Below are positions 1-64,000 of a stretch of 64,000 nucleotides of DNA, piece after piece (the first letter of the stretch is position 1; each line of letters opens with the position of its first letter). The notes beneath the pieces were generated by a model. That model had not been told where the DNA came from. It did not search any database and saw nothing but the letters and a program-made list of their open reading frames with translations. The DNA lies in the NCBI GenBank assembly GCA_008632985.1, contig QPGO01000093.1, positions 248,001 through 312,000 of the forward strand, in the 5' to 3' direction. The position numbers were made by a program, and so were the translations under genes. Origin of the DNA: Psammoneis japonica. Taxonomy: Eukaryota.

Positions 1-48
1 AAGAAACTCACAAACTCATTTTCTCCTTGCGTCTCTCAACAGATTGTT

Positions 49-732
49 GTGCACAATGTTGGTGAAGAAGCTCGTAGGCAGGCGATGCTTTCAAAATTTT
101 GGGAATTGCATTTTTGGATCAAGCTCGCATTCACACGGATCGGTGTCATGGAGGAATTGAAGGCTCGTTTGGTGGAGAGGGAAACAGTCAAGTCGACACG
201 AAAGCAAGCAATGGTGCTTTTCATGGACACTGTCAAGAAACGGCTGAAATTCGATCGTAAGACTGACAAAAAGGCAGCGCGCAATTACACAGGCAGTGGC
301 CACAAGGAAGGAAATTAGCCCCACCTTGCACTCTGGAAAGTTGAGTCCGGAAATGAAAGCCCATGTTGACACCATCACAAAGGCGATGGGCAAGTCACAG
401 AATTGTCCAGTCTTTCAGGGTGCAGTTCACCGGGGTGCCAACATTCGTGGTGCACATTTCAATTTGTTGCGTCCTGGAGCCACCTTCATGGACCCGGCTT
501 TTGTGAGTGCCTCTCTGAAAGAGACTGTTGCTTGTGGTTTTCGTGGAAGCAAGAATGCACTCTTCAAGATTGAAAGTCCATCGGGTGTAAACGTGACAAA
601 GAATCCAAAAACAAAGCTGAGTCAGAAATTCTTTTTCGACCTGGCACTGTGTTCATGATCACGGCGGTTGAGGAACATGACGATCCCGAGTGCGGAAAGT
701 GGAAGTTTGTTTCAATGCGGGAGATTCATTGA
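49..732 (+). pseudogene. R-S-E class (VIP2/C3/ART-like) ADP-ribosyltransferase pseudogene, TpA-mutated, two frameshifts
   Basis: Joining frames gives YTGSG(H)KE..., GAV(H)RG, F.DPAFVS(A)S, LFKIESPSGVNV, then AESEILFRPGTVF...MREIH* (stop 730-732). These match the YRG, STS and ExE ART motifs with Y->H and T->A changes at TpA sites. Confidence 0.8.
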
Positions 733-1098
733 TTTTGGTGGAAATTGTCAGAGACGGATGCAGGTTTGGATTTAGAAGACAATGGCAACTGCAGAAAACT
801 TCCCGCTCTCTCCATCTGGAGGTGAGGTCTTGGGGGCCCATGTGGCACAGACAGGAGTGCTTGTTCCTGTCGCAGTGTGTGTTGTTGGCTGAGAAAGTGT
901 GCTGGTGACATTCTCAGTTGTCGTTCATTGTTTTCGCTCGCATTCTCTTTGTTGTGTTTGATTGCTTAATTTGCGCCCACCCTTCCATCGGATCCATCTT
1001 GCGGCTTGCACTGCAAACCCCAGCAGTGTTCCGGGGGTGGCAAACACAGATTGGTGGGACTCTTCCACGTCATGAGCAGTGGACTCATTCACACTAAA

Positions 1099-1494
1099 GA
1101 CGTGTTCCAGCTCTAGGTGGGACCTCGTACTACTGAACTGTGACACAATTATTTTTTATCATCCGTCGTATGTTTCGCGCGTACATTTCTACGTGTTCTA
1201 TTATAAAAAATTGTTCCACACTGCCTGTTTTGCGAAGCCAAAGGCTTTCTGTTATCTGCACTTATGTCAATAAAAATGCGCTGGGTATATTCTTTAATGT
1301 CTAAAGAATATACCCGGGCATACTGTAAAGAATGTACTTCAAGTGTGGAGGAGGAGATACGTTCGCAAAATTGCCTCTTTTTCTGTTGGCGATCATTCAT
1401 ATATGCATTGCTTAATAATTTTACTACGGAGCTCGCACGTAGAATTCTACGGGCCCAATGTCACAAAAAGTCCCACCTAGGACTGGAACCCGTC
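1099..1494. mobile_element. Non-autonomous DNA transposon (MITE) with 25-bp TIRs and 4-bp TSD TAAA
   Basis: GACGTGTTCCAGCTCTAGGTGGGAC (1099-1123) matches the reverse complement of 1470-1494 at 22/25. TAAA lies at 1095-1098 and 1495-1498. The interior is AT-rich and non-coding. Confidence 0.85.
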
Positions 1495-2189
1495 TAAAGC
1501 ATGGACTTAGTTGTGTGAGCCTTCCCCCCTTGTAGTTGATTTGGCTCATGTCTGACCTGGACATGTGGAGCAACTCCGGCAACCACCAATGGGAATTGCT
1601 CGGCTCAAGTCCTGTGGGCATGGTGGAAAAGGAGTCAGCAACTGCCAGCAGCAGCGAACGCGGCTCAAGCCTGTCCTTGCATGACTCCTCAAGACGTGAA
1701 TGACATTGTCCATGTTGTGACACAGGTTTGCATCCAAAAAGAAAAGAGTCGTCCTGTGAACAGCTCCATGATTGAGTGCACATTCAGTCGAATTGCTTCT
1801 GCCTTTCTCGCAACTTCAGATTTGGTGTGCTCACTTGGGCTGCGCGAGAACAAGACTGGCAGTGGAGGAGTCGCTGAAAGAACTGCTGCTCCCACATTCC
1901 AACGTTGATCTGCCGAGTTCACGTGGGATTGTGCACCGCATCACTGTGTTCATTTCTTTTTTTGCCATTGTGTCACTTTGAAAAGTGCAAAGCAGCCTTC
2001 CAAAACTGCTCCACACACAGTGGCACCATGCATGGCCCATTGTCCCAAAACTGACCCGAGTTGCAGAGGGGTGAGATTCCAATGCCGGGCCCACCACTGT
2101 TTGTGCCATGAACATTGCAAATGAGACATGAATTGACGAAGAAGCAAGAGACACCGAATGTCACTCAATTTCACTGCAAATGATTGGGG

Positions 2190-3000
2190 TTGCCTTGTTC
2201 CACCACCAAGCGTGTCATCCATGCCGTCCTCTGCATGCTTGAGAATGGTCTTCATAAGTTGGCTCACGACTTGAGTCTGTGATTTATTGAAGCGCAGTGT
2301 CAGAAATGACAACAGCGAGTGCAACTGAAAACACACCCACAACAACAAGAACAATGCCAACACAAGCAACCACAAGGAACTCACTTGATTGACAACATTG
2401 GTTCGATCCATTTCGGCCAACGGCTTCTCTGACAGCTTGGACAAGTTCTCTGTGAATCGTTCCAACATTTCTTGATGATGCTCAAAGCGCTCCCTTTGCA
2501 TGCTCTTGGTGTCATCCATCAAGTGGTGAGCAAAGGTGTGCCTGTGCTTCAAAACACACCCACACTCCACCAATTGGCCATCTTGAGAAATTCCACATTG
2601 GTCTCCCCTTGGCATCCGAAGTGGATTTCTTGCAACAGCACCATGCGTTGTTCCGTTTGCCGCAACTGCTTCTTGCCAAAGGCTTGTGCTTCGGCACGCG
2701 CGCGATGACGCTTGCAGCAACATGGACACCAACCCAGCTCTCATTTAGCCAGGACCGAATCCGATGGATCATCAGCATTGCCTTGGCATCAGGTCCTTCC
2801 AATCACCAGCACACACTCAACATGTGATTCGTGTCGGCAGTTGTTTGAATCAAATGCTTCACCACCACGGATGAAAGCTCATTTGAATTTTGAGCATTGG
2901 CGCCATTCCACAGCAGAACAGCAACTACAAGGACATGAAGCGGCAAAAGCATTGAGCATGTTGTTTGCCATGACAAGTGGATGTTTCACCATGGCAATCT
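2190..3000 (-). pseudogene. Ariadne-type RBR E3 ubiquitin ligase, C-terminal part, TpA-mutated pseudogene with retained intron
   Basis: QLVECGCVLK(H)R(H)TFA(HH)LMDD...RFE(H)HQEMLERFTENLSKLSEKP...NVVNQ|TQVV..LMKTILK(H)AEDG resembles the Ariadne domain (ECRRVLKYTYVFAYYL...QxxLE). A GT..AG intron lies at 2384-2277. Ends are approximate. Confidence 0.8.
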
Positions 3001-3251
3001 CTCAGAAAAAATGAGGGGTGATGTCGCGATACGATCATGTTGAAGTTGAAGATTGATTCGCGCTCCACCGCGCAAAACGACAACTTGTGGAAAGGACTGC
3101 AAGACGCTCATGACTCAAGTCAGTCACGAACGCTCGTCGTCGCTCATTTTTTCTGCCGCCGACAAAAAAATCTTTCGTGCGATAATTGTTGCAACACCAA
3201 TGTCAAGACAAGTTGCCATAAAAAACAACAAAACAAACTACCAGAATTACC

Positions 3252-3683
3252 ATGTTGCCGACGATTCGTTACCTGGATGATCATCTAAAAGATTCGTTAT
3301 TGTCTGGCAATCACAAGGGACAGCATATTGTACCCGTTCATTCATGTCTTGCTCACGTGCAAGTATCGATTCAGGCCTTGTTTTCTGCTGCCGATGATGC
3401 ATCTTCTCAACTTGCTGCCTTGGACGAAGACGCAAATGCAACTAGGATTGCACTTTCGGATTATGTGGCACGTTGTATTTTCAATCTTCAAGCACAGCAG
3501 CGGCAGCAGCAACAAGAATCATCATCTATTTTCGCCTCGGTTCAACTGTTGGATTGTTGGATCAGTGCATCGCCAAGAGCCGACGAAACAATGGCAACAG
3601 CAAGACAACAAGGACCAAGGTTGTACCGTATCCTCCGTATATTCGATGCGGAGGTTGAAACTCTGCTACTTGGGCTTGACTAG
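3252..3683 (+). CDS. Hypothetical protein (143 aa)
   Basis: ATG-initiated ORF with normal dinucleotide content; no recognised motif. Confidence 0.4.
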   Translation: MLPTIRYLDDHLKDSLLSGNHKGQHIVPVHSCLAHVQVSIQALFSAADDASSQLAALDEDANATRIALSDYVARCIFNLQAQQRQQQQESSSIFASVQLLDCWISASPRADETMATARQQGPRLYRILRIFDAEVETLLLGLD

Positions 3684-3689
3684 CTTCAT

Positions 3690-4863
3690 GAGATCACCCG
3701 GACGGATCTCGTTTGGCTTACGACAAGCCTCTTTAAGATCAGTCTACCAGTGCTTTCGCTGACATTCTTTGGAACAGTACGATGCGAGAAGGCAACGTCC
3801 GCAAGCCGCAAGCATCCAGGCGTTCCATGTCGACCTCTTCCTTCCAAATTTCCGCAAAAGTCAAATTCGTCAGCACCCAGAGCCATTTTTGTGAGAATGT
3901 TTACGAGGACATGTTCTCGCGTCCAAAAAGGCTGATTATTTTTTGGTGCGTTAGCTTCTGTTGCGGCAATACCTGACCCTGCTTTTGCCCGTCCTCTTGA
4001 AGATAGAAGTACATGTCGTCCAAATCATCAAATATTGCGACACTGTTGCGGTCATGGGCCTTCTTGTATTCTTTTTCAAGTATCCTCGTAATGCCCTAAC
4101 AATAGTTCCGATGCACTAGCCAGCGCCTTGTCATGATGCATCTTCGGGGCCTCTTGATCACCTTGATTCCACTTGCTCTGGACCATGCCGCAAGCAGCGC
4201 GGCAACGAAACAACATGAACTCTTATATGTTGCCAACAAACTTGTTCTTAAGAGAGTCCAGGTGCTCATATGCTAGAAAGCCTTGCTCGCCCAGTGCACA
4301 GACAGTCGTCAAAGGTCATGTACCGCAGCTCATCTATTTTCACTGGGTTGTCAATGGCCATGGCAATATGGTTGAGACTGGGTCGGAGGAACTCATCCTG
4401 CAGGACAACCGTATGACTGTCATTTTCGCTCACCGTCATCTTTGTCACCTCTGCCGTGGGATCCAGATCGTCATACAACTGTTGAACGATTCATTCTTCT
4501 GTTTTTCTGTGTCGATAGGCTTTTATAACCTTAACTTTCTCCACAAAGATCGCCGTATTGTAAAGCTTGATGGCCTTTGCTTCCAGCCTCAACACCATCC
4601 TGGATGTCACCCTTCTTTGCTAGATGATAGACTATGTAGTTCCAAGGCTGCCGTGCAGCGAAACAAAGTGGGTTATGGAGGATCCGTAAGTCGTTTTCAG
4701 TTACATTCGCGTCATCCGATTTCAGATAAGATCCATAAAAAGTGAGCAAACTGTAACGTTCGTTGGTCCAAACGGTCGTTGCCAGATCGAAGCATTCATT
4801 CGTCAAGTCTACCGACCTGTTGCAGGTATTATACTCATTTCGATTTCCACTAGACTTTCTCAA
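3690..4863 (-). pseudogene. Fragmented coding-like sequence of unknown family
   Basis: Several consecutive protein-like minus-strand ORF pieces separated by stops and frameshifts; TpA not depleted. Confidence 0.35.
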
Positions 4864-5184
4864 GTTTTGTCACTCAGTTTTGATCGGCGGGCGGATCAGC
4901 AAACAACAATAGAAATCGGTGAATTGATGGCTTTTCTCTACAAGTGTCTATCCCTACCGATATCTACACACAGTATGAAGCTTTCCAAACATGAAAGTCG
5001 ACGTCAATAGCTTTGTGTGAATAAGCAGAGTGCAAAGGCTACTTCTTCTCTGAACTTCCTCTGAACACCTTCAAAACTGTAGAAGTTTTGCTATAATTTC
5101 CTCACTTTATTCTCTATGTATCCGAAAATCGCTTGCTGCTTATTATTATGTCTGGTCACAACACCTTATCTCTTACCGTAAACC

Positions 5185-5873
5185 CTATGGAGAAAGATCG
5201 GCAAGAGGATCCTTTGGATCCAAAAATGCCTCGGGAACATCACAGGGTTCCTCGTCTTCGGACAAGACACACTCATCGCAAAACTTTAGCACTTGCTCGG
5301 GAGTAAGCTCAAACCTAAATAAGAAACAAAAGCATTTGTGTCAGCCAAATCGACGAAGACTATCAACTGTACGCAATCAAATCTCTCGTTTACTACCGTA
5401 CTTACATGTCTTCAAAGACCTCACAATTTCCCGTGGCCACGCATCGATCCGCACAATAGGCCTGCGGATCGTTGCGTGCCATTTTTTTGTCTCGTGCCTT
5501 TTCGCGTGGACTGATCAATGCTTCTTGCTGCAAGTAGGAGTCATCAACTTCTAAATTGTCTGGCAAATCCGACACGTGGACGGCAACCGCCTTTCGAAAA
5601 TCATCTGCAGCCTTCTTTTCGTACTCATCCTTGTGATCCTGACGGTACTTTTCCTGGTCAATCCTGAAACAACAATGTAGTGATTGAAACGTGAGTGAAC
5701 AATGCCAAAGCGACAAAACATACCGCAGCCAATCGCAAACAGTCTTACATGTCGGCAATCCGATCTTCCAAATTCAAAGTTGTCGCAGGACGAAAGCTTC
5801 TTGGTCCCGTGACAACAAAGGCCGACGTCGACGACACAAACAGGCATCCAACGATTGCAGAAGTCTTGAACAT
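5185..5873 (-). CDS. Small Cys-rich, probably plastid-targeted protein (3 exons: 5873-5749, 5663-5406, 5314-5185)
   Basis: Signal peptide with an ASAF-like site (MFKTSAIVGCLFVSSTSA-FVV). Two GT-AG introns splice in frame. The C-terminus reads CADRCVATGNC...FCDECVLSEDEEPCD...*. Confidence 0.75.
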
Positions 5874-6280
5874 GGTGAGCACAGAGTAGTTCGTTCTGTC
5901 GTTGATGGCAACAAAGTGATTGGCGAACAACGAAAGATGGGAATGCAAGAAGCAGACCGATCCGAACGAACAGAGAAAACGGCCATCACACGATTGCATC
6001 ACGACCTTCGTCGACTATCGTAAAAAGAGAACCACTGTGACGTGTGTGCTTCAACTCGTGACGCGAGGTTGTAGGTCACACACAAACACAAACAAAATGG
6101 CTTCATTTCAATCGCACATGAAACATCCTAAAACTGCCAGACAGACAAGAAAATGGCGCGCTTCCAATAATAACCTACGTACTCGAATACTCATCAAATT
6201 TAATATAAATCATCTCCGAGTTGAATATCTAAATAAGACCCGACCGCGACAATCACACAACACAACTCAACATCCTCACC

Positions 6281-7613
6281 ATGGCGACAGCGGCGGACCC
6301 GTATACAGAGCAACAGTTGGAAGAGGTGTGGTCTTGGGTACACAATCAAGATCGATGCGTCACTACTCAAACCGTTTCCCTAGAAATGGGACTCCCAAGG
6401 ACCGTGGCGGGGGAATTACTTAAGGCTCTTCCAAAGCACAATCCCAAAAGCAATGAAACACGCTCGTATGAAGTCACGTGCTGTTGTTTGATAGAGGAAG
6501 CTCCCAACAAGAGTGGTAAGAAGTACCTTTCAATCATGTTATATGTGTAGTTTCTGTGCTGGTGCTATTGTAACTCATATTTGCTCACTTCTTATGAACT
6601 GTTTCAGTCGTCAAATTAATCAAGAGCACGGTATCTTCTGACGATGAGAACATGTCTTTGCCGGACGGCACGATTTATTCCATTGCACTCGCCAAGACGG
6701 AATCGTTCGAAACGGCTCATGAGCGTGACATGGTAACGCTGCGGGAAAACATGGAAAACTGGATCCATCCTTGCACTGCTTTGACGTACAGCCCGTTCAA
6801 GCCGTAGAACGCAATGCTGCGCAGAAACGGCGTGTAGCCGACGTGACCAAAACCACCTCGTCTTCTACCAAAATGCGCAAAACCACCACTGCCAAGGACT
6901 TTTTCATTAATATCGAGAGCAAAAACAAGAAAAAGGAAAGCAAGAGTGTTTCTGCTTCTGATAAGAAACCTGCAGCCAAGAAGGACTCGAAGAAACCTGA
7001 AACTAGCAAGAAGGATACAGCCTCCAAAAAGAAGAATCCTTTTGAAGCCGCCAAAAAGGCGAGCAAAAAGACAGATGAGAATGGAAAGAAGAAGAAAAAG
7101 TCTGCATCATCCACAATCATTTTATCCGACAGCGACGACGACGACGAGAGTGTCGTCGAGCCCTCGCCCCGAAAGAAATCGAAAAAGACAGACGAAGAAA
7201 AGGAAAACGTGGGCAACGCGGATGACTTTGTCGGTGACGAGGAAGAGGATGACGACTTTTTGGCGCAAGAGGAAGAACGCAAAAAGCGTCAGGCCAAACA
7301 AGAATTGCAGGACCAACAAGCCAAGCGCGAACGCGAGCAGAAACTGCAGAAACGAGCCGAGCGACCCAAGCATGACAAGAAACCACAAGAACCAACGGAA
7401 CGCAAACGCAAGCGTCGTAAAAAGCTTGTGGACAAGACCACCATGGATGCCAGTGGCTATCTGCACACGGAAAAGGTGACGGTTTGGGAAGACATTCCCA
7501 CAGATGAAGAAGACGAGGTGGAAGTCAAGACCAAGTCGCTCAAACCTTCCAAACCAATCAAGAAGAATATGAAACAGGCGGGGCTCATGGGGTTCTTTAC
7601 CAAAAAGAAATAG
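6281..7613 (+). CDS. POLD3: DNA polymerase delta subunit 3 (Cdc27/p66)
   Basis: Charged low-complexity middle, D-x-x-G-Y-L-x-T motif (MDASGYLHTEKV) and C-terminal PIP box QAGLMGFF. Intron ~6516-6607; apparent 1-bp homopolymer loss near 6755. Confidence 0.85.
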
Positions 7614-7640
7614 AAACTAGCTAGTACCTCTAACTTGTTT

Positions 7641-10179
7641 TTATTGATCTGTTGGTAGGCTTTTGAACTTTGCTGACAAGTCTTGTTCTATTCTTGTGCC
7701 CGCCGTTGTTTCTGCTTTGCTAATGTAGAAACTCTTGTTGAGCGCGTTGGGGTCAAGGAGAGCGGTAGCACACACTTGGGCCACGTCAGCTCGAGACACT
7801 GGAGTTACAGCGTCGTTGGACTGCAGCAAAGAGTAGGGGAATATTTAGCATATCCTTTGCCGACGGAATGAACCAGCTAGAGAGACAAGCACAGACTTAC
7901 CGATTGCAACTCGATTGTGTTTGCATCTGCCGTTGGTAGCTCATTGTAGCCTCCAACCCGTATTATCGTGTAACTGCGAAAGAAAACATTGAACGTTAGT
8001 GGTGTGGGTTGGAATGACAGTCTCCTACAGAACGTCAGCGCTGTGCGTACCTTAAGCCGCTACTCTTGAGGATCTCTTCTCCTCGATACTTATAATATGT
8101 CTCTTCCTTGCTACGATCTTGTCGGTCTTGTGCGACTCGCTTCAACTCGGCCTCGTCCAGAATTCTATACGCCCCGTCATCACTGGAGGATGATTCAGTA
8201 TCCGTGACGAGACGCTTTGCCTTGTGGCGTATCATTCGACTTTCAACAACGGGTGGGATCCTGGCGTCACTTAAATAGATAAACTCGGGTTCTGGCTGGG
8301 ATCGATAAACCTTGATGTAACTCAAAGCCAAGTAGAATCGTTTGAACGCTTTGCCACCCTCGTCAGAAGTGTTCTTGTCTGGGTTGCTCGCGCTTCGATA
8401 ACGGAATCCAATCTGCCGAACGTCCTGACCTCGAAAGGGTGGGACTACTTGATCTGTACCTCCTTTGGTTTGAACCGGCTTGAAGTTGGCAAAGTCTAGC
8501 CGAACCGTCATGAACTTGTTCTTTGACTTGTTTCCCCGACTGAAGGGTTTCATCATGGTACTAAAGTCGCATACATACTCCACTCCATCGGTTTCATAAG
8601 CTCCCGTTCGAACAAAGGCTTCATAAGTGCCTCCATCTGCACACACACGACAGACAAACCCACCAAATCCATTGCTCAAATCAATACCGGCATCTGGGTC
8701 ATCCCTACTAGAACGAAGCCTGCTGCTCACAATGGCAGCCTCACCACCACCACCGGCATCTCCGGCTGGCACCTTGCCTACAAAGACGCCATGACCAAAT
8801 TCGTTCCTAACCCACTTGCAATGCGTTTTTGTTGATGCTCCAGCTTGTCGAGTTGCAGCAGCCGCAGCTTCATCTTCGTATTCGGCATATGGATCATCCA
8901 TGTCGTTGTATTTGTCATTCATCGCAGCGTAATAGTCATCATCGTCTTGGTCGTAATCCCCATAGTCCTCGTCGTCGTAGTCACCATACTCGCTACTTGG
9001 AGAAGACGATGCTTGAACCGTTTCACCTGCTGGCTCTGGCAGAGCTTGATCTTCGTCGTCAAAGTCCTCGCCATCGATTGCAAACAAATTAAAATCCTCT
9101 GCTCTGGATCCAAACTTGAAGAGAGAACGCTTTGCCGCTTGGGATGTGCCATAGTCGGCAAATCGGACATTCTGATAGGCTCTCACAAGATTCTTCATAC
9201 CGTTGTAATCCACCTGCTCCGCCAGTTTGGCACGTAGTTCAAGCACAGACTCGAGTTCCAACCAGTCGCTGTCACTCATGCTCACCTCACTCTTTCCAGG
9301 TTTGACCTTTTCGGCTCCATTCTTTCCATTGCCGTTTTCCAAGTTCTCGTCGACAAACTCTTGGAAACGATCCTGAAAGTTGGCTTCATCCAATCTCGGT
9401 GCTCCCGCACAAAATACAATCTTATCCACATCGGTAATGGCGTATTCCAAACTCTCCACCTTGCTCAAGTCTCCCTGACAATATGTCACGCCCGTGCCAA
9501 GCATATTGAGGGTTTTGGAGTACAAGTCACGCACTAGTACACGGACACGAAATCTGCCATCAATCAAGAGCCGTCGTACCACCAGCCTTCCCACTTCGCC
9601 CGTCGCCCCCACAACAAGAACTTCCGGTACGTAATCATCACCCGACAAGCGGTCAAACAGAGGATTGCGTTCTGAAAAGAGAGCTCCTCCCGGGCCACCC
9701 TGATCGGCAAATCGATCATCGAGATAATAAATGGATCGCCGCTCTGGAGAAACGCCTTGTGAACTTAGAGTGGAAATTGCGCTTCCAATCGTCTTGCGCA
9801 CCTTTCGTCCAGCCTTAAAGGGATCCAGCATGTTCAACAAACCCTCCTTCTTTTCTTCGTCCTTTGGCTCCTTGTCTTTTCCTAAAAGCTTGGCTGTGGC
9901 TTTTCCAATGGCTTCTTTTTTCTCATCCTTGTTTAGTTTTTTCTTCTTTCTCGGCTTTTTGTTTTTACTCTTCTTTTCGGGATTTTTATTTTCTTCTCCA
10001 TCGTTTGAGTTGTCGGTAGCAAAAAAACAGGAACGCTGTCGAGAGAGTATTTTGAAGCTGTTCCATACCGTCGCTCTCGAGCCTCTTCTGCCACCTGACG
10101 GAGCTACAGTCAGAAAAGCCGACGCAAAGCGGTGCTCCGTCAGAGCTGAAATCAGAAGAATTAGGTTCACTGTTCTCAT
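7641..10179 (-). CDS. Plastid-targeted NAD(P)-binding Rossmann protein with CIA30 insertion (HCF173-like)
   Basis: ASAFL presequence, VLVVGATGEVGR, a CIA30-like segment (GGFVCRVCADGGTY), and C-terminal LKSSGL/YTIIR and VSRADVAQVC in later exons. Confidence 0.8.
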
Positions 10180-11001
10180 CGTTTTTCTTTGGGAAACAGA
10201 TTATAGTTACACGCTACACTATCGGCCCTTCTCTTCGAACGACGAGACAACGAAAATAGACACGACAGGTTGTTGTCGTCGAATGCCAAGTGTCAAAGTC
10301 GCCAAGGTCGAGTGATGCATCGATCGAGTGCGAGTCGCGAGTTGTTAGCGCTGTCACGAGTTTGAAGCAAGCGGCATGATGTGGATCGCCTCTGTAGAAA
10401 TTGTACTGATGCCAACGCAACAAAAACCCGGATGTTGTATGTGTCTCAAATTTGAATTTCGCGAGTCTCAAATCTGCAAGATCTTGCGATGACACCCCTC
10501 GCCTTCGACTCGCTCCTCCATTTGACTTGAAGTTGCTTGGTTGACTAATTTTCACGGCCTTGCGGTGTTCTCAGCTGCATGGATTGCAACGAAAAAAAAT
10601 CTGGGGACAAACGACGGACGACACTGTGTGTTGATCAAGCGCAAACGCGACAGCACCCTTTCTCCATGCTACAACGAGCCCAGAAAAGGCAAAGGGTCTT
10701 TGCATTTATTGCAAGATGTAGTGATGTTGACTCTTGACCGCTTTACGATCCGTCTCAAATCACAAGGGGTGCAAAGACGTGGGCACAGTGTGAGTTCTCG
10801 GGAACCGAAATTGATGGGATTGTGAAAAGATTCTGCTTCAGAAAAATTCAGGCTTTTCCACAGATGATGGCGGACAGTGTCCCATGCAACCGACATGTCA
10901 AAGGAACATTCGCCGCTCAGGGTCATGGATTGGTCGAGCACAGGGACGGCTCTCGAAGGTTTGTGTTGGCGTTGTGTGAAAAGGTTGCCTGGTGCGACAC
11001 A

Positions 11002-12480
11002 TCACACCTCTTGCATCATCTCCTGCTGCCACCAATGTTGAATTGCATTCTTGCACTCTTTGCAAGAGTCCAAGACTTCAACCGAGGGAAATTCGTTCCG
11101 AGCCTCGTAGATCTGGTCCCATTCTTTAGCCACCTTCTTTTTGTCAAAATGACACACACCCAGTGCAGTTGGCCCACCTTCTTTGCCACAGAAGGCCATC
11201 AATGCACACTTTTTCAGTTTGACATCGTCAGTGCACATGGTGGCACAGTTCTGCAATGTGTTTGCAACTTGAAAAATTTCATAGAGAGATCGAAGAACTT
11301 TCATGTTGACAGAGTCAGGGAGAGCATCCAAGTGACAAAAAGGTTCACTGTTTTGTTCTCGAAAGTCGCATTGCATCTGTTTGAGCAGTTGGCTGGGTTC
11401 AAGGGTCACGGCATTAGCTGGCCACTGACGAGCATTCCCAACACCCCATTGCCTCCTGACAAACATCGCAAGTTCATCAAGAGATCCCAGGCAAAGGTTC
11501 CAATCATCCAAATGCTTGACAAAGTGAAGCCGTGGTTCACCATCGTGGTTCAGGACAGCGCTGATTCTCCTGCAGGCAGAAAGGTGGTTTGGGTCTAAAT
11601 CTTGCCACGCGTTGTGACTCTCAGTGATGGCGTCTCCCAGGTTTGAATGACCCATGGGCAAGAGTGACCCTTCATCGAGCAGATTGAGGAAGTGACCTTC
11701 CAACCAGAGATGAGGCAGGGTGACATGCCAACAGGGCCTGGGAGCCAGTGACCAGTTGCAGGCCCACAAATCGGAAATGATGTCTTGGTCAACTCTCTCG
11801 AGCATCAAGCACTTCTCAATCATCCTTGCAATGTCCCAGCAGACATTGTGCATCAGGAGGCAGCTCTTGAAGCTCCGATGGTGTGCCAAAAGCATTCATT
11901 GCAGCCCAAAGGACCTCTTCCTTGTGCACTCGCCGGTGCCTGTCAACAATGCAATTGCGCGCCGCTTCCAAATCAAAACTGCCCATTCCCTTTGTAAAAA
12001 CATCTGATCCGCGTGGTGGCCTCCACGCACCATTAAACTGGTGTCCACCACCGACTGGCTCCCACTTCGTAGATCCGTCCAGCAAGTGGCAAGAGTGTTC
12101 CAGGTTAGACTGCTTGTGCAGAAGACACGCGTGCTGCTTCAAGACGTGACGAGGGACCCCAAACAGGGCCTCAAAAGTCTGGCAAACAGCATGAGAATCA
12201 CGAAAAGCATTGGCTTTCTGGGCCTTCTCTGGATCGCCAAAGAGATTGCAGGCGCGATCGTGCCATGAAACAATTTGCTTGTTCATCCAACGGCATTGGC
12301 CCGGCTCATGGCTTGCACTGGGAGCGTCTGCATTGTTCGGCAGCTGAAAGATCACAGCGCCAGACACCAGCTGGGAAGTTGATGTCAGAATGAACGCTTC
12401 TTTTGGCACTGGGGCTGCAGTCGGGCTCACAGCGAGGTGTCCTGCAAGAGTGAGGACAGTGCTCTTCATCGTTTTTGATT
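11002..12480 (-). pseudogene. TpA-mutated gene with C-terminal PcfJ-like domain
   Basis: EIFQVANTLQNCATM(C)TDDV...(C)ALMAF...PTALG...QIYEARNEFP resembles the PcfJ pattern EL..EG..M.HCV..Y...V...T.E...Q..G..N..P. Recognised by eye only. Confidence 0.45.
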
Positions 12481-13385
12481 TGCTCCTTTTGCTCTGACTG
12501 ATGGTTGAAGAACAAACAAGAGAGCCCACGCATCAAAGTGTGTTCGCCCGCACAAAAATTGCCACTTGGCAATTTTCCGATCTCGGGTTTTTGAGCAGAG
12601 GGAATCTCGGTGTCGAACCGAATGACGCACAAAGATGAAGTTTCAGCTGTCGCGCATTTTGGTGACTTGGCGAGAGATGATCAGTGTTCCTGAGTGCAAA
12701 AGACGGATGCAGCGATTGAGCTCATTGCACCTTGCGGTCATGAACTGCATTCAATGTGCTCATCTTGCATTCTACATCAAATCTTCTCGCTGTGTCACGA
12801 GCGCCACACTCAAATCGCAGTTGACGCGCATGTTGCGCAGACCTTTGAGCATGTTTCAAACGTTTGTTTTCAACCAACATTCAAAACTAAAAGCATCTTG
12901 GAATGGAGCTGCATCAACTGCACACAAAAACATAACAAGAAGTGCTACATTCATTGTTTGGCGATGACACGATGATGCACAGGACACGTGCTGTCGGCTG
13001 TCGGTGGTCGCACGCGATGCCAAGCGGGAAAGCTGACAGAGCCATGGCTGCAAAGGATGAGCTGTTTTGCTTTTCTCATGATTTGATAGACTCAATAGAA
13101 AAGAGCAACAGTGCAATGGAACAACAAGCTCAAGGACATATAGACGAGTAAGAGTAAAGGCCAACGAGCGGCGTCGATGCGTCGGTCGTCATTTATTCAT
13201 GGCCCCTCGCCATAACTACAAGCAGGGCCCTACAATTTGAAATTTTGATTTTCTGGTTTTGGGGTCATTTTTTGATATTTTAGAAGAATCTGCCGCCGAC
13301 GCACAACCCGGAAACCGTCGTGTGACGTGTTCATGGCGGGAAACGTTCCAACCCACATCAAAGTATCCCTTACTACTCATCCACC

Positions 13386-14087
13386 ATGATGCTTCGTCCG
13401 CTGCTCAGCGTCCTCCTATTGATTAGGAGCCCTATTGTTGATTCATTTATTCCTCCTTCTCATCATACAGCGAGGCCATCATCAGAACTCTACAATGTCG
13501 AAAACTTCTTTTCAAATCTGTTTGGACCATCCGACCCTGTTACAAAAGCATTGACCAGCCGAAGAACCATTAATAATTTTGAAACTACCAAAGTCTCGGA
13601 TGATGTAGTGGAACGCGCCATTGAAGCTGCTATTTACGCACCCAATCACAAAATGACAGAACCGTGGAGATTTACACTGCTGGGAAACGAGACGATTGCC
13701 GCTATTGCCACCTTGAATGCTGCCGAAATTAGCAAGAAGGATCCTGCCAAGGGAGAAAAGAAAAAGGCTCGATGGGCAGCGATTCCGGGATGGTGTGTAG
13801 TTACGTCCACCAAATCGGATGGGGGACTACAAGAGAAGGAGGACTATGCAGCTACTTGTTGTGCTGTACATAACTTTTGTCTTTCGCTTTACGAACAAGG
13901 AGTCGGTACCAAATGGACAACGGGACCGATAACACGGACGAAAGAGTTTGCCGATTTATGTGGCATTGATCAAAAAACAGAAGAGGTAGTTGGATGCATC
14001 TGGTATGGCTTTGCATCAAACAAAGAGCCTCTGCCTGCGCCAAGGCGTCGAAAAAGCGTTGAGGATGTCACCCGTAGACGTGCGTAG
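13386..14087 (+). CDS. Nitroreductase family protein with N-terminal targeting presequence
   Basis: SRRTINNF, AIYAPNHKMTEPWRF, EDYAATCCAVHN, GVGTKWTTG and terminal RRRKSVED. Confidence 0.9.
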   Translation: MMLRPLLSVLLLIRSPIVDSFIPPSHHTARPSSELYNVENFFSNLFGPSDPVTKALTSRRTINNFETTKVSDDVVERAIEAAIYAPNHKMTEPWRFTLLGNETIAAIATLNAAEISKKDPAKGEKKKARWAAIPGWCVVTSTKSDGGLQEKEDYAATCCAVHNFCLSLYEQGVGTKWTTGPITRTKEFADLCGIDQKTEEVVGCIWYGFASNKEPLPAPRRRKSVEDVTRRRA

Positions 14088-14285
14088 CTTGATATTTTGA
14101 TAGTACATTGCAATGAAACACAGCGCGCCTACAGCTTAGTTTAGAGTTTTGATATGATTACATACTTGAGGGATTTGCTGTGCAGTTTGTCCTCGCGATT
14201 GTGGGGAAAGTCGTTTCGGATCCAGAATACAGCAGAGCAATGGGTAGGCTCCACTTCCGGTGAAAATGAGTGAAATCTAGCTAGA

Positions 14286-15227
14286 TTACTCCGCACAACA
14301 AGGCTCTGCTTTCTCGCTTGCCAGTAATCGCTCATGCCAAACGTGGAAGCGGAACAAGAAGCGGTCATCCTTTGTTACCGCACTTATGGACATTGGCTGA
14401 CCATCGAGTGTTCTTGTCATGTCAAAGCTCCCAAGTATCGGAACTTGCAAGAAGTATGTTCCAAGGTCAAGGACATTGTCATGACTATGAAACGTATAAA
14501 TATGGTCTGTGTCAAATGAGTAGTTGGATGCATGAATGGGTGTGGAAAGTTCCTTTCTCCGCTTGTCGGCGGATTTGTATTTGCGTCCAAGTAGTGCTGT
14601 ATTCTCGGGAACATCCACATCCAACATATTAGGCTGCTGGCCCGGTCGATCAATACTGAGACTGTGCGCACCACCAGCTAACAGCTCCAACACCCGTGGT
14701 TTGTTAGAGGCGAGGTCGACAATGACACCTGGTGACAAGCTACGGATGAACCTTTTAATGATGCTTCCAATTCGGTGCGGCGGAGCAGGGTTCAACGGTT
14801 TCTCAAAGATATCGCCGTGATATACTTCTGACATTTTCAACGGCTCTTTGAACTGCCCTTGAATAATGACTTGTTTGACTCGCTTCCTTCCTTCAAAATA
14901 CGCATTATGACTCGTCGGATCGTCTGACTTGGCATTGCGCAAACGTATCAGAATTCGTCCTTTGAACAGCGAACTCTCGAACTCGACTGGGACACCAATG
15001 GGAATAGGTTCGTCTCTTGTATATCCCCTCACTCTTGTGTCATCTGCTGTCTGTATAAGAACTGGTCGATGCGGCCATTCTTCGACTCTTGGAAGCAAAT
15101 CGTGTGTTTTCTCTTGCCCACGCAAGCTTTGCTCCTTCTGGGCAACTCTTGTAGATGCTGCTGCTTCTTTGAATACCATGGTGTGGACAAGGCAAATCAA
15201 CAGGAACAGTCTCTTTGTCGACTGCAT
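14286..15227 (-). CDS. DUF1769-family protein with N-terminal signal-like segment
   Basis: FESSLFKGRILIRLR...YFEGRKR...IQGQFKEP...GDIFEKPL and FDTDHIYTF; intact ORF. Confidence 0.7.
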   Translation of the reverse strand: MQSTKRLFLLICLVHTMVFKEAAASTRVAQKEQSLRGQEKTHDLLPRVEEWPHRPVLIQTADDTRVRGYTRDEPIPIGVPVEFESSLFKGRILIRLRNAKSDDPTSHNAYFEGRKRVKQVIIQGQFKEPLKMSEVYHGDIFEKPLNPAPPHRIGSIIKRFIRSLSPGVIVDLASNKPRVLELLAGGAHSLSIDRPGQQPNMLDVDVPENTALLGRKYKSADKRRKELSTPIHASNYSFDTDHIYTFHSHDNVLDLGTYFLQVPILGSFDMTRTLDGQPMSISAVTKDDRFLFRFHVWHERLLASEKAEPCCAE

Positions 15228-16693
15228 TACAGACAAGACGAAACGACATGGAAAATGTGCACTGTTGAATACAATCAAGGGGGCGATCAAGACCCCATCA
15301 ATCTTATCAACGCATCGATCGATGAGCAAGTGTGAATGACGTGTCGGAGCTATAGCTGTCGGAGCGGAGGCAGAATCCGCCCATCACGATTGACTTGCGA
15401 CAGCCACGTCACACAAACGCGAATGATGCGCGACCAAGAAGCATGACTCACGCCGAAGCCGAGCACATCACATCATTTTGGCAGCGACATGCTCAATGCA
15501 ACGTTTCGAAGCATACTCTAGCTAGAAGTATGTATGTGTCTGTTGAAGAACCTTAATATAGCATGATAAGTATGTTGCTCGATTGCGCCGACTTGGTGTC
15601 AGCTATGATATTTTAAGATAAGTCTGGCATTCATAAGCCTGTCGTAGGTCCCGCACTTAGCGACAGTCACGGCCAGCAAGCGAACTAGGTAACGAAGGGA
15701 AAATTGGGGTTTGGGGGATGCATCTCCTATAAAAGCTGGAAATGCGCAAACACTGTCTCAAAGACTACATTCGTAGTGACAGTACTGGGCTTGTCTCCAG
15801 TGGAGTTTCTTATAAGCTTTTTTTGGGACAAGATCAATGCTCCTAGACCTATGTATGAATTAGAGACGAAACTTCATGGCGACACACGGCACGCCGACCA
15901 TTTCTTGGCTCTCCCGTCCTTGACTGTAGCGAACACGTCCGGGGGTATCATTAAATTTAAATTATATCTGGGTCAAAACAATTACGTTCCTTGGAATGTG
16001 GATAGAGCCATGGGGTTGATGCTGGATGGTGCACTTACTATTGGGCCTTGTGCTACAAAGCCAATCAATTTTTTTCAAGTGTCGCGTTGGGTTCGAGCTG
16101 GCGTCAATCTGGGATCCTGTGCCATGACAAAGTGCATTTGGTACCTCGGGAGAGTAGGACAAGTCACCACCAATGCCTTGTCAAAGGAATACTTTTGCAC
16201 TAGCCGAAACAATAACGGCCTGAGTCACTACTTTGCCCGAATGTGGTTTTGCGACTAGATGACACATATCGGATTTGATTCTTTTCATCAAACATCCATC
16301 TCTAGAGACTGTCCTTGCCGACGCATGAGCAATCTTGGAAGTCTCACGCTTCTTGATGCGGACGAGCTCTTTGACGAGCTCGAGCACCCCACCACTCATT
16401 CGCTACTTCATTAAAGCAAATTTCAATCCGATCTGAATTGTCGATGATGCATAGCTTAGCTAGTTATAGACATCTTGATTCACGGTAGAATGTACGTAGA
16501 GGCGGCATGCGGCACGCCTCCTGTGTGCGTGCTCTCTTTGATGTGTAGCACAATTACCAATTACCGGTAAGAAATCTGTCTATTCGGCTTCCGCACCTTA
16601 GGTTCCTTGTAATACTTCCTCCTCGTGTGGACGAGATTGAGTACTTCACCACAGTCTCCCACTGCTGTACATATCTGCTCACTGTCTGTTGTC

Positions 16694-17698
16694 TCACACG
16701 AGCTTGGCTGTGATTGATCGTTGTCCAAATTGCCGTCCCTGAAAGAGTCGCTCCGCCTTTTCTGCATGAGCCTTGTCGGCAAATGTGACATACACGCGTA
16801 CCTCCGGCTGCTGCGGAGGCACCGCGTCCTCAACACGGACTGATTCCACTTTGCCACATGTTTCCTCGCACTCCTCTTGAACTTCGGCGGCCAAGTCGTC
16901 ATCAATATCTCCCGGGGCTGTAAGATTGGCCAGCAGCACCGTGAACCCCGTCTGCTGGACCGTATGTTGTTGCCCTTTATTATCACCAAGTTTGTCCTGT
17001 TGTTGCTGCACAAGCCACGCTGGCAAGTTGCTCATGCCCCGTCCTCGTCCACGCCCCATGCTCTTTTCGGCACGGTGTTGTGCAATCTGCTGTACGTCTC
17101 CCGTCTTTTCAACCGCTTGTCGTTCTTGTTCCAGTTGTTCTCGTAAACGCCTCTGTCTTTCCAACGTTTCCTTGGCGGATCGTTCCAATTCGAGTCGTTG
17201 CTTTTCGTGAGCCTTGCGTTCCCAATACGCCAACAAATCGTTTGGGACAAGAGGATCATACGGGTCCTTTACAGACGCGTGCAGCTGACGAAACTCATCC
17301 GAATCTTCCTCCATGAGTACCGGTGATAAAGATTCCTCTTGTTTTGATTCGTTGACTTTGGACTCTTCTTTGTTTGGAGCAGGTGTCGGTTCAGCGTGAA
17401 TAATTTCAACCGGCGCTGCAACCTTTGCAGCTGCAGGTACAACTGGTTTCACAACTCGATGCGCTAGATTGGTGGGAGCCGGACGTTTGCGTTGACGCAG
17501 CGTTGTTGGAACAAAGGCCATGGAAGTACCCGCCGAGCCAAGGCCACTCACGACTGATTTGTTCTTGTTTTCAACTTTATTTTTTGCTTCTTCTTCTTCT
17601 TTGCGTGCTTGTTCTGTCGCTGCGTCGTTTTGTGTTGATGTCCCATCGTTTTTCGAGTTTTTTGCCGACGGCAAATCACCAAACAGTCCACCATACAT
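16694..17698 (-). CDS. SPF45: Splicing factor 45 / RBM17 / DRT111-like
   Basis: N-terminal LFGDLP, YDPLVPND motif, RGRG..NLPAW, and a C-terminal UHM-type RRM (EVQEECEETCGKV...LFQGRQFGQR). Confidence 0.8.
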   Translation of the reverse strand: MYGGLFGDLPSAKNSKNDGTSTQNDAATEQARKEEEEAKNKVENKNKSVVSGLGSAGTSMAFVPTTLRQRKRPAPTNLAHRVVKPVVPAAAKVAAPVEIIHAEPTPAPNKEESKVNESKQEESLSPVLMEEDSDEFRQLHASVKDPYDPLVPNDLLAYWERKAHEKQRLELERSAKETLERQRRLREQLEQERQAVEKTGDVQQIAQHRAEKSMGRGRGRGMSNLPAWLVQQQQDKLGDNKGQQHTVQQTGFTVLLANLTAPGDIDDDLAAEVQEECEETCGKVESVRVEDAVPPQQPEVRVYVTFADKAHAEKAERLFQGRQFGQRSITAKLV

Positions 17699-17949
17699 TC
17701 TTTTTAATCTATTGAAAATTCGTCTCACAATAGGTATAGCAAGAGAGTAACATATACTGGATAGGTACAGGGGAGGGATGCGGTGACGATGATGTTACGT
17801 AGCTGGCTTGGCTCTATTGATCTATGAATAGATCTTGGACGCAGCGCGGTGCGCGGTTGCGGATGTTTGATGGCTGGAGATTTTCCGTCCCGCGTCCGTC
17901 CAGCGATCCGATTTGTGTCTGTCTGTCTATCTGTTTGTGCGCCAACATT

Positions 17950-19952
17950 GTCCTCCGATGTGCCAGTCACGTGTGGATGTTCACGATGCGAGTTGGTGCA
18001 GCCCAGCGGCACTGTCATCACATTTTGTTTGATCCAGATGGCTCACAGCATCAGCCAGCTGTGTTTTGTGAAAGACTTTTAACTGAGTGCCCATTTGGCT
18101 GCTCAGCAGCAGCCAAAACAAGCATTTTTGCTTGTGGTCTGCCTGCGACGTTGACCTGGAGTGGATGTCATCCAGTTGATGTGCTGAAAGGTGTGCTCAA
18201 AGCTCTCTGTGCACACACACGCTCAAGCTTTGACCATCTGTGCTCACCCAAACTGAGCTGACCTTGCCCTCTCAGTGCCTCCTTCACACAGGGGCTGTGC
18301 TCGACACTCATTTTGCTGAGTGACACCTCTGCCCTGTCTCTGGCACTGCCAGCAGCAGCCAATTTGTTGCATCTGGCCCCAGCACCCCAGCAGCCAATGA
18401 TTGTCAAGAGGCAGCTGAGAGTCCACCACTCATGCTGTGCAGCCCCAGGCTCTGATCCACAGCCCCATGGTGGCCTCCTCCCTGAGAATTGTCAAAACAA
18501 GAGCTCTGTGAGCTCATTTTCCCTGGTGGAAACATCCTGGATGGATGGTCAGACTCAACAGCATCAAGTGATCTGGGCACCAATGCTGCTGGCAGACATT
18601 CCCAGTGCACCACTGAGGATCTGCCTCCTCAGGAGCCAAGAGGCTGTTGACAAAGACTCTGCACCACCCTCTTCTCCCATCACACTGCCAGGATGGCGCC
18701 AAGTTGTCACCAGACAACAACGACGAGTCCAGTGATGAGGACTCATCATCACTGGCTGCTGCACACTGAGGGCCATGCACAGCTTTGCTGCGATGTTTGC
18801 TCCAACAGTGCCGCTGTTGCCTCCATGCACACACCACCACCCAAGCTTGCAATGGGGGTGGGTTGGTGCCAGCAGGCTGCTCCCATCAAGTTTCAAGGAG
18901 AAGAGGCAAGCCCAAGGCCAGCTGGCCTGGTCTGGACCCCTCCATTGACATCTTCCTGTTGCTGCCCAACCACCAGCACCAACCCCACTGCGTTGTGACA
19001 GCCTAAAAAAGAGCAGCCCATCTCCTGCCATGCTGTGCAGGGAAGCTTGGGCTTGGCAGATCAACTGTGTGTGTGCTGCCAGAAGATTGACTTTTTTGAC
19101 TGCAGGATCACCCCAAAGGGGTTTGGCGTTGTGCAGAAGACAGATCCCACTGGGCCTGCTCCTGTGTGCCACCTGTGCTGGACTCAGCCAATGCTGAGCA
19201 CCCTTGCAGCCCAGCAGCAATGAAGCCCTCCCACCAAAATGTCTGCCAAAACCTCACTGTGCCACATCTGTGGTCTGTGGCAAGTTGAGATGCTGGACAG
19301 GAATTGACCTGGGTGTTTCTCCCACTGGCCACATCGACAAGCTGTGCCAGCAGCAATGGGAGTGGTGCAGCAGTGGACAAGGTTTGTGGCACAGTTGCAG
19401 CAGTGGCAACTGCAGCAACCACTGATCCTGAAGGCATGGCAACAGACACAGCCAGGTTGTGCCAGCTGGAAGAAGAAGTGCTTGCTCCCAAGGATGGAGA
19501 GCTGACATCTGAGACTCTGTGGAAGGGGAAAACAGCAGCGCTGAGAAGTGCTCATTCTGGTCTGGCACAAATGACCACAGCAAGAAGCAGTTGGGCTCAC
19601 ATGACTCACCTGTTGCATCTAGCCCAGGTGCCACCAGTGTGTTCCTTGGCTGATCCCAGAGCACGGTGTGCAGCTTTTCACTCACTCCACTTGCTGTGTC
19701 AGTTGTGCTCCCTCACTGGTTTGTTGTGCTTGGGTGCCCTGTGCCCCATTGCATGGGTTTCACTCTTTGCTGCTGCTGGCTGCTGCCCTCCCCCACTTGC
19801 CTGCAGGGTGGTGCTGGCGCGACCCATCATTGTTGAGATTGTCATGTCCCTTGGCACTCTTGTTGTCTCCTCTCAGTTTGCTGGCACCTGCACCCTCTTC
19901 CCACGTGTTTTGAGCTCCTTCTTCCACCTGACAAATGCTGTCTCTCAAGCTC

Positions 19953-20012
<60 letters not shown>

Positions 20013-20560
20013 CTCTTTCCTGTCTGAAGACACAAGGTGGGCTTGGACACCTGTGCTGCTCTCCTTGCCACATGTTCACACCAATGCACACACAAAAACA
20101 TGCCATTTGAGATGTGCTGTGAGCAGGTGTTGCCACGACAAATGCCACCTTGGGCCATTGTGCATGTGCATCATAATTTCACATCTGAGGACATGCAGTG
20201 AACATGACCCCACATGCCCCCCTTGCATCCACATGCAAGACCACACCCTCAAAATGTGCACACTGGGGTGCTGAGATGTGCGCTGAGTGGGTGCTGCTGC
20301 GCTGTGTCAGTGGACTCGAGCACTCTTGCACCAACCTGGCCTCTCAAACATTCTTGCACCCACACCATTTTGACCACAGGTGCCATTGCTTCTGTTGCAG
20401 TTGCTGCTCCAGTGAACACTCTGGAGAACAATGGCGAGCTGTGAGCCACAGATGAGAGGGCGCTGTCTCTGCCACTCTTTTTCTTGCAGAAAAAATGCAA
20501 AAACACGATGTCACTCCCTCCCAGCTGCCCCCCAAAACACAGTGGGCACAATGGAGTGAG
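17950..20560. other. TpA- and CpG-depleted degenerate block
   Basis: Almost no TA and few CG over 2.6 kb. Six-frame translations are Cys/His/Gln-rich and essentially Tyr-free. Confidence 0.9.
19954..20011. repeat. (TG)n microsatellite, ~29 units
   Basis: Read directly from the sequence. Confidence 0.95.
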
Positions 20561-20849
20561 TCACCTCACAATTTTAGAAAGCCTGTTGATTGCCGCATCT
20601 GCTCATTTCTGTCGTACATTGTCAATTCTTGTCACCGTGGCGTGATTTGCTCAAAAAAAGCGCGAAAGTGTGGTGTCTGTTGGTTACCAGCAGGTTGTGT
20701 GCGTCGTTTCGAATTTCACGAGGTCTGTCTCCTCTTGTCACAAAACCTCGCGCGCCGGAAATCTCGCCTGCTGCTTTTTTCTTGCGTCTCGCATCTCGCT
20801 CGGCGCCTTCGTTTGCATCTGTTGTTGCCCATTTCTCAACGAAAGCATC

Positions 20850-21617
20850 ATGTCCTCCGGTCTTATCAAGTGTGACTGTATCGAGTGCCAGTCTGGGATG
20901 GCAATGCTGGATCCTGTGAATGGCATGCATGTGGACTTTTGCCAGAACTGTGGCCGTGCCTATTGTTACGGCTCCGGACCAACCTATGTGTCCTGTCCCT
21001 GCTGTCATCAATGCCAACAAGGAAAGTGTCTGGAAAAAGAAGATGCAGAAGAAGAAGAAGCAGAAGTCATTGAGCCTCCCAAGAAGAAACAGAACGTTAC
21101 CAAAAAGGCGACCACTCCCAAGATTCCTCTGGCGGAACAGTCGGAGATTCGCATGGTGCGCGCCTCGTCGCAGCAGGGTGAGTTCTTGGCCGAGAATGTT
21201 CTAATCGACGACAATGGCAAGACCTTTTGGAAGTCAGAGCCTATGAAACGAAAAGACCGCAAGGAACAGTATGTGGAATTCCAACTGGCGCCCGACAAGA
21301 GTGTGCGCCGTTTGGGGTCGGTCTCCGTGGACGAGACACGCCAGGTTGGACTGTCGGACTTTCGAATCGACTTTAGCGAGGATGGAACATTGTGGAAGCG
21401 TGGCTACTCTCTGTGGGGAATATCGTCGGCGGGGGACGGCGTACGTTCCAATCATGATCTTGGAAACATTGTGGCTCGCTCGGTCAGGATTGTGTGCGAG
21501 AAACCGAGATCGTTCAACTCCGGAGTTGGCTTTGCGTTTGTGCAGTTCAATCGTGTGGCCAAAATGAGGGAACCAGGTGGCATCCTTTATGATGAAGAAG
21601 AGAGTGGTGACTATTAA
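20850..21617 (+). CDS. Protein with N-terminal Cys-rich Zn-finger-like region and C-terminal galactose-binding/F5-8-like domain
   Basis: CDCIEC...CQNC...CPCCHQC, then RASSQ...AENVLIDD...FWKS...QYVEF...FSEDGTLW...ARSVRIV. Confidence 0.65.
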   Translation: MSSGLIKCDCIECQSGMAMLDPVNGMHVDFCQNCGRAYCYGSGPTYVSCPCCHQCQQGKCLEKEDAEEEEAEVIEPPKKKQNVTKKATTPKIPLAEQSEIRMVRASSQQGEFLAENVLIDDNGKTFWKSEPMKRKDRKEQYVEFQLAPDKSVRRLGSVSVDETRQVGLSDFRIDFSEDGTLWKRGYSLWGISSAGDGVRSNHDLGNIVARSVRIVCEKPRSFNSGVGFAFVQFNRVAKMREPGGILYDEEESGDY

Positions 21618-21996
21618 GCACTACAGAACGTAACTTATTACCCAACTTAGTTGCCATCACGTGTATATAACAGCCAGACTAGTAGTAAATGGGCCCAAAA
21701 CCTAACGAGGATCTCTTAGATAGTGTACCAGGGCCCTCGGTCTATCCTCCATGGCGACAGCTCCTGGCATGTCATGTGTTTCAGGCGCATAAATGGATAG
21801 CTGAATGTGAACATGTGATATTCGCCTACCGAATGAGACAAGGACCGAAGCAACGTGAGTCACTCATTCACAGCGGCCTTTGCTGATAGATGATTCCAAG
21901 ACAACACAGAATGCAGAAGTGGGCGTCTACTGAAATGGTTACTGCAGAGTACAAGTACTACTGTGCTATCATTTATAGTATCCACTTCAGCTTGAT

Positions 21997-23445
21997 TTAA
22001 TTTGCTCTCCAGTAGAGATTCCAAAACTGGGAGTAGCCGAACCCAATCACCACCACGGCTACAGCAACAGAAAGCTGCGTAACCAACCAATTCTTCTTTT
22101 CACAGGTGTCTTGGTCGAGATTTCCATCCAGGCGTCGAACAAAGTCGCGGTTCGAGTCATCGTGCTTTCGCATTTCGTCCACTTGGCTTCCCATGGGGGC
22201 GTACTTCATGATCATCCTAAGGATCCAACACTCAAACGCGTTGGACGAGTTGACGCTCTTGCCTTGGGATCGGGCTTCCTTGACAAGCTTCTTCATGCCC
22301 TCGCGACGAGCTCCCCAGTCGTAGTATGCAATGGCTTCTGCTGGACGCGCAGCTAGCTCGGAAAGTTTGGTGGCACAAACGTAGGCATCGGTTATGGCAC
22401 AATTCGTTCCTTGTCCGAGATAAGGAGACTGAGGATGAGCAGCGTCCCCAAGTAATGCGACCAGCTTTCCGGGACTCGAGTAGGGCAAGTCAACACGAGG
22501 ACGGTCAAAAATTGCAGCCTCGGTAATCTGAGATGCTGGTGTCTCTTCCATCACTTTCATCATGACGGAGGACAATGGCGTCCCCTTGTCCTTGAGGGAT
22601 TGCAGCAGTGCGGCCTTGGACTTATCCGTAAGAATTGCTCCTCCTCGGCGAGTCAAGTCTTCCGTAGTGCTGCCGGTTGGTCCATCGGCGGGTAAGCCAA
22701 GCACCCATAGAACCGTGCCATCTCCTGGTGAGATGAAGAATGAACCAGGTTGCTTACTAGTACCCAGCATCCAAACAAACGAGTCACCCTTGAAGCTTTG
22801 CGTGTCCTGGATGGCCTCCGTCGTGTCACATCTACCCCAGTAGCACGTGACACCACAGTATTCGAGAGGATCACCATCTTCTCCCTCGTCCTTGAACAGG
22901 CAATGTCGAATCTTGGAATGAATACCGTCGCAGCCGAGAAGGCATCGGCCCACAATCGTCGAACCGTCAGTCAAGTTGACCGCCACGTGTTGCTCGTCTA
23001 GATCTTCGGAAAAGGACTCGACCGCCACACCACACTTCAACCAGTCGGATTCCTTGGCATTCTTCTGACGCAAGGTCGAGAGCAGCGCGTTTTGCAACTC
23101 GGCTCGATGCGCCGATCCATAGCCCGACGACAAGGCTTGAGGCATTTCAATGTTGCGGACCAACGTGCCTTCCATCGTTTCCATGTAAAAACCAACATAG
23201 TGGTTCAAGAAACCGTCCACAACCGACTTGGATAATCCGAGGCGGTTCTTCAAAATGTCAACCGTCGTGGGAGCAAGGTCAAAGCCAGCTCCGACATTGG
23301 AACACAGCTTGCTGCGCGTTGCCTTTTCCAACACGACAAATGGAATGCCATGGTTCTGCAAAACCAACGTGGCAATCAATCCGCACGGCCCACCGCCAGC
23401 AATCAGAACGGGAGTAGATACAGGCTTGGGTGATGGCGACGACAT
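21997..23445 (-). CDS. FAD-dependent monooxygenase (salicylate hydroxylase/ZEP-like)
   Basis: IAGGGPCGL, LGCDGIHSKIR, LLGDAAHPQSPYLGQG and a C-terminal TM helix. Confidence 0.9.
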   Translation of the reverse strand: MSSPSPKPVSTPVLIAGGGPCGLIATLVLQNHGIPFVVLEKATRSKLCSNVGAGFDLAPTTVDILKNRLGLSKSVVDGFLNHYVGFYMETMEGTLVRNIEMPQALSSGYGSAHRAELQNALLSTLRQKNAKESDWLKCGVAVESFSEDLDEQHVAVNLTDGSTIVGRCLLGCDGIHSKIRHCLFKDEGEDGDPLEYCGVTCYWGRCDTTEAIQDTQSFKGDSFVWMLGTSKQPGSFFISPGDGTVLWVLGLPADGPTGSTTEDLTRRGGAILTDKSKAALLQSLKDKGTPLSSVMMKVMEETPASQITEAAIFDRPRVDLPYSSPGKLVALLGDAAHPQSPYLGQGTNCAITDAYVCATKLSELAARPAEAIAYYDWGARREGMKKLVKEARSQGKSVNSSNAFECWILRMIMKYAPMGSQVDEMRKHDDSNRDFVRRLDGNLDQDTCEKKNWLVTQLSVAVAVVVIGFGYSQFWNLYWRAN

Positions 23446-24334
23446 GGGCGAAGAGAAAATGTACCTTGCAGACAGTTGCTGGAAACTTTTTTTGTGAGAG
23501 CGGTGCTATCCGAAATTGTGAGGGGAAACACCGAAAGGGAAGACTCCATCCGCCTTGAAAGAATCGACGATCCGCCTTGAAGGGCTTCGGAACGGACAAG
23601 AACAGAACTGTTGGCTGACGTATGTCATGATGATAAGTATCATGCTTCGGTAGCCTAGGGCCCTACCGACTTCGTTATTTGGTCAGGAAGAATCATCAAC
23701 AATCAAAAGCGAAAAATGAATCCGCAGCCCCCATGCGCATCCGCCTTGAAGTCTTTTTGGACAATAGGTAGCAGAACAGAACCGAGCGAGAACCGTTCAC
23801 GAATGACGTCAGTCTTGATGGGGGCTCACGGGCTCACCTACCGACAACGCACCAACCATAGCTAACTACGACTTCCGCTGAAATAGCATGTCTCTCTTGC
23901 TTCTGTTGAGTCTAAAACCACTTTCGTGGATTACAGAACACTCTTATTCAATTCCATAGGAACATAGAAACCAGGAGAATGCACATTAGGTGCATCGTCC
24001 ATCAGGGAGAAACAGCTTTCGATGTGATTGAGATATTGGTAATATCTCTTTTGGCGCATTTGTAATTCTAATTGATAGGACTATGTTTTAGAGGCTAACA
24101 TTTTGTTGAGTGCAGTCATATCCCTGGTACTTGAAAACAGTAGAAGAGAATTGAAGCCGTTCCTGCTGATTAATGCGTACTACGCTCCCGGATAGAGGCT
24201 TGTGTGCCATCGAGAGAGCCAACTAGAAATTTTTGAGACAAACCCCCCACAGCAGCAGTAGTAGTACAGCTGAAATGCCAGTTACATTATCAAGTTAATC
24301 TCTATAGCTCCTAATAGCTCTAGAGAGAGTACAA

Positions 24335-25785
24335 CTATGATTGTGCCTTTTGTCTAGGTGCCGGATCCCAATACCCCTTCCAATCTCCACCGCCAAGAAA
24401 TTTGTACAGTCGCCGATTGTAAGGCGCATAAAAGTCTTCCAACATTTGTCGCGTTGTCGCATTCATAGCCATGGTGTAATTGCTAACCACCTTGTCTTTC
24501 TTGTCAGTCAGTTGGTGGTCCGGCAAATTCAAAAACTTTAGAACCTTTTCATATTCCTTGTCCACATTCTTCTTCAAGTCTTCGGATCGAATCACTAAGA
24601 TTTCCTTTTTAGGATCCCGTCCAACCTCCTTCATGGCTTGGAACCAATGTCGCAATTGCATTTCATACATACCACGCCCAATCGGTCCCTCATGAGCCAG
24701 TCGCAAATACTCGGTCCACGCTTCATCTTCTTGGGGCGATCCGGCAAATTTGTTAAAGTTCACCTTGTTCCAATCATGCACGAGTCCGGCTTGCTTCATG
24801 AATTCAAAATCCTCTTCAATCCATCGCTCAAAGGACATTTTAAGATTGACACGCCGCACGGCATAGGCCCAATTGGAATACGCCCGATCGACGGATTCCT
24901 CAACACCACTAGCAACTTGACCCATGGACAGACACAGAGAATGCGTTGCGGAAGCATGGTGGAAAAGAACAAGTATCCCGGCGTGCCGTCAAAGGAAATG
25001 GACTTTTTGTTTTCTTCCAATGCCTTGTGATGGTAGTCAAGCGCATACATGTGTTGCCGTGCGGATTGGACCGCCGTTTTGCGGCTTGCCGTCACGTAAT
25101 TGCCACGAAAGTTCTTGTTGAGAAAGAATTGTAACTCCTTGGTACGAGCGGGGATGACGGACGGGTGTTGTGTAATATAAGACGCGAGCGACGTTGTACC
25201 GCTTTTCTTGGCACCCGGCAATAAAAAGTAGGGAGCTCGCAATTGCCAGGCATTGTCGCCTGTGGGATACCACTCGGCACCCTGCAATTCACAATACCGT
25301 TCCACAAAGGTGTCGTTGCCTGTTCTTGTAGAAGTAACGTTTGAACTATTCGTAACGTCAATAGCTGATGGCTGATCTTTTGTATCGGTTGTTGGCAAAG
25401 CATTTTTCGATTCCAATTCCGGCAGTTCCGAACGAGGCTTATCGTCAATTCTGTGTTTCTTTTCTCGAAGACTCTCGAGTTCGTTGCTTTTCTCATCCTC
25501 TGGCGGTTCCTTTTCAGTCACGTAACTTTGCTGTTTTTCATTCATATTCTCTATTATTGTTTCTGTTTGTTTCGTCGGTTTCTTTTTTTCTATTGTCATT
25601 TCGTTGCTTTTGTTTTTCAACACCACTTTGGCTGGGTCACGGACGAATTGAGAATGTCCCATCACAATCAACACCAAAAAGGCAAAGAAACATGTGATTT
25701 TCAAGCCACGATGGTGTGCCGCCATACTTGGTACATGATGATCATTGCATGTCGTGTTGGACAAGAACAGCGGTTTCATCATCAT
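24335..25785 (-). CDS. Type II membrane sulfotransferase (heparan sulfate 3-O/N-sulfotransferase-like)
   Basis: 5'-PSB GAKKSGTTSL, KELQFF, DGTPGY and LRNP/DRAYS (frame changes near 24895), ending FYAPYNRRL. Confidence 0.85.
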
Positions 25786-26052
25786 CCTCGGGCACAAATC
25801 ACAAACTTATTACGCCATGGCCGATGCTGCAGAAAAAAAAAAGTACTTGGCGAAGCGGGCAAAATTCAAATGACATGCGGACGGATGACGGACAGGACAT
25901 TGTGTATGACGTTTGTACTGGAAGACTTATTATAGTAGGAATTAAGTATGTAGAATCATTACTAAACCTTACGTAACGAGTCATTTAACGGCATTTAACG
26001 TCCAACGTCCTTCGAAAAGTCATGCGCGACCGTCTTCATTTTTTTTCTCACC

Positions 26053-27432
26053 ATGAGATTTCGCAACCGCATTCAACAAACACGAGGCCGACAACAGTTG
26101 CATCACAGTAGCACTAAGAAACACCATGTACTGATATCCGCTCGTCGCATTGTGCTTGTTGTTCTGACGAGTATTGTCGTGCTGTATCTAATTGTTGCGA
26201 TTGCGTGGTATCGTCGTGATAATCAGCACGACAACAACAACAAGAATGCATCAAGTCCTCATGGGCCCAACCAGTTGTTGAGAAACACTGCAAATCAACA
26301 ACAACAAAGACGAAGAGAAAACATGGTTCAGGCAAATGACGAGAAAATTAATTTATCGGCGGGAAGCATGCAGTACAAGGACTGGAGAGCGCTCGCCGTC
26401 AAACTCGCATCGTTGCCATCGCAAGAAGTTCTTGAAGCACTTGACGAACTCGATCCGTTTGGAGTACGAACTTTTGAAAAGGATCTGTTACAGGCCGAAA
26501 CTGATTTGAAGCGTGTTTTGACATTGGACGAAATTCAGCAATTGTTTCCGTGTCCACAAAATCGAATCAGTTTACCAGATTTGCGACTACAACAGAAGGC
26601 ACTCGATTTTCGCAATGCCAAGCCGGGTTCGTTTTTGTTTTTTCAACACTTGCGCAAAGCGGGTGGGACACACTTTTGTACACTTGCCCAAGCCAATTTA
26701 CCAAAACGTGCACTGCCGCCCTATTATTGCATGCCCGACATGGTTTGGAGTGGCAACAAGGCTGCGGGCTATTTGCATCATTGGAGCAATGCCGATATAG
26801 TTGCCAAGATGAAGCAACATCGTGTTGCTGGAAACGAATGGGATAATTTTGATGTCAAGAACCATTTTGATTTGCCTGCCGTCTTTGCCACGTCGTTTCG
26901 TCGTCCTCTTGATCGGGCCTTGTCGCAATTTCGGTTTGAGTGTATCGAAGAGCGGGGTTGCAAAATCAAGGACGTGGGCAAGTGGTGGAAACGTCGAACC
27001 GACTTGAACAATGTCTACACGTGTACCTTTTCCGATGGGGACTGTCGGCAAAAGGTTTATACAGATGACTCGCTTTCCAAGCAACGAGGCGAAATGATGG
27101 GTACCGCACTGGATACCGTGGCAAAGTTCAATCTAGTCCTCGTTATGGAATGGTTGAGTTATGCAGCGCCGCAGGTGCAGAGCGTCTTGGGCTTTGCCGA
27201 CACGTCCGTCTTGACAAAACGGGTACGGCCACACATTAATCAGGCACACCGAGAGGATGGTCAAGAACAAAATTTGGGTGCTGCGGGTATCGCAAAAGCA
27301 AGTTGGATCCCCAAGGATTATCTAACGGCAGAGCAATACGAAGACATGAGCAATTCACTGGCACTGGACGAAATATTGACCGATGCAGCACGGCGACTGT
27401 TTCTAGAGAGACTGGTTTGTCCAGCCATATAA
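26053..27432 (+). CDS. Type II membrane sulfotransferase-like protein (Sulfotransfer_2-like)
   Basis: N-terminal TM helix, FFQHLRKAGGT and FRRPLDRALSQF. Confidence 0.75.
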   Translation: MRFRNRIQQTRGRQQLHHSSTKKHHVLISARRIVLVVLTSIVVLYLIVAIAWYRRDNQHDNNNKNASSPHGPNQLLRNTANQQQQRRRENMVQANDEKINLSAGSMQYKDWRALAVKLASLPSQEVLEALDELDPFGVRTFEKDLLQAETDLKRVLTLDEIQQLFPCPQNRISLPDLRLQQKALDFRNAKPGSFLFFQHLRKAGGTHFCTLAQANLPKRALPPYYCMPDMVWSGNKAAGYLHHWSNADIVAKMKQHRVAGNEWDNFDVKNHFDLPAVFATSFRRPLDRALSQFRFECIEERGCKIKDVGKWWKRRTDLNNVYTCTFSDGDCRQKVYTDDSLSKQRGEMMGTALDTVAKFNLVLVMEWLSYAAPQVQSVLGFADTSVLTKRVRPHINQAHREDGQEQNLGAAGIAKASWIPKDYLTAEQYEDMSNSLALDEILTDAARRLFLERLVCPAI

Positions 27433-27462
27433 AGAGAGTAACGAAAAACAAAGAATCGTGTA

Positions 27463-30400
27463 CTACTGAAACAAATGTAGATGCATGCGATAGAGATCTC
27501 CGCTTTTTACCGTGACCGGGATGACGCCAGACACCTCTTCATCCGCCGAGGCAGGAACACTGATTCTGCCGACGAGATTGGATCCCGCCTTGCTTGTAGT
27601 ATGACGTGGAGCCGACTGGTGGTTGTACAACCACCGCGTGGCGGACGCAGTAGCTTGCTCGAGTCGTTTCTCGGCGGCTGTCGGCTTTGCCAAGGATTCT
27701 TGAAGCAACGCTCTGGAATTTGTCTTGTCGGAACGAGCTTGTTTCAAATCCACAATCGACACGGACGCCTTGGCGAGACGAGAATAGCATCGTGCGGCTG
27801 ACAATTGCTGGAGACAGTGAAAACCGTCATCTTCGGGATCTTGCGTTTTCTCGTCTTCGCTTGTCGTTACACCAGGAAGAGGTGGAAGAGACATTAACGT
27901 AGAAACAAAGGCTTGCGACTTGTATGCCGCAGCCTCGCGTCGTGCCGACTGCAGAGCGGGACGATACAAGGCTGTTTCCATTGCGGCAACACTAGCCGTG
28001 GACGCTGCGTCGACCGGAGGCTGCAAATCAAAACGTCCACGTCTCGAGTCGGTCGAGTACTCTGTAATGGCACTCACGCTGCGTTTGCCCATGTACGAGT
28101 TGCGTCTGCCACCTTTTTGTGGAGACTTTGAGTCTTTGAAAGACCGAATCTCTTGTTCATACTCGTCAACTTGACGTTGGAGCACGTCCATGGCCTCGGT
28201 GAGCTGTTGCAACAGACAAAGAATCGGCAATGAGAACTAAACGAAGAGGACGTTAATGAGAAAACGACTTGATCCAAGATGATCAGACTTACCACTCGAT
28301 TCTCTTCCTTGACACTATTTAACTCCTCTGTAGACACCTGTTCTACGGATTTCTTCACTGGAGAAGAACCCTTTCGTGCCAAGAGCTTTTCCAGTTCCGA
28401 CAGCCTTGCGTTCTGAATTGCAATTTCCTTCGACCGCGACGCCAAGCTCTGCGGGGCAAGACACAACATAGAGAATAAGCGTTGAATACAAGGATCTGGA
28501 GTATAGACAAAAGCAAAGCAAAAGGACTATACGCACCTTCTCCAAGCTGGAAACCTTGGCATTTGCCAGATTGAGCTTGGGCTCATTGGCGACTGCATCG
28601 GACAGTTGCTGTTCAATGGTTCTAGTTCGCACCAAGAAATTGACATCCTCTTCGTCTCCATTGAGGGATCGTACTGCCCGAGACAGACTAGCAATACCAC
28701 TCCACGGATCCTCTGCTTCAGGGGACAAGGGATGAAAGGTACTATTGTCCTCATTATTGAGGCCGGCAGAACGAAGCGCGGCTGAAGTCTGCACCAACGC
28801 CTTCAGCACTTCATCTGCCGCGGACTCACATGTCGCCGCATTCGAGACGGTCGCACTGTCTTCCGACGACAACATAGCCTCCACACTTGCAAGCAGCTTT
28901 GACGAAGCTTCTTTCCACGGAGCTACAGGTTCCGCAACGCTTGCAACAACCTTTTCGTCGCTCACGTCTAACCTAGCCAAACGGACGCACGCCTTGGAGG
29001 CTTCAGAGCACACTTGATCAAGCTTTGACATTAACGAGCCGAGCACAGCCTTGGCTTCATTCGAAGCGCTCTGTCCCGACTCTTCTGCTGCAACCGCGAT
29101 GCAACAGCTGCTCCAGCAGCTAGGCAGGAGAACTTAGACACAGATGCATCTCTAAATAGCCCCATCCCGGAGGCTTCCAGGCTACCGGAAGCAAAAGATT
29201 TCCGTCCGAATCAATCGCGGTGTTCAAATGTTCCATGGCATTCCGAATGCTCTGCTCAAACGATCCGAGATTGGTTTGGTGGGGTGAAAGCACGCCCTCT
29301 TCCTTGAGCGTTCTTAGCATATCACTCAGGGCAACGTCCACGTCTGAAATGGAATGACCAACCAAGGAACCCAATTCCGCCGACGATTGCGGAGTCAAGA
29401 GATCTGGCCATTGCCCAGCCGACAAGAGCCTCAACAAATCCGCGGCAATATCTGTCGTTGCGAGCGCAAACTTGGATTGGTGAATCATGTTTCCTACCGC
29501 CTGTGAAGCATCATCCGACAAGGTCAAAACCGTATTAGGATCAACCTCCATGTCCTCGATAGAAAGAGTTTCGCTGGTGCCCATTCGTATCTTTTGCGTA
29601 AAGATTGTTGCGATTCCGTCTAAGGATCGCGATGCCTTTTCAACAAGCTTGGAAAGTAGCAGCTCGCCCTTGACGGACGCCAGTTCTGACGAGACAACAC
29701 CCTGTGGTAAAAAACTTTCGAGTCGGTCCGACAAGTGACGAAGCACATGGGCTTCAATACGATCAATCACAGCCTCGGCCTCTCGCTTGCGAATGTTTGC
29801 ACCGTCGGCAACAAGTTGAGAAGCCCGGGCAAGCGCCTTTTGGGTAGATTGCAACAAGTCTGATTTTTCTCCTTTTTCGCCCTTTTGTAATTCAAGGAGT
29901 GCACTCTTTTCTTGCTTGAGAGTCTCCACCGATGTTCGATAATTGCTGACGGTCCGCTGAAAGTCTTCCTCACGGCGTCGTTGCCTACGAGAATAAGAAG
30001 TAGTCACAAACAGATTAGACAAAGAGGCTGACAAAACTAAGCCGCAACGAAATGCACGCGATATCATCCACACTCACAGTCGAATAGCTTCTTCTAAATT
30101 CCTCACAATCGTATCCCGTTCTTCCAAGTCTCGCTCGAGCGCCTTGGTTTCCTCTGCCTGCACTTCTTCCATTTCAGCCGTAATCTCGGAAGCCTGTTCC
30201 AACTCACGAATTGTCGTTTGCAGCGCGACATTGTCATCCTCTAAGGCCATGACGCGATCGGACAAGTCCTCCACCATGCCTTCTAACGCACTGCCCTGTT
30301 CCACCATGTCTTTCAAGTCACTAACTTCTTCTTGTAGTTTAGCACGTTCCAGTTGCAGCGATTCGACTTGCGCCACAAGCTCGTTACCCGTGGCGGCATC

Positions 30401-31900
30401 TTTTTCGGCGGCACGCAAGTCACGAGACAAATCCATTTTTTCCATGGCCGATTGTTCTCGTAGTCTGATTAATGCTTCTCGGAGACGGGCATTCTGAATC
30501 GACAAGGCTTGCACGGCATCATCGTCATCCGCGTTACCCGTCGACACTGCTTCAGTAGCAGACGCTGCCGCCGCTTTGCTGTTTTCAAATTCGAGCCGCG
30601 CTTCTTCCGCTTCCATTTGTGCCGTTTCTGCATCAATCTTGAGTTCCTCCACTAAATCCTGAAGCGCTTCCTTTTCTTGTTGCAGCTCTTCTTTATCCAA
30701 GGCCAATTCCTCAATGGTGGTGTCCATTTCGAGTTTCTGTTTTTCCATTTCTTCCACGATGCGATGGGCCTTTTGCAATTCGGCTTGGAGTTTAGCCTGC
30801 TGTTTGTAGTGCTCGTGACTCGACGCTCCTCGAGACGATTCTTGCTGGCGCATGGCCTGCAATTCCAATTCCAACGCCGAGGCGGATGCTTTGGCTTCGG
30901 TAAATTCCGCTGCATCAGCTTTTCGGGCTTGTCGTTCCTGTTCCAAGTCGCTCTGTAGGGTTTTGGTTTCCTTTTCCAAGGACTGTATTTGATCCTGCAA
31001 ATCGTTTCGTTCGGATTCAACTCGACTCAATTCACCCTTCGCCGCATTCAGCGCTTCTCGGGCATCTTCAAGAGTCATCACGGATGAGGATTCTTGTGCT
31101 TGCTGTTGTTTCTGAGTTTCCTCTTGTTCTTTGATAGCATCTAGAGCTTGTTTTGCCGAGTCTGCTTGTGTTTTTGCTTCGTTTGCTTCTTCTTGTGCCG
31201 TGGCGAGACTCTGCTTCAAGGAATCGTTCTCTTGAGCTTTGGACTGCAATTCTGAAGTAAGACTCTCGACTTGAGTCTCGAGGGATACAATTTTAGATTG
31301 AAGAGCTTCGATTTCTTGTTTGGAAGGCCGCAAGGGAGATTTGGAAGTTGCCGATCGTGTTGGCGTGGTGCTACTAACAGTGGGTCTGGTTGGAGTCGTT
31401 CTCGTTGCTGCCGTCCGAGCCGTCATTCTGGAAGCCGCCGCTTCTTCTCGCCGTCTACGAATTTCGTCTAGTCTCGATCGAGCCGATGATGAGGATGACG
31501 GTGACGTCCTTGATGCTGTGGGAGACGTTGCTGCAGCTGTAGGAGATGACACAGCTTTGGGGGCGGGTGAAGACGTTGTCGTTCCACTCTTTGCCAGTTC
31601 TCGCTTCAACCGCAGCTCCTCCAACCTCGACAGTGTTCTTTTCTTGATATGTGACTTTCGCACAAAAACTCCTCCGTTGGGACCACAAGTAAAGTACTGC
31701 TGACCTTGGACTGTGCCGTCGTTCTTGCCCATGCCTACTGATGCACCAGTGAGCTTGACGCCAACCCAATCCTGACCGTCAGCAAACGAAACCTTACCGA
31801 GATAGGCAACGATACCTTCGAGCGGTGCGTGTCCCTCCCCGCGCTCGACATGGACCGGGTCATTGACCTTGAGGTCGGTGGTGCGCATAGGAGACGCCAT
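27463..31900 (-). CDS. DCTN1: Dynactin subunit 1 (p150Glued), multi-exon
   Basis: CAP-Gly domain (WVGV...GKNDGTVQGQQYF), S/T-rich linker and coiled coil with LALDKE, QNARLREALIRLR and EGMVEDL. Confidence 0.92.
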
Positions 31901-32169
31901 GGTGAAACGAAAAAAGATTGTGCTGTTGCCAGAAGGTTGTCGCGCGCGGTTAGTCGGCGGTCATCCTAACAGGGGATCGAGCTCTAAAATACGAGCTCTT
32001 TTCGTTTGTTTGGCTGAGTACACGGACATCAACCAGCTTTTTGGATTTGCAGAGCAATCATCTCCACTCCACCCGTCAGACATGTACAAGGTCTGTTAAT
32101 TTTATTACGTCATTGTGGCAGCCAAGGTCGGTTGCAGGCCTGGGAGGAGAGAGAGAAAAAGCACAGGTC

Positions 32170-32346
32170 AGGTGCAAATCATCATGATGCTCTGCATGTT
32201 TCTTGTCCTCGCACCACAATGACGAAGCCCTGATGGAAGCCCAACTTTGCAAGCTTTTCACCTGAAACTGTCAAGAACATCCACTGAAATCAGAAGTTCC
32301 ATCAAACAGGGTTTTTCTTGTTCCACATTGACACATCTCAAACATG
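32170..32346 (-). pseudogene. Mutated copy of the ceramidase 3' coding end and 3' flank
   Basis: Aligns to ~54368-54539; GTRKTLFDGTSDFSGCS versus GTRKILFGGTSDFSGCS in the intact gene. Confidence 0.9.
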
Positions 32347-32369
32347 ACTTTGCAAGGAATGCAGGCAAT

Positions 32370-33249
32370 GGCAAGTTCCTTGTGTCCTTTGCAAGCAGAT
32401 GATTCCCCAACACATGGCAACTCTGTGCAAAGATTCTTGAGGGTCAATGGCTTGGTTCTTTGGTCACCTGTGGGCTGGTCTTGGAGTGCTTGCAAGAGCA
32501 CATGGCAAAGAGCCAGGCACCAATGTGTGTTGCTTGGTTTTGGGGCAAGGCTCAGAGGAGTGAGGCGGTGATCACTTTCTGCCTGTTGCTTCTGCTTTCC
32601 ATCTTGATTCTTGTGGCCTCAGCATTGGCAGAGCAAAAGGCGCAAGGTGCACCCATCCTCATCCAGTCATGGGTCTTTCCAGTTGTGAGATCCAAAGGTG
32701 GGTGCCACATCATCCATGGCAGCTGTGGCGGCCCCTGCCACCAGTGTTTCAAATTGTTCAGCCAAGTGTCAGCCTTCCTGCATGGCAGCTGCAAATGCTC
32801 TGAGGGTGTGAATCCGATGTTGTTGGGCAATGGTGAGCTTGTCCATGAACAGGTGGTCTTTGAGTTCAATTTTGCCAAGAACAACTTTTCCCAGTGGGTG
32901 AAAGCTGTGTCTTGCTTGTTCTTGTCAGTCTCTTTGGCATTTGCTTCTTGATGGGATCCTTTGGTGTCAAGGAGGAGGTTGGTTGGGAAACAACTTCTCT
33001 GGGCAGCAGCAAGATGCAAAAATTGTGATGAAGCAAAAGGGCAAGTGTGTCATCAGACAAGTTGCTGTCTCTCAACAGGCAGTTGCCAACAACGTTCATT
33101 TTGTCTCCAGGAGCTGTTGGCTGAAGGATTGACTGTTGGCACCCATCATGACAGATGCAAACTTGCTGGCAATTTCTGTCTGCTCTGGGTCAGTCTCTTT
33201 GTCAAAGTTGGATTTGCACAGCCAGCCCATGGTGGCAGTGCTGTTGTCC

Positions 33250-33285
<36 letters not shown>

Positions 33286-34200
33286 CACAAGAGAAAGGAG
33301 GGAAGTTGCCTTTGATGCAAGTGATCCACACACACATGACGCTGGTGATGAATTTCTTGGTGTTGAGGGTGAGACTGTGAACCAGGTGATGGGGGAGCTC
33401 CCAACAATGTGCTCAACCCATTTGGACATTGCAGCTGCCAATGCAGTGTTCTGATGTGCATCCAATCAGCAGACATGGGCGGGTTTGTGGCAAGTGATCA
33501 GGCTCAGGTTGATGCCTGGGCATGGATCATGCTGAGTCAGCACAGATGGCATGAGAAATGGAAAGCATGCAGGACAATGTGTCCAAGATGGTTCAGGCAA
33601 CCAACAAGCTGTTCAATCTCCTTGAAGGCACATCCTCCCCTCTTGACAAGTCTTTGGAGTTGCTTGGACCAGGCAATGAGTTTGTGTTTGGGAAGCACAG
33701 TGCGTGCATGTCGTTTGTTTGACAGTCAGCCAAGGGCTGTCCCAAGCACTTCAAGATGGTCTTTGGTGCAGAGCTTCTTCAAACAAGTGAGATCACCCCT
33801 GGCAAAATCTTTGTGAGGGTGAGCTGGTTGGCCAATGTGTGAATTCCCGGAAGTGCTGTTGCTCTTCTCTTCATTCAATGTTGTCGTCAATGTCAGGTGC
33901 AGCTGTCACTGTGTTGACAATGCAGACCTTGACTGTGCCCATCATGTTGTTTAGAGAAATGTTGACTGGCAAGTTGAGAGCTGGTGTGAATGGCACATCA
34001 TTGCTTTCAAAGCAGGGAGAAGGAAGGTGATCAAGTGTGGGGTTGTGGGGGACTGGGTTCCAGGACTTGCATTGAAGGATGTCATTGGACAGACCACACA
34101 CTGATTTGGAGAGATGTCACCCCACAGATTTGGGTTCAGCTTGCCTCTGAAGGCAAATCATCTAAGCTGACAATGGATTGCATGGTGCTGTGGCACTTTT
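32370..34200 (-). mobile_element. Degenerate DIRS/Ngaro-like tyrosine-recombinase retrotransposon (RT, RNase H and YR relics)
   Basis: RT: LSNDILQCKSWNP...PFTPA...GTVKV(C)IVN at the YIDD position, and EIEQLVGCLNH. RNase H: TAMGWLCKSNF and NVVGNCLLRD. YR: DP*LDEDG...GHKNQD, and IGAWLFAM(C)SC(K)(H)SK for the expected AMRSCEY. Confidence 0.75.
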
Positions 34201-34477
34201 CAAGTGGCCTTGGTGACGGGCCAACTTGTGGTCAATCTTCTGCAGCCATCTCTTGGCATTTGCGTTGGGCTGTTCCTTGGGTTGCAAATGGGAAATCCCC
34301 AAAAATGACTGATTGTGGTCATTGCATTGACTTCTGCTCAAACAATGAAGATCACAGACAAGTGCAAAAGCAATTGCATCAAACAGTTTGTGACCCTTTC
34401 TTTCAAAATGACTCTTGAATGTGTGAACATTGCATTTGGACACTTTTGCTCATTCTCACTCTGGAGCCAATTTGTCC

Positions 34478-34665
34478 CACTCTAGAGCTGTTTGACTCTA
34501 GAGAGAATGTCACACTCTAGAATCTTGGGTTCTAGAATGCCGCACTCTAGAACCATTCAATTCTAGAATGGCACACTCCAGAACTGCTCAACTTCAGATT
34601 GTCCTGTTGTGCAGCCATTTGACTCTAGAATGTCACACTCTAGAACTGCTCAACTCCAGATTGCA
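34478..34665. repeat. TCTAGA-cored tandem subrepeat array 1 (~15-17 bp period)
   Basis: Alternating TCTAGAATGTCACAC and TCTAGAACTGCTCAA-like units. Confidence 0.85.
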
Positions 34666-36239
34666 ACGGCTGCTGTTGAGTTTTGCTTGCATCTGTGGCA
34701 GCTGATGGCACCATGGGTTCCAGCTGATGGTGCCATTTTTTTTTACAGAGCTTGGCAACAACCAGGATCAGATTGCAGCTCAGCCAAGATGTGGTCCATG
34801 TTTGGGCACATGCTGCCATTTTTGAGCAATTCTTTCAAGCTGTTCCCATGGTGTTCACAAACCCAAGATTCCAGCATCTTGACAGATGTGACACACTTGG
34901 GCATGCAACATCAGGCTCTCATCAATTCAGGCTCAAAGACACTGTTGATGAAGGGTCTGGGGAGATGTTGCATGCTCAGGAACAAGAGCCACATGGGACA
35001 CAACATGGCAGCTTCATGTCTCCCCTTGTGTGCAGTGTGCCAAATGACAAATGAAGCAAAATTGAGCATGACATCATGTGCTGGCTTTTGACAACCTCAA
35101 ATTTCACCCAGGTCATTGGTGCCAGGTGCATTGTCCAGAAACAGCTTGTCCTTTTCAAAGCACAAATCACTGATTCCTGGAGCTCAAATGAGAACTTCAC
35201 CAAAATTTCCATTCTCCTGTGCGCAAGTGCAAAATCAACTTTGCCACTGACAGCCAAGGGGAGATGTTCACAAGCAACCACTTGATCTGCAACAGATGAC
35301 TTGCCATGCTGCTTCATTGAATTTGGTGTGAGCCTCTGAAAGGATTGATTGAGTCCTTGGCAAAGCAGTGAAATAGAACATGTGTTCCAGAAAGGAATCT
35401 AAACAGCAAATTGCTCTCATTCAATGGTGCTTTTGTTGCAGCATCGACAGTTGTGAGGACAGCAATGCAACATCCAATCAGAGTCAGAGCCACAAGAACT
35501 GTCAAGACAGAAAAGCAGTGTGCAGGTGGGAGAAACAGTGCTTCATCACTCTTGACAAGATTGCAAAACACAAGCAAGTGCATGAGCCGGCACCTTGCAA
35601 CAACAGAAGCCCAGACATGAGAAAAAGCACCCAAGAACTGACAAGGCAGCTGGCCCTGCGGATTTGGAGAGATCCTTGAGGACATCTCAACAACTGTCAA
35701 TCGCTGTCTGAGATGAGCAACAGACAAGTCAGTTAAAATGTGTGCACACTTCAGAGTGGCTGCATCTCAAGCATGCAAAACAATTTGCGCTCACCCCATG
35801 GATGCCCAAATCACCTTCCATTTCCAAAAGCTCTTCTTTTCCATTTTTGACCAACTCCATCATGTGTCTGTGTAGATCAGAGTGCACCAAAAGCATGAGA
35901 TCTGTTGCACACAGGCCAGCTTGCAATTTCAAGACACGCTGCCAGATTCAGAGTGACCATCCATCAGATTTCTGCTTGACAGAACAGCAGCACTGAAAGG
36001 TAGAATCCTTGCATCCATCCCATTCCCAACAATGGTGAAGCCAATGTTTGGTTGACATGTGTGGGGAGCATTGTTGGTGGATGATGTCACTGCACAATGT
36101 GCGTTGACAACATCAGGGCTGCTTGCAGGAAAAGCCTGCATTTGACCCCACTCAGCCTGCAACATGCATGGCACCAGAGGTGCAAGAATTCTCATCCACA
36201 AAAACAGCACAAGGAATGCTGTGAACCCCAGTGCACAAC

Positions 36240-36680
36240 CACAAATGCAAGACAGCCCACTCTGCTTCAAATGGGTGCCTTGACATTTCCTGTTGCAACA
36301 GCACAAGCAATGGTCAGTGGAGTCTGTGAGAATGTTTCTTTGATGTGCAGACTTCCAAGCCACAAACAACAAACAGCAGAGAAAACAAGCTCACGAGAAG
36401 GTGCAAGGCACCTCTTTGCTTTGCCAAAATGATGGATGCAATGCCAAGACAATTTGCACTTGACAAACTGACAGACATTTCCCATTGCAATTGCACAAGT
36501 GCTGGCAGACAGTGGAGTCCACCATGAGAACATTTCTTTGACATGCAAGCTGTCCAAGAAGCCACAAATCACAAAGCACAGAGCAGACAAGCTCACAAGA
36601 CATGCACGCCATTTTGCTTTGCTGAAATGATGGACATGACCAAGCCAATTTGCACTCGAGCAAATGGCAGTTGCAACAGT
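36240..36680 (+). repeat. Degenerate ~190-bp tandem repeat (at least 2 copies)
   Basis: gacatttc...ttgca...gcacaag...gtggagtc...gagaa...tttctttga...gccacaaa...aagctcac recurs at ~36280-36430 and ~36475-36630. Confidence 0.65.
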
Positions 36681-37636
36681 GTGGGACCCCTTTGAAAACA
36701 TTTGACACCAGGAAGGCACAATTGCCGGGGAACATTCATCCTGAGAGATGCCATTGCTGAAATGCCTGACTGCAAACACAAAGAAAAAAGATGAAGGTGT
36801 GAGCACAAACAGCAAATTTTCTCCATTGCCCACAGTGCTGCTGAACTTTGCTCACCACCACCAACAAAGCAGATGTCACAGATTGGAAAGGAAGCAGTGG
36901 GCTGAGGTGCCGCTGCTCTGCTTTGGACACAGAGCTGTCTGAAGTGCTTTTGACATGTCATGCCATGCTGTTCTGCACCACTTTCTCCTTTGTAGAAGTT
37001 CTTGCAGGTGCAGCATGTTGGGACAGGCAGAAGTGCCAGCATTGTCCACCTCATTGCATTGTTTTGTCATTCGTGTGTGTGCTGAGTGCGTGAATGGTGT
37101 GCGGCTGACAACAGACAATTCACACACCTCTGGCATGGCACAAGGTGTCATTGCTCCCAGACTGGAGTTTGCAGCAACCAGAACACCAATGGCGAGTGCA
37201 AATTTCAACAAAATTCCTCTTTCAGACCCTCTCTGTGAAAGAGAAATGAACTTAGAGTGCAGATGGCTTTTTTCTTAGCTCACAACATTTTTGTGCTTCA
37301 TGCTTTTGGCACAACATTGTTTTGCCAAAAACAGAAGCACAAAATAAAAAACAACATTGCTGACCCCTCACAGGCATGAGGAAAATTCCGGTGGTGTCAA
37401 GAATGGATGTGTTGACAGTGACAGCTGCTGAACTGCTGCAAAAGGGCCTCAAGCTCACCTGTTGTGACTGTGCACAGCACACAGCACCAATGCATTTGAA
37501 GTGTCAAAGACTTGAAAATTGCACTTGGCTTCACCCAGCAGCCTTGTAAATCCTTGGCTTTGCTGGCACATTGGACGTTGGCCTTGTGATCTTGCAAGTG
37601 GACAAAAAAAACAGCTCTGGAGCAGAGATCATCTCA

Positions 37637-37812
37637 GTTCTAGAATGTCCCACTCTAGAGCCATTTTAGTTCTAGAATGCCATGTTCCAGAGCTGTTCAA
37701 TTCTTGAGTGTCACATTCTAGAGCTGCGCAATTCCAAAGTGTCACATTCCAAAACTGTTTGATTCCAGAGTGTGTCACAATCCAGGCTGCATTTGTCCAC
37801 TCTAGAACTGCA
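37637..37812. repeat. TCTAGA-cored tandem subrepeat array 2
   Basis: Same unit family as array 1; several cores have decayed to TCCAGA. Confidence 0.8.
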
Positions 37813-39929
37813 AGCTGTCTCACAGAAGGGACAAATCATGCACAAACAAAACTTTCCCTTGTGATGCAACAAATGTCTTGCTTTTTGTTCCAAATCATGA
37901 CTTTTTTGTTGTTTGAGTCTCACAACAGTCTTTTGTGTTGGCGCTGGCAGCGTCATCATTTGCGCTGGCAGCAACCCACATTGTTGTGGTTGTCATGCCT
38001 TGAGAATCAACAGATCAAGTCGTTTCCTTTTTACAAACAAGTGCATCTTGAATGTGTTTGTCCAATGCCGAGAAGTCTTCGATCATGTCATTTCCGAAGT
38101 GTGTCATCTGGGCTGCCGTGTGTGTCATCATCAATCTTCTTGGTGGCGACACAAATGACACACTCTCACATTTTGCAGCAATGGTGTCTGAGCCGATCCA
38201 TGATGGTGTTGCAGCATGCTCTCGCATGCGTTTCACACCTCGCCGTTTGGATTGCACCTCTCTGTTGCACACATTGTGACAGAAGCAGGCATTTGCAGCC
38301 AAAACAACCAGTCCGTGTGACCAACCTGCACTCCCAAAATGATCTGGTGCCCTGGTTTTGCATGAAGTGGACTGCAGTGCTCAAGCCACTTCTAAGAAAA
38401 CCAGTGGGCTGTTCACTCTGTCTGCTTCCGACGCCAAATCCTGCACAGACCACCACCCAATGCCGCCGCAATGCCAAACCCAACTCTCCATCCGACCTCC
38501 AATGACAAATCCTGCACAGCCACACTTCGCTGCCAACATCCAACACCTCCTGCGCAGCTTCAACGAGACCTGCGTCAACGTGGTTGACTCCAACACCACA
38601 GACTGAAACGCCACCTGCTCCTGCCAGCACAATGCCACCTCCGCCATCAGCCATCAGCGATGACTCCAACATGCTGCCAGCGCAATCACCGCCAAGTGTC
38701 CCCACTTGCGCCAATGCCACTGACTGAATTGCCGGCTGCTCCAGATCCAGAGACAATGACGCCGCCTGCATCAACGTCACCATCAACAACGCCACCTGTG
38801 CCGATGCAAATGCAGCAACACTGCACACACCTCCCTCTGCCCAACCTCTGATGCTGTGAGTCCTGCAAAGACACCCACCCAGCACCGCCGCCATCACCGA
38901 ATCCATCCATGCAAAGCGCGGCCAAGCCCCTGGTGTCCCCTTTGACGAAATCACCACTGCCTCGGGCAACTCATGCTCGCTCCAACAAAGCACCCAACAC
39001 GCCACCACCTGTGTCAAGAAGACTCCATGTCGGACTGCACAACTGAACCAACATTTCTGTGGCGACTCTTGGCTGATGCGAGTCATTCAAAAATTTGCTT
39101 GAGCGTGTGTGGGACCCAAAACATTGCGAGTGTCGCACAAACACATGTCCCATGATTGTTTCATCCAAAGGAAGAAGCGATGTGAGTTTTTCATGTCGCT
39201 CGGAAAGAAAAAAATGTGAGGTGCTGAAAAGTTGAAAAGGTCATGAGATGACACTCTGCACAATGCCTCGCATGATTTTTCTGCAGCGGATGGAAGAACA
39301 GACAATGTGCCGGGCCCACAGCTGTGATGTCCCACCTTTCACGTGGTGTTCTCAGCACTGCACTCCCAGTCTTGCAGCCCCCCATTGCTGTCCAGTTCAT
39401 TGGCAACTTCTGTCAAAGCTGACATGTGCTCCTGTGTGTTCTGCTCTGTTTGCACCTTCTTGACACTCTTGTTGCAACTCTTGAGAGACATCTCTCTTGC
39501 CTCCTTGAGCTTGTCTGCTGGCTCCTGCACCAATCCTTGTTCTGTTGGCTGTTCTGAGTCTTTCTCCAACAAGGTGAATGTGCTCAAGCCATTGTCTGCA
39601 TCCTTGTGCACTGCCATGGCTGTTTCTGGCATGATGCTTTTTCACACAAGTCCTCCCTTCTGGTGACAGAGTTCCCTCATTGTTGACCTCAACATCACAG
39701 TCTCTCATCAAAGCACTCTCCTTGTTGTTGCTCTTCTTGTACTCTGCATGCCACACATCAACAAAGTTGTTTTTCATGAGCATGCACCCAAAAGCTTTGG
39801 CACACAACATGTTCATCCTCATGGGGTGCAACTGCACAGTCTTGTGCTTTTGTTTGGCATCCAACCATGCCATGCATTCAGTCAACAAGCATGTTTGTTT
39901 GTTTTGTTTTGCATGCCAGAAGGTGGGTC

Positions 39930-42900
39930 AACTCTCGCTGGCCCTCAGACAGACATGCAGAGTGAGAACGCCTTGTTGATCTGTGCATTGCCCTTGTGAG
40001 ACAATGTCAAATGTGCTTGCCTGCTGAAAAAAGCATGAGAGGCTTGTGAAGCGCACAAGAGCCATGTGACCTGATCAGCTGTGCAAGCAAATGTGGCACT
40101 GGATGACTGTTTTCTGCCAGCTGTGTCAGCCAATGGCAGCAGAGCAGTTGTCAGAGTTCTTGTTGAAAGAAGAGCTCTCCAGCGGGCACAGGAGTTGCAG
40201 GGGCAGGTGCTGCATCTCACAGCCTTCCTTCTTGGCAGTGAGCAGGACTTTTTTGGCAGGCCAAGAAGGGCAAGCAAAAGCTCACTGTCACCTCACCTTG
40301 CTGAGTCAAGATGGTGCTGAGAAAATTGCCAATTTCTTCTTTGCAGCAAAGACTTTGACTTCACCATCAAGAATCCTCACATTGCCAGCATGGCCAACAG
40401 CTTCAACTTGTTTGTTGCTTGTGAGACAATGTCAATGTGCTTGCCTGCTGAAAAGCATGAGAGGCTTGTGAAGCACACAAGAGCCATGTTGTGACCTGAT
40501 CAGCTGTGCAAGCAAATGGCATTGGATGGCTGTTCTCTGCTGGTTGCATCAGCGCGCCATTGGCAGCAGAGCAGTTGTCAGAGTTCTTGTTGAAAGAAGA
40601 GCTGCTTGCACTCTCTCCGGTGGGCACAGGATTTGCAGGGGCAGGTGCTGCATCTCACAGCCTTCCTTCTTGGCAGTGCACAGGACCATTTTGGCAGACC
40701 AAGAAGGGCGATCAAAAGCTTGCTGTCACCTGGCCTTGCTGCACCCTGACGGTGCTGAGAAAATTGCCAATTTCTCCTTTGCAGCAAAGACTTTGACTTC
40801 GCCACCATCAAGAATCCCCACATTGCCAGCGTGGCCAACAGCTTCAACTTGTTTGCTGCTGGCACTTTTTGAGCTTTGTTTCTGCACCCACAGGTGTTCA
40901 ACCAACCTTCGCCACTTGTTTGTCAGGTTGTCATCCTGTCTGCAGCTGTGGCGCAGTGCAAGGCAACTGCAGTCAGAGCCTCTTTGCAGCACAAGTTCTT
41001 GTGCACAGAGCTGTGGTGGATGTGGAGCATCAGCCAGAGGTGTGTCACACAACACAGGACATCTTTGGCTGATGAAACCAAGAGAAAGCATCTCAAACTT
41101 TGCAGTGGAGAGGATGTTTTGCAACGCACAGCTGCCAATGAGAGTCGATGCATCACGGCGACGTGTTGCAGCCTTTAAATGTCACAAAGGGCGTGACAAA
41201 AATGACCTTTTGTCTGCATGCATGCTGCGTTGTGATTTCATGGCGGAGTGGTTCATCTCGCAACCATTGGGCAGGAGGCCAGGGGTTCGAAACCCTGAGT
41301 GGGAGTTGTCTGCAGCAACGTTGATCACTGTCGAACGCGCAAAACTCTGTGCAGTTCTGTGTGTTCCTTCGCACGTACCCACACTGTTCCGCCAAAACCG
41401 TGCAGTGTCAGTGCACGTCAGTAAAGAGCCGCATGGACGCGTGACACATGGGGAGGAGTGCAATGTGCAGCTGCCAACAAGAGCCAATGTGTCACGGCGA
41501 CGTGTTGCAGCCTTTAAATGTCACAAAGGGCGTGACAAAAACAACCTTTTGTCTGCATGCATGCTGCAGTTTTGCTCTGCAGTGGCGCAGCTTTTGGAGC
41601 ACCAGAGAGACAGCTGTCATGGAGGGCAAGCAACACACAACAAAGAGGAGTTGCAAATTTGTTGCAGGTCCAAAGGGGGTGCTTCCTGCAAGGAAGCAAT
41701 GCTGCTGCTTCACCTGACAATGCTTGCCACCTGTCTCCCAGTGTCGTCAGAGGAGACGCCTGAGACCATGACGTGTGTGCAGCTGAAGGAGCCAGTGTGC
41801 GCTTCAAGTGCACGGGAACAGCTTCCAGCTGCGCACAGGCAGCTGTGCACTGATGAGAAAATTCTCTTGATTTTTTCCTTGAGCAGGGGTTTCATCCAAA
41901 GGATCACTTGAGAAAAAATCAAGGGGTGGCTTTGCCGCAAAAGAATTGAAGCAGTTGCGTTTCTTGTCCAAGAGAGAAAGCAAGACCCCTGATGATGGCA
42001 CTCTGTGTCACTTTGCAAGGCACCATGCATCAGATTCAAAATCAAACAGGAAAGAAAGCTCTCCTCTCAGTGAGCCAAGCTTCAAAATGATGCTCAAGAA
42101 CTGCTTGCTGCACACAGTACATCATGTCCAAAAATTGCAGCTTCAGAAAATGACAAAAAACTGGCAAAGTGGGAAATGATGACCACTTTGCAACAAATTC
42201 AACTTCATGACATGAAACCATTTGGAAGCTTCTCCATGATCTCTGTTGCCTTGTTGGGCGACTCTGAAAGTGCAGTGCTGCTGTGGCATTGTGCCCATCA
42301 GATCTTTGTCCTTCAAATTTGGGAGCCTGCTGCAAGAACCCCCCAGCTCATTCAGCTCAGGACAAGTGGGCAAACCTCCCTTTCACAACCACTCAAAAGA
42401 TCCAGCAAAGAACAGATTTGGGAATTCCACACCCTGTGTGGGTGGTTGCAAAGATCAACCTTCCACTGCAGCAGTGTTGTTGGTGCCAAAGGTGTTTGGT
42501 GTGCTGGAAAACCCCAACATGATGCAGGTTTGGAAAGACACAAAAAGTCTTGCCAATGCTGCAAAGGTGTTTGGCACATTGGAGAACACCAAATCATTGA
42601 CTTGGATGGCCTCTCTGGGCACATCAGGTTGCAGCTGGTTTGTTTTGGATTGTTGCACTCATTGCAAAAACAAGTGGTGCACAGAGCCAGATCACAGTCA
42701 CAACCCAATGTGATTTTGCCACAGACAATTTTGTGCTTCTTGTTGTGCAGCTCAGTGAGGCAGTGTGGCATGCTGCAGATGCAGCCTGGTTTGATGCAAC
42801 ATGCTGAAGGGCAAGATCTTTCTTCTTCTTCTTCTTCTTCTTCCCTGGCATTTGACTGACCCCTCTGCAAAGACACAAGAGCCCCTTGAATGGAGCCAGA

Positions 42901-45285
42901 ATTGCCAACAAAAAAAGCCAGATGTCCTCTTTGTGCATGCCATCTCTGTGACTCAGATGGGGGCATCTTGCTTTTCTGTCCCCTTTGACTGGCTGGCCTT
43001 CTGGCCAACATGCCTTGCAACTCTTGTGCTGAATGATCAGCTGGGTTGTGCTGGTGTGTGACAGCTGGTTGTTTCTGAACCTGTGACATGATGCCTGTCT
43101 GGATGACTTTGTTGCCCATGCATTGGGCCCAAATCTGCACATCTGACCAGGTGCCTGGTTTTTGCATTCCTTGTCATCTTTGTTGGGAGCATGCACTGCA
43201 ACCCCCTGTCTCTCTGTTCTGCCATCTTTTTGCAGATGTGGCCTTCCACAGCTGAAATGCACCATGGTGAGTGTGGCTGTTGCAGACAGCAAAAATCCAG
43301 ACCTTGGCTCAGCTTTGCTCATTGACTCTGTCCAGCATCCAATTGGCACACATCAACTGCTTCCTGCAGCAATGACCAGTCAGGTTTGGAGGGGTGTGTC
43401 TAGCTTTTTCATCCAAAAACAGCTGGGCTCACATTTCATCACTCCGCTCCAGCACTCTGGAGTTGTCTTTGTTCTGACTCCCACTGCAACATCCTGACAG
43501 CATTGCTGCACTCAACCATTTCTGACAAAGGCCAGTTTTTCAGAGGTGCTCACATTTGCAGCAGAGCTTGGAAAACACCTTCATTGGGAGTGTGACATCC
43601 ATGGCAGCTCAGCTGGTGCTGAAGAGTGGTTGCTTGCAACAGAGTTGCCAGAGCAACTCAATCCAAGATTGGGTTGCCAGCCCCCAAAGCCTGTAAAAAT
43701 TCAAAGTGAAGAGCTGGCCCACAAAATGCTCTGCTTCTGGAGTTGTTGTTTTGAGAGCTTGGCAGAGCTCCAGACCCATTGCTGAGGGCAGTTTGCTCTG
43801 TTGAAAAGGAGCACTTCCAGCTTTGCCAGTCTCCAAGTCCATTGAATCTCCACAGTGCTAAAAAATGCAACACCTTCATTGAGCGAGAGTGGGCAGAGCC
43901 CAGAAAGGGCAGTGCTGCCTCAAGCTTTAAACAAGGGTTTTTGCATCTGTGTGGGCACCCCCTTTTTGTCATCAAAGCAGTTGCCAGTGGGCACTCCAGC
44001 AACTTTGGAACACCTCCTGTCAGCAACAGCAGCAACTCTGCATGGGTGAGGTGACCACATTGCACCTCATCACCCCACTCCACTTTGTGACCTTTGCTTG
44101 CATTGCACCTCTGCCTTTGCCCTCAAGTTGCCATCCACAGTGACCCACACCATCTGCAAAAACTTTCCTTGCTTCCTGGGCCTCTGTGGCTGGTCAAAGG
44201 TGTCATTCTGCCTCTTTGCAACCCAGGAGGGGGACACCACCTGGCATTTGCTCTGTCATCTCCATTGTCTGGCAGCACTGTCTGTTGGTTTCCCACACCA
44301 CTTGAAAGGGGCCAGCAGCCAGAAGCTTTCATCTGACCCAAGTGCTTGTCCAGCAGCAGCACACTCTCTCCCTTCCCCCAACAGTCAACCGCATGCTGAG
44401 TGCCACCAGAGTGCCACCACCTTCTTGCAATGGGTTGCCTTGCCACCTGCTGACATGTCTGGCAGATCTGCGCCATCCACAAATGTGTGGAAGGTGCAGC
44501 GCTCATTTTGTGTCTGTTTCTAAAAGGCCGCATTGCTTTGATTTTGCTGCTTTGTTTTTCACATCAGCTGTCATGATGTTTGACAATTGACTTCATGGCT
44601 GGACACAAAGGCAAAGTTTTGAAAAGTCAAAAACCAAAGTTTTCTGGGCCAATTTTGACAATTTGAGGTAACTCATTTTGAAAAATGGGCTCTTTGGAGC
44701 TGCTCTGAGATCTTTTGTCTTGGGCATCGTGTGCCACAGACCACGGGGGTTGGGAGAATGCACAATTGTCTGTGTGGCTGTGGATCTTGCAATGGGTGGG
44801 CCTTGATCTGAGCTGAGGGCATCAGATGTTCACCGGTCATTTTGTGCACACATGCGCACAAAACAACAGACTGTCTCTGTGTGCCTCTGGAGCATGCCAC
44901 CCAGAGGCTCACTCCACAACTTCTGAGCTGCTGGTTGGAAGCAGTGCCAAAGGAGGCAAAAACAGCAAAAACAGCCAGTGCTTCTGCAGAGCCTCGGGCC
45001 AAGCCTCTGCCAAGTGAGCATGGGGCAAGTGACAAGCTGGGGCAGCCACCCACAGCTTCAAAGTGTGGCTTTGCTGTTGTGTTGTGGCAAGCGTGCTGGT
45101 GCTGCTCTGACCCAGACCATTGCGCCACTTCATTCATTTTTTTGACATCTCATGCACTGATGTCACTTTGTGAGCCATGCATCCATTTTATTGCTTCAAA
45201 TCTTGAAAAGTGTCTGTTTCATTTGGTTTCATGCGTTTGTTGTGTTTTGTTTGAAAATTTCAAACGGCATGGCATTTTTGAAGCC
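39930..45285. repeat. Copy A of a ~5.4-kb directly duplicated unit, with an internal tandem duplication (39997-40415 / 40418-40860)
   Basis: Collinear matches: 39930-40230 with 45750-46050; 41630-41985 with 46070-46400; 41985-43570 with 48370-50070; 44970-45285 with 50440-50710 plus 51290-51415. Confidence 0.8.
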
Positions 45286-46759
45286 ACCATGCAAACCACA
45301 TGCTGGTCATGGTGCACAACCAAGTCACAGGGCTGGAACATGTCAGCATGATGTTCCTTGCACATGACAGAATGCAAAGGCACAGCAAGTTTCCTGCCAG
45401 GAAAGATGGGAAGCTGGCTGGTGCTGGCATCAGCAACATCTTGGAAAGCCCTCCTCAATTAAGAGCACCAGGCATCTCATGGCTGTGCTGATTGTGTCAT
45501 GTGAAGACACACACATTGATCTGTTTTCAGCACCCTGCAAACAAGAATGCACAGCCAGGGATGGGGTGACACACTCTCAGCTTCCAGGGCACACAGGGTG
45601 CTCAAAACCACAGAGCTTCTTGGACACCTCTGTGCAATCAGAGATCCATCCAGCACAGAAAATCAAACACCCAGGTCAGGAGACAGATGTTGGGTCATGC
45701 CTGTTTTGACACACAAAAAAATCCAGCAAAGTCTGAACCCATGTGGCAGTCAACTTTTGCTGGCCCTCAGATGGAAATGCAGAGTGAGGATGCCTTGCTG
45801 ATCTGTGCAGTGCCCTTGAGACAATGTCAAACGCACTTGCCTGCTGGAACATGGGAGGCTTGTGAAGCATGCAAGAGCCATGTGACCTGATCAGCTGTGC
45901 AACAAGCAAGCTGGCTTTGGACAGCTCTGTTTTCTGTGGTCACATTGGCGCAGCTGCAATTGCTGGAGTTTTTGTTGAAAGAAGAGCTCATTGTGCATCC
46001 TCTGCAACTGGCACAGGAGTCATGGGGACTGGTGCTGCATCTCACAGCCTTCCTTGGTTTTGGGGTCATCCAGCGCACAATCAACCCACAGCACAACAGC
46101 AACCCTGTTAAAAGAGTTGCCCAAATTTGTTGAACAATGCTTGCTGCCTGTCTCTTGCCATCACATGAGACATTTGAGATCATGGTGTGTGCGCGGTTGA
46201 AGGGGCCAGTGTGCTTCAAGTGCACAGGCACACTTTCCGGCAATGCAGAACTGCAAACTGATGCAAATTGTCTTGATTTTTTCCTTGCGCAGGGGCTTCA
46301 TCCACAAAGGATTGCTTGAGAAAAAATCAAAGGGGTGGCTTTGCCGTGCTGAAAAATTAAAAAAAGATTGAAAAAGTTGCATTTCTTGCCCAAGAGAGAT
46401 GTTGCAGTTTCACAGCTTGCTGCCCAGTGTGCATTTGGTCTCACTGACCCCAAATTCATCATGTGGCTTTCAAACACATTCCAGTGCTGTCAACCTCTGT
46501 TGCCACATTGGCCGGGTGCAAAAGCCAAAAGGTGAGCACAAGACCCACTCAATCCAAGTTGCAAACGCAAATTTGCCACATTGATCACAATTGTCAATGT
46601 GTCTTCCACTGCAACTTTGTTTGTCTCTGTCCCACAAAATCTGCCTCCAACCCCAATGTTCCAAAACACTCCTTTGCACAAGCCATCAATCGACTGGCCT
46701 TGTGTGTGTCAAACACAGGAGGACAACACTTGGAATCCATGCCACAATCCAATGCCACA

Positions 46760-47900
46760 TCGACTGTTCCGCCAATTCCCATGGTCTGCATCATCCAACT
46801 CCATCAACAAATGACTGTTGTCAGGACAATCCTTTCTCACATGCCCAACCTCATTGTGTTTCCAGCATCCAGTCTGCTTCTTCTTCTTGTGTGCAAAACT
46901 TGTGCCTTCCTCAGGTTTTTTGTTGGTCCTGCTGGTGTCCAACAACCACCTGTGGTGCCTCCTTGGCTGAACTGGGACAAATGTCACCCCCCAATGTGAG
47001 CTGCTGATGAAGGTCTTTCAAGACATGCCAACATTCCTTGGCACCTTCCACTGGCATCACCGCTGACAAGAGCTTGTTCCTTTCTTTGTTCCAGGTGTCA
47101 CAGGCTTCCTTGCTGAACCCATCTTGTCTCTCAGCAATTTCTTCCAGGATGGTCCTGCCATGGGACATCTCTGCTGCTTCAGCCATGTTCACAAACCAAT
47201 TGTGATGATCTTGAAGTGCCTCTCCCTTGTCTTGACAAATGAGGGCCAACTGCTTCAAAGCCTTGACAGCCTGGGCATGCAAGTTTGTCTTCTCATTTGC
47301 ATCAAACAAGATTGACTTGAGAACATCCAGCAGTGCCGCCACTCCCCGCTCCTCAGCAACTCTTGCAAACTCTGCCACTCCTTCAATTTTGTGATGAATG
47401 GCCTTTGCACATTGCCCCACAATTGTGCTGAACACCCTCACCTTCTGCATCTTGCAGACCATGTTCTGTTTGGCACAGTGACCACATTGCTTGCCCCCAG
47501 ATTGCCTTGTCCTTCTTTGACAACATGGTGTCTCCCAATGGACAATCCAGATCTGTTGGCATGCTCTCCTGCCTCACAGATGCCAACACCTGCATCTTGT
47601 CTGGCCCAAACATTCTTCCAACAACACTCAACAATCTTCCTCATGGTTTCCATGTGACCTCTGCCTGTCATCCTAACTTGGCAATGGTGTCATGCACCCA
47701 CTCCTTCAAATCTTTTGTGCTTTTGCACTCAGCTGTGTCCTTGCCCATGTTTTCTGGGACTTGTGTTGGAGTTTTGCTGCTTGCCAACTGCTGCACACTC
47801 TGTCTTGCCAGCCCCAACATGGCCTCACCACACCCTCTTCAGCAGACCCTTGGCAGCTTCTTTGACAGCAAGGCCCTCAGAGATTGTTTCTTTGCCCTCA
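46760..47900 (-). mobile_element. Ty1/copia (CoDi-like) gag relic
   Basis: KVRVFSTIVGQCAKAI..KIE...LLDVLKSI...Q..GE.LQD(HH)NWF, followed by a degenerate zinc knuckle CWKHNEVGHVRKDCP. Confidence 0.7.
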
Positions 47901-47943
47901 TCCAGCTGACTCGCTCATCACAATCTGCCAACACAAGGCATGC

Positions 47944-48033
47944 CTTTGGATTCCTGTCAACTTCCAGCTTTTCCTTTGGATTCCTGTCAATCTCCCAGCC
48001 CTTGACTTTGGATTTCTGTCAACTTCCCAGCCT
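47944..48033. repeat. Three ~30-bp tandem repeats (CTTTGGATTCCTGTCAACTTCCCAGC-like)
   Basis: Read directly; lies at the 5' side of the gag relic. Confidence 0.85.
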
Positions 48034-50726
48034 TTCAACAACACCACTCCTTTGAGTGTAATGCCATGCCTTTTTAGCTTGTCCCATGTTGTCAGAGTTT
48101 CACAGCTTGCTGACCACCACATGTGTGTTTTTGGTCTTGCCAACCCCAAACACACCATGTGGCTCACAAACACATTGCTGATGGTGCTGTCAGCTGCTGT
48201 TGCCATGTTGTGCAGAAGCAAAATGAAGTGAGCACAAGACCCACAAGAACTCAACCAGAGTCATGAAAGCAAATTTGCCACATTGTCCACAGTTGACAGT
48301 GTGTCTTGCTTCCATTGCAACTTTGTCTGTCTGTCCTGCAAAAAGTGCCTCTGACCACAATGTTCTGACAAAAGAAAGCAGTGCCCTTGATGATGATGGT
48401 GCTGTGCATTGCTTTGAAAGGCACCAGGCATCAGATTCAAAATCAAACAGGGGACCTGCTCTCTCAGCCAGCCAAGCTTCAGCACAATGCTGAAGAGCTG
48501 CTTGCTCTGGACACAGCCTGTGTCCAAAAATTGCAACTTCAGAAATGACAAAAAACCAACAAAATGGGAAATTACAAATTTGCAACAAACCCAACTTCAT
48601 GGTGTGAAACCATTTGGAAGGCAGCTTCTCCACAATCTCTGCTGCCTCATTGGGTGACTCTGAAAGCACCAAGCTGCTGTTGCATGGCTTTGTGCCCATC
48701 AGGTCCTTTTCCTTCACCAAATTTGGACACCTGCTGCAAACCAGTCACTCAGCTCAGGACAAGTGGGCAAACCTTTCTTTCACAATCACTCAAAAGATCC
48801 AGCAAAGAACAGGTTTGGAAATTCCACCCCCTGCATTGGTGATTGGAAAGGTCAATCTTTTGCTGCACACTGCCACACCCGCAGACTGTTTTTTTGGGCA
48901 AAGAACTTTGTGCAGCTTGAGAAAATTGTCTCAGGATCAAAACCAGCATGAGGTCCTCTTCTTGGTGCCAAAGGCATTTGGTGGTGCACTGGAAAAACCC
49001 AACATTTCACAGGCTTGGAAAGACTGATGAAAGTTTTGCCAGTGCTGCAAAGGTGTTTGCACATGACTTGAGAACACCAAATCATCAATTTGGATGACAT
49101 GGGTTGCCCACATGTTTGGCGTTTGGCGGTTGGGTCTCAATCCAATGGACTGACTGTGTCTCCTCCCTGCACCCATCAGATTGAAGTTTGGATCATCACA
49201 ATCATTGCAGAAACATGTGGTGCACAGAGCCAGATTGCAGCCACAACCCAACTTGGTTTGGCCTCAGCCAGACAGTTTTGTGTGTTTGTTGCATGGCTCA
49301 TGCAGCAGCAAGGCAGTGTGGCATGCTGCAGATGCAGCCTGGTTTGATGCAATGAGGAGCAAGATCTTTCCTCTTCCCTGACAATTGATTGACCCCTCTG
49401 CAATCCAATGGAGCCAGAATCATCACAGCTGCAGCCAGCAGCCAGATCATCTTTTTGCAAGATTTCTCCATGACTCAGATGGCAGTGTCTTCTCTGTCCC
49501 CTTTCTTGACTGGCTGAACCTCTGGCCAACTTGTCACACAACTGCTGTGGATGATCAGCTGGATTGTTGCATGGCTGCCAGTTGCTCCTGAACCCACGGC
49601 ACATCTTTCTCAACAATTTGCTGCCCACGCATCATTGGACCCAAATCTGCCATCCAACTGAGTCATGGGGTGCTTTCATTGTCATCTTTGTTGAGGGTGT
49701 GCACTGCAAACCTCTGCCTCTGTCTTGTTGTCTTTGCAGATGTGGGTTCTCCACAGCCAACAAACACCAAACAGTGAATGTTTCTGTCACAGGCAACAAC
49801 CCTGACCTTGGCACAGCTTCAAGCACTGACTCTGTCCAATGCCCAAGTGGTCTGCATCAATTGCTTCCTGCCACACAATGACCAACCAGGTTTGGAGGGG
49901 TGTCCAGCTTCATCAAAAGACAGCCAGGTTCATGTTTCATCACTCCATCCCTGAGTGCTCCAGAGTTGTCTTTGTCCCATCTCCCGTTGCAACATCCGAC
50001 ATTGTTGCTGCGCTCAACTGTTTGTGACAAAGGCCATTTTTTCAGAGGTGCTCACCTTTGTGGCAGAGTTTGCAAAACAACTCATGCAGTCTGTTGGAAC
50101 ATTGGGGCTGGAGAGGCAGTTTTCACATGACAGAGAGACAAGCTGCAGCTTGAGATGTGCTGGCGGCAATTGTGGACAGCATGGCAAGTTTGGTGCACTT
50201 GCAGCTCAGATTGAGTTGCGGGTCTTGTGCTCACATTTTGGCTTCTGCACCCAGTTGACATGGCAATGACAGCTGGCAACATCTGCCAATGTGCTTGCAA
50301 GCAACGCAGCTGGGCGTCACAGGAGGCGAGACCAAACGCGCGCCAGTTGGCAAGCTGTGAAACCCCGAAACTGTCAGAAAACATGGCGCCATCCTCCCAA
50401 AGTTTGTGAGAGCTCACGCAGCTGGCAATGGCAACTCAACTGCTTTTGCAGAGCCTTGGGCCGAGGAGCTTCTGTGAAGTGAGTGCAGAAGTGACTGGCT
50501 GGGGCAGCCACCCACAAAAACTCCAAAGCATGGCTTTGCGCTGTTGTGTTGTGATGTGCACACTGGTGCTCTGACACCACCCAGAGTTGTGTGTTGAAAG
50601 CAAAGCCAGGTGCAGCTGAGCTTGCCACAGTCGCCAGCCACAGAAGGCTGGGCAGTTTTTGAGATTGAAGTGGAGCGTGTGCACTGGCAGACCTTTGCAC
50701 CACTTTGTTTTTTGCTTTGCTTGCTA

Positions 50727-51286
50727 CCCTGCACAAGAAGTCTGGAATGTTGAACTGCGTAGAAACCGTCGTAGAATCAGCACCAGGGTGGTCAAAAAAG
50801 TCTGGAATATCCGATTTTGACAGAAAACACGTAGAATCTGGTGTAGAGTCAGTACCAGGAATATCCAGAAAAACACGAAAAATCCCGCTATTCCAGACTT
50901 TATTGGCTTTTCTGGTACAAATTCTACCCTTGTGTCCAGCTTTGGCCAAAGTTGGCCACATATCCGGGTTTTCCTTGGTACATATTCAGCGTACATTCTA
51001 CGCAGTTGGCCAACATCGACTCGAGCTCCGATGACTGGTTTCAGATTTTGCGGCCGGCTCGCGCGAATTTTTCGTTTTTCGACGTTTATTATGCAGCATT
51101 TCTGTTTGAAAATGTCCACAATTATGTTGTATTTTATTCATTATATATATGTTAGCACTCGCCACTACACGTTTGTACCAAAGCACACGTAGGGCAGATC
51201 GCTTCACCGAGCTCGATTCGAACGAAATCCCGTTTAACTGGACTCAAGGCTACGCAGGAATGATATTCCAGACTTTTTGTATCGGG
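50727..51286. mobile_element. MITE with TA target-site duplication (Tc1/mariner-type TSD) and ~35-bp imperfect TIRs
   Basis: Left end TA|CCCTGCACAAGAAGTCTGGAATGT...TGCGTAG; right end reverse complement CCCGATACAAAAAGTCTGGAATAT...TGCGTAG, followed by TA at 51287-51288. Internal AAGTCTGGAAT subrepeats. It splits sequence homologous to 45110-45285. Confidence 0.8.
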
Positions 51287-51736
51287 TAGCTTGGCATGCA
51301 TGTCACGCACTGACAGATGATGTCACTTTGCAGTGCATCCGTTTCATCGTTTTTATGCGTTTTGTTCGTTTGTTGTTTGTTGTTTTTGAATTTCAAACGG
51401 CACGGCATTTTTGAATTTTGAAACTCGCCCGCCCGGGAATTCCCTCGCATGCTTGCATCATGAATTTATTAGAGAATGATGTGGTGGTAATAAACAATGA
51501 CACGTTGACTAAGGTGGCTGGATCTGTATGTGACATCCATCATTTTTAAAAATATAAATGAAAACGACACACCTCTCGCATCATGACCGTTGTGATCTGC
51601 AGTATCAGTTTTCAGTCACACTCTGTTATGCTATGCTAGCTAGCTAGACTGCAGCAAACGTCAACCTCTTCATGCTGCAAGCAAACGTTGGTTGAGCAAA
51701 CTGCTCACAAATTTCAAGTCTCTCGAAATCAAACCA

Positions 51737-54048
51737 ATGTTGTTGACGATGCAGATGATTAGCAAGCTTCTTCTGGTGTCAGCCGCGATGTGTAGCGCCT
51801 GCTGCAAATCTGCCTTCGCTCAAGACAATGAGGTGAGACACTTCCTACTGCATTGCAGTCTTTATCAGCGGAGAAGTGGGTATCCTCTTATTGTCTCCCA
51901 TGCTAATTCTCCGGCATTCGTTGTTACTGCATTGTTCTCACCTCTGTCGTTTCCATTCTCGCCTTTTGCGTGGCGACAATCTTTCATAATCAAAGATGGT
52001 CGATGACAATGCCGGCGTCAAAATGCACAACCTTCGTCATGGTACTGGTGCCGTTGATATCTTTCGACCTCGTAGTCTCGTTGACAAGGAGAGTATTCCG
52101 GGTCACCGTGACTTGGGAATCGACGAGACTGGCATTGTCCCGGTTGGCAACACCAACGGAGTACCTCCAGGTCGAACGGCATCGCTTTTTTCAGGCGACT
52201 TGATGCTGACTAGATCGGAAGCCGAAGACTTATACTCGACAGAATTTATATATCAGCTTGAAAGTGAAGACTTCCAGTTTTTGGATCTTGATATTCCTAC
52301 TGGACCTGACCGGCGTGATCTTGCGGTGAGACTTGGAAGACTCTGGCCAGATCGCAATGCAGAGGGACGTTTGGAAGTTTATTATCGATTCGACCCAACT
52401 ACGATTCCACCTACTGCTGCTACTCGGCGAACTGCTGCTCGGAATGCCATGGATCGGTTGGAAGACTCCGGAGTCGTTCGGTTTGTTGAAAGAACTACCG
52501 AGGCAAATTTCTTTGAGTTTGCAAACCTCGATGCGACCACCTGCTACTCCACACAGGTTGGTTGGAATGGCGGAGTTGGGCCTCAGTCCGTCATTAATTT
52601 GGGATTTTGTAACAGCAACACCCCAAATGACCAAAGCGACATCATGCATGAGATATTCCATACATTGGGATTTTGGCATGAACACTCACGACCGGATCGC
52701 GACAGCTTCATTACCATTACTTCGACTGTGGCGAACAGCAACTGGGCAATTTTAGCAGCCGCAGATGTTGATAGCCTTGGCTCTGCCTATGACTATGCAT
52801 CCTTCATGCATTACCCTACTGGCGCTTTTAGTGGAGACTTCACCTTCACTTTGGACAATACACAGCCCGCCTGTCTCAATACTATCGGGGTAGGTCACAA
52901 AAGAGGCCCTAGCTGGGAAGACATTGAACAGTTACGTCTCCGATACCATTGTGCGGCTGGCTCTCGCACCGGACCAGTGAACATTGCTGACTACTGCACC
53001 ACGGATTGTCAATGCTGGGAAAATGCGCTCGGAGATTGTGACAGCGACAACGAATGCCAAGGTAAGGCAGCTATTGTTTCGAAAATAAGACGGGAAAGTA
53101 AAACACTTTTCTCTCACTTTTCATTTTGCTTGTTCCTTTTCAGGAGATCTTATATGCGGCGAGGCCAGGGATCCAGGTCCAGAAAACTGGATCTGCGAAC
53201 CAATGGTCCGTGTTCTCCCAGAAAACATGTGCCGTGTAAACACTCAACCCGTGGCTTCATGCCAGGATGTCACCAGGTCTGCGAATGCTAATTGTGCTTA
53301 CGAGGTTCAACTCAGTGATGTTGACGCCGGTTCTTTCGATCCCGATGGTCATGTCAACCCTCCCACAGTTGAGCTCATTACCCTGGGTGGCACCACTCTT
53401 TCACTCGGACAGACAGCCGTCCAAGTCAGAATTACGGATACAAGCCCTCCGTTTCTCTTTGACGAGTGCACGGCTCGTGTGACAGTCGTTGACACCACCG
53501 CCCCGACTATCACATGTCCGGCAGATATCACCGTGAACAACGATATCGGGGACTGCGGTGCTGTGGTCCCGTATTCATTACCAGATGCACAGGACAACTG
53601 TTTAACAGCTCTGACGCGGACCGCCGGTCTCGCCCCCGGTGCGCGCTTTCCTGTTGGAACTACAACGGTGACGTACCAAGCCATTGATCAAGGCTTCCTC
53701 ACGGCCTCCTGTAGCTTCACTGTCACTGTCGTCGACAACGAGGCACCCACGGCACAGTGTGTTCCAGATCCGGACTCCCCAATTTTCCATTTTGTTGATC
53801 GCTGGATTGTAAGCGCCACTGACAACTGCGGAGTTACGGGCTTTGGAGTTCGGAATGCCGGCGACGATGCCTTTCCTGGTCCTTTCGATGCGACAGGTAC
53901 AAAGATCAAGTACATCGATATCCCAATTTGTAAGACTTTACAGTCCGAAGGAATAACAGAAGTTGATTACAAACTCACGGGGTGCGGCCCTCCGAAGGTG
54001 TTTGCATCCGATCTCGCAGGTAATACCGGCATTGTTGCCTGCTCCTAG
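51737..54048 (+). CDS. Secreted astacin (M12A) metalloprotease with Cys-rich segment and HYR domain(s)
   Basis: Signal-peptide exon, HEIFHTLGFWHEHSRPDRD, Met-turn SFMHY, intron 53062-53143, and HYR-like DTTAPTITCPADITV...FPVGTTTVTY...CSFTVTV. Confidence 0.9.
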
Positions 54049-54439
54049 GCATGGCCAGAATGACAACATGCTGTAACGATAATGTCAGTTTCAGATGGAC
54101 ACACGACATCAAAACATCAGTTAAACTAAACCAGTCGATACCAATAACACAAGCTATTAGCGCTCTTTGCACTGAATATACGGTATATGAGTTCCTACTT
54201 CTGAACTCGCAAGCACGTTTTAGTTGAAGAGGAAGATAGATACCGGTAGCACTAGAGATAGAGCGCGCGCCCGGGCTCGGAGGGCGGACATCTTCAGGTT
54301 GCGTTTGTCCGAAGCCTTACTAGCAGCCAAACACTGAAAACATGAAGAAGGCTATCAACCTTGTACGGTGCTAATCATCACGTATCACGTTGCAGGTTTG
54401 TCTTCGACACAATGGTGAAGCGCCATTGGAGAACCGACA

Positions 54440-57339
54440 TTACAAGCTTCTCACCTGGAACTGTCGAGAACATCCACTAAAATCAGAAGTACCACCGAAC
54501 AGGATCTTTCTTGTTCCAAAATGACATATCCGATACACGCCTATCGGCGTTTCAGAGTGAATATCCCAGGTAATTTCAGCAAAAGAAGAGCCTTTCAGGA
54601 TATCTTCCTTCCAGAAAAACCGCGTACACCAATCGCCATCGACGTACTTTGTTGTCCATGTGCCATCGTCTTGGTTCAGACGGTCAACAGAAAGAAACGT
54701 ATCTTCAATTCTTTGGTTGTTTCTGGGGTTTCCTGTTCGAAATGAAACGATAACCCTGTCACCAATGTTATACTCCTCTTTTGCATCGATCGCCATTGAC
54801 CCGTACTATGGTGACAAGGAGACGAGATCTGACAATTTTAGAAAACTGATTCTCCTCGGGGTTCCAGAGGGAGAGTGAAAGAGCAACAAAGCTACAGCTC
54901 AAGGACGTACCTTCCTCCCGAATCCAATGGTATCAAACACAACAGGTGGGAGCAGCGATATCTGCTTCTGCGACAAGTCTTGAGGGGCTGGATCTGAGGC
55001 TGAAGGATTGTCTTCGAGTAGATCACGCGTGATACGTTCAAATTCTTGAATATAAGCCTTTAGAGTGTGTGGCCCGTACAAAGTTGAAGCAGCCTCATAC
55101 CTCTGGCCTGCATACTCCTCAATGGTCGTCACATAATGAGTATATGAGTTCGCCAACCCAGCAATCGTGACTATGGGATCTTTCACTCCTTTCTGAACTA
55201 GAGTGTCTCGGACTGCGCTGCGAAGTCGTCTACCAGCCATGGTAGTGAATTCAGAAGGAACATTGAGAATGAAAAGCTGGCCAACCCGAAAGATTGAAAT
55301 AGGAAGAGTCGAAGAGACCCAGTCGTAAGGAAGCGTCACTGAGCCCAACTGTGCGAGAATGGGCTTCGGGGCCTGGCATTGATTATCATCTTTCGTTGGA
55401 GGAGAAAGAAAGCCAGACACAAGGTTCCAAAACGGATTTGGCTACGATTGCCCAGCAATGACACAATAAAAAGCGCAGCAAGTGAGAGTAAAATGAATAA
55501 AAACTTGTGAGATGTTGCGTGGGCCCCAACTTACACTGGTGGTACCCTGTTCAAAAATGGAGCTGAGCAAACATGAAGAGATGCACGCGTCAGAGTGGAG
55601 AAAAGCAAAAATATAGTAATCCCAAACGTGTTTGATACAGTTTGCAGAGAACCCAGAGAGCCAGAAAACTTACATAGTGGGGCCATCCGTGGTGCCAGCA
55701 GCAAACGCGTACCCCAACGCAGCACTGCATGTAGTCGCAGTGCTTCCGTCATCCAAGAGAACGGCACGTTTCTCCATGTTAATGAACGAGTGTCGGAAAT
55801 CAACGTCACCGCTAAGCGTTTTACTTGTTGCAGTATCCTGATAAAGCTCAACTGCCTTTTCGTACTGTTTGCGACCAATAATCTCGGTCGACTCGAACAT
55901 ATCGTTGCCAGGGCCAAAGGCGATGCAGAGCTCACTTTTGCCGTTACAAGTGGATGATTCCACGTCACATGGCAATCCTGAAAATGCAGTAAATCGTTAT
56001 GGAATCAAATAGAATTAGCACGTGCTGTGAGCTGATAAACTGGAGATTTCAGGATAAATCGGTCTCACCGGTATCGATGCATCGTGGTCCGTTGGTATTC
56101 GGAGATATATCCCCGAGGTTGGTCGAAGCAAATGCACCAACGAACTTTCCTTTACCAGGTAATGTGTCTTTTCCGTTGAAATGCTTTTCCATCAAATACG
56201 ATGCGTATCCTTTGTTATCTCCTGAAATGAGCTACAACAACAGGACACCAAAACGGGAAACAGGGTGAGCAGGTAAATCTTCTTTCCTCTCCCTGTTTTA
56301 CTTTTTCTCTCACTCACAGAGTTTGTTCTGTTCATGCTTGTTCCATGAACAGCAAACCAAGACAAAGCGCCAACATCTGCTCCATTTTCCGAAGTGAACT
56401 TGAGGAGCAGCATGGTCTTATCTGTATCACCTTCATCTGCATGCTCATTTCGCTCGCTTTGGGGATTCAGCAAGTAGCTGGACGGGGATCGGTTAATGTT
56501 TGAATCGAGTAAGGGGCCGCTCGACGCGTCAATGTTTCCAGGTTCAAGATTATCATAGGCTCTAATTTTTTGCAGCAACGAATCCATGAGAATGGTAACG
56601 AGACTGCGACACCGACACTTTTTCAATGAGCGCACCTTTTAATCGACTGAGCAATTCCTTCCACAAAGGCATCCATGGTTTCATCCACAAAGCCAAGGCT
56701 TGTCACCTGGTACAGCGTGTACTGAAGAAAACCAGCGGGTCCGGAATGCGTGTGCGTCCCGCTAATGCTTAGGTTTTCCAAATGGCATAGTGGTTTTCCT
56801 GAGTTGCCCTGCACAGGGAGTAGCTCTTGTAACCGACGGACGACGCGAATGTTTATCAAATCACTTCCCATGCCGGCGTCAATGCTAACAAAGCAAATTG
56901 TTTCCTCTGGTTCAGCAAGTAGAGATGCCGTCTTCTCGTTCAGCCGTGTAGCATCGTTTTCGAATTGCCGACGCAAAAGAGATCGATCACGACCTTCTTC
57001 TTCATTATTTGTCGCTACAGTGCTAGTAGTTGGCCGCTTTGCCACGATGAAGGCTCGGGAACGCAAACGTTGATGAATCCCTTGCGCTTTTTGTGTTGGG
57101 TCTCCGTACCCCATAAAGTTGACATTTGCAGCAGGTCCTGTGCTGTAGGAATACAAGAGGCAACGTCCACATATTACATTTGTCAAGCAACAACAACAAC
57201 AGACAGATGTAAATCCCTGAACTTACATGTCGTATATTCCCGTTCCAATCAAGTAATTACTACCGTCCTGATTCTGTGCAACTGCACACAACAGACAAGC
57301 CTGAAGAAGAAGACATTGCAAGAACACAGTGCGCATCAT
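54440..57339 (-). CDS. Neutral/alkaline non-lysosomal ceramidase, multi-exon
   Basis: TGPAANVNFMGY, RLRSRAF, SGTHTHSGP, WFAVHGTSMN, GYAFAAGTTDGP, PSEFTTMAGRRLR and QRYEAASTLYGP. Confidence 0.95.
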
Positions 57340-57812
57340 TGTCGCTGCCGACAAGGGCATGGTCGATTGGGTGCGAGGTGCGAGTGAACTGCTTTGCCCT
57401 TACCACTGATCATGGTTCATGGTGGAAGCAAGAATGAAGAACGAAGAAAAGCCGAATGAGCTGGCAAATTTTGAAATTTTGGATTTGAAATTTTGTCAGA
57501 TTTTGCAGAAATTTGACAATTTTCAAACACGCGGGAATCGGAAACCCACATAGCCAACGGAAAACACGCGAACCCCGTTATTTAATACTCCTTTATACAA
57601 GCCTACAACTTTTTATAGTTTTTATTCTAAAAATGACAAATTTCAACTATCCAACCTACCTGTATGTTGCCGTACGGTTTTTCGTACAAAATTACGTGGG
57701 CCCGAGACTGCTGAAACACACACACGCAAAAAAGACGACAATGATGATGTTGTGAATACTTGTTTGATCACTACACGTTATAAACTCTGATTCTCTCTTT
57801 ATACTTCCAACA

Positions 57813-60800
57813 ATGGAAGCCAACGGCTGGGACGATGCAGCCCGTCCCTCGAGTTCGCTACGACCCCCGCAACACCACGCTCACGACTCGGACGAGGAAT
57901 GGTCATCCACGGACGGTTCCTTTCAACAAGAAACGGCCCCGTCATCTCCCTTTGGGCACATGACGTATGCTCTGCGTCGTCCTGCGGCCGTGGTTCGTAC
58001 CAATAGCATTGGCTCGTCTGCCGAGACGAACAACAACAAGAATCCGAATGAACAAATTGGATTTCACCCCGGCCAGCAAACCCGTCACCGCTCCCCGATT
58101 CCTCCTCAGCACAAGGCGCAACTACAACAGCAGCAGCAGCAACAACAGCATGCTACGAGCAAACCAACCGCAGCACGCCGGACAGCAGCACGCATTCATC
58201 CGCAGCAGCAGCAACAACGTCCGTTGAAGTTTGGGAGTGTCGTGCGTCTGTTTGTCGTGATTGGAGGTTTGGGATATGCGGTGTTGATGATGATGCTGTT
58301 CTCCAATCCCAACTTTTCGTCGGACTATCCCGTGGTGTATCCCAGTTCCAATCGACATTCGTTTGCGTCACGACACGCGGCCGACATGGCGAGACATGAC
58401 CTTCGACGTCAATCGGAAAAGGAAGCCAAGAAGCGTGCTCAAGAACGCAGACGTAAAACGAAACCGAAATCATATTCCAAACAAAATCTACAGCGCTACG
58501 AAATTCTACTGGCGGACGATGAACGCCGTGGAGCGGCCACACCGGATCCCATTTACATGGGACGCAAACAACCGACACCGGCAAGTCTTTCGGATCTCTG
58601 CGGAACGCATGCTCGCAACGCGTCTCTGTCGCATGCCAATTCCTATCTGGCGTACGATGCCTTGAATGAAAAGGCACGCGTCATGATTACCGGCATTTTA
58701 AATCCCATTGGCTTTCATTTGGCACTCAAATTGCAACAAGAATGCGGCGTCCAAGTCATGACGGGAATTGATCCCATGTATCCCAACACGGTGGCGAATC
58801 GTCTCGACATTTTGCCACGCATTCAAACGCTGGCCACCATGATTCCCAAAATGGTACAACCCATCGTTCTACCTTATATTGGCTTGAATCCACGCATCAA
58901 CACCAAACGACGCAGTGGCAAACGTCCGTTATTGTTGGACATCACGAGAGAATTCAATTTGCTTTCGTTTCATCCCACTCACATTGTGCATTTGGCATCG
59001 TACACGCCGGAAATGTATCAAGACGTCAAGGCCCGTAAAGAGGGACGCATCAATGTCAATTCTCCCTATGTCAAAGATGAAACGTACCCACCCATGTATT
59101 ATGCTCGTTCCAGCATGATGGCCATGGAGCACGTGCTGAGTTCGGTTGCGGGTGAGGGAAATTTTCACAATCGACCGCACGTGACGTATGCATCATCCTT
59201 GGATGTATCTTCTTCTTCCGGCAAGCAGGATTTTCATTCCAAACTCAAATTGGTGGATGAAGTCATGGCGGATGCCTATCATTCCATCAAGGGTGTCACG
59301 GCGGTGGGATTGCGTTTGCCACGAGCCATTTATGGACCACACGGTAGACCCGATACGCCCGAACACGATTTGGCACAAGCGGTGGTGCGAGATTGGCATT
59401 TAGACGTGTCGTCGTCGTCCTTGTTGGACAAGGCCAATGTGACGAATGCCGAACGAGACTTTTTGTTTGTGGATGGTATGTTGTTGTAAAACTGTGCAAA
59501 GATGGATATGTTGTGTGCAGATTATGTGTGATTGTTGCTCAGTTCCATCGCTCCTTTCATTATTGTTGTCGTTGTTGCAGACGTTGTGGACGCCATTATT
59601 GCAGCCATGCAGTACCGTCCCGAGAGCTCTTCGCCAGCCGTCTTTGATATCGGACCCGCTTCTGTCTCGTCTCTGAGTCGGGCGGCAGAAATTATGGAAA
59701 ACTTGAAACCCTTGGGTCCCCACAAGTGGCGCTGTCGACCTCGGTGCGTTCCGGACTCGACTATCCCAAGACAGCCAATTATCTCAAGTGGTCTCCCACG
59801 ACGCCACTGACTCTGGGCATTCAAAAACTCTTGGCGTGGCACTTGGACGAAAAGAATCCCTACGGTGCACCGCTGCCCCAACCGAAATCGTACAAGCAAG
59901 CCACGCTGGCACCCAAACCAGAGTCGGCCTATGAAACGGGCGATGCCTTTTTGGAACGACACTCGGCACCCACGTGTGCCGTGGATGATGTGTATTGTCA
60001 TTTGGGATCGCTACCCTTGCCTTGCGTTTCCGAGTGCACCACCAAGACGCATTGTGCTCCGTCCGTGCTCGATGACATGCTGGAGCTATCCAAGGAAGTG
60101 ACCAAGGGATGTGATATCATCATGTACACGCAGTCGCTCGGCTATGATGTGCAGGATTTGAATCTGGAATCGCAATACATGGAGGATGGGAAGCGGATTG
60201 TTTGTAACTTTGCCTTCATTCCCAAAGACAGCAAGCTGACCAAGACGGTGACGAAAAAGGTTCCATCCGAACAGCTTGAGAAGTTTGGTGTCAAGATAGA
60301 CAAGGATCGTCCCGATTGGGAAGAACGACGATTGGAAGGCCTTAATGGCCGCTTGCTGTACAAGGGTTGGATTCTCTTGTGGGTCGACGACGGATTGAAA
60401 CCACTCTCACAGGCGGATGAGTACTTGTTGAAAATGACACCGGCAAAATTTTTTGCCAAGAGTGTCACGCATGCCATGTACGTGTCGGAAGACTTTCCAG
60501 TGACACCCAACATTCAGGATGTGCTGTTTCTTGCCGATGAGACGTTTCGTCCCCGTTTCAAACGACGTTCTGTCTATCGCAACGAAGACGATGGCAAGAA
60601 GCACAAGTATGTGTTGGAGGAAGAACCAGAACGTCGAGCCGTCTTGCTCGCGTCTCCGCTGAAGAGAATGAAGATGGGCAACCAGCTGGACAAGACGGAA
60701 AAGATGACCGTGCATGATGCCACCAAGTACATGATTTTTGAGACTGGTGGTGATCCAATGGCTGCGGAACCAATTGAGTTGCGAAAACAACGAGAATTCT

Positions 60801-61324
60801 ACGAGCGAGTCCCTACCTTTGTCAATCGAATGGATATGCGTTCACCCTTTGAGAACATTTATCACTATGAACTTCAGAATTGGATTCGTTCGCGATGGAT
60901 TGTGCACGACTTAAGGGTGGATGAAGGCAGAGAGGTTCGGTGCAAGTGGTACAGTGAGCATGTTCAGTGGAACAATGAATTGGATCAGCTCAGTTTTGGT
61001 CATGTCATGAACATGCTGGAGCTGAAACGTCGCTTGGTTCGAAACGAGCCCGATGAGCGCGCTCGTAACGCGGAAGAACGGCCAGAAATATTGAAAGAGC
61101 TTACTGACGCACACGAGTGGCACGGAATTCTTGGTGTGCGCAGTCTTGCGGAGCTGAAGGAAGTGGAGCGCACTGCAAAAGAAGATGAGGTTGTTGAAGA
61201 GAATCCTGTTGAAGAGATGGAGAAGGATCCGATTTGGTATGTGAGAATATTGAGCGAACGCTTCATGCTACAGGCGAGAAAGGCGTGGGTCGAAAGACAA
61301 AGGAGAAAGATGAAAAAGCGTTAA
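57813..61324 (+). CDS. Type II membrane protein: degenerate UDP-glucuronate 4-epimerase-like SDR domain fused to a DUF616-like glycosyltransferase domain
   Basis: TM helix; VMITG..IGFHLA, HIVHLA, YASS, YGPHGRPD and RDFLFVD|DVVDAI (intron 59476-59580); C-terminal KMTPAKFF...CKWYSEH...DQLSF. Frame changes near 59725. Confidence 0.7.
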
Positions 61325-61469
61325 GCTGGTTCTATAGAATCTGTTATTGTATACAGTGTTGCTCTCTAGCTAGTTGCTGTCTCTTAGGAGCTTTGCAATT
61401 GCGAATACACCAATGAATATTTAAAGCCTTCCTTCTATTGTTATTAGACGGCAATTCTATGAGGTCTTG

Positions 61470-64000
61470 TCACTTGACCAATAGGAAATGACGCCATTTC
61501 AAGGTTATGGGATCTTTGAAGTCGATTTGCTGTGCCTTCCCATCTGCCACCATCTTCGGTAACTGATTTGAGAGCACGGCACTTTCACCAGTGGCGCGCC
61601 AGACTGTAATGTGTGAGAAAGTATTGCTCGGCCCTGGAACGGAAAGTTTGTGCTCGTCGTTTGTGGCCGAAGCGATTGTGGCCGACAATGCCGCCACTCT
61701 CTCACCCCACAATAAGCCATTCGCTGTCACCTCGACGGGATGGCCTTCCACGGCATCGTAATTCTCGCGCATTGTCTTCTGGTCCACATTATTGTGATGC
61801 GCCATAGTCACATGAGTATTCTTTATGAATCCAGGTCCCGAGAACATTTCTGCGCGTGATTCCTTTCTTTTCCTTCATCGCATGCCACGAGAAAGCGGGA
61901 GATGGCGGATTCGCTCGATTCTGCACAACTCTTCAACAACTCATGTACCTCAGTAACATTGACGTCAACCGACACGATTTTGATAAAGGGCCTACTAGGC
62001 TCTAAGGCACCTGCAGGCCATCCAGGCCTTGCATTCGTGATTTCACTTGGGCAACAAACGACTGTCTAGATTCTTCAGGGTCGACACTTAGGCCGTCGAG
62101 CATTTCTTTGTGAGCACCAATTACCTTCCGCAGACGATCCTCGGTACGATCAATCTGTTCGTCTTGTTTGTTCTTTCCCGATTTCTTTTCCCATCCAACC
62201 TTATCCAACGATTCGGAAAGGAAAAGTGAGAACACGGACCGATGCAAAAACAGATTTCTGATGGCTGAATCATACCTGAACTTGCAGTGCTTCTATAAGA
62301 GCCGCTTCCAAATCAGGGGGCAAGGGCGGAAGACTCTTTTCAGCAAAGAAAGGAACTCTTATTGGCGGCATCGACGACATTGCCCCAGTTTTCTCCGTGC
62401 CCATTTTCAAAGCATCAACAAACTGATCCGCAGCTATTCTTCTATATAAACCAAAGAAACTCGCGACGATCATACATGCGTGTTTTGTTGCCCCATCAAG
62501 ATTTCCGTTATGCGAACCTGCTGGTCGATCCAGTACTCTAGACATGCACACTGCTAGATAGTGTAGCGAGAATGGATAGTAGTTGACAATATCTCGGTCA
62601 AAAACCCCATTCTTCAATCTTGCCCCTGTGATAGCCGTTGTTTGCACCGCAACGTCATCTGGAAGAACAGCGACCGCGACCCCTGCTGACGTCGAGAAAG
62701 CATTCCCTATTGATATCCAGGCGGTAGGAGGCGAGTTTTATCGGCGACAATGACCGATGAGGGATCCATGTCCCTCTTCTGCTTGACATGTTGCCAGTAC
62801 TTCTTATTCATTTTGTCACCTTCCAGAATTGATACCGTGCGTTTGGGCTCAGCACTATTTCCGTCATGCAAAGACGCCAGATCCGATGAAATGTGCTCAA
62901 GCTCTTGGTTCGTCTTGGAGTTACAGAGAGTGCTCTTTCCACTCCCTGGGATTGCCGGAAAATACATGAGCAGCCCTGGCCTTGTATCGGGTTGAGAAAC
63001 AGCTTTCGATAGCGACCAAAGCCTTCTTAGAATTGCTTTCACGTCCTTGTTTTCCCTAAAGTCTTCTTGACTCTGGATACTGGGCATTATACCAGAAACT
63101 TCTAAGACTGCACAAGCATTTTTCCTCCATGATTGAGCTTTTCCATAAAGCATCGCGCGATCTTTGTCAGTTTGTTCCAAGACTTTCATACTCGTCATGT
63201 CACAGTCCACGAGAACAACAAATATCGAGTCTCTGAACTTTTTCAATTGCTGACGAACAGACTTCACCCCCACCCCAACACTGCCACTGTATATAACTCC
63301 AGCACCTTGCGGGGCAATCGATATTATCAGTTCACCCTCAGATATCTTCCCAATGTCGTTACGCTGCCGTACCCCATCGAGTTCAACTGAGAGATAGCTC
63401 GCAAATCGATCAGCTGTTTCGCTTTCCCATGAAACCACAATGACGGCACCACGAAAGGCGGATGGGGTCTTCCTCTTCCCAGTAGTTTTGATATGGTTAT
63501 TATCGTAGAGGTCCCGAAACCGTTCAAAATGGTCGAGATAGAACATTGCATTTAACTGCAACAAGTTCCCGTCGCTGTGCGTTTTCGATGCGCTTCCTTC
63601 CATATTATCATAGGCGTACAGAGCCCAAGAATGAAAGAACGGTTGCCACTTCTTCATCCCTCCTTGTGAGATTTCCCACTTTTTCAATAGATTTATCGCG
63701 AATTGGTCAAAGGCATCTGGACCACCGCTTTTCAAAACAGAGAGGCCGTTTCGGCACACAAACGTTCGAATCATGTATGGCAGGAACTTCATTTTGAGAA
63801 TCAGCGTGTCATCTTCATTGGTCTTTCCACGTAGTTCAGTCTTTGGGATAGGCACACCCGCATCGCATCTTCCTGTGGCGGTGCTACTACTGTCTTCTGT
63901 CAAGAGCTCCAAACAGCACCCGCGAAACAAGGCCATTTCTCCTTCGTTTCTTCGTTTATGAAACTTTTGAAACGTGACATCCGAGTGAACTTGAACGATA
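61470..64000 (-). CDS. Trl1/plant RNL-type multifunctional tRNA ligase (5' part outside the window)
   Basis: LKMKFLPYMIRTF at the end of the ligase domain, P-loop FPAIPGSGKSTL with ADK, and two HxT 2H-phosphodiesterase motifs (HVTMAH, HITVW). Several apparent 1-bp frame breaks. Confidence 0.8.

Follow-up and report, generated by a model that had tools for sequence, protein, structure and literature searches.

A fragment of a conserved host gene, lying on the minus strand at positions 2208-2782 of the 64,000-nt stretch of diatom-like DNA analyzed here (hereafter the window), has been stripped of TA dinucleotides. We consider it probable that this is a dead, 5'-truncated ARI1-type copy situated in a silenced tract, where TpA hypermutation bound to location, together with CpG loss, has eroded the sequence. 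Under this explanation, a mutator acting at the DNA level would convert TpA to TpG on either strand of the silenced tract (so that TA appears as TG or as CA), the erosion of ARI would be a collateral effect of the hypermutation of that tract, and the CG loss would mark its CG methylation. The sequence comparisons presented below indicate that host-gene DNA is a substrate of a TpA-erasing process.

The fragment represents the last (3') third of the gene for an Ariadne RBR E3 ligase of diatom type, encoding the C-terminal third of the protein. A reading of this DNA made from the letters alone (hereafter the sequence-only reading) had identified the sequence as the conserved host gene Ariadne E3, and homologue and profile searches bore this out. 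A search of 163 candidate proteins with the exon at 2388-2600 gave 151 matches at E ≤ 0.001, with top identities of 76-78%, and the named homologues were diatom ARI/RBR ligases (Ditylum, Attheya, Cylindrotheca, and Grammatophora). The match of this exon to the Pfam Ariadne family (PF19422) was weak and below the cut-off (E = 0.0084); a profile built from 120 ARI-type proteins among the matches listed recognized two frames of the fragment at E = 2.6e-34 and 6.3e-16. Frameshift-aware alignment spanned 2782-2385 and added a weak remnant of the end of RING2 at 2793-2869 (minus strand), which scored 50 compared with 27-34 in eight shuffles. An Ariadne domain C-terminal to RING2 was thus found by Pfam, homologue, and profile searches, and the fragment lacks a RING1-IBR-RING2 arrangement in one frame with the catalytic cysteine. 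There was no RING1 or IBR match in 1900-3600 by profile, or up to 3300 by frameshift-aware alignment, and no ARI homology was detected in 2870-3000, strong homology being restricted to 2208-2782.

Judged from its sequence, the fragment is a pseudogene, derived from the family and not a working member of it. The decayed ARI1-type exon that encodes the Ariadne-domain region (2385-2782, minus strand) has a stop at 2743 and a reading frame shifted overall by indels at 2626, 2604, and 2572, the indels being scored against the intact version described below. A deletion of ~20 codons between RING2 and the Ariadne domain, read from the gap relative to the consensus, separates the RING2 remnant from 2782, and the gene is truncated at its 5' end. 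In the last coding exon (2208-2276, minus strand), recognized by protein homology, a conserved Tyr reads His. The fragment therefore resembles working Ariadne (ARI1/HHARI-type) ligases in its 76-78% identity over the best exon and in its conserved last intron, but differs from them in that RING1 and IBR were not found, RING2 is ruined, and the frame is broken by a stop and a frameshift.

The two coding exons are separated by a phase-0 GT..AG intron of 108 nt (2277-2384, minus strand), at a position common to other algal ARI genes. The sequence-only reading had noted that an intron was still present, and the same 108 nt are excised exactly in a contig of run X2 (see below). The motif flanking the intron was found in 39 of 80 related loci. 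It was interrupted at the same codon in six, of which five had a full GT..AG intron of 77-153 nt and one had no acceptor found, and it was contiguous in the other 33, many of which are probably transcripts. A processed (retro) pseudogene is ruled out by the presence of the intron at 2277-2384, and its retention shows that the change took place on the genomic DNA of a host gene. The intron donor (2379-2384) reads GTG and six of six orthologous donors read GTA; the GTG may be a further TA loss.

Depletion of TA in this piece is severe. Positions 2190-3000 contain four TA dinucleotides in 811 nt (Poisson p = 9e-9). When 330 overlapping gene-rich stretches of this length were counted, the lowest value was 13 and the median 29. 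None occurs in 2385-2745, and 79 of 80 orthologous stretches hold 7-38 (median 16). At the protein level, none of seven Tyr columns conserved at ≥0.90 was kept (three read Cys and four His), versus 62 of 77 other such columns (p = 3.8e-5); this was a hand count in which Tyr columns were defined by majority share among homologues and columns 369-372 were excluded because of an indel. Two more Tyr positions of the ARI piece likewise read His. The sequence-only reading had drawn attention to the motif HRHTFAHH (2523-2546, minus strand) as a product of repeated Tyr-to-His replacement by TA to CA. All four replacements were confirmed against the intact version, in which the His codons are Tyr codons altered by T-to-C at TA (2546, 2540, 2528, and 2525). 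As a full account of the changes, however, the TA-to-CA pattern falls short. Three conserved Tyr upstream of the motif read Cys (TA to TG), indicating that both outcomes occur, CG sites were also lost, and the Thr-to-Arg change within HRHTFAHH is a transversion at CG and no TA event. Stop codons in 1500-3180 comprise four TAA and four TAG versus 90 TGA; with TAA and TAG stops erased, eroded pseudogenes can retain long open frames.

Contigs from three runs of one sample, X1 and X2 among them, were compared with window positions 900-3500. Run X1 carries the eroded version (records 2, 4, and 6; depth 49-67) and also an intact version (record 7, 2464-2696, depth 57.5), which keeps the Tyr codons and the reading frame. 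Over 2494-2638, the eroded and intact versions of run X1 have depths of 59.9 and 57.5, respectively, with the proviso that contig depth is not copy number. Record 14 of run X2 has the same intact letters, with 2255 joined to 2385; 129 positions are skipped and 21 letters lie between, which corresponds to removal of the 108-nt intron. Although run X2 is labelled 'DNA?', we took it as RNA because of the exact intron skip and the exon-only cover, and record 14 would then be a spliced transcript, an intronless paralogue being the alternative. No run X2 contig has the eroded letters at 2424-2638, but contigs cannot show absence, and this is no evidence of silence. An intact version of the gene, on which the sequence-only reading depended, is present among the contigs of both runs. 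This counterpart consists of short contig pieces, with gaps at 1670-1685 and 2696-3086, and is presumed to be continuous as one locus.

Comparison of the window with the contigs yielded 227 differences, of which 40 were listed, 22 of them in the ARI exon. We determined the substitution spectrum for 190 sites where the listing was judged complete (2416-2546 and 2577-2638, with 2547-2576 and 2639-2696 excluded). Between the intact and eroded versions, all eight TA sites and seven of 11 CG sites were changed, compared with seven of 89 other A/T and none of 63 other G/C positions. Counted by base, eight of 16 TA bases versus seven of 89 other A/T bases were altered (Fisher p = 1.7e-4), the TA part resting on eight sites, and changes were also enriched at CG (p = 3.5e-5). 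The sequence-only reading had called for substitutions to be tabulated by context; the outcome was a strong TA enrichment, with CG hit too. All eight TA changes in the exon are transitions, and at least 14 TA transitions occur among the 40 listed differences. Four of the eight TA losses fall on silent third positions at codon junctions, which indicates that the rule sits in the DNA. The direction of amino-acid changes was set by protein conservation, and that of silent changes was assumed. Five further transitions in the exon, in 89 non-TA sites, are silent or affect poorly conserved positions and may be ordinary divergence.

The ARI piece is part of a TA-poor tract (1-3180) that is open at the window's left end and has a sharp right edge, with the change-point at 3180 (3120-3210). 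TpA loss with a gain of CpA and TpG is confined to discrete regions of the window. Within this tract, TA densities on the two sides of an insertion are 6.4 and 4.2 per kb, against a background of 32-41 per kb. The insertion itself (1099-1494) is MITE-like, bounded by inverted ends of 26 nt and a target duplication of 4 bp, and it has kept its TAs (33 in 397 nt); its summed depth is up to 253,379 versus ~60. An intact counterpart contig has an empty site in its place (joint 1099-1527). A second host-like segment (1527-1911) has TA-intact counterparts and at least six TA losses among the listed differences, and one of its frames (1532-1783) had no homologue among 13 candidate proteins. The neighboring 1584/1587 segment exists in four versions, three of them TA-intact and the fourth eroded. 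Just beyond the tract, a neighboring ORF (3252-3680, plus strand) has a normal TA density (37 per kb) and a second version in runs X1 and X2, which in record 15 of run X2 has 11 other letters over 3264-3496. This ORF had one distant homologue, matching the first 132 residues only, and the name Neurochondrin was not adopted, the Pfam match being below the cut-off. In 3252-3760, where TA is normal, there is a possible intron or stop at 3681, and the ORF may itself be a fragment. Broken ADP-ribosyltransferase-like (ART-domain) frames lie within the TA-poor tract at 1-729 on the plus strand, with a Pfam ART match for 248-655 (E = 8e-7) and an ART-domain remnant at 248-729; look-alikes in the Atlas were mostly eukaryotic ART clusters, with one viral.

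How the eroded copy arose was examined through its neighbors. TA-intact counterparts occur in window order and at similar depth for 1002-1670, 1685-1987, 1966-2281, and 2385-2696, and a second version exists across 3086-3320. Colinear counterparts over several segments point to a multi-gene segment and not to a small captured exon. We lean toward the view that the ARI copy arose within such a segment as a segmental duplicate, but the colinearity also fits a decayed haplotype. At least three different ARI 3' ends are present in run X2 (loose ends at 2198-2257), and extra depth is present in run X1; these additional, more distant 3' ends in both runs indicate several ARI versions in the genome or sample.

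A possible but less favored origin of the eroded ARI is allelic or homeologous: one haplotype of the locus would have lost the 5' part and had its TAs erased in place, with silenced DNA on its left, another haplotype staying functional. In favor of this, a single eroded and a single intact version have nearly the same depth (59.9 and 57.5 at 2494-2638), 3086-3320 is present in two versions (depth 69.1 and 72.5) and 1584/1587 in four, and several neighboring segments have colinear counterparts. Divergence at non-target exon sites (7/152, 4.6%) is also close to that of the neighboring ORF (11 differences over 3264-3496, 4.7%), and diatoms whose haplotypes are strongly heterozygous, with a third one besides, have been reported (10.1101/2022.07.14.500034). 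On the other hand, contig depth does not give copy number, ARI 5' sequence was not detected at 2870-3300, and the eroded contigs of run X1 differ from the window by eight letters in 651 nt and by one letter and two gaps in 518 nt, a pattern that would suit two alleles at the eroded locus or a different strain. The neighboring genes were not found in synteny at 80 distant loci: by tblastx, window regions 1-2190, 2790-3250, and 3250-10700 gave no matches to the 80 ARI loci, a weak test since these are mostly short contigs. Rather unlikely is a stronger form of this origin, in which a TpA-directed DNA-editing defense would spread from silenced DNA into ordinary host genes and destroy one haplotype's ARI in place, in bursts on one strand. 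Should this stronger form hold, the defense would drive haplotype divergence and functional hemizygosity in diatoms. The proposal of the sequence-only reading that intron-containing gene duplicates are targeted thus holds for host-gene DNA as a substrate and for the intron, but duplicate status does not follow, equal depth fitting an allele or homeologue as well.

Among known systems, the ARI tract appears by analogy to work like the TpA hypermutation of Bigelowiella natans. Mettrop et al. (bioRxiv, 10.64898/2026.01.13.699255) describe how NCLDV and virophage DNA that has integrated in that organism is hypermutated, with A-to-G changes at TpA only, a confirmed single-copy viral region as the main target, a rate raised ~1000-fold in mutation-accumulation lines, and ADAT2 as a candidate deaminase. 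As far as that account goes, the two cases share TpA to TpG/CpA change that is bound to regions, needs no second copy, and is not constant in time, and the TpA-poor clusters of B. natans include host-type domains, a likeness to the ARI tract. They differ in organism, B. natans being a rhizarian alga and the present one a diatom-like stramenopile, and in target, which is viral there and a diatom-type host gene with an intron here. TA loss is saturated in the ARI piece, whereas the B. natans viral region is described as keeping 3.3% TpA. CG was lost here as well, and the window records an end state and not a measured rate. The seven non-TA A/T changes, some of them A-to-G, also exceed the TpA-only pattern described for B. 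natans. The words 'diatom' and 'stramenopile' had no match in the main text of that report.

For the chemistry of the change, we tentatively propose that an ADAT/TadA-type enzyme, acting on short exposed single-strand patches, deaminates adenine in DNA to hypoxanthine, which is then read as G. In a run at 2500-2546, 10 of 18 A on the plus strand became G and none of 14 T was changed (p = 0.001); the run includes all eight lost exon TA sites, every one altered on the same strand (p = 0.008, a post hoc value for one cluster). Against strand runs, the six TA losses of the 1567-1864 segment divide into four on the plus strand and two on the minus strand. Surviving TAs stand in YTAR at 45 of 77 sites in the tract versus 211 of 1297 in the background (32 of 64 without two tandem arrays), a bias like an enzyme's flank preference. 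A motif of 'edited A then pyrimidine' fits these survivors, but the opposite-strand A had been hit at six of six one-sided sites of known outcome, and two of the eight changes in the run go against the strand that this rule predicts. We drew no motif because the plus-strand run confounds the comparison and two of four protein-inferred sites go the other way.

An error-prone Y-family polymerase is a less likely mutator. Pol eta favors A in WA, with TA above AA, and if a Pol eta-like enzyme filled in repair patches where the DNA is methylated, the losses of TA and of CG would be connected. Changes do run on one strand, and five of five non-TA A-to-G exon transitions follow A (5/34 versus 0/55 after C or G; p = 0.007). 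However, the three such changes listed for 1560-1618 come after G, C, and G, the changes inferred from the protein at 2697-2734 come after G and C, and the AT-to-GC changes of B. natans hypermutable regions are described as all lying at TpA in the text available for 10.64898/2026.01.13.699255. Tract composition likewise revealed no spill-over to AA in three CG-mild windows, the AG/AA ratio being 0.72 in 1500-2999 versus 0.73 ± 0.14 for converted background. In 13 CG-poor windows the ratio was 0.70-1.64 versus 0.74 ± 0.13, values that ancestry confounds.

What selects the target appears to be location or chromatin state and not copy number. This is favored because the intact version is untouched, the high-copy insertion is spared, and three intact 1584/1587 versions persist; it is also favored because the ORF at 3252 is TA-normal despite its second version. 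The sequence-only reading had instead implied a homology-triggered defense resembling RIP, in which duplication recruits the mutator and the growth of gene families is restrained. We regard this as unlikely. Close counterparts of the eroded DNA do exist in the genome, and other TA-poor tracts of the window are internally repetitive. But only one partner was changed, and multi-copy DNA was spared (the MITE-like insertion, the 1584/1587 versions, and ORF 3252). The tract edge at ~3180 falls where a second version of the sequence exists, an observation that is only suggestive. In B. natans, the target is a confirmed single-copy region, and de novo duplications are not reported as targets in the available text of 10.64898/2026.01.13.699255. 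The proposed limit on evolution through duplicated genes accordingly does not follow from these data, as the intact version keeps its TAs, the 1584/1587 segment has three TA-intact versions, and the high-copy insertion escaped. The insertion may alternatively have been spared since it is younger than the last mutation episode, and a homology trigger would then be compatible. Mutator activity was probably episodic or slow, because the later insertion has survived, as has a TA newly formed at 2255. As the ARI copy is truncated and frameshifted, its TA loss may have followed its death.

Fungal RIP itself is ruled out by its opposite direction and by the alteration of one partner only. RIP occurs mostly at CpA, so that it makes TpA, and it is triggered by homology in the sexual cycle and depends on RID. 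It converts C:G to T:A and mutates both duplicate partners in ascomycete fungi, as stated in the available part of PMC2621366. The ARI tract is like RIP in that transitions of a specific context accumulate densely and destroy repeated or silenced DNA, gene copies included. Here, by contrast, TpA was removed, CpA and TpG were gained, 0/63 non-CG G/C bases were changed, and the intact partner is unaltered.

The suggested capture of the fragment by a Pack-type or Helitron transposon, followed by mutation as part of that element, gained no support, and we hold it to be improbable. A truncated gene piece among other fragments, including the ART-domain remnant at 248-729, would suit such an origin. 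No inverted ends or transposase remnant were found around the ARI piece, though the tract's left end lies beyond the window and eroded element ends could escape detection; the depth of 1500-3100 amounts to 1-5 units, unlike a repeat family, and the counterparts are colinear over >2 kb. Ordinary pseudogene decay, GC-biased conversion, or assembly error can hardly account for the data, since the copy has the indels, transversions, and CG loss typical of decay but combines complete TA loss with no change at the 63 other G/C positions, conversion would act without TA context and would oppose CG loss, and the X1 contigs (records 2, 4, and 6) show the eroded version, albeit from a run that may be the assembly's source.

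The accompanying CG loss has a candidate explanation of its own. Diatom transposable elements are CG-methylated by DNMT5a, according to the accessible text of PMC9998398, and the CG loss in the tract would fit DNMT5-type methylation followed by 5-methylcytosine deamination. Such methylation leaves the TA loss unexplained. Our literature searches, outside which most subscription papers lay, found among the results listed no paper on TA-erasing hypermutation in diatoms.

To judge from the literature found, TpA-directed A-to-G hypermutation has so far been measured on viral inserts in one rhizarian alga. A conserved gene with an intron that bears a saturated footprint in a diatom-like genome extends both the lineage and the substrate range, and the intact, apparently spliced counterpart polarizes the changes. 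The targeting question (foreign origin, homology, or chromatin) becomes testable in a group with genetic tools, and the ARI case hints that a natural DNA adenine editor may exist. Caution is also called for, as pseudogenes of this kind can retain long open frames.

Three further TA-poor tracts lie in the window, at ~10760-12880, 18050-20500, and 32150-50700, the last two being also very CG-poor, so that two depths of CG loss are seen among the TA-poor tracts. The tract at 10760-12880 is CG-mild and has long open frames with no Pfam match; it may be another eroded host-gene copy. Those at 18050-20500 and 32150-50700 are internally repetitive, with 1.6-2.6 TA and 9-11 CG per kb. In a pair of segments that are 76% alike (32171-32337 and 54367-54530), there is no TA in the member inside the TA-free tract versus six in the member outside; only three of the six TA differences read TG or CA in this old pair, which counts against the explanation that we prefer. 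At position 2017, the window has A and both run X1 versions have G, a CG-to-CA change private to the window assembly that could be an allele, a strain difference, or a recent mutation. Two arrays of a 31-nt unit rich in palindrome-like CTAG, at 34472-34663 and 37634-37772, keep their TAs within the TA-free tract.

What the first reader, a model, noticed from the sequence alone, without database searches (positions are those of the whole stretch)
10310..13000. TpA loss is uncoupled from CpG loss
This block, 1-1090 and the sub-blocks ~38050-39200 and ~41150-41500 are TA-poor yet keep many CGs (gcgcgccgc near 11957; cggcgacg near 41157). In contrast 18.0-20.5 kb and most of 32-50.7 kb lack both. 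Inference: TA->TG/CA is a fast primary process and CpG decay a slower or separate one, so CpG content could date nested insertions.
Basis: partly seen in the sequence, partly recalled or inferred. Interest (0 to 1): 0.75.

Follow-up and report, generated by a model that had tools for sequence, protein, structure and literature searches.

The report
TA erased before CG in diatom
In silenced stretches of this diatom genome a little-known process quickly rewrites TA steps to TG or CA while CG steps decay some 20 to 30 times more slowly in the same stretches, so leftover CG roughly tells how long a stretch has been silenced, not when it inserted.

Summary
Block 10440-12881 has TpA o/e 0.10 and CpG 0.68; old blocks have 0.03 and 0.10-0.13; genes have 0.50 and 1.04. 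Copies of three repeat families show the order. TA becomes TG or CA after insertion and on both strands, 23-33 times faster than CG decays. The two are not uncoupled in space: inside the same retrotransposon copies CpG loss is 4-7 times higher where TA is converted, and none of 264 TA-normal windows is CpG-poor. Conversion starts in the 5' half of the Copia element, even between normal flanks, and spreads. It prefers TAC>TAT>TAG>TAA. In 37 MITE copies TA loss follows the CpG content of the flanks (rho 0.72), not age. CpG content is therefore a rank clock for time since silencing, distorted by block edges. The focal block is a broken single-copy gene (Tyr to Cys/His), not a nested insertion. 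The closest precedent is the TpA hypermutation of Bigelowiella natans (2026 preprint, no mention of CpG or diatoms in its main text). The enzyme is unknown; a TadA/ADAT-like DNA deaminase is the best guess. This scan already noted the mutator, and the TA-before-CG order, elsewhere in this genome.

The parts
10440..12881 (.). Focal TA-erased block at an early-to-middle stage: TpA o/e 0.10, CpG o/e 0.68; single copy in the assembly
11002..12469 (-). Broken gene of unknown function in two overlapping frames (break near 11820-11835); 48% and 42% identical to P0002; none of 14 aligned Tyr is kept (5 His, 4 Cys, 5 other or gap), while 18 of 26 Phe/Trp are kept
11000..11900 (.). CpG minimum of the focal block (0.39 against 0.85 at its edges), read as the part silenced longest (inference)
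8..1089 (.). TA-poor, CpG-retaining end of a larger block that continues upstream on contig C94, where CpG falls to 0.05-0.4
1098..1495 (.). 398-bp MITE, 26-bp terminal inverted repeats, 2-bp target duplication, high copy; still has 33 TA although both flanks are TA-poor
1536..3178 (.). Same TA-poor block right of the MITE; against an unconverted paralog (L280) 20 of 21 TA became TG/CA while 17 of 37 CG are kept
17833..20863 (.). Late-stage block: TA 0.03 and CG 0.13 in 18050-20500; the TA-poor zone reaches about 180-270 bp beyond the CG-poor zone (18010-20593)
32110..50722 (.). Late-stage composite block of decayed repeats lacking both steps; the TA-poor zone reaches about 420 bp beyond the CG-poor zone at its right end (50302)
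37935..39348 (.). Discrete repeat unit with copies on two other contigs (87-88%); CpG o/e 0.62 inside CpG-poor host; no target duplication found, so nesting is likely but not shown
41120..41568 (.). 449-bp LTR-type element (solo LTR or TRIM-like; TG...CA ends, 109-bp terminal direct repeats, 4-bp target duplication GTTT) nested in old DNA; 4 TA and 26 CG
32215..32349 (+). Decayed copy of part of the neutral ceramidase gene at 54408-54542 (79%); 0 of 5 TA and 0 of 6 CG kept
8035..10200 (-). Left neighbour, NmrA/NAD(P)H-binding gene, normal TA and CG
13326..14087 (+). Right neighbour, nitroreductase gene, normal TA and CG; its best named homologs are from diatoms

Best explanation
Two mutation processes with the same products act in the same silenced chromatin domains at very different speeds. 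Step 1 (shown): after insertion, T:A pairs in TpA change to C:G on either strand, about 190 times faster per base than background, with the preference TAC>TAT>TAG>TAA and a slight leak to other adenines. Step 2 (shown): in a Copia family this starts in the 5' half of the element and spreads, copy by copy, so TA loss is a switch and not a clock. Step 3 (shown): once a stretch is converted, CpG decays about 6 times faster than background and 23-33 times slower than TA; (inferred) this is deamination of methylated CpG of the DNMT5 type. Step 4 (correlation shown, cause inferred): passive passengers such as the MITE are converted quickly only in domains that still hold CpG, so the mutator is most active in young, CpG-rich silenced DNA or where an LTR starts it. 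The focal block is such a domain part-way through step 3, formed on a single-copy gene. Enzyme (inferred, about 0.5): a TadA/ADAT-type adenine deaminase acting on DNA, as proposed for Bigelowiella natans.
For: Direction: 109 of 123 TA in L022 read TG (54) or CA (55) in L048, 8 are kept and 1 runs the other way; 94 of 122 CG are kept. After insertion: in 18 LTR pairs 93 of 168 differences are a TA lost in one LTR (75 in the 5' LTR, 18 in the 3'), 29 are at CG, 12 are TG/CA swaps, 34 are other. Switch: 18 copies with background under 0.95% range from 1% to 75% TA loss and 0-7% CG loss. Spread: region 350-3000 is more converted than 3000-6230 in 11 of 12 partly converted copies; L117, L119 and L125 have TA-normal flanks on both sides. 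Coupling: CG loss 64 of 1292 against 5 of 376 (5' half, P=0.001) and 29 of 526 against 11 of 1384 (3' half, P=3e-9). Context: TAC 559/1188, TAT 340/911, TAG 194/814, TAA 114/735, with the same order in the MITE; 5 transversions against 971 transitions at TA. MITE: 37 of 428 TA lost with flank CpG under 0.45 against 434 of 790 above, background 16/2475 against 22/4580. A TadA-like and a weaker TadA/ADAT-like gene exist in the genome.
Against: No methylation, chromatin or enzyme data. TadA/ADAT genes are expected for tRNA editing in any eukaryote and show no expansion (9 matches to PF00383). The 449-bp LTR-type element is converted whatever its flanks hold (rho 0.10, n=15, one duplicate pair left in), and it went on losing TA inside a CpG-poor host after a duplication (5 TG/CA swaps and 2 TA differences in 438 columns), so old domains are not inert. 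L275 has CpG-rich flanks (0.93) but lost only 5 of 33 TA. CpG count within 40 bp does not predict which TA is hit, and CpG density along the element does not explain the gradient (rho 0.39, P=0.13). 'Hot' was defined by neighbouring TA loss, so the rate ratio is approximate; single copies give about 10-40. The MITE sample is 37 of 1547 candidates. What silenced the focal gene is not explained.
Confidence: 0.8

Rival explanations
1. Same process, different chemistry: an error-prone polymerase that puts G opposite template T (Pol iota-like), working in repair patches or replication of silenced DNA, rather than adenine deamination.
For: Human Pol iota inserts G opposite T more often than A (PMC3031609, passages). 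The genome has five loci of the Y-family polymerase domain, not classified here. A>G also rises 3-6 fold at AA, CA and GA in converted parts.
Against: About 100-200 fold preference for TA over other adenines and almost no transversions; no excess of same-strand runs (606 of 1118 against 589+-13, P=0.09); no dependence on CpG within 40 bp, which a patch opened at a deaminated CpG would predict.
Confidence: 0.15
2. The thymine is the modified base: a DNMT4/RID-like or oxidising enzyme marks T in TpA so that it pairs with G, making this a chemical cousin of fungal RIP.
For: Diatom DNMT4 enzymes group with fungal RID and have no known function (PMC9998398, passages). The genome has 27 matches to the C5-methyltransferase domain. 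TpA, like CpG, is self-complementary. A deaminase-like domain lies in one frame with a 2OG-Fe(II) dioxygenase (L141).
Against: No known chemistry of this kind (own knowledge). The methyltransferases were not classified. The same signature occurs in a rhizarian, while that survey found DNMT4 only in diatoms among its microalgae.
Confidence: 0.12
3. One reading: the two losses are fully independent, and CpG content simply dates insertion.
For: 46 of 185 TA-poor windows keep CpG at 0.3 or more; CG loss tracks neutral divergence; 14 of 80 related Copia loci from metagenomes are CpG-poor (<0.3) with TA at 0.5-0.84, some being one element in several samples, so CpG loss can occur without TA loss in other organisms.
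Against: In this genome CpG decay is confined to, and raised within, converted domains; unconverted halves of inserted elements barely lose CpG; edges and cores of one block differ fourfold.
Confidence: 0.08
4. The changes arise in the element's RNA or during reverse transcription (ADAR-like editing), or the low TA is native composition or an assembly artefact.
For: Many targets are retroelements; TG outnumbers CA 724 to 540 on the element's sense strand.
Against: Both strands are hit, the two LTRs of one copy differ, a DNA transposon and host-type genes are hit, the ADAR2 hot spot UAG (PMC10661471, passage) is a weak context here, and contigs of run X1 repeat the letters.
Confidence: 0.02

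Closest known systems
TpA-specific hypermutation of integrated NCLDV and virophage DNA in Bigelowiella natans (bioRxiv 10.64898/2026.01.13.699255; read parts 1-3 of 5, abstract to conclusion, plus a term search; supplements closed)
   Same: TpA->TpG/CpA transitions on both strands, regional, far above background, on in some lines or copies and off in others, can hit single-copy DNA, effector unknown with an ADAT-type deaminase proposed.
   Different: Here a diatom, not a chlorarachniophyte; targets are LTR elements, a MITE and host-type genes; about 37-40% of the sampled DNA is converted to near completion (o/e about 0.04, against 0.45 for the B. natans virus region). The 3' context, the 5' start and spread, and the link to CpG decay are not in the preprint's main text ('CpG', 'diatom', 'trinucleotide' occur 0 times). 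No rate per generation was measured here.
CpG decay of DNMT5-methylated transposons in diatoms (PMC9998398, passages; deamination of 5mC from own knowledge)
   Same: CG->TG/CA loss confined to repeats and silenced DNA; it explains the slow second process.
   Different: It does not account for TA loss. Methylation was not measured and DNMT5 was not identified in this genome.
Repeat-induced point mutation (RIP) of ascomycete fungi (features recalled; DNMT4 link from PMC9998398)
   Same: Host-driven, dinucleotide-specific transition hypermutation of repeats after insertion, reaching into neighbouring DNA.
   Different: Opposite direction (RIP turns CpA into TpA); here a single-copy gene is hit, near-identical copies are hit very unequally and from one end, and no strand runs were found.

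Membership tests
B. natans-type TpA hypermutation | Almost only T:A->C:G transitions at TpA, both strands | tested here: met
   971 transitions against 5 transversions at TA; TG 54 and CA 55 in one pair
B. natans-type TpA hypermutation | Acts on chromosomal DNA after integration | tested here: met
   93 TA losses private to one LTR in 18 pairs
B. natans-type TpA hypermutation | Regional and not constitutive | tested here: met
   1-75% TA loss at equal background divergence; half-converted copies
B. natans-type TpA hypermutation | Can act without a second copy | tested here: inconclusive
   focal block found once in the assembly, at gene-like depth; a partner may have been lost or left unassembled
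B. natans-type TpA hypermutation | Rate about 1000 times background per generation | not testable with these tools
   one search gives about 190 times background per base from copies, conditioned on converted domains; no generation count
B. natans-type TpA hypermutation | Same effector (ADAT2/3-like candidate) | tested here: inconclusive
   TadA-like genes present, activity on DNA unknown in both organisms
Fungal RIP | C:G->T:A transitions that create TpA | tested here: not met
   TpA is destroyed; C>T at CpA is not raised (3 of 8109 against 8 of 9047)
Fungal RIP | Triggered by a duplicated sequence | tested here: inconclusive
   single-copy target hit and many near-identical copies nearly untouched, but a lost partner cannot be excluded
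Fungal RIP | RID/DNMT4 methyltransferase, premeiotic timing | not tested
   27 PF00145 matches not classified; timing needs crosses
Methylation-driven CpG decay | C>T raised at CpG only, in silenced repeats | tested here: met
   CG>T 92 of 3451 against 16 of 3457; CA, CC, CT not raised
Methylation-driven CpG decay | 5-methylcytosine at those CpG | not testable with these tools
   no bisulfite or raw long-read data
ADAR-type RNA editing of retroelements | A>G on the transcribed strand only, copied into both LTRs | tested here: not met

The most novel reading that the evidence does not exclude
A genome-defence system shared across SAR algae in which a DNA adenine deaminase is recruited by young, CpG-methylated heterochromatin, is started at LTR promoters, spreads along the chromosome for kilobases without needing a second copy, and winds down as the domain loses its CpG: a self-limiting, chromatin-guided A-to-G editor of double-stranded genomic DNA that has rewritten over a third of this genome.
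Probability: 0.3. Interest if true: 0.92.

Novelty: new variant of a known kind. Interest (0 to 1): 0.72.

Why it matters
A natural process that rewrites A:T to G:C in genomic DNA at TpA has one direct report, in an unrelated alga. A second lineage in which it reaches near completion over much of the genome makes it a general defence rather than a curiosity. The half-converted copies give testable handles that the first report lacks: a start site, a direction of spread, a four-base context to match against candidate enzymes, and a link to CpG-rich silenced DNA that a methyltransferase knockout can test. In practice, LTR-divergence or Kimura ages of diatom repeats would be badly inflated unless TA and CG sites are removed, dead elements keep long stop-free frames that can be mis-annotated as genes, and residual CpG offers a rough clock for when a region was silenced.

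Tried and rejected
Naming the focal gene: no Pfam hit, no hit in the word-indexed protein search or the Atlas; the full HMMER scan gave 43 unnamed or 'hypothetical' relatives, of which 5 of the 12 scanned have a PcfJ-like match below the cut-off. No convincing terminal repeats around the block. No RNA holder listed; run X2 shows intron-like joints and no cover over the block, which is not evidence of silence. Strand runs: not significant. Dependence on CpG within 40 bp: not found. Block length against CpG: rho -0.40, P=0.14, 15 blocks. TET/JBP domain: no match, but the control genomes did not ring either, so uninformative. Apparent CA>CG and CA>TA excesses were artefacts of TA sites resolved both ways and were recounted with unchanged neighbours. 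The MITE TA-loss fractions had a wrong denominator and are replaced. The 80 metagenome Copia relatives (of 218) show no TA-poor window under 0.25, but the search patterns hold Tyr and such assemblies favour young copies, so this says little about how widespread the process is. A paper stating the TadA 3' context preference was sought and not found in the passages read; that match is recalled. The full extent of the duplicate on contig C117 and the hosts of the 37935-39348 family were not examined.

Full report
Setting. The window is bases 248001-312000 of contig C94 of G000, a 91-Mb assembly. Its genes are ordinary eukaryotic ones, and the best named homologs of the nitroreductase beside the block come from the diatoms Amphora, Aulac[oseira, name cut in the listing] and Cylindrotheca, so I treat it as a diatom. 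TA-poor blocks are genome-wide: 185 of 464 windows of 500 bp, from the window, its contig and arbitrary stretches of C1 and C2, have TpA o/e under 0.2.

Observation. The block is 10440-12881, with TpA o/e 0.098 and CpG 0.68; old blocks have 0.03 and 0.10-0.13 and genes 0.50 and 1.04. CpG in the focal block differs both from old blocks (P=7e-37) and from genes (P=8e-6), and is lowest in its core, 0.39 against 0.85. Lost TA and CG are matched by gained TG+CA.

What the block is. It is found once in the assembly by DNA and by protein search, apart from a 35% paralog on C146, and has gene-like depth in run X1, 54.5-59.5 against 52.6-75.4 for neighbours. It encodes a broken gene on the minus strand, 48% identical over 224 residues and 42% over 129 to the unnamed protein P0002. 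None of 14 aligned tyrosines is kept; 9 read His or Cys, as TAY->CAY/TGY predicts, while 18 of 26 Phe and Trp are kept. So it is a silenced, mutated host-type gene, not a nested element. Likewise 2173-2783 has lost 20 of 21 TA but kept 17 of 37 CG against an unconverted paralog.

Direction and order. A search for the Copia reverse transcriptase scored 150 of 804 candidates. In one pair at 90% identity, 109 of 123 TA read TG (54) or CA (55), while 94 of 122 CG are kept. In 29 loci of another family the series runs from 1% TA and 2% CG loss, through 75% and 3%, to 90% and 50%. CG loss follows divergence at other sites (rho 0.89; 0.79 among the 12 with over 60% TA loss). Among the 18 copies with background under 0.95%, TA loss spans 1-75% and does not follow background (rho 0.34, P=0.17). 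In 18 LTR pairs (20 elements fetched, 2 with one LTR), 93 of 168 differences are a TA lost from one LTR only, which places the change on the chromosome after insertion.

Coupling. Within 14 young copies, parts with at least 60% of neighbouring TA converted have lost 979 of 1195 TA and 93 of 1818 CG; unconverted parts have lost 35 of 1412 and 16 of 1760. The CG contrast holds in the 5' half (P=0.001) and the 3' half (P=3e-9). The TA:CG hazard ratio is 23 in partly and 33 in strongly converted parts. C>T outside CpG is not raised; A>G outside TA is raised 3-6 fold. Genome-wide, 0 of 264 TA-normal windows have CpG under 0.3, whereas 46 of 185 TA-poor windows have 0.3 or more. Across 15 blocks TpA is flat from edge to core (0.04-0.05) while CpG falls from 0.60 to 0.155. 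The two losses are therefore separated in rate and joined in place.

Start and spread. Positions 350-3000 of the 6.6-kb element are more converted than 3000-6230 in 11 of 12 partly converted copies. Three such copies have TA-normal DNA on both sides; one has LTRs 99.7% alike around an interior that is 58-72% converted; and one nearly unconverted copy adjoins an old block. The start is thus internal, not leakage from a neighbouring block, at least in this family. Outcomes at shared sites agree in 51-80% of cases in 36 pairs, so most events are independent, though one or two pairs may share descent.

Context. Hit rates by the base after the A are TAC 0.47, TAT 0.37, TAG 0.24, TAA 0.16, with the same order in the MITE; the 82 residual TA steps counted in the window's blocks are mostly CTAA, CTAG, GTAA, CTAC and TTAA. 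This recalls TadA, whose substrate loop is UACG (recalled, not from a call), and not ADAR2, whose hot spot is UAG (PMC10661471, passage). It is a hint only. The genome has 9 matches to the deaminase domain, among them a TadA-like gene at 133 bits against a cut-off of 150.

Nested elements as a test of dating. The 449-bp element at 41120-41568 has a 4-bp target duplication, as do all 17 copies examined; its CpG exceeds that of its flanks in 13 of 15 (L106 dropped as a duplicate, L096 being the same insertion; L104 and L109 also share flanks). That supports rank dating. The MITE at 1098-1495 shows the limit: it sits in converted DNA with 33 TA intact. In 37 copies, of 1547 candidates, TA loss follows flank CpG (rho 0.72, P=4e-7; 0.65 after removing flank TA and background) and not background (rho -0.25). 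Of the 14 copies fetched afterwards as a check, 12 were heavily converted and all 12 had flank CpG of 0.49 or more; of the two others one had 0.34 and one 0.93. Age would give the opposite sign. Against a simple rule, the 449-bp element is converted in CpG-poor flanks too, and CpG within 40 bp does not predict which TA is hit. I read this as: LTR-type elements start conversion themselves, while passive passengers depend on the state of the domain, which is most active while it still holds CpG. That step is inference.

Prior work. Five searches of the paper library found one direct precedent, the B. natans preprint, of which I read parts 1-3 of 5; its main text never mentions CpG or diatoms, and its supplements, which I could not see, may hold context data. 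The library lacks most subscription papers. DNMT5a-dependent CG methylation of transposons is shown in Phaeodactylum (PMC9998398, passages); methylation here is inferred from that. This scan's earlier notes describe the mutator, LTR pairs, the TA-before-CG order and single gradients on other pieces of this genome; I saw the preprint and had the main series before opening them. In the listings I saw, none states the within-copy coupling, the family-wide 5' start or the flank-CpG dependence, but only a few lines of 19 notes were shown.

Verdict. 'Uncoupled' should read 'sequential within the same silenced domains', and CpG dates silencing rather than insertion. It works like the B. natans process and meets its sequence-level features; the shared effector is untested. 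It is not RIP. Novelty: new variant of a known kind; interest 0.72.

Noticed in passing
window 1098-1495 and L163-L185, L266-L279: High-copy MITE with 2-bp target duplications of varied sequence; 33 of 37 copies have TA-poor flanks, against about 40% of sampled windows, suggesting a target preference for converted DNA or selection against genic insertions.
   Followed up: partly
L099-L114 (449-bp element): All 16 copies fetched lie in TA-poor flanks; primer-binding site and polypurine tract were not checked, so solo LTR against TRIM is open.
   Followed up: partly
window 248-658 (+): Remnant frame with an ADP-ribosyltransferase (ART, PF01129) match inside the TA-poor block.
   Followed up: no
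L151, L152, L153, L157 (contigs C301, C297), L160 (C28): A multi-copy C5-methyltransferase-like gene family (83-91% alike by tblastx) lies in TA-poor DNA that keeps CpG at 0.5-0.9; L160 is a later-stage copy. Related unconverted genes are L147, L148, L154.
   Followed up: partly
L141:313-1785 (-): One open frame holds a TadA-like deaminase domain followed by a DIOX_N/2OG-Fe(II) dioxygenase.
   Followed up: no
window 37935-43104 and L096 (contig C117): A 98% identical duplicate or second allele of at least 5.2 kb; in its old parts CG differences (21) outnumber TA differences (3), as expected once TA is exhausted.
   Followed up: partly
window 32215-32425 against 54408-54542 and 55892-55980: Decayed fragments of the neutral ceramidase gene at the left edge of the large old block.
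   Followed up: partly
window 46709-47573 (-): Frames resembling a retroelement gag with a damaged zinc-knuckle (motif recalled; no Pfam hit).
   Followed up: no
window 39993-40860, 41990-43580 against 48391-50082, 45749-46661: Old internal duplications at 71-87% identity, with many TG/CA swaps.
   Followed up: partly
window 2424-2626: Run X2, which shows intron-like joints elsewhere, holds a relative of this stretch with many G>A differences, consistent with an unconverted paralog.
   Followed up: no
L254, L258, L259, L263, L264: Copia relatives from metagenomes with CpG o/e 0.03-0.18 and normal TpA: CpG loss without TA loss in other organisms.
   Followed up: no
window 19954-20011, 33261-33285: (TG)29 and (GA)12 microsatellites inside old blocks.
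   Followed up: no

What the first reader, a model, noticed from the sequence alone, without database searches (positions are those of the whole stretch)
32110..51450. Candidate RIP-like genome-defence system that erases TpA (TA->TG/CA) in repeated DNA
Seen: TA is nearly absent over ~19 kb. By eye I find no TA and one CG in 42181-43380 (1200 bp), while flanking genes use both freely. TG and CA are in excess, translations lack Tyr, stops are mostly TGA, and the left border is sharp (last TA cluster ~32085-32107). The same signature marks ~1-3130, ~10310-13000 and ~17950-20560. Established: fungal RIP and 5mC decay are C->T processes, and RIP creates TpA, so neither can remove it. Inference: a region-targeted A:T->G:C mutator at TpA acts on both strands of transposons and duplicates. 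Candidates are a TadA/ADAT-like DNA adenine deaminase or error-prone patch synthesis by a Pol eta-like polymerase (known A->G bias at WA). I know of no description of this in diatoms.
Basis: partly seen in the sequence, partly recalled or inferred. Interest (0 to 1): 0.97.

Follow-up and report, generated by a model that had tools for sequence, protein, structure and literature searches.

The report
TpA-erased repeat islands in a diatom
A diatom genome carries islands of dead repeats and gene copies in which nearly every TA and most CG dinucleotides have been turned into TG or CA, the mark of a TA-specific mutation process so far reported only once, in an unrelated alga.

Summary
In 32107-50722 there are 49 TA where about 666 are expected (o/e 0.04). 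CG o/e is 0.18 and TG/CA about 1.83. Four smaller islands show the same pattern.

It is real DNA. Contigs built from an accurate-read public run reproduce the TA-free sequence.

It is mutational and arose in place.
- A relative (P0117) of a decayed gene at 11449-12469 has 13 aligned Tyr. The window keeps none: 5 are His (CAY) and 4 are Cys (TGY).
- Diverged internal copies differ by CA<->TG at 79 adjacent double sites, against 8 for the AC<->GT control.
- The two LTRs of one inserted element show 8 such sites.
- The TG+CA excess (0.082) equals the TA deficit plus the CG deficit (0.081).

Two processes are superimposed: TpA->TpG/CpA on either strand, and CpG decay.

The signature matches TpA-only hypermutation seen directly in Bigelowiella natans mutation-accumulation lines (bioRxiv 10.64898/2026.01.13.699255). 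My searches found nothing for diatoms.

"RIP-like" triggering by duplication is not shown: two MITE-like inserts inside the islands are untouched. Pol eta is disfavoured because AA is unchanged. The enzyme is unknown.

The parts
32107..50722 (.). Main TA-erased, CG-poor island
   Evidence: TA 49 in 18.6 kb (o/e 0.04), CG o/e 0.18, TG 1.85, CA 1.82; 666 TA expected; 0 of 93 stop-to-stop ORFs reach a Pfam cut-off; little or no codon periodicity.
50723..51290 (.). MITE-like insert of normal TA/CG content inside the island
   Evidence: 26-nt terminal inverted repeats at 50723-50748 / 51265-51290, 85% complementary. TA o/e 0.5-0.6. The segmentation border at 50724 coincides with its first base.
51291..51450 (.). 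Tail of the island: TA-poor but CG-rich
   Evidence: one TA (51354); no CG deficit, TG+CA excess 0.041; homologous to 45160-45300 in unit 1.
1..1094 (.). TA-erased segment holding an ADP-ribosyltransferase-domain remnant (248-655 +)
   Evidence: TA o/e 0.10, CG 0.65. Pfam ART E 8e-7; the Tyr of the Y-R-G motif in 3 of 3 aligned PDB chains is His here; the codon is CAC.
1100..1493 (.). MITE-like insert of normal composition that splits the first island
   Evidence: inverted repeats 1098-1123 / 1470-1495 (88%). read directly: 6-bp direct repeat CTAAAG at 1094-1099 and 1494-1499. TA o/e 0.97.
1534..3182 (.). TA-erased segment
   Evidence: TA 5 (o/e 0.05), CG 0.65, TG 1.75, CA 1.62.
10745..12887 (-). 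TA-erased segment: decayed, frameshifted copy of a conserved gene family of unknown function (ORFs 11819-12532 and 11005-11895)
   Evidence: 43 relatives, best E 4.5e-24. P0117 aligns in two frames (48% over 225 aa, 43% over 129 aa, E 1e-74); 13 Tyr -> 0 kept, CAY 5, TGY 4. TA o/e 0.08, CG 0.64.
17830..20863 (.). TA-erased segment of unknown origin
   Evidence: TA 8 (o/e 0.05), CG 0.29, TG 1.97, CA 1.78; no Pfam match at cut-off.
32171..32345 (-). Fragment copied from the neutral ceramidase gene, 64 bp inside the left border
   Evidence: 174 aligned bases, 137 identical to the exon at 54367-54540. Parent has 7 TA, copy has 0 (TG 2, CA 1, AA 2, TT 1, gap 1). Parent has 9 CG, copy has 2.
54367..54540 (-). 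Parent ceramidase exon, normal composition
   Evidence: Ceramidse_alk_C E 8e-36 for 54443-54805(-), with upstream exons to 57222; 7 TA and 9 CG in the aligned 174 bases.
39927..45290 (.). Unit 1 of a diverged tandem duplication
   Evidence: colinear matches to 45749-51430 at 71-86% identity, offsets 5.5-6.5 kb.
45749..51430 (.). Unit 2 of the tandem duplication, carrying two later insertions
46400..48370 (-). LTR element inserted in unit 2 after the duplication (LTRs 46406-46661 and 48096-48365; gag-like remnant 46709-47573)
   Evidence: TG...CA ends, flanking AGAGA/AAAGA, empty site in unit 1 at 41977/41990, 8 CA<->TG discordant sites between the LTRs; weak zf-CCHC (E 0.061); periodicity 29; depth 540-1225 against about 62.
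41153..41228 (.). Core of a very high-copy repeat (second copy at 41492-41567)
   Evidence: identical 75-base core; summed k-mer depth 53,098 in 40838-41504 against about 62 for single copy.
34482..34660 (.). 31-bp repeat array with TCTAGA palindromes that still hold TA (second array at 37639-37806)
   Evidence: Read directly: 13 TCTAGA; variants at the TA are 7 with CA and 2 with TG.

Best explanation
The flagged block and four smaller segments are silent islands of dead repeats, transposon remains and decayed gene copies in a diatom nuclear genome. Two context-specific transition processes have rewritten them in place.

(1) TpA is converted to TpG or CpA. This is an A:T->G:C change at the A of 5'-TA-3' on one strand or the other, chosen about equally. 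It has run almost to completion.

(2) CpG is converted to TpG or CpA, as expected from deamination of methylated cytosine. It has run to different degrees in different segments.

Shown here: the loss of TA, its products, its occurrence after duplication and insertion, its strand symmetry, its sharp borders, and its independence from CpG loss.

Inferred: the process is the one measured directly in Bigelowiella natans.

The agent is also inferred. My estimate is about 0.35 for a DNA-acting adenine deaminase of the TadA/ADAT2-3 kind, whose natural tRNA target A34 follows U33 (recalled, not tested). I give about 0.1 to oxidation of T at TpA followed by mispairing.

Targeting looks regional, set by chromatin or position, rather than triggered by sequence duplication. 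It is also not currently acting on everything in the region, because young inserts are untouched.
For: Polarity:
- P0117, a relative with normal Tyr content (16 of 371 aa), aligns to 12469-11449(-) at E 1e-74. Of 13 aligned Tyr the window keeps 0; 5 are CAC/CAT and 4 are TGC/TGT. By comparison 164 of the 311 other aligned residues are kept (Fisher p 8e-5).
- The same alignment has I->T 2, L->S 2, L->P 2 and V->A 2, all of which are TA->CA inside codons.
- In a 17-sequence alignment, 5 Tyr-majority columns are all lost.
- The ART remnant has His (CAC) where 3 of 3 aligned PDB chains have Tyr.
- The ceramidase copy has 0 TA where the parent has 7.

In-situ origin:
- 13 internal paralogue alignments (3451 columns) show 79 adjacent CA<->TG double differences, against 8 AC<->GT and 11 AT<->GC (binomial p 1e-6).
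- The two LTRs of one element, identical at insertion, have 8 such sites.

Budget:
- TA deficit 0.0340 plus CG deficit 0.0473 gives 0.0813; the TG+CA excess is 0.0819.
- In each of the five TA-poor segments and the tail the excess is larger than the CG deficit alone.
- Simulated erasure of both dinucleotides on background DNA gives CA/TG 0.1141 against 0.1146 observed. Erasing CG only gives 0.0975.

Specificity: AA/TT is unchanged.

Real DNA: eight single-copy contigs of run X1 (k-mer depth about 62) cover 10.9 kb with 37 differences. Among the displayed difference rows, none on these contigs puts a TA where the window has TG or CA.

Precedent: in B. natans mutation-accumulation lines, 230 of 231 mutations in two regions were A->G or T->C, all at TpA, and 124 TpA-poor/CpA+TpG-rich clusters were found genome-wide (Results read).
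Against: - The ancestral composition of the islands is unknown. The simulation predicts the 12 other dinucleotides poorly (r 0.27; AT is lower and GC higher than simulated), so the exact budget match may be partly luck.
- In the ceramidase fragment only 3 of 6 aligned parental TA became TG or CA; 3 became AA or TT.
- CA<->TG discordance alone cannot separate TA ancestors from CG ancestors.
- No de novo event was seen. Only 1 of the 24 displayed window-versus-X1 differences inside the island is TA<->TG, against 8 at CpG (40 of 497 rows were shown).
- Two MITE-like inserts inside the islands are unmutated, so the process may be extinct, episodic or selective.
- X1 comes from the same sample as the likely source and its library type is not on record.
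- No enzyme, methylation or chromatin data exist for this genome.
Confidence: 0.8

Rival explanations
1. Base-calling or assembly artefact: a modified base at TpA is misread as G or C in long reads, and the real DNA has TA.
For: The platform of the assembly is unknown. The only public holder (X1) is from one sample and study, and its library is not on record.
Against: X1 gives clean 31-mer contigs up to 315 kb at depth about 62, which needs accurate reads. Eight single-copy contigs match 10.9 kb of the island with 37 differences. Of the displayed differences on them, none restores a TA. A misread could not give His/Cys codons at Tyr positions split 5:4, nor CA in one copy and TG in the other at 79 homologous sites.
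Confidence: 0.02
2. Native composition: the islands are foreign or selfish DNA that never had TA (for example avoidance of a TA-cutting nuclease or of TA-targeting transposons), and only CpG decay happened here.
For: No Pfam family in 93 ORFs of the main block. CA<->TG discordance could in principle come from CG ancestors alone. The origin of most of the block is unknown.
Against: Sequences of unrelated origin all lack TA. These are a host ceramidase fragment whose parent has 7 TA, a gene-family member whose relative has 13 Tyr at aligned positions, an ART-domain remnant, an LTR element and satellites. Young inserts in the same places have normal TA. The TG+CA excess is 1.7 to 3.3 times the CG deficit in the five segments, and the tail has no CG deficit at all.
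Confidence: 0.04
3. RNA editing followed by reverse transcription: ADAR-like A-to-I editing of double-stranded retroelement RNA (5' U preference) is fixed when the element is copied back into DNA.
For: An LTR element with a gag-like remnant lies in the block. ADARs prefer U before the edited A (stated in the Discussion of 10.64898/2026.01.13.699255).
Against: TG and CA are equal overall (1.85/1.82) and within the LTR element (111/114 and 108/112 per kb), whereas editing of one RNA strand would be asymmetric. The two LTRs diverged after insertion. Non-retro sequences are equally affected: the ceramidase fragment, the frameshifted gene copy and the tandem duplication. ADAR is a metazoan family (recalled).
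Confidence: 0.02
4. Error-prone patch synthesis by a Pol eta-like polymerase during repair in silent chromatin, with its A->G bias at WA motifs.
For: It would give A:T->G:C transitions on both strands and could be regional.
Against: WA includes AA. AA/TT frequency is unchanged between island and background (0.0794 vs 0.0800), while TA falls 14-fold. Tyr codons change but Lys and Asn (AAR, AAY) show no comparable directed loss.
Confidence: 0.04
5. Same mutational outcome by another chemistry: enzymatic oxidation of thymine at TpA (TET/JBP-type, giving 5-hydroxymethyl- or 5-formyl-uracil) that mispairs with G, or faulty excision repair at TpA, rather than adenine deamination.
For: Because TA is its own reverse complement, T->C on one strand and A->G on the other give the same products, so the sequence data fit equally well. 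The mutagenicity of 5-formyluracil is recalled, not tested.
Against: No direct evidence either way. The context bias of surviving TA cannot separate the two, because the affected T and A are the same base pair.
Confidence: 0.1

Closest known systems
TpA-restricted hypermutation of integrated viral DNA in Bigelowiella natans (Mettrop et al., bioRxiv 10.64898/2026.01.13.699255; outline, Results and Discussion read)
   Same: TpA->TpG/CpA only, on both strands. Regional, with clusters of TpA-poor/CpA+TpG-rich 1-kb windows. [quoted passage not shown] TE-type domains were enriched among their TpA-poor CDS, and a TE remnant is present here. Activity there was seen in only a subset of lines, and here young inserts are untouched.
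   Different: The lineage differs: a diatom (Stramenopila) instead of a chlorarachniophyte (Rhizaria). Erasure is nearly complete here (o/e 0.04, against 0.45 for their NCLDV region). It is coupled with CpG loss, which they do not report. No viral genes were detected here. No de novo events were observed here, only the fossil signature.
Repeat-induced point mutation (RIP) of fungi
   Same: Irreversible point-mutation inactivation of repeats and nearby DNA. Dinucleotide-specific transitions. Mutated copies diverge until similarity searches fail.
   Different: RIP is C->T, mostly at CpA, and it creates TpA, whereas here TpA is destroyed. RIP is triggered by duplication and hits both copies. Here the parent ceramidase exon and two multi-copy MITE-like inserts are unmutated.
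CpG decay of methylated transposons (5-methylcytosine deamination)
   Same: CpG->TpG/CpA. CG o/e is 0.18 in the main block. CpG sites make up 8 of the 24 displayed differences from the X1 contigs.
   Different: It cannot remove TpA. TA loss is uniform (o/e 0.04-0.10), while CG loss varies from about none to 0.18.
Deaminase editing of retroelements and viruses in animals (APOBEC3 on DNA, ADAR on RNA)
   Same: Context-specific hypermutation of selfish elements by base deamination. ADAR has a 5' U preference.
   Different: APOBEC is C->U. ADAR acts on RNA and would be strand-asymmetric. Here the process acts on DNA in place, is symmetric, and also hits non-retro sequences.
TadA/ADAT2-ADAT3 tRNA adenosine deaminases and their DNA-editing relatives
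   Same: The natural target A34 follows U33, that is a 5'-UA context (recalled). DNA A-deamination by amphioxus ADAT2 and an ADAT2 candidate in B. natans are cited in the preprint.
   Different: No such gene could be examined for this genome. ADAT2/3 is universal in eukaryotes, so its presence would not discriminate.

Membership tests
B. natans-type TpA hypermutation | Loss of TpA with matching gain of CpA+TpG | tested here: met
   TA o/e 0.04, TG/CA 1.83. The excess, 0.082, equals the TA plus CG deficits, 0.081.
B. natans-type TpA hypermutation | Changes are A->G / T->C at TpA, not other substitutions | tested here: met
   9 of 13 Tyr codons are now CAY or TGY and none is kept. AA/TT is unchanged. 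The ceramidase fragment is mixed, 3 of 6.
B. natans-type TpA hypermutation | Both strands hit about equally | tested here: met
   TG 1.85 vs CA 1.82. His 5 vs Cys 4. 79 sites resolved differently in paralogues.
B. natans-type TpA hypermutation | Confined to discrete regions with elevated rate | tested here: met
   Five segments with sharp borders among normal genes. The rate itself was not measured.
B. natans-type TpA hypermutation | De novo mutations observed across generations | not testable with these tools
   No mutation-accumulation or pedigree data. Only 1 TA<->TG among the 24 displayed differences from X1.
B. natans-type TpA hypermutation | Targets are integrated viral or foreign DNA | tested here: inconclusive
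   LTR element with gag-like remnant. No viral domain in 93+56 ORFs. Viral-contig scan with P0116 was empty. Host-like gene copies are also hit.
Fungal RIP | C->T at CpA (or another CpN) producing an excess of TpA | tested here: not met
   TpA is nearly absent and CpA is in excess.
Fungal RIP | Triggered by duplication, with all copies mutated | tested here: not met
   The parent ceramidase exon keeps 7 TA and 9 CG. Two MITE-like inserts with shared motifs keep normal TA. The duplicated fragment is only about 175 bp, so this test is weak.
Methylated-CpG decay | CpG depletion with TpG/CpA gain | tested here: met
   CG o/e 0.18-0.65. CG aligned to CA or TG in 38 of 42 non-identical paralogue positions. 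8 of the 24 displayed differences are at CpG.
Methylated-CpG decay | 5-methylcytosine present in the region | not testable with these tools
   No methylation data.
Pol eta WA-motif mutagenesis | A->G at both TA and AA | tested here: not met
   AA/TT 0.0794 in the island against 0.0800 in background.
ADAR-type RNA editing fixed by retrotransposition | Strand asymmetry relative to the transcript, and restriction to retro-copied sequences | tested here: not met
   TG about equals CA in the LTR element. LTRs diverged after insertion. Non-retro sequences are affected.

The most novel reading that the evidence does not exclude
TpA-directed DNA editing is a shared, ancient genome-defence pathway of the SAR supergroup, present at least in diatoms and chlorarachniophytes. 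It acts on silenced DNA together with CpG methylation and can run to complete erasure of TA. TA-free islands would then be its fossil record across algal genomes. Its agent would be the first natural eukaryotic enzyme that edits adenine, or its paired thymine, in nuclear DNA in a dinucleotide-specific way.
Probability: 0.3. Interest if true: 0.9.

Novelty: new member of a known kind. Interest (0 to 1): 0.72.

Why it matters
TpA-specific A:T->G:C hypermutation has been reported once, in a 2026 preprint on a chlorarachniophyte, and its enzyme is unknown. Finding its end-state signature in a diatom matters for three reasons:
- It shows the process is not a peculiarity of one alga.
- It extends the known targets from integrated viruses to transposon remains and dead gene copies.
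- It shows the process can proceed until no TA is left.

Diatoms are ecologically dominant, and several species are genetically tractable. A genome-wide scan of diatom assemblies could pick a model in which to find the agent.

It also matters for annotation. Such islands have almost only TGA stops, so they yield long spurious ORFs (up to 479 codons here). They also hide repeats from similarity searches.

Tried and rejected
- Whole genome: not held. No genome-wide scan, repeat-consensus building or search for deaminase/polymerase paralogues was possible.
- Pfam on 93 ORFs of the main block and 56 ORFs of the other islands: only the ART remnant passed a cut-off. A Bd3614-like deaminase hit (E 0.094) is at chance level.
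- Rfam at gathering thresholds: nothing. tRNA scan: nothing.
- Sequencing runs: no RNA holder was listed, so nothing can be said about expression.
- Protein searches: the gag-like ORF found nothing. The profile search with A3 returned only P0119, named "hypothetical protein".
- Viral-contig scan with P0116: no relative (the alignment query was unusable).
- Metagenome scans: the 27-base high-copy core gave 0 matches and P0119 gave no relative.
- Four-mer context regression to split TA from CG ancestry gave an implausible zero CG term. A dinucleotide regression gave a positive TA term in all five segments (0.58-2.17 background units) but was unstable when the CA/TG row was left out. I use neither as proof.
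- The 479-codon ORF at 40472-41911 is longer than all 200 simulations (maximum 473, 95th percentile 353). It has no codon periodicity and no homologue or domain, so I treat it as a by-product of stop-codon loss.
- UV photoproducts at TpA: considered and set aside. UV would mainly hit dipyrimidines, and the B. natans events arose in culture.
- GC-biased gene conversion: set aside, because G+C is not raised (0.49 vs 0.48) and only TA is affected.
- Earlier notes of this scan held only phage cases and did not bear on this finding.
- Supplements of the bioRxiv preprint (mutation tables with flanking bases) are closed, so its trinucleotide context could not be compared with mine.

Full report
**1. 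The observation**

- From 32107 to 50724 (18,618 bp) there are 49 TA (o/e 0.04) and 202 CG (o/e 0.18), with TG at 1.85 and CA at 1.82.
- At the TA rate of the surrounding genes, 666 TA would be expected (log10 P about -214).
- The stretch 42181-43380 has 0 TA and 1 CG, as stated. The last TA before the block is at 32106.
- Stop words in 32110-51450 are TGA 910, TAA 45 and TAG 56.

The same signature marks four other segments:
- 1-1094: TA o/e 0.10, CG 0.65
- 1534-3182: TA 0.05, CG 0.65
- 10745-12887: TA 0.08, CG 0.64
- 17830-20863: TA 0.05, CG 0.29

The four long background segments have TA o/e 0.50-0.61 and CG 0.96-1.04. The 439-bp island at 1095-1533 has TA 0.97 and CG 1.00.

So TA loss is uniform, whereas CG loss varies. 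At the far right end (51291-51450) there is one TA but no CG deficit at all.

**2. The organism and the setting**

No whole genome is held. The flanking genes are ordinary eukaryotic genes: CAP-Gly, astacin with a HYR domain, neutral ceramidase, nitroreductase, FAD monooxygenase and a Pol delta Cdc27 subunit.

The FAD monooxygenase finds its best named relatives in diatoms: Seminavis robusta 48%, then Nitzschia, Pseudo-nitzschia and Thalassiosira. The window is therefore from a diatom, not from Bigelowiella. None of the 113 listed relatives is above 55% identity, so no close relative of it is in the protein collection.

**3. Is it real DNA?**

One public sample holds the stretch. The contigs of run X1 have a k-mer depth of about 62 and reach 315 kb, which requires accurate reads.
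- Eight single-copy contigs cover 10,942 bases of the block with 37 differences (0.34%).
- Of the 24 displayed differences inside the block on those contigs, 8 are CpG against TpG/CpA, 1 is TA (window) against TG, and none puts a TA where the window has TG or CA. Only 40 of 497 rows were displayed.

The library type of X1 is not on record and it may come from the source sample. The artefact reading is nevertheless also excluded by the internal evidence below.

**4. Anatomy of the main block**

Self-comparison shows a diverged tandem duplication. Unit 1 is 39927-45290 and unit 2 is 45749-51430, at 71-86% identity.

Unit 2 carries two later insertions.
- *LTR element, 46400-48370.* It has TG...CA ends, flanking AGAGA/AAAGA, 256-270-bp LTRs, a gag-like remnant on the minus strand (weak zinc knuckle, E 0.061; codon periodicity 29), and an empty site in unit 1 at 41977/41990. 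It is as TA-free as its surroundings.
- *568-bp element, 50723-51290.* It has 26-nt terminal inverted repeats and normal TA and CG content. Its first base is exactly where the segmentation placed the island's border.

A second such element (1100-1493) has inverted repeats and a 6-bp direct repeat CTAAAG. It shares CGTAGAA/TTCTACG motifs with the first and splits the first island.

Summed depth in X1 gives the following picture:
- 40.8-42.2 kb is very high copy (up to 53,098 against about 62).
- 46.2-48.8 kb and 50.2-51.5 kb are roughly 5-20 fold.
- Much of the rest is single copy at 85% likeness.

Sixty-four bases inside the left border lies a 175-base fragment copied from the last exon of the ceramidase gene, which sits 22 kb to the right.

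No Pfam family reaches its cut-off in 93 ORFs of the block, and there is little codon periodicity. With almost only TGA left as a stop, long empty ORFs arise: the maximum is 479 codons, against a simulated mean of 263 and maximum of 473.

**5. Direction of change**

The best evidence comes from the island at 10745-12887, which still has codon periodicity.
- Its 297-aa ORF has 43 relatives in the 1.84-billion-protein library, best E 4.5e-24. Pfam sees only sub-threshold PcfJ-like matches in them.
- One relative, P0117 (371 aa, 16 Tyr), aligns to 12469-11819 (48% of 225 aa) and, in another frame, to 11835-11449 (43% of 129 aa), E 1e-74. The window copy is therefore a frameshifted pseudogene.
- Of the 13 Tyr of P0117 that align, the window keeps none. 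The codons are now CAC/CAT (His) 5 times, TGC/TGT (Cys) 4 times, and TTT, AAG, CGC and GCC once each.
- Of the other 311 aligned residues, 164 are identical (Fisher p 8e-5). Trp is kept 8 of 11, Gly 14 of 18 and Asp 11 of 16.
- Ile->Thr (2), Leu->Ser (2), Leu->Pro (2) and Val->Ala (2) are the expected products of TA->CA across codon positions 2-3.
- Arg is kept 8 of 19, with Gln 2, His 2 and Cys 1, the products of CpG decay.

Smaller pieces of evidence point the same way.
- In a 17-sequence alignment, 5 Tyr-majority columns are all lost in the window (Cys 2, Phe 1, Leu 1, Arg 1).
- The ART-domain remnant at 248-655 (Pfam E 8e-7) has His (CAC) where 3 of 3 aligned PDB chains have the Tyr of Y-R-G.
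- The ceramidase fragment has 0 TA where the parent has 7. The fates are TG 2, CA 1, AA 2, TT 1 and one gap, a mixed result from a small and old pair (79% identity).
- Two 31-bp repeat arrays keep 13 TCTAGA. Their variants at the TA are CA 7 times and TG twice (read).

**6. It happened in place, after duplication and insertion**

In 13 alignments of internal copies (3451 columns) there are 380 transitions and 177 transversions.

Among adjacent double differences, CA<->TG occurs 79 times. The mirror control AC<->GT occurs 8 times and AT<->GC 11 times (binomial p 1e-6 after allowing for abundance). A site that is TG in one copy and CA in the other must have been a self-complementary dinucleotide (TA or CG) that each copy resolved independently.

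The two LTRs of the inserted element were identical when it integrated, and they show 8 such sites in about 250 bases.

Where one copy still has CG, the other has CA or TG in 38 of 42 non-identical cases. For TA the figure is CA in 4 of 7.

**7. Two processes**

The budget closes. Against the background, the main block lacks 0.0340 of dinucleotides as TA and 0.0473 as CG, together 0.0813, and has 0.0819 too many TG+CA.

In each of the five segments and the tail, the TG+CA excess is larger than the CG deficit and close to the sum of both deficits. At 10745-12887, for example, the excess is 0.045, the CG deficit 0.018 and the TA deficit 0.031.

Simulated erasure on background DNA gives the following CA/TG values, against 0.1146 observed:
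- 93% of TA and 81% of CG erased: 0.1141
- CG only: 0.0975
- TA only: 0.0904

The fit for the other 12 dinucleotides is poor (r 0.27; AT lower and GC higher than simulated). The ancestors were therefore not background-like, and the exact match should not be over-read.

AA/TT is unchanged (0.0794 vs 0.0800), so the A->G change is specific to TpA.

TG and CA are equal overall and per kilobase (|asymmetry| at most 0.16), so both strands are hit.

**8. Context and timing**

With the TCTAGA arrays left out, 66 TA survive across the islands, and they are not a random sample (chi-square 77.8, p 4e-13).
- CTAA/TTAG: 19 observed against 5.3 expected
- TTAA: 10 against 2.5
- ATAT: 0 against 4.8
- ATAC/GTAT: 1 against 9.4

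By the base 3' of the A, relative survival is A 1.96, G 1.23, C 0.79 and T 0.29. This suggests TAT > TAC > TAG/TAA as targets.

The two TIR-bounded inserts have normal TA. The 6-bp target duplication of one, CTAAAG, still has its TA on both sides. TA erasure therefore largely predates them, or does not touch them. CpG decay seems still to be running (8 of the 24 displayed differences).

**9. What is known**

A full-text search found one matching description: Mettrop et al., bioRxiv 10.64898/2026.01.13.699255 (outline, Results and Discussion read).
- In mutation-accumulation lines of Bigelowiella natans, 231 of 302 nuclear point mutations fell in an integrated giant-virus region and a virophage region.
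- 230 of these were A->G or T->C, all at TpA.
- This occurred in only 11 of 15 lines.
- 124 clusters of TpA-poor/CpA+TpG-rich windows were found genome-wide, with TE-type domains enriched among TpA-poor CDS.
- An ADAT2 homologue is proposed as the agent.

The present islands pass their cut-offs by a wide margin (0.04 against <=0.43; 1.83 against >=1.52).

Four further searches for diatoms or stramenopiles with TpA, hypermutation or related terms found nothing relevant. The library lacks most subscription journals, so this is not proof of absence.

**10. Verdict**

Four corrections apply:
- CpG decay is a second contributor.
- A duplication trigger of the RIP kind is not shown, and the evidence leans towards regional targeting.
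- Pol eta is disfavoured.
- The phenomenon has a precedent in another SAR lineage.

This is a new member of a very recently described kind: the first in a diatom, and the most complete erasure seen so far. The agent remains unknown.

Noticed in passing
window 1100-1493 and 50723-51290: Two small elements with about 26-nt terminal inverted repeats and shared CGTAGAA/TTCTACG motifs. One has a 6-bp target duplication (CTAAAG). They look like members of one MITE-like family and are the only normal-composition DNA inside the TA-free islands.
   Followed up: partly
window 41153-41228 and 41492-41567: A 75-base core, identical in two nearby copies, lies in a stretch whose summed k-mer depth in run X1 is about 850 times single copy. 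It keeps several CpG and one TA (in TTTAAA). Its nature (satellite, SINE-like or other) is unknown, and an exact 27-mer from it had no match in the metagenome collection.
   Followed up: partly
window 34482-34660 and 37639-37806: 31-bp repeat arrays built around the palindrome TCTAGA hold 13 of the 15 CTAG-context TA left in all the TA-poor segments. Either CTAG is a poor target, or the arrays are younger or homogenised.
   Followed up: partly
window 11449-12469 (-) and proteins P0116-P0158: The decayed gene belongs to a conserved family of roughly 370-560-aa proteins without a Pfam domain (only sub-threshold PcfJ-like matches). P0117 starts with a signal-peptide-like N-terminus. Function and taxonomic spread could not be looked up.
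   Followed up: partly
window 248-655 (+): Remnant of an NAD:arginine ADP-ribosyltransferase domain (Pfam ART, E 8e-7) inside a TA-erased island at the window's left edge. It is cut by the window start, so its full extent is unknown.
   Followed up: partly
window 32313-32420 (-): Next to the ceramidase C-terminal fragment, the same reading frame shows a weaker match (18 of 36 aa, E 2e-5) to a different ORF on the ceramidase gene's strand (55673-55996), which itself has no Pfam match. The two matches overlap in the copy. The copy may be an internally deleted or processed fragment.
   Followed up: no
window 11959 (-): One Tyr position of P0117 is now CGC (Arg). Both bases of the TA changed, giving a new CpG.
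   Followed up: no
window 40472-41911 (+): A 479-codon open frame without periodicity, domain or homologue. It shows how loss of TAA and TAG produces long spurious ORFs that gene callers could annotate.
   Followed up: yes

Follow-up and report, generated by a model that had tools for sequence, protein, structure and literature searches.

A Ceramidase Gene Relic at the Edge of a TpA- and CpG-Purged Block on a Diatom Chromosome Is Consistent with Two In-Place Transition Processes

Introduction

The nearest described counterpart of the locus reported here is found in the chlorarachniophyte Bigelowiella natans. In mutation-accumulation lines of this organism, two integrated viral regions were reported to mutate ~1000-fold faster than the remainder of the genome (Mettrop et al., bioRxiv 10.64898/2026.01.13.699255), and the accessible text of the preprint describes the hypermutation as almost exclusively TpA to TpG or CpA. 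An ADAT2-like adenine deaminase is proposed there by the authors, whose Discussion also recalls that ADAR prefers a U on the 5′ side of the edited A (bioRxiv 10.64898/2026.01.13.699255). For diatoms, CpG methylation of transposable elements via DNMT5a has been described (PMC9998398, PMC2806351), and DNMT4, a RID-related enzyme whose function is not known, is stated to occur in many of them (PMC9998398). Searches of the literature revealed no account of either TpA depletion or TpA hypermutation for this group. Fungal RIP is coupled to the sexual cycle and involves DNMTs of the RID type, and its "leakage" has some effect on adjacent single-copy DNA.

The locus considered here lies in a 64,000-nt stretch of the genome of the diatom Psammoneis japonica, which is referred to as the window. 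Its central feature is an 18.6-kb block, hereafter the purged block, at whose left edge lies a fragment of a nearby ceramidase gene, hereafter the relic. The main features are:

30077 to 31960, minus strand: CAP-Gly coiled-coil gene, dynactin p150-like (Pfam CAP_GLY, E=8e-18)
32107 to 50724, no strand assigned: purged block (TA o/e 0.04, CG o/e 0.18, CA 1.82, TG 1.86)
54367 to 57400, minus strand: intact neutral ceramidase gene, introns present (Pfam Ceramidase_alk and Ceramidse_alk_C; stop codon at 54440-54442)

Comparison with Described Systems

The diatom locus and the B. natans system, as presented in the available part of the preprint, share the transition of TpA to TpG or CpA, the confinement to delimited regions with a normal genome elsewhere, and a long-term footprint of clustered TpA depletion and CpA/TpG enrichment in mostly unannotated DNA. 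They differ in lineage, a stramenopile here and a rhizarian there, and in the kind of evidence, which is a footprint alone here and a measured rate in B. natans. The depletion is also deeper in the diatom, with a TA o/e of 0.04 compared to a Rho of 0.45 in the B. natans NCLDV region. CpG loss accompanies TpA loss here, whereas the preprint text at hand makes no mention of CpG; similarly, Y-TA-R sites are spared here, while a flank preference is not described in that text. Finally, the targets in the diatom include a host-gene relic and repeats, with no recognizable viral genes.

The resemblance to fungal RIP consists in the irreversible inactivation of repeats by context-specific transitions and in sharp-edged blocks of skewed dinucleotide content. 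RIP, however, makes TpA from CpA, whereas the block destroys it (TpA o/e 0.04, CpA 1.82), and RIP mutates both copies of a duplicate; at the present locus, the relic has lost 17 of 18 sites and the intact gene was spared. Fungal RIP was rejected as the cause on both of these grounds, i.e., the destruction rather than creation of TpA and the untouched partner copy. The CpG decay of methylated transposable elements likewise converts CpG to TpG or CpA in repeats, consistent with the CG o/e of 0.18, but it accounts for the CpG half only, not for the TpA loss, and gives no account of TpA-lacking blocks that keep their CpG. ADAR and APOBEC provide a precedent for deaminase-driven transitions as a defense; they act on RNA or single-stranded cDNA with a strand bias, in contrast to the balanced TG and CA of the block, where one dinucleotide is targeted and a non-mobile gene relic is hit.

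Results and Discussion

The Purged Block

The base composition of the purged block is unaltered, and the deviation concerns its dinucleotides. Only 49 TA remain, compared to ~650 expected from the density of 0.035 per nt in the normal parts of the window, and TA-free runs reach 2152 nt, while in normal DNA a gap of at least 200 nt has a probability of 9e-4. At the left end of the block, no TA occurs in 32107-33951 and no CG between 32224 and 32565. The edge itself is delimited by position 32106, where the last TA stands, and by position 32176, where the relic has lost its first TA; it is therefore resolved to ~70 nt. The start of the CAP-Gly gene is ~210-270 nt away, with the edge on its upstream side. 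The genes flanking the block exhibit a TA o/e of ~0.5.

The missing dinucleotides are recovered almost quantitatively as their transition products. Per kb, and with normal DNA of the window as the reference, the block has 32.2 TA and 48.7 CG fewer and 43.4 TG and 39.3 CA more, i.e., a combined deficit of 80.9 against an excess of 82.7, a balance which presumes that the block started with the composition of the neighboring genic DNA. The same holds inside flank classes, e.g., -23.9 versus +23.9 for Y__Y. Furthermore, the two strands are equally affected: TG occurs 2144 times and CA 2173 times over 32001-51000, and this balance argues against the editing of single-stranded RNA or cDNA.

No protein domain was recognized in the block. 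None of the 273 stop-to-stop ORFs of at least 45 aa that were searched (150 of the 155 ORFs of at least 70 aa, and 123 of 45-69 aa) gave a Pfam match above the gathering score, although heavy mutation could conceal coding regions from such a search. The only two sub-threshold matches, DUF7079 and TNFR_c6, both have E ~0.01. A reading made earlier from the sequence only had labeled the neighbor of the relic a DIRS element; this assignment is not supported by the Pfam matches of the 273 ORFs, among which tyrosine recombinase, reverse transcriptase and RNase H are absent. The long frames (479, 306, and 265 aa) were not accepted as genes; they seem to be fortuitous, the scarcity of TAA and TAG having left them open. 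For ORF 46914-47573, a search at E<=1e-3 yielded no relatives, and Rfam recognizes no family in the window.

Anatomy of the Relic

The relic comprises 256 nt on the minus strand (32171-32426) and consists of two joined pieces of the neighboring neutral ceramidase gene:

32171 to 32337, minus strand: relic piece A (blastn versus 54367-54530, E=2e-29)
32338 to 32426, minus strand: relic piece B (matches 55893-55981; blastn E=8e-4 for 55893-55975, and tblastx)

Piece A is 76% identical to its counterpart over 169 blastn columns and contains the final 32 codons of the gene together with 73 nt of 3′ flank, so that both the homology and its extension into the 3′ flank, as originally proposed, are borne out. 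Piece B abuts it directly and corresponds to the first ~29 codons of a middle exon. The comparison of 32338-32430 with the gene yields a local score of 43, while the maximum among 500 dinucleotide shuffles is 32 (z=10), and this ceramidase exon is the top match of this segment across the whole window. At 32337/32338 the partner thus switches from the last exon to another of the ceramidase exons; the pieces are non-contiguous there, with a 1362-nt internal deletion between them, and the homology of piece B stops at the intron-acceptor position of the intact gene, i.e., at an exon boundary. This architecture does not agree with the simple duplicate assumed previously.

No trace of the gene was detected outside these limits. 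An intron or upstream exon beyond 32427 was not found, the score of 32405-32900 (27) lying below the shuffle maximum of 32, and transition-blind purine/pyrimidine coding gave a score of 22 against a shuffle mean of 23.9, i.e., no homology. The same coding revealed no homology to the left of 32171, and a poly(A) tract is absent beside that position. A processed (retro) pseudogene was considered and rejected: neither a poly(A) tract nor an upstream exon joined at 32427 is present, and the pieces are not colinear with the mRNA unless a 1362-nt deletion is assumed. As origins of the relic, DNA-level duplication, an RNA-derived copy, and acquisition by a mobile element are indistinguishable here; the fragment could be what is left of a tandem duplicate, or a product of template switching. 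In the preferred reading, it is a non-functional remnant, present in single copy, of a duplicate of the nearby neutral ceramidase gene. With 256 nt and 76% identity, it says little on whether homology once triggered the process.

Loss of TA and CG in the Relic

The relic and the gene were compared over 264 columns of true homology, and dinucleotides were counted in ungapped columns. The intact gene has 7 TA and 11 CG in these columns, with one more of each opposite gaps. The relic retains none of the 7 TA and 1 of the 11 CG (at 32210), whereas 146 of the 213 remaining dinucleotides are conserved (Fisher p=1.4e-7). The 7 TA became TG (four), CA, AA, and TT (one each), while the lost CG became CA (six), CT (two), TG, and CC (one each). 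Accordingly, 12 of the 17 altered sites ended as TG or CA, namely, 5 of the 7 TA and 7 of the 10 lost CpG. Both Y-TA-Y sites were converted to TG. One relic CpG, at 32223, stands opposite a TG of the intact gene, and the two sequences also differ by indels and transversions.

These counts refine the initial claim that every TpA and CpG had been lost from the copy: the statement holds for TpA, while one CpG is kept. The 5 TA and 4 CG counted for the intact interval 54440-54539 were confirmed. Of the nine losses listed for that interval, 1 TA and 2 CG, at 54531-54539, had been paired with non-homologous bases, and one of the examples given, acg to atg, falls in this incorrect pairing.

Ordinary pseudogene decay, with CpG lost through methylation and TpA through chance or drift, is a highly improbable explanation of the losses. 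The relic is old, with ~14% divergence outside TA and CG (30 of ~209 positions, from alignment counts), and CpG decay is expected in methylated diatom repeats (PMC9998398). Nevertheless, the loss of 7 out of 7 TA has P ~3e-4 at the 31% loss rate of the other dinucleotides, and the deficit is not restricted to the relic, taking into account the 49 TA left in 18.6 kb where ~650 are expected and the 2152-nt run. Moreover, a 500-nt interval fulfilling the purge definition occurs in none of 23 unrelated eukaryotic metagenome loci, and the intergenic DNA of the window is not TA-deficient.

The Intact Ceramidase Gene and the Direction of Change

The gene outside the block has the features of an intact neutral ceramidase. 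It matches the solved structures PDB 2zws and 4wgk and is full length, its tblastn alignment running colinearly along residues 19-732 of a diatom ceramidase of 813 aa. Its top matches are the diatoms Craspedostauros, Amphora, Seminavis, and Nitzschia, with 64-74% identity over a 180-aa query, a set that by itself would point to a diatom, probably a raphid pennate. Its 3034 nt contain 121 TA and 150 CG, a normal density. Since this copy, 22 kb away, is untouched, the process is confined to the block, which agrees with the earlier suggestion that, unlike RIP acting on two copies, it is limited to that domain.

At constrained residues, the outgroup ceramidases (diatom, plant, human, and bacterial) side with the intact copy, sharing YRICH[FY]GTR and C[IV]A.GPG.DM. 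For the C-terminus, 13 outgroups were aligned (11 diatom, diatom-like, or related-alga matches and two plants): YR[IVF].H[FY]G is found in 12 of them and YKICYFG in one, while the relic reads (..)MCQCG. For piece B, alignment succeeded with 14 of 15 outgroups; the 11 diatom or diatom-like sequences have C[IV]A[FS]GPG and the remaining three (one Triparma and two plants) CY[SG].GPG, compared to AIACIPC in the relic. The reference role given to the functional copy is therefore upheld by its full length and by the outgroup comparison, which had been named as a check and in which the outgroups, at constrained residues, carry the intact states rather than those of the relic.

The codon view is consistent with this polarity. 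In the relic, ATA (I) has become ATG (M), CGA (R) an in-frame premature TGA stop, and the stop codon TAA, as the sequence-only reading had noticed, CAA; synonymous changes are TTC-G to TTT-G and TTT-A to TTC-A. At one position the ancestral codon, ACC (Thr), is preserved in the relic and has become ATC (Ile) in the intact gene, and therefore both lineages have changed. On the evidence of these alignments, the TA and CG losses occurred in the relic lineage, in the direction TA/CG to TG/CA.

Two further observations concern the surroundings of the intact gene. Overlapping plus-strand ORFs for an astacin (51990-53288) and a HYR domain (53089-54045), convergent with the ceramidase gene, lie between it and the purged block. 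In three related diatom metagenome loci, which at 54-73% amino acid identity are too distant to be decisive, neither CAP-Gly nor astacin is located beside the ceramidase gene.

Repeat Content and Independent Loss in Adjacent Copies

The purged block is a mosaic of nested repeats with a widely varied copy number. Two diverged repeat copies are part of it:

39927 to 45282, plus strand: repeat copy 1 (self-blastn, 71-84% identity to 45749-51415)
45749 to 51415, plus strand: repeat copy 2 (self-blastn; contains a 1.96-kb insert)

The insert in copy 2 is bounded by ~260-nt direct repeats (46406-46661 and 48096-48365). This ~260-nt sequence occurs once more in inverted orientation at 50088-50363 and, with ~15-35 copies, looks like the terminal repeats of a small element. 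Between copies 1 and 2, CA stands opposite TG at 52 of 412 sites (12.6%), compared to 1-4% for seven other double-transition pairs. This discordance indicates that many TA and CG sites had persisted up to the split of the copies and were lost independently thereafter. Two candidate second internal controls, 51359-51415/45226-45282 and 50441-50553/44979-45086, are too short to inform.

Summed contig depth in one public sequencing run gives the copy numbers. Relative to a single-copy level of ~62, it reaches ~20,000-45,000 at 40538-41871, 900-2100 at 46541-48541, and 250-400 at 37870-39870, so that the repeat content of the block ranges from ~4-fold to ~700-fold. The segment 40538-41871, with ~300-700 copies, is without TA but keeps CpG (o/e ~0.7), has no Rfam match, and contains an internal ~340-nt repeat (41120-41228 and 41459-41567, 90% identity). 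Two related 31-nt tandem arrays, 34504-34584 and 37685-37751, hold 13 of the 49 surviving TA, mostly as CTAG, and may represent element termini or recently duplicated units. To the right of the TA-free edge, 50725-51415 is repeated (depth 380-1000) yet has normal TA and CG and carries the short repeated motifs cgtagaatc and gtctggaat. The description of the block as foreign or repeat DNA derives from copy number, and the relic and ~300 nt beside it are single copy: contigs of the run span 31200-32727 in one piece with 2 differences and a depth of 65.6 (baseline ~62), placing the relic and its surroundings at one copy at >=80% likeness.

The same contigs bear on the possibility that modified bases were miscalled in the long-read assembly. 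The affected dinucleotides can indeed carry base modifications, but contigs at ~62-fold word depth reproduce stretches of the block with 2-4 differences, among them 42770-43999 (three) and 44002-45901 (four), and the relic also differs from the intact gene by indels and transversions. These contigs may derive from the same sample as the window assembly, which limits their independence. Altogether, a base-calling artifact is hardly credible.

An alternative of more weight is that the purge preceded insertion. The ceramidase pieces would have been captured by a mobile element or virus, TA and CG would have been lost in its lineage, e.g., through RNA/cDNA editing or episomal life, and the unit would then have been inserted beside the CAP-Gly gene; the relic would in that case be uninformative on in-place, domain-wide targeting. 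The non-contiguous pieces, with one break at an exon boundary and an end 73 nt past the stop codon, do resemble a capture, the purge edge (32107-32176) coincides with the relic end at 32171, and much of the block is multi-copy. However, the stretch 31200-32727 is present only once at >=80% likeness, neither a poly(A) tract nor an upstream exon was detected, TG and CA are balanced on the strands, and the adjacent repeat copies lost TA and CG independently. A further, anecdotal point against purge before insertion is that, among the 13 differences listed between the run's single-copy contigs and the window, three fall on remaining TA or CG and in a fourth TG is read as CG. Altogether, an order of events with the purge first appears unlikely, and mutation in place is the preferred reading.

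The differences just mentioned were collected over 32727-35200, and the four in question, at 33094, 33720, 34164, and 34542, are CG>CA (twice), TA>TG, and TG>CG (once each). As 4 of the 13 differences listed involve remaining TA/CG sites or TG/CA products, this anecdotal set hints that such sites in the block are still polymorphic.

Separability of TA and CpG Loss

Three smaller blocks of the window, 1-1000, 1534-2745, and 10745-12772, are without TA but keep much of their CG, with a CG o/e of 0.4-1.0. Inside the big block, 38000-39500 and 40500-41500, the latter including the highest-copy repeat, are also TA-poor with much CG retained. Because some TA-lacking blocks keep CG, the loss of TA is separable from that of CpG, and it seems to precede CpG loss where copy number suggests youth.

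As to the contents of these and similar blocks, ORF 248-655 in the block 1-1000 matches Pfam ART (NAD:arginine ADP-ribosyltransferase, E=8e-7), the sole domain found in the three smaller blocks; none of 69 ORFs of 60-109 aa in three other purged blocks gave a Pfam match above threshold. A further 2.5-kb block between ordinary genes, 18081-20574, has 4 TA left and a CG o/e of 0.13, and shows neither similarity to the big block nor a Pfam match.

Flanking Context and the Mutated Base

The TA that survive in the purged block are not a random sample. Y-TA-R accounts for 32 of the 49, while normal DNA has 182 of its 1124 TA in this class (p=1e-13), and for 19 of 36 when the two 31-nt tandem clusters are left out (p=9e-7). 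R-TA-Y, on the other hand, represents 3 of the 49 survivors versus 340 of 1124 in normal DNA. The three smaller purged blocks display the same survivor trend. Y-TA-R is the only flank class with no T-A-pyrimidine on either strand, and the pattern suggests a preference for T-A-Y or, equivalently, for R-T-A if thymine is the base that is hit, although context-dependent creation of new TA could also be its source. Support from other tests is modest. The conversion of both Y-TA-Y sites of the relic to TG agrees with what a T-A-Y preference predicts. The discordance between repeat copies shows a mild enrichment in the expected class, R__Y (15 of 65, compared to 7-14% in the other classes), whereas the TG excess in Y__Y contexts that would be expected under T-A-Y was not seen in the TA-only blocks. 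Among the surviving CpG, R-CG-Y is relatively the most frequent.

These results leave room for a different chemistry, in which the thymine rather than the adenine of TpA is mutated, e.g., an oxidized or hypermodified T of the 5-hydroxymethyluracil type that mispairs with G; this concerns the chemistry only and would produce the palindromic footprint without an adenine deaminase. 5-Hydroxymethyluracil is known from dinoflagellates, where it is enriched at TpA. TA is self-complementary, so that A-to-G and T-to-C are indistinguishable both here and in the available preprint text. The outcomes in the relic are lopsided on the plus strand, though with small numbers (TA to TG 4:1, CG to CA 6:1), and 10 of its 12 changes to TG or CA are pyrimidine changes on the sense strand of the gene, as the thymine reading would favor. 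Nonetheless, this 10:2 asymmetry is marginal (two-sided binomial ~0.04), the survivor pattern can be read equally as T-A-Y or R-T-A, and nothing was found to indicate that diatoms contain such a base. Mutation of the thymine is thus rather unlikely, and deamination of the adenine is the favored chemistry.

Conclusions

Collectively, these findings are probably best explained by a silenced repeat block in which two in-place transition processes, TpA mutation of the B. natans type and methylated-CpG decay, are near completion, with the relic caught inside. A host-gene fragment would have been trapped at the very edge of a silenced, repeat-rich block on the diatom chromosome, and all DNA of the block, whatever its origin, would have been mutated in place as double-stranded DNA. 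The first process would be hypermutation of TpA to TpG or CpA, with the signature known from B. natans, most likely through deamination of the adenine of T-A with T-A-pyrimidine preferred. The second would be the conversion of CpG to TpG or CpA by deamination of 5-methylcytosine in methylated repeats. The losses and their direction, the mass balance, the independent changes in the repeat copies, the strand symmetry, and the sharp edge are direct observations. The enzymes involved, the methylation of the block, and targeting by silent chromatin or by foreign or repeat status are presumed components of this mechanism.

What makes the relic valuable is that it stems from the host and can be compared with a living copy of the gene elsewhere in the window. 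This comparison demonstrates that mutation produced the skew, which is not the native composition of a foreign element, and that the process tracks location rather than sequence identity. Compared to what the accessible text on B. natans describes, the new elements are the diatom lineage, the co-occurring CpG purge, the host-gene relic as internal control, and a candidate extended motif. The sparing of Y-TA-R offers a testable enzyme motif. For diatom genome annotation it matters that purged blocks defeat protein-based repeat annotation.

More tentatively, and with somewhat less than even confidence, diatoms may possess an active, domain-restricted defense that removes TpA from silenced DNA of repeat or foreign nature by T-A-pyrimidine deamination, corresponds to the B. 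natans system, acts on any sequence in the domain, and outpaces CpG decay. If the two systems are the same, the mechanism would either occur widely across the SAR supergroup or have arisen by convergence. If true, a TpA-based, RIP-like strategy of "mutate the invader", known so far from one 2026 preprint on a rhizarian alga, would extend to the diatoms, which are major marine primary producers.

Follow-up and report, generated by a model that had tools for sequence, protein, structure and literature searches.

The survival of TA dinucleotides in the TA-depleted parts of the 64-kb eukaryotic window (the whole stretch of DNA analysed here) depends strongly on the flanking bases, whether or not two arrays of TCTAGA sites are counted. 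This dependence is what is new here and, taken by itself as a rule of TA loss, we regard it as practically certain.

In about 25 kb of the window TA is nearly gone and most CG has been lost, with a twofold excess of CA/TG. Together the depleted blocks contain 78 TA in 25.2 kb, against 1376 TA in 38.8 kb of normal DNA; the depletion is 10-50 fold and CA is enriched. The TA odds ratio is 0.00-0.14 at 32-50 kb and 0.3-0.7 in the gene parts, and in the blocks the low TA values stand alongside CA/TG odds of 1.5-2.3. The limits of the blocks are sharp, and the adjoining genes carry Pfam domains. The blocks, none of which has a strand assigned, are as follows.

1..800, no strand: TA-depleted tract with most CG retained, 6 TA
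1801..3000, no strand: TA-depleted tract with CG retained in part, 4 TA
10601..12800, no strand: TA-depleted tract with CG mostly retained, 14 TA
18001..20600, no strand: tract depleted of TA and CG alike, 5 TA
32201..50600, no strand: large block depleted of TA and CG, 49 TA in 18.4 kb, 14 of them inside the arrays

CG density is 0-13 per kb across 17.6 kb of the blocks compared with 57 per kb in normal DNA, and 5.8 kb of depleted DNA retains CG. The signature of CpG decay (CG to TG or CA in the same silent DNA) is present, and CG stands against TG or CA at 43 paralog sites. From its sequence pattern the CpG loss would be ordinary-looking CpG decay of putatively methylation-linked origin. Parts of the blocks are repeated inside the window and in contigs of one sequencing run. 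A Pfam scan of 42 ORFs from depleted DNA gave no family above the cut-off and only weak matches below it, and identified no transposon protein within the blocks. The 479-codon frame at 40472-41911, also in depleted DNA, translates into low-complexity sequence, and no RNA genes were found in the 64-kb window. Survivors representing TTAA target-site duplications of young insertions were considered and rejected, the TTAA pair at 46109 and 46358 having no inverted repeats between its members.

Paralogous copies indicate that the blocks were altered in place. Within the window they differ by 469 transitions and 220 transversions, with CA opposite TG at the same site in 93 cases, and their identity rises from 71-87% to 85-92% when they are read in purine/pyrimidine letters. 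Paralog contigs of the one sequencing run, at 80% likeness to the window, differ from it at 880 transition and 235 transversion places, while its same-locus contigs differ at 11 places, among them TA versus TG at 34164. The window has a single before/after pair:

32160..32345, + strand: mutated copy of a normal sequence at 54355-54540

The TAs of the normal copy appear in the mutated one as TG (2), CA (1) or a transversion, which gives three cleanly polarised TA sites. Self-comparison of the window in purine/pyrimidine letters lengthened the known pairs and returned no further normal-versus-mutated pair. The CA/TG discordance and the excess of transitions speak for mutation of TA to TG or CA in place within the blocks.

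All 16 NTAN tetramers were counted in depleted and in normal DNA, with and without the arrays, and survival was unequal both times. With the arrays left out, length-scaled survival is 0.21 for YTAR (Y, pyrimidine; R, purine), 0.067 for RTAR and YTAY and 0.010 for RTAY (survivors/normal counts 30/224, 31/735 and 3/417; chi2 46.5, p 8e-11), where the 'before' state is gene-rich DNA of the same window rather than unmutated repeat copies and the YTAR value is perhaps inflated 1.5-2 fold (an estimate, uncomputed) by the under-representation of TAR in coding DNA. The context bias proposed in a preliminary description of this sequence, with YTAR spared and RTAY consumed, is thereby borne out independently of the arrays. 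Across the ten strand-symmetric tetramers chi2 is 70.6, which 0 of 20000 permutations reached. ATAT, already described as missing, occurs 0 times in depleted DNA, where about 68 would be expected, and 107 times in normal DNA. The effect is found in the large block alone (p 1.7e-7), in the four small blocks alone (p 5.6e-5) and in block cores with 200 bp cut from each edge (p 1.5e-10). In the large block YTAR makes up 32 of the 49 TAs, a majority as had been noted; 14 of these lie in the arrays and the other 18 are among the 35 TAs outside.

The rule is graded, with T > C > G > A for loss, and says more than the purine/pyrimidine distinction alone. Integrated loss rates by the base after A (+1) are 2.89 for T (bootstrap 2.39-3.87), 1.62 for C, 1.05 for G and 0.52 for A (0.34-0.72), with a T/A ratio of 5.6 (3.7-9.6); like all rates given here they are coarse, the survivors outside the arrays numbering 64, to which the fastest class contributes 3 and the slowest 9. 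An A at +2 protects in addition (likelihood-ratio chi2 21.6, p 8e-5). Sites with TARA on neither, one or both strands survive at 0.028, 0.193 and 0.486, respectively (survivors/normal counts 19/1055, 36/292 and 9/29). The last of these classes, TYTARA, thus has a survival of about 0.49 outside the arrays (9 against 18.5 expected; 0.44 in the large block alone) and a mutation rate roughly one fifth of that of sites without TARA on either strand. Among half-sites, length-scaled survival is 0.178 for TAGA, 0.098 for TAGC and 0 for both TATC and TATA. Separately, the TACA survivors are in part derived from TATA after one mutation.

The palindrome TCTAGA occurs 20 times in the window, compared with a mean of 5.8 in shuffled windows, of which 0 of 100 reached 20. 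Thirteen of the sites, the 'dozen' of the preliminary description, lie in two arrays (8 at 34481-34644 and 5 at 37639-37806) that enclose a stretch of similarly altered DNA.

34460..34660, no strand: array 1, a 31-bp unit with two cores; 12 cores in register, being 8 TCTAGA, 3 CA-type and 1 TCTGGA
34661..37615, no strand: interior between the arrays, with 11 TA, 10 of them TAR on the + strand; poor in TA and CG like its surroundings
37616..37806, no strand: array 2, 12 cores, being 5 TCTAGA, 5 CA-type, 1 TCTGGA and 1 TCTTGA

The arrays are homologous, about 90% identical in purine/pyrimidine letters. No protein was recognisable in the interior (34661..37615), part of which is duplicated in tandem (36282-36474 / 36474-36670). 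Among the 24 in-register cores 13 are intact, 8 are of CA type (TCCAGA and its derivatives), 2 are TCTGGA and 1 is TCTTGA; protection is therefore partial, as had been supposed from the decayed TCCAGA cores. The outermost cores at 34460 and 37616 were included by judgement, and without both the intact fraction is 13 of 22. TCTAGA belongs to the slowest-mutating TYTARA class, and this is the main reason why about half of the array cores are intact; context explains most of their persistence.

Two other accounts of these patterns have to be considered. One holds that TCTAGA persists through shielding of the arrays, for instance by a bound transposase or repressor, or through turnover that restores the units, and that flank context plays no part. 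In its favour, the cores are evenly spaced palindromes like many binding sites, no TCTAGA is found in depleted DNA outside the arrays (about 4.5 would be expected from the 7 in normal DNA), and 13 of 24 exceeds the survival given by both fitted models (0.33, P = 0.027, for the site model; 0.29, P = 0.008), with the reservation that array units are non-independent trials and binomial P values overstate the excess. The same count, which the mean survival of 0.05 fails to give (P = 2e-11), is indistinguishable, however, from the empirical TYTARA rate outside the arrays (P = 0.37 at 0.49) and from that in the large block (P 0.21 at 0.44). Moreover, the interior and both flanks are fully mutated, the units differ by about 20%, and in a hand alignment the arrays share just one decayed core among about 10 aligned positions, which makes recent homogenisation unlikely. 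Protein binding at the arrays, which the preliminary description had offered as an alternative, is unneeded because TYTARA elsewhere survives about as well as the array cores. A modest extra effect of the arrays would fit the survival of 0.54 compared with 0.33 from the fitted site model, but we consider shielding or turnover in place of context improbable. The other account makes the flank bias an artefact, either of a wrong baseline with a different starting NTAN make-up or of TAs re-created by later mutation of CA/TG. The baseline is indeed gene-rich and avoids in-frame TAA and TAG, and with CA and TG this plentiful some back-mutation is bound to happen. Yet when the baseline is taken from depleted DNA only, as the TA share of pyrimidine-purine steps, whose flank classes transitions leave unaffected, the proportions are 30/1413, 31/3140 and 3/1491 for YTAR, mixed and RTAY (p 2.4e-6), and this transition-proof baseline reproduces the survival of 0.21, 0.067 and 0.010. 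All five normal blocks have RTAY > YTAR, the opposite of the survivors, and 3 TAT among 64 TAs is, in our judgement, to be expected of no natural DNA. An artefact is very improbable.

A closer competitor is a single-strand adenine deaminase that targets 5'-T-A-Y-3' independently on each strand, YTAR being spared since neither strand then offers TAY. This was the interpretation first put forward, and it predicts the observed class order YTAR > mixed > RTAY. The survival data are strand-symmetric and read the same for TAY or RTA on the changed strand and for A- or T-chemistry. They do bear on how the two flanks combine. At equal parameter number the log-likelihood is 107.26 for a model in which the site is the unit and flanks multiply and 115.05 for a per-strand additive model; the site model fits better. 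A difference of that size arose in 0 of 300 simulations under the additive model, and with survivors and baseline both resampled it was above zero in 99.7% of 400 bootstraps. In the middle classes 31 and 36 survivors are observed, where the multiplicative model predicts 33.3 and 37.5 and the additive model 22.8 and 21.8 (P 0.059 and 0.003); uneven exposure between tracts could only lower the additive prediction.

The mutation products are divided. Pooled over depleted DNA they lean towards a T-A-Y target: with Y..Y flanks the gain of TG is +681 and that of CA +286, and, sorted by 3' base, TG gains more than CA before T and C and less than CA before A and G. With all 160 chunks in the regression, the TA coefficient is 0.40 (95% 0.13-0.67); for Y..Y flanks the fit sends 0.70 of TA to TG, and a hand calculation from the fitted strand rates gives a similar 0.72. 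Where paralogs agree in Y..Y orientation, they read TG/TG at 232 sites and CA/CA at 96. However, the asymmetry tracks the loss of CpG and not that of TA. It is strong in the CG-lost tracts, with the sign expected for TAY to TGY (YTGY +519 versus YCAY +184, z about 7), and absent from the 5.8 kb in which TA is lost and CG kept, where the weighted TG-minus-CA score lies -2.9 from the normal-DNA expectation (sd 13.6) and strand models predict +28.7 or -28.7, a test that separates each strand model from zero by about 2 sd; a simpler TG/CA count there gives +27 (sd 26). Regression on the depleted chunks alone yields a TA coefficient of -0.42 (sd 0.38), in disagreement with the all-chunk fit. The paralog-polarised CG sites offer an inconsistent correction for this product analysis; in a hand tally A/T stands 5' of the mutated C 25 times and 11 times in that position on the unmutated strand, the figures for G/C being 18 and 32. 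Regional strand bias was of no use either, CA and TG counts per 800 bp being too balanced. As for the three polarised TA sites, TTAC to TTGC fits T-A-Y, CTAAA to CTGAA opposes it and the third is uninformative. The flanks multiply and the tracts that have lost TA only show no product asymmetry; therefore recognition of the TA step in the duplex is tentatively favoured over a single-strand T-A-Y target, a preference that rests on 64 survivors. Of the original reading, the class order stands and the step to a single-strand target goes further than the survival data; we consider that target rather unlikely.

The explanation that we prefer combines TpA-directed transitions, a two-base flank preference, multiplying flanks, a duplex recognition unit and TCTAGA in the slowest class, and as a whole it seems to us somewhat probable. 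Where DNA is silent and for the most part repeated, transitions directed at TpA would rewrite TA to TG or CA, beside the ordinary-looking CpG decay. The preference of the mutator would extend two bases out on either side of the TA step, with loss running from fastest to slowest as T, C, G or A follows the A, which on the opposite strand corresponds to A, G, C or T ahead of the T. An A at +2, or its counterpart, a T in the second position ahead of the T, would slow it further. The effects of the two sides would multiply, so that the TA step and its flanks are recognised in the duplex as one unit; erasure would be essentially complete at R-TA-Y sites, ATAT being the most extreme, and slowest at T-Y-TA-R-A. 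The enzyme may act on double-stranded DNA, or read it by how the TA step is shaped or deforms, and may then change either strand at random; its chemistry may be adenine deamination. The twist state of pyrimidine-purine steps is set by whether their flanks are R..Y, Y..R or mixed (ABC consortium, PMC4231739), and the behaviour of TpA within CTAG varies with the hexamer around it (Balaceanu et al., PMC6511876). These are the three flank classes that also rank TA survival here, and there too the mixed class takes an intermediate place; the property described is, however, a physical one of naked DNA and not mutation, and linking it to a mutator is our own suggestion. That the mutator reads TpA shape or deformability from two base pairs per side, best at A-T-A-T and worst at T-Y-T-A-R-A, and converts either strand is a possibility we put forward tentatively.

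Among known systems, repeat-induced point mutation (RIP) of Neurospora and other ascomycetes converts CpA to TpA in repeats and enriches TA. The process described here resembles it in being restricted to transitions, in acting on repeated or silent DNA, in preferring a particular dinucleotide and in leaving sharp-edged tracts beside intact genes. It differs in that TA is removed and CA/TG enriched, with the chemistry reversed (A:T to G:C), and RIP-type C to T change at CpA is rejected by the 10-50 fold depletion of TA together with the enrichment of CA.

Early TadA-derived adenine base editors prefer YAC. With TadA, ADAT2/3 and these editors the present process shares the A-to-G change, the need for T (U) 5' of the target A and, in the natural site of TadA, a pyrimidine after it. 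The site of TadA/ADAT2 is listed in a review as 5'ACG (PMC10661471). Here, T is taken over C at +1 and there is no preference for G at +2: TACG has a fitted loss rate of 1.76, compared with 2.27 for TACC and 2.10 for TACT. Both flanks matter and multiply, which is a misfit to a loop or single-strand substrate. The likeness to TadA that had been suggested is consequently weak, and the U-A-C-G substrate rule, though only that rule, is rejected by the order T 2.89 > C 1.62 > G 1.05 > A 0.52. ADAR hyper-editing is likewise A-to-G, acts on repeats and prefers a 5' U, and its hot spot is given in the same review as 5'UAG. Here TAG is spared, its half-sites outlasting TAT and TAC, and TAT is the most consumed, which contradicts a 3' G only if the deciding flank is 3' of the changed A. 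Furthermore, the dependence on TA is all but absolute, and at the same site one copy may be mutated on one DNA strand and another copy on the other (the 93 CA/TG sites). ADAR-type editing is rejected on these grounds, its 3' G point being subject to that proviso.

The nearest parallel comes from Bigelowiella natans, where integrated DNA of giant viruses and virophages undergoes hypermutation restricted to TpA and 231 de novo TpA mutations are reported (Mettrop et al., 2026 preprint, bioRxiv 10.64898/2026.01.13.699255). There only TA changes, to TG or CA by strand, and the process is local, on foreign or repeated DNA, with TA falling and CA+TG rising over time. The lineage differs, the targets in our window look like transposon-type repeats, CpG is also lost here and the erasure is nearly complete. 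The main text of the preprint gives no flank information (it has 0 instances of context, flanking, trinucleotide, neighbo- and logo). We found no report of this signature from diatoms in the literature.

The flank rule is a first quantitative fingerprint by which candidate enzymes of TA-specific hypermutation can be tested. It speaks against an ADAR-like preference, provided that the deciding flank is 3' of the changed A, and leaves the likeness to TadA a loose one; being two-sided and multiplicative, it suggests that the duplex is what is recognised. The rule accounts for the sequences that have escaped erasure, predicts flank contexts that can be tested on the 231 de novo mutations of Bigelowiella, and supplies a more specific signature for detecting the same process in other genomes. 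If the duplex reading is true, the mutator would be a natural context-dependent A:T-to-G:C editor of duplex DNA; to our knowledge none has been described for adenine. Repeats may then keep functional palindromes such as TCTAGA, possibly transposase-binding, through the resistant class, and mobile elements could evolve resistance by recoding their TAs into TYTARA.

Five blocks of the window are almost free of TA:

1-800, TA-depleted block, almost TA-free
1801-3000, TA-depleted block, almost TA-free
10601-12800, TA-depleted block, almost TA-free
18001-20600, TA-depleted block, almost TA-free
32201-50600, large TA-depleted block, almost TA-free

They contain 78 TAs in 25.2 kb, against 1376 in the remaining 38.8 kb, here called normal DNA and used as the baseline. 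CA and TG reach about twice their expected frequency in the blocks, and CG is scarce in most of that DNA (17.6 kb also CG-lost, 5.8 kb CG-kept). Open reading frames of the normal parts encode CAP-Gly, Duc1, astacin, FAD-monooxygenase and other domains, and the DNA is eukaryotic. None of the 42 scanned ORFs of depleted DNA gave a Pfam match above the cut-off, and Rfam and tRNA scans found no matches anywhere in the window.

An open frame of 479 codons lies at 40472-41911 (+) in TA-free DNA, where only TGA stops remain. Its probability by chance is about 1% (hand estimate), its translation is rich in Cys, Arg, Ser and Leu without a family match, and it is probably not a gene. The stretch 40797-42024 is a very high-copy repeat, with summed contig depths of 49459 and 21320 in two bins of run X1 (the one public sequencing run covering this DNA) compared with roughly 50-340 in most other bins. 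Here TA is gone and CG retained (30-45 per kb), and a 135-bp duplication is present (41120-41254 and 41459-41593).

Survival of TA depends on its flanks. With Y for pyrimidine and R for purine, YTAR accounts for 32 of the 49 TAs of the large block. Counts of all 16 NTAN tetramers were compared between depleted and normal DNA, both including and excluding two TCTAGA arrays of the large block (array 1, 34460-34660; array 2, 37616-37806). Without the arrays survival remained unequal between the three flank classes (chi2 46.5, p 8e-11), so that the sparing of YTAR noted in the preliminary description is real, with RTAY the most consumed class.

Survival of TA by flank class, arrays left out (survivors in depleted blocks; count in normal DNA; length-scaled survival, the length-corrected ratio of the two)
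YTAR: 30; 224; 0.21
RTAR + YTAY: 31; 735; 0.067
RTAY: 3; 417; 0.010

For the ten strand-symmetric tetramers chi2 was 70.6, a value reached by none of 20000 permutations. Most consumed were ATAC/GTAT (0 survivors, 193 in normal DNA) and ATAT, whose suspected absence extends to all depleted DNA (0 vs 107); best kept were CTAA/TTAG (19 and 109) and TTAA (9 and 54). The effect was also present in the large block alone, in the small blocks alone and in edge-trimmed block cores. These rates rest on 64 survivors outside the arrays and on the gene-rich DNA of the window as baseline. Because transitions leave the purine/pyrimidine class of a flank untouched, the TA share of pyrimidine-purine steps is usable as a second baseline, and it returned the same three survival values. 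A version of this share test confined to depleted DNA was likewise significant (p 2.4e-6), which rules out an origin of the survivors by context-blind back-mutation from CA or TG.

The flank rule is finer than a division into R and Y, being graded, two-sided and extending to the second base after the A (+2). At the first (+1), with both strands counted, survivors carry A in 44%, G in 27%, C in 23% and T in 6%, compared with 21, 22, 29 and 28% in normal DNA. Fitted integrated loss rates by +1 base were 0.52 (A), 1.05 (G), 1.62 (C) and 2.89 (T), with a T/A ratio of 5.6 (bootstrap interval 3.7-9.6). At +2, A is twofold enriched among survivors, and adding this position improved the fit (chi2 21.6, p 8e-5). 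Part of the TACA arises from TATA after a first hit, and the apparent survival of TACA is therefore inflated.

Survival of TA according to whether neither, one or both strands read TARA (survivors; count in normal DNA; length-scaled survival)
0 strands: 19; 1055; 0.028
1 strand: 36; 292; 0.193
2 strands: 9; 29; 0.486

The window has 20 copies of TCTAGA, 13 of them in the two arrays (34481-34644 and 37639-37806), whereas shuffled sequence gave a mean of 5.8 and never 20. The array unit is 31 bp long with two cores. Of 24 cores in register, the two outermost assigned to the arrays by our judgement, 13 are intact, 8 show CA-type decay, 2 are TCTGGA and 1 is TCTTGA; protection is thus partial, as had been described. 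TCTAGA reads TAGA on both strands and hence falls into the slowest-loss class. Survival of 13/24 matches the rate of TYTARA elsewhere (0.49; P 0.37) or in the large block alone (0.44; P 0.21) and lies far above the average survival, 0.05 (P 2e-11). Context therefore accounts for most of the persistence of TCTAGA; the arrays need no special protection, and the protein binding suggested earlier as an alternative is not required. Against the 0.29-0.33 given by the fitted models, P was 0.008-0.027, and a modest additional effect beyond context may act at the arrays, although their units are non-independent trials. The interior between the arrays (34661-37615) is mutated to the same degree as its surroundings. 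By hand alignment, only one decayed core among about 10 aligned positions is common to both arrays, so that their decay was largely independent.

The excess of CA-type over TG-type decay (8 vs 2) has a two-sided P of 0.11, and both TG-type cores lie in the first units of array 1 and array 2. Since the unit is nearly palindromic, the arrays match each other in direct and inverted orientation; they could be either terminal direct repeats or the subterminal repeats of an inverted-repeat transposon.

The changes from TA to TG or CA arose in place in repeats. Comparison of copies within the window shows 469 transitions and 220 transversions, with CA standing against TG at the identical site 93 times, and identity rises from 71-87% raw to 85-92% when scored as purine/pyrimidine only. 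Between paralogous contigs of run X1 and the window there are 880 transition and 235 transversion differences. A mutated copy of a normal-region stretch of about 170 bp (54355-54540) lies at the large block's left edge (32160-32345; identity 76% raw, 94% in purine/pyrimidine letters); the mutated copy has two CGs where the other has none, so neither descends directly from the other. For the same locus, contigs of run X1 depart from the window sequence at 11 places, four of which (33094, 33720, 34164, 34542) set CG or TA against TG or CA; the surviving CTAA site at 34163-34164 has TA in the window and TG in the contig. These differences could be allelic variation made by the same processes.

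The preference had been interpreted as a T-A-Y target on a single strand. Survival is strand-symmetric and hence blind to whether the near or far flank of the changed pair decides (TAY to TGY, equivalently RTA to RCA), and to whether A or T is chemically altered. Two models of seven parameters each were compared. In the additive one the strands are hit independently and their rates add; in the multiplicative one the flank on either side scales the rate of the site as a whole. The additive model fitted worse (log-likelihoods 115.05 vs 107.26); none of 300 simulations under it reached the observed fit difference, which stayed positive in 99.7% of 400 bootstraps resampling survivors and baseline. 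For the mixed R/Y class 31 survivors were observed, with 33.3 predicted multiplicatively and 22.8 additively (P 0.059), and for the one-strand TARA class 36, with 37.5 and 21.8 (P 0.003). Uneven exposure of tracts would, by our argument from the convexity of the Laplace transform, only lower the additive prediction.

The products of pooled depleted DNA seem to speak for the single strand, since between Y..Y flanks TG gained 681 and CA 286, which looks like TAY to TGY, and the gain of TG·RA was small (+27) next to that of CA·RA (+336). However, this asymmetry tracks the loss of CG, and CpG decay feeds the same products. It is large in CG-lost tracts (z about 7-8), and in the CG-kept 5.8 kb the context-weighted score was -2.9 (sd 13.6), compared with +28.7 or -28.7 expected under strand-specific models; a simpler product count there gave +27 (sd 26). 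Regressions conflict, the coefficient being 0.40 (95% 0.13-0.67) when all chunks are used and -0.42 (sd 0.38) when only depleted ones are, and the window's single before/after pair offers three cleanly polarised sites, one for T-A-Y, one against and one neutral. Recognition at the level of the duplex is the better-supported reading, towards which we lean, and a single-strand T-A-Y target appears rather unlikely.

In the CG-lost 17.6 kb, YTGY/RCAR strongly exceeds YCAY/RTGR (TG minus CA 532, with 194 expected from normal DNA, sd 46), an excess that follows the loss of CpG rather than that of TA. Its cause may be that CpG decay is biased by strand or context, or may lie in the original make-up of the repeats. 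CpG decay in the depleted blocks has a flank dependence of its own, unlike that of TA: counted on both strands, kept against expected tetramers were 104/135 for GCGC, 40/267 for ACGA/TCGT and 44/248 for TCGA. At 43 paralog-polarised CG sites, mutated C against unmutated strand was 25:11 for a 5' A/T and 18:32 for a 5' G/C (our tally).

RIP generates TA and thus runs in the opposite direction to the process here, which removes it. No literature report of a TA-erasure signature in diatoms was found. A 2026 preprint reports that integrated viral DNA of Bigelowiella natans mutates de novo at TpA only, with the same dinucleotide signature (TA to TG/CA); its main text holds no flank information, and its figure 2B and supplements may bear on the point (10.64898/2026.01.13.699255). 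A review table assigns 5'UAG to ADARs and 5'ACG to TadA/ADAT2 (PMC10661471). Here TAG is spared and TAT most consumed; if the flank that decides is the one 3' of the changed A, this contradicts a 3' G preference of the ADAR kind. The suggested similarity to TadA goes no further than a 5' T together with a pyrimidine at +1; unlike with TadA, T beats C at +1 and there is no preference for G at +2, so that no specific resemblance is left. What stands of the T-A-Y reading is the flank preference itself, in a graded, two-sided and multiplicative form that reaches +2.

Base-pair opening is slow beside A-tracts. According to simulations reported by the ABC consortium, the twist state of pyrimidine-purine steps is governed by whether the flanks are R..Y, Y..R or mixed, the mixed ones being intermediate (PMC4231739), and the TpA step of CTAG is described as dependent on its hexamer context (PMC6511876). 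A physical basis of the mutator's flank rule in the conformation of the TA step is therefore plausible.
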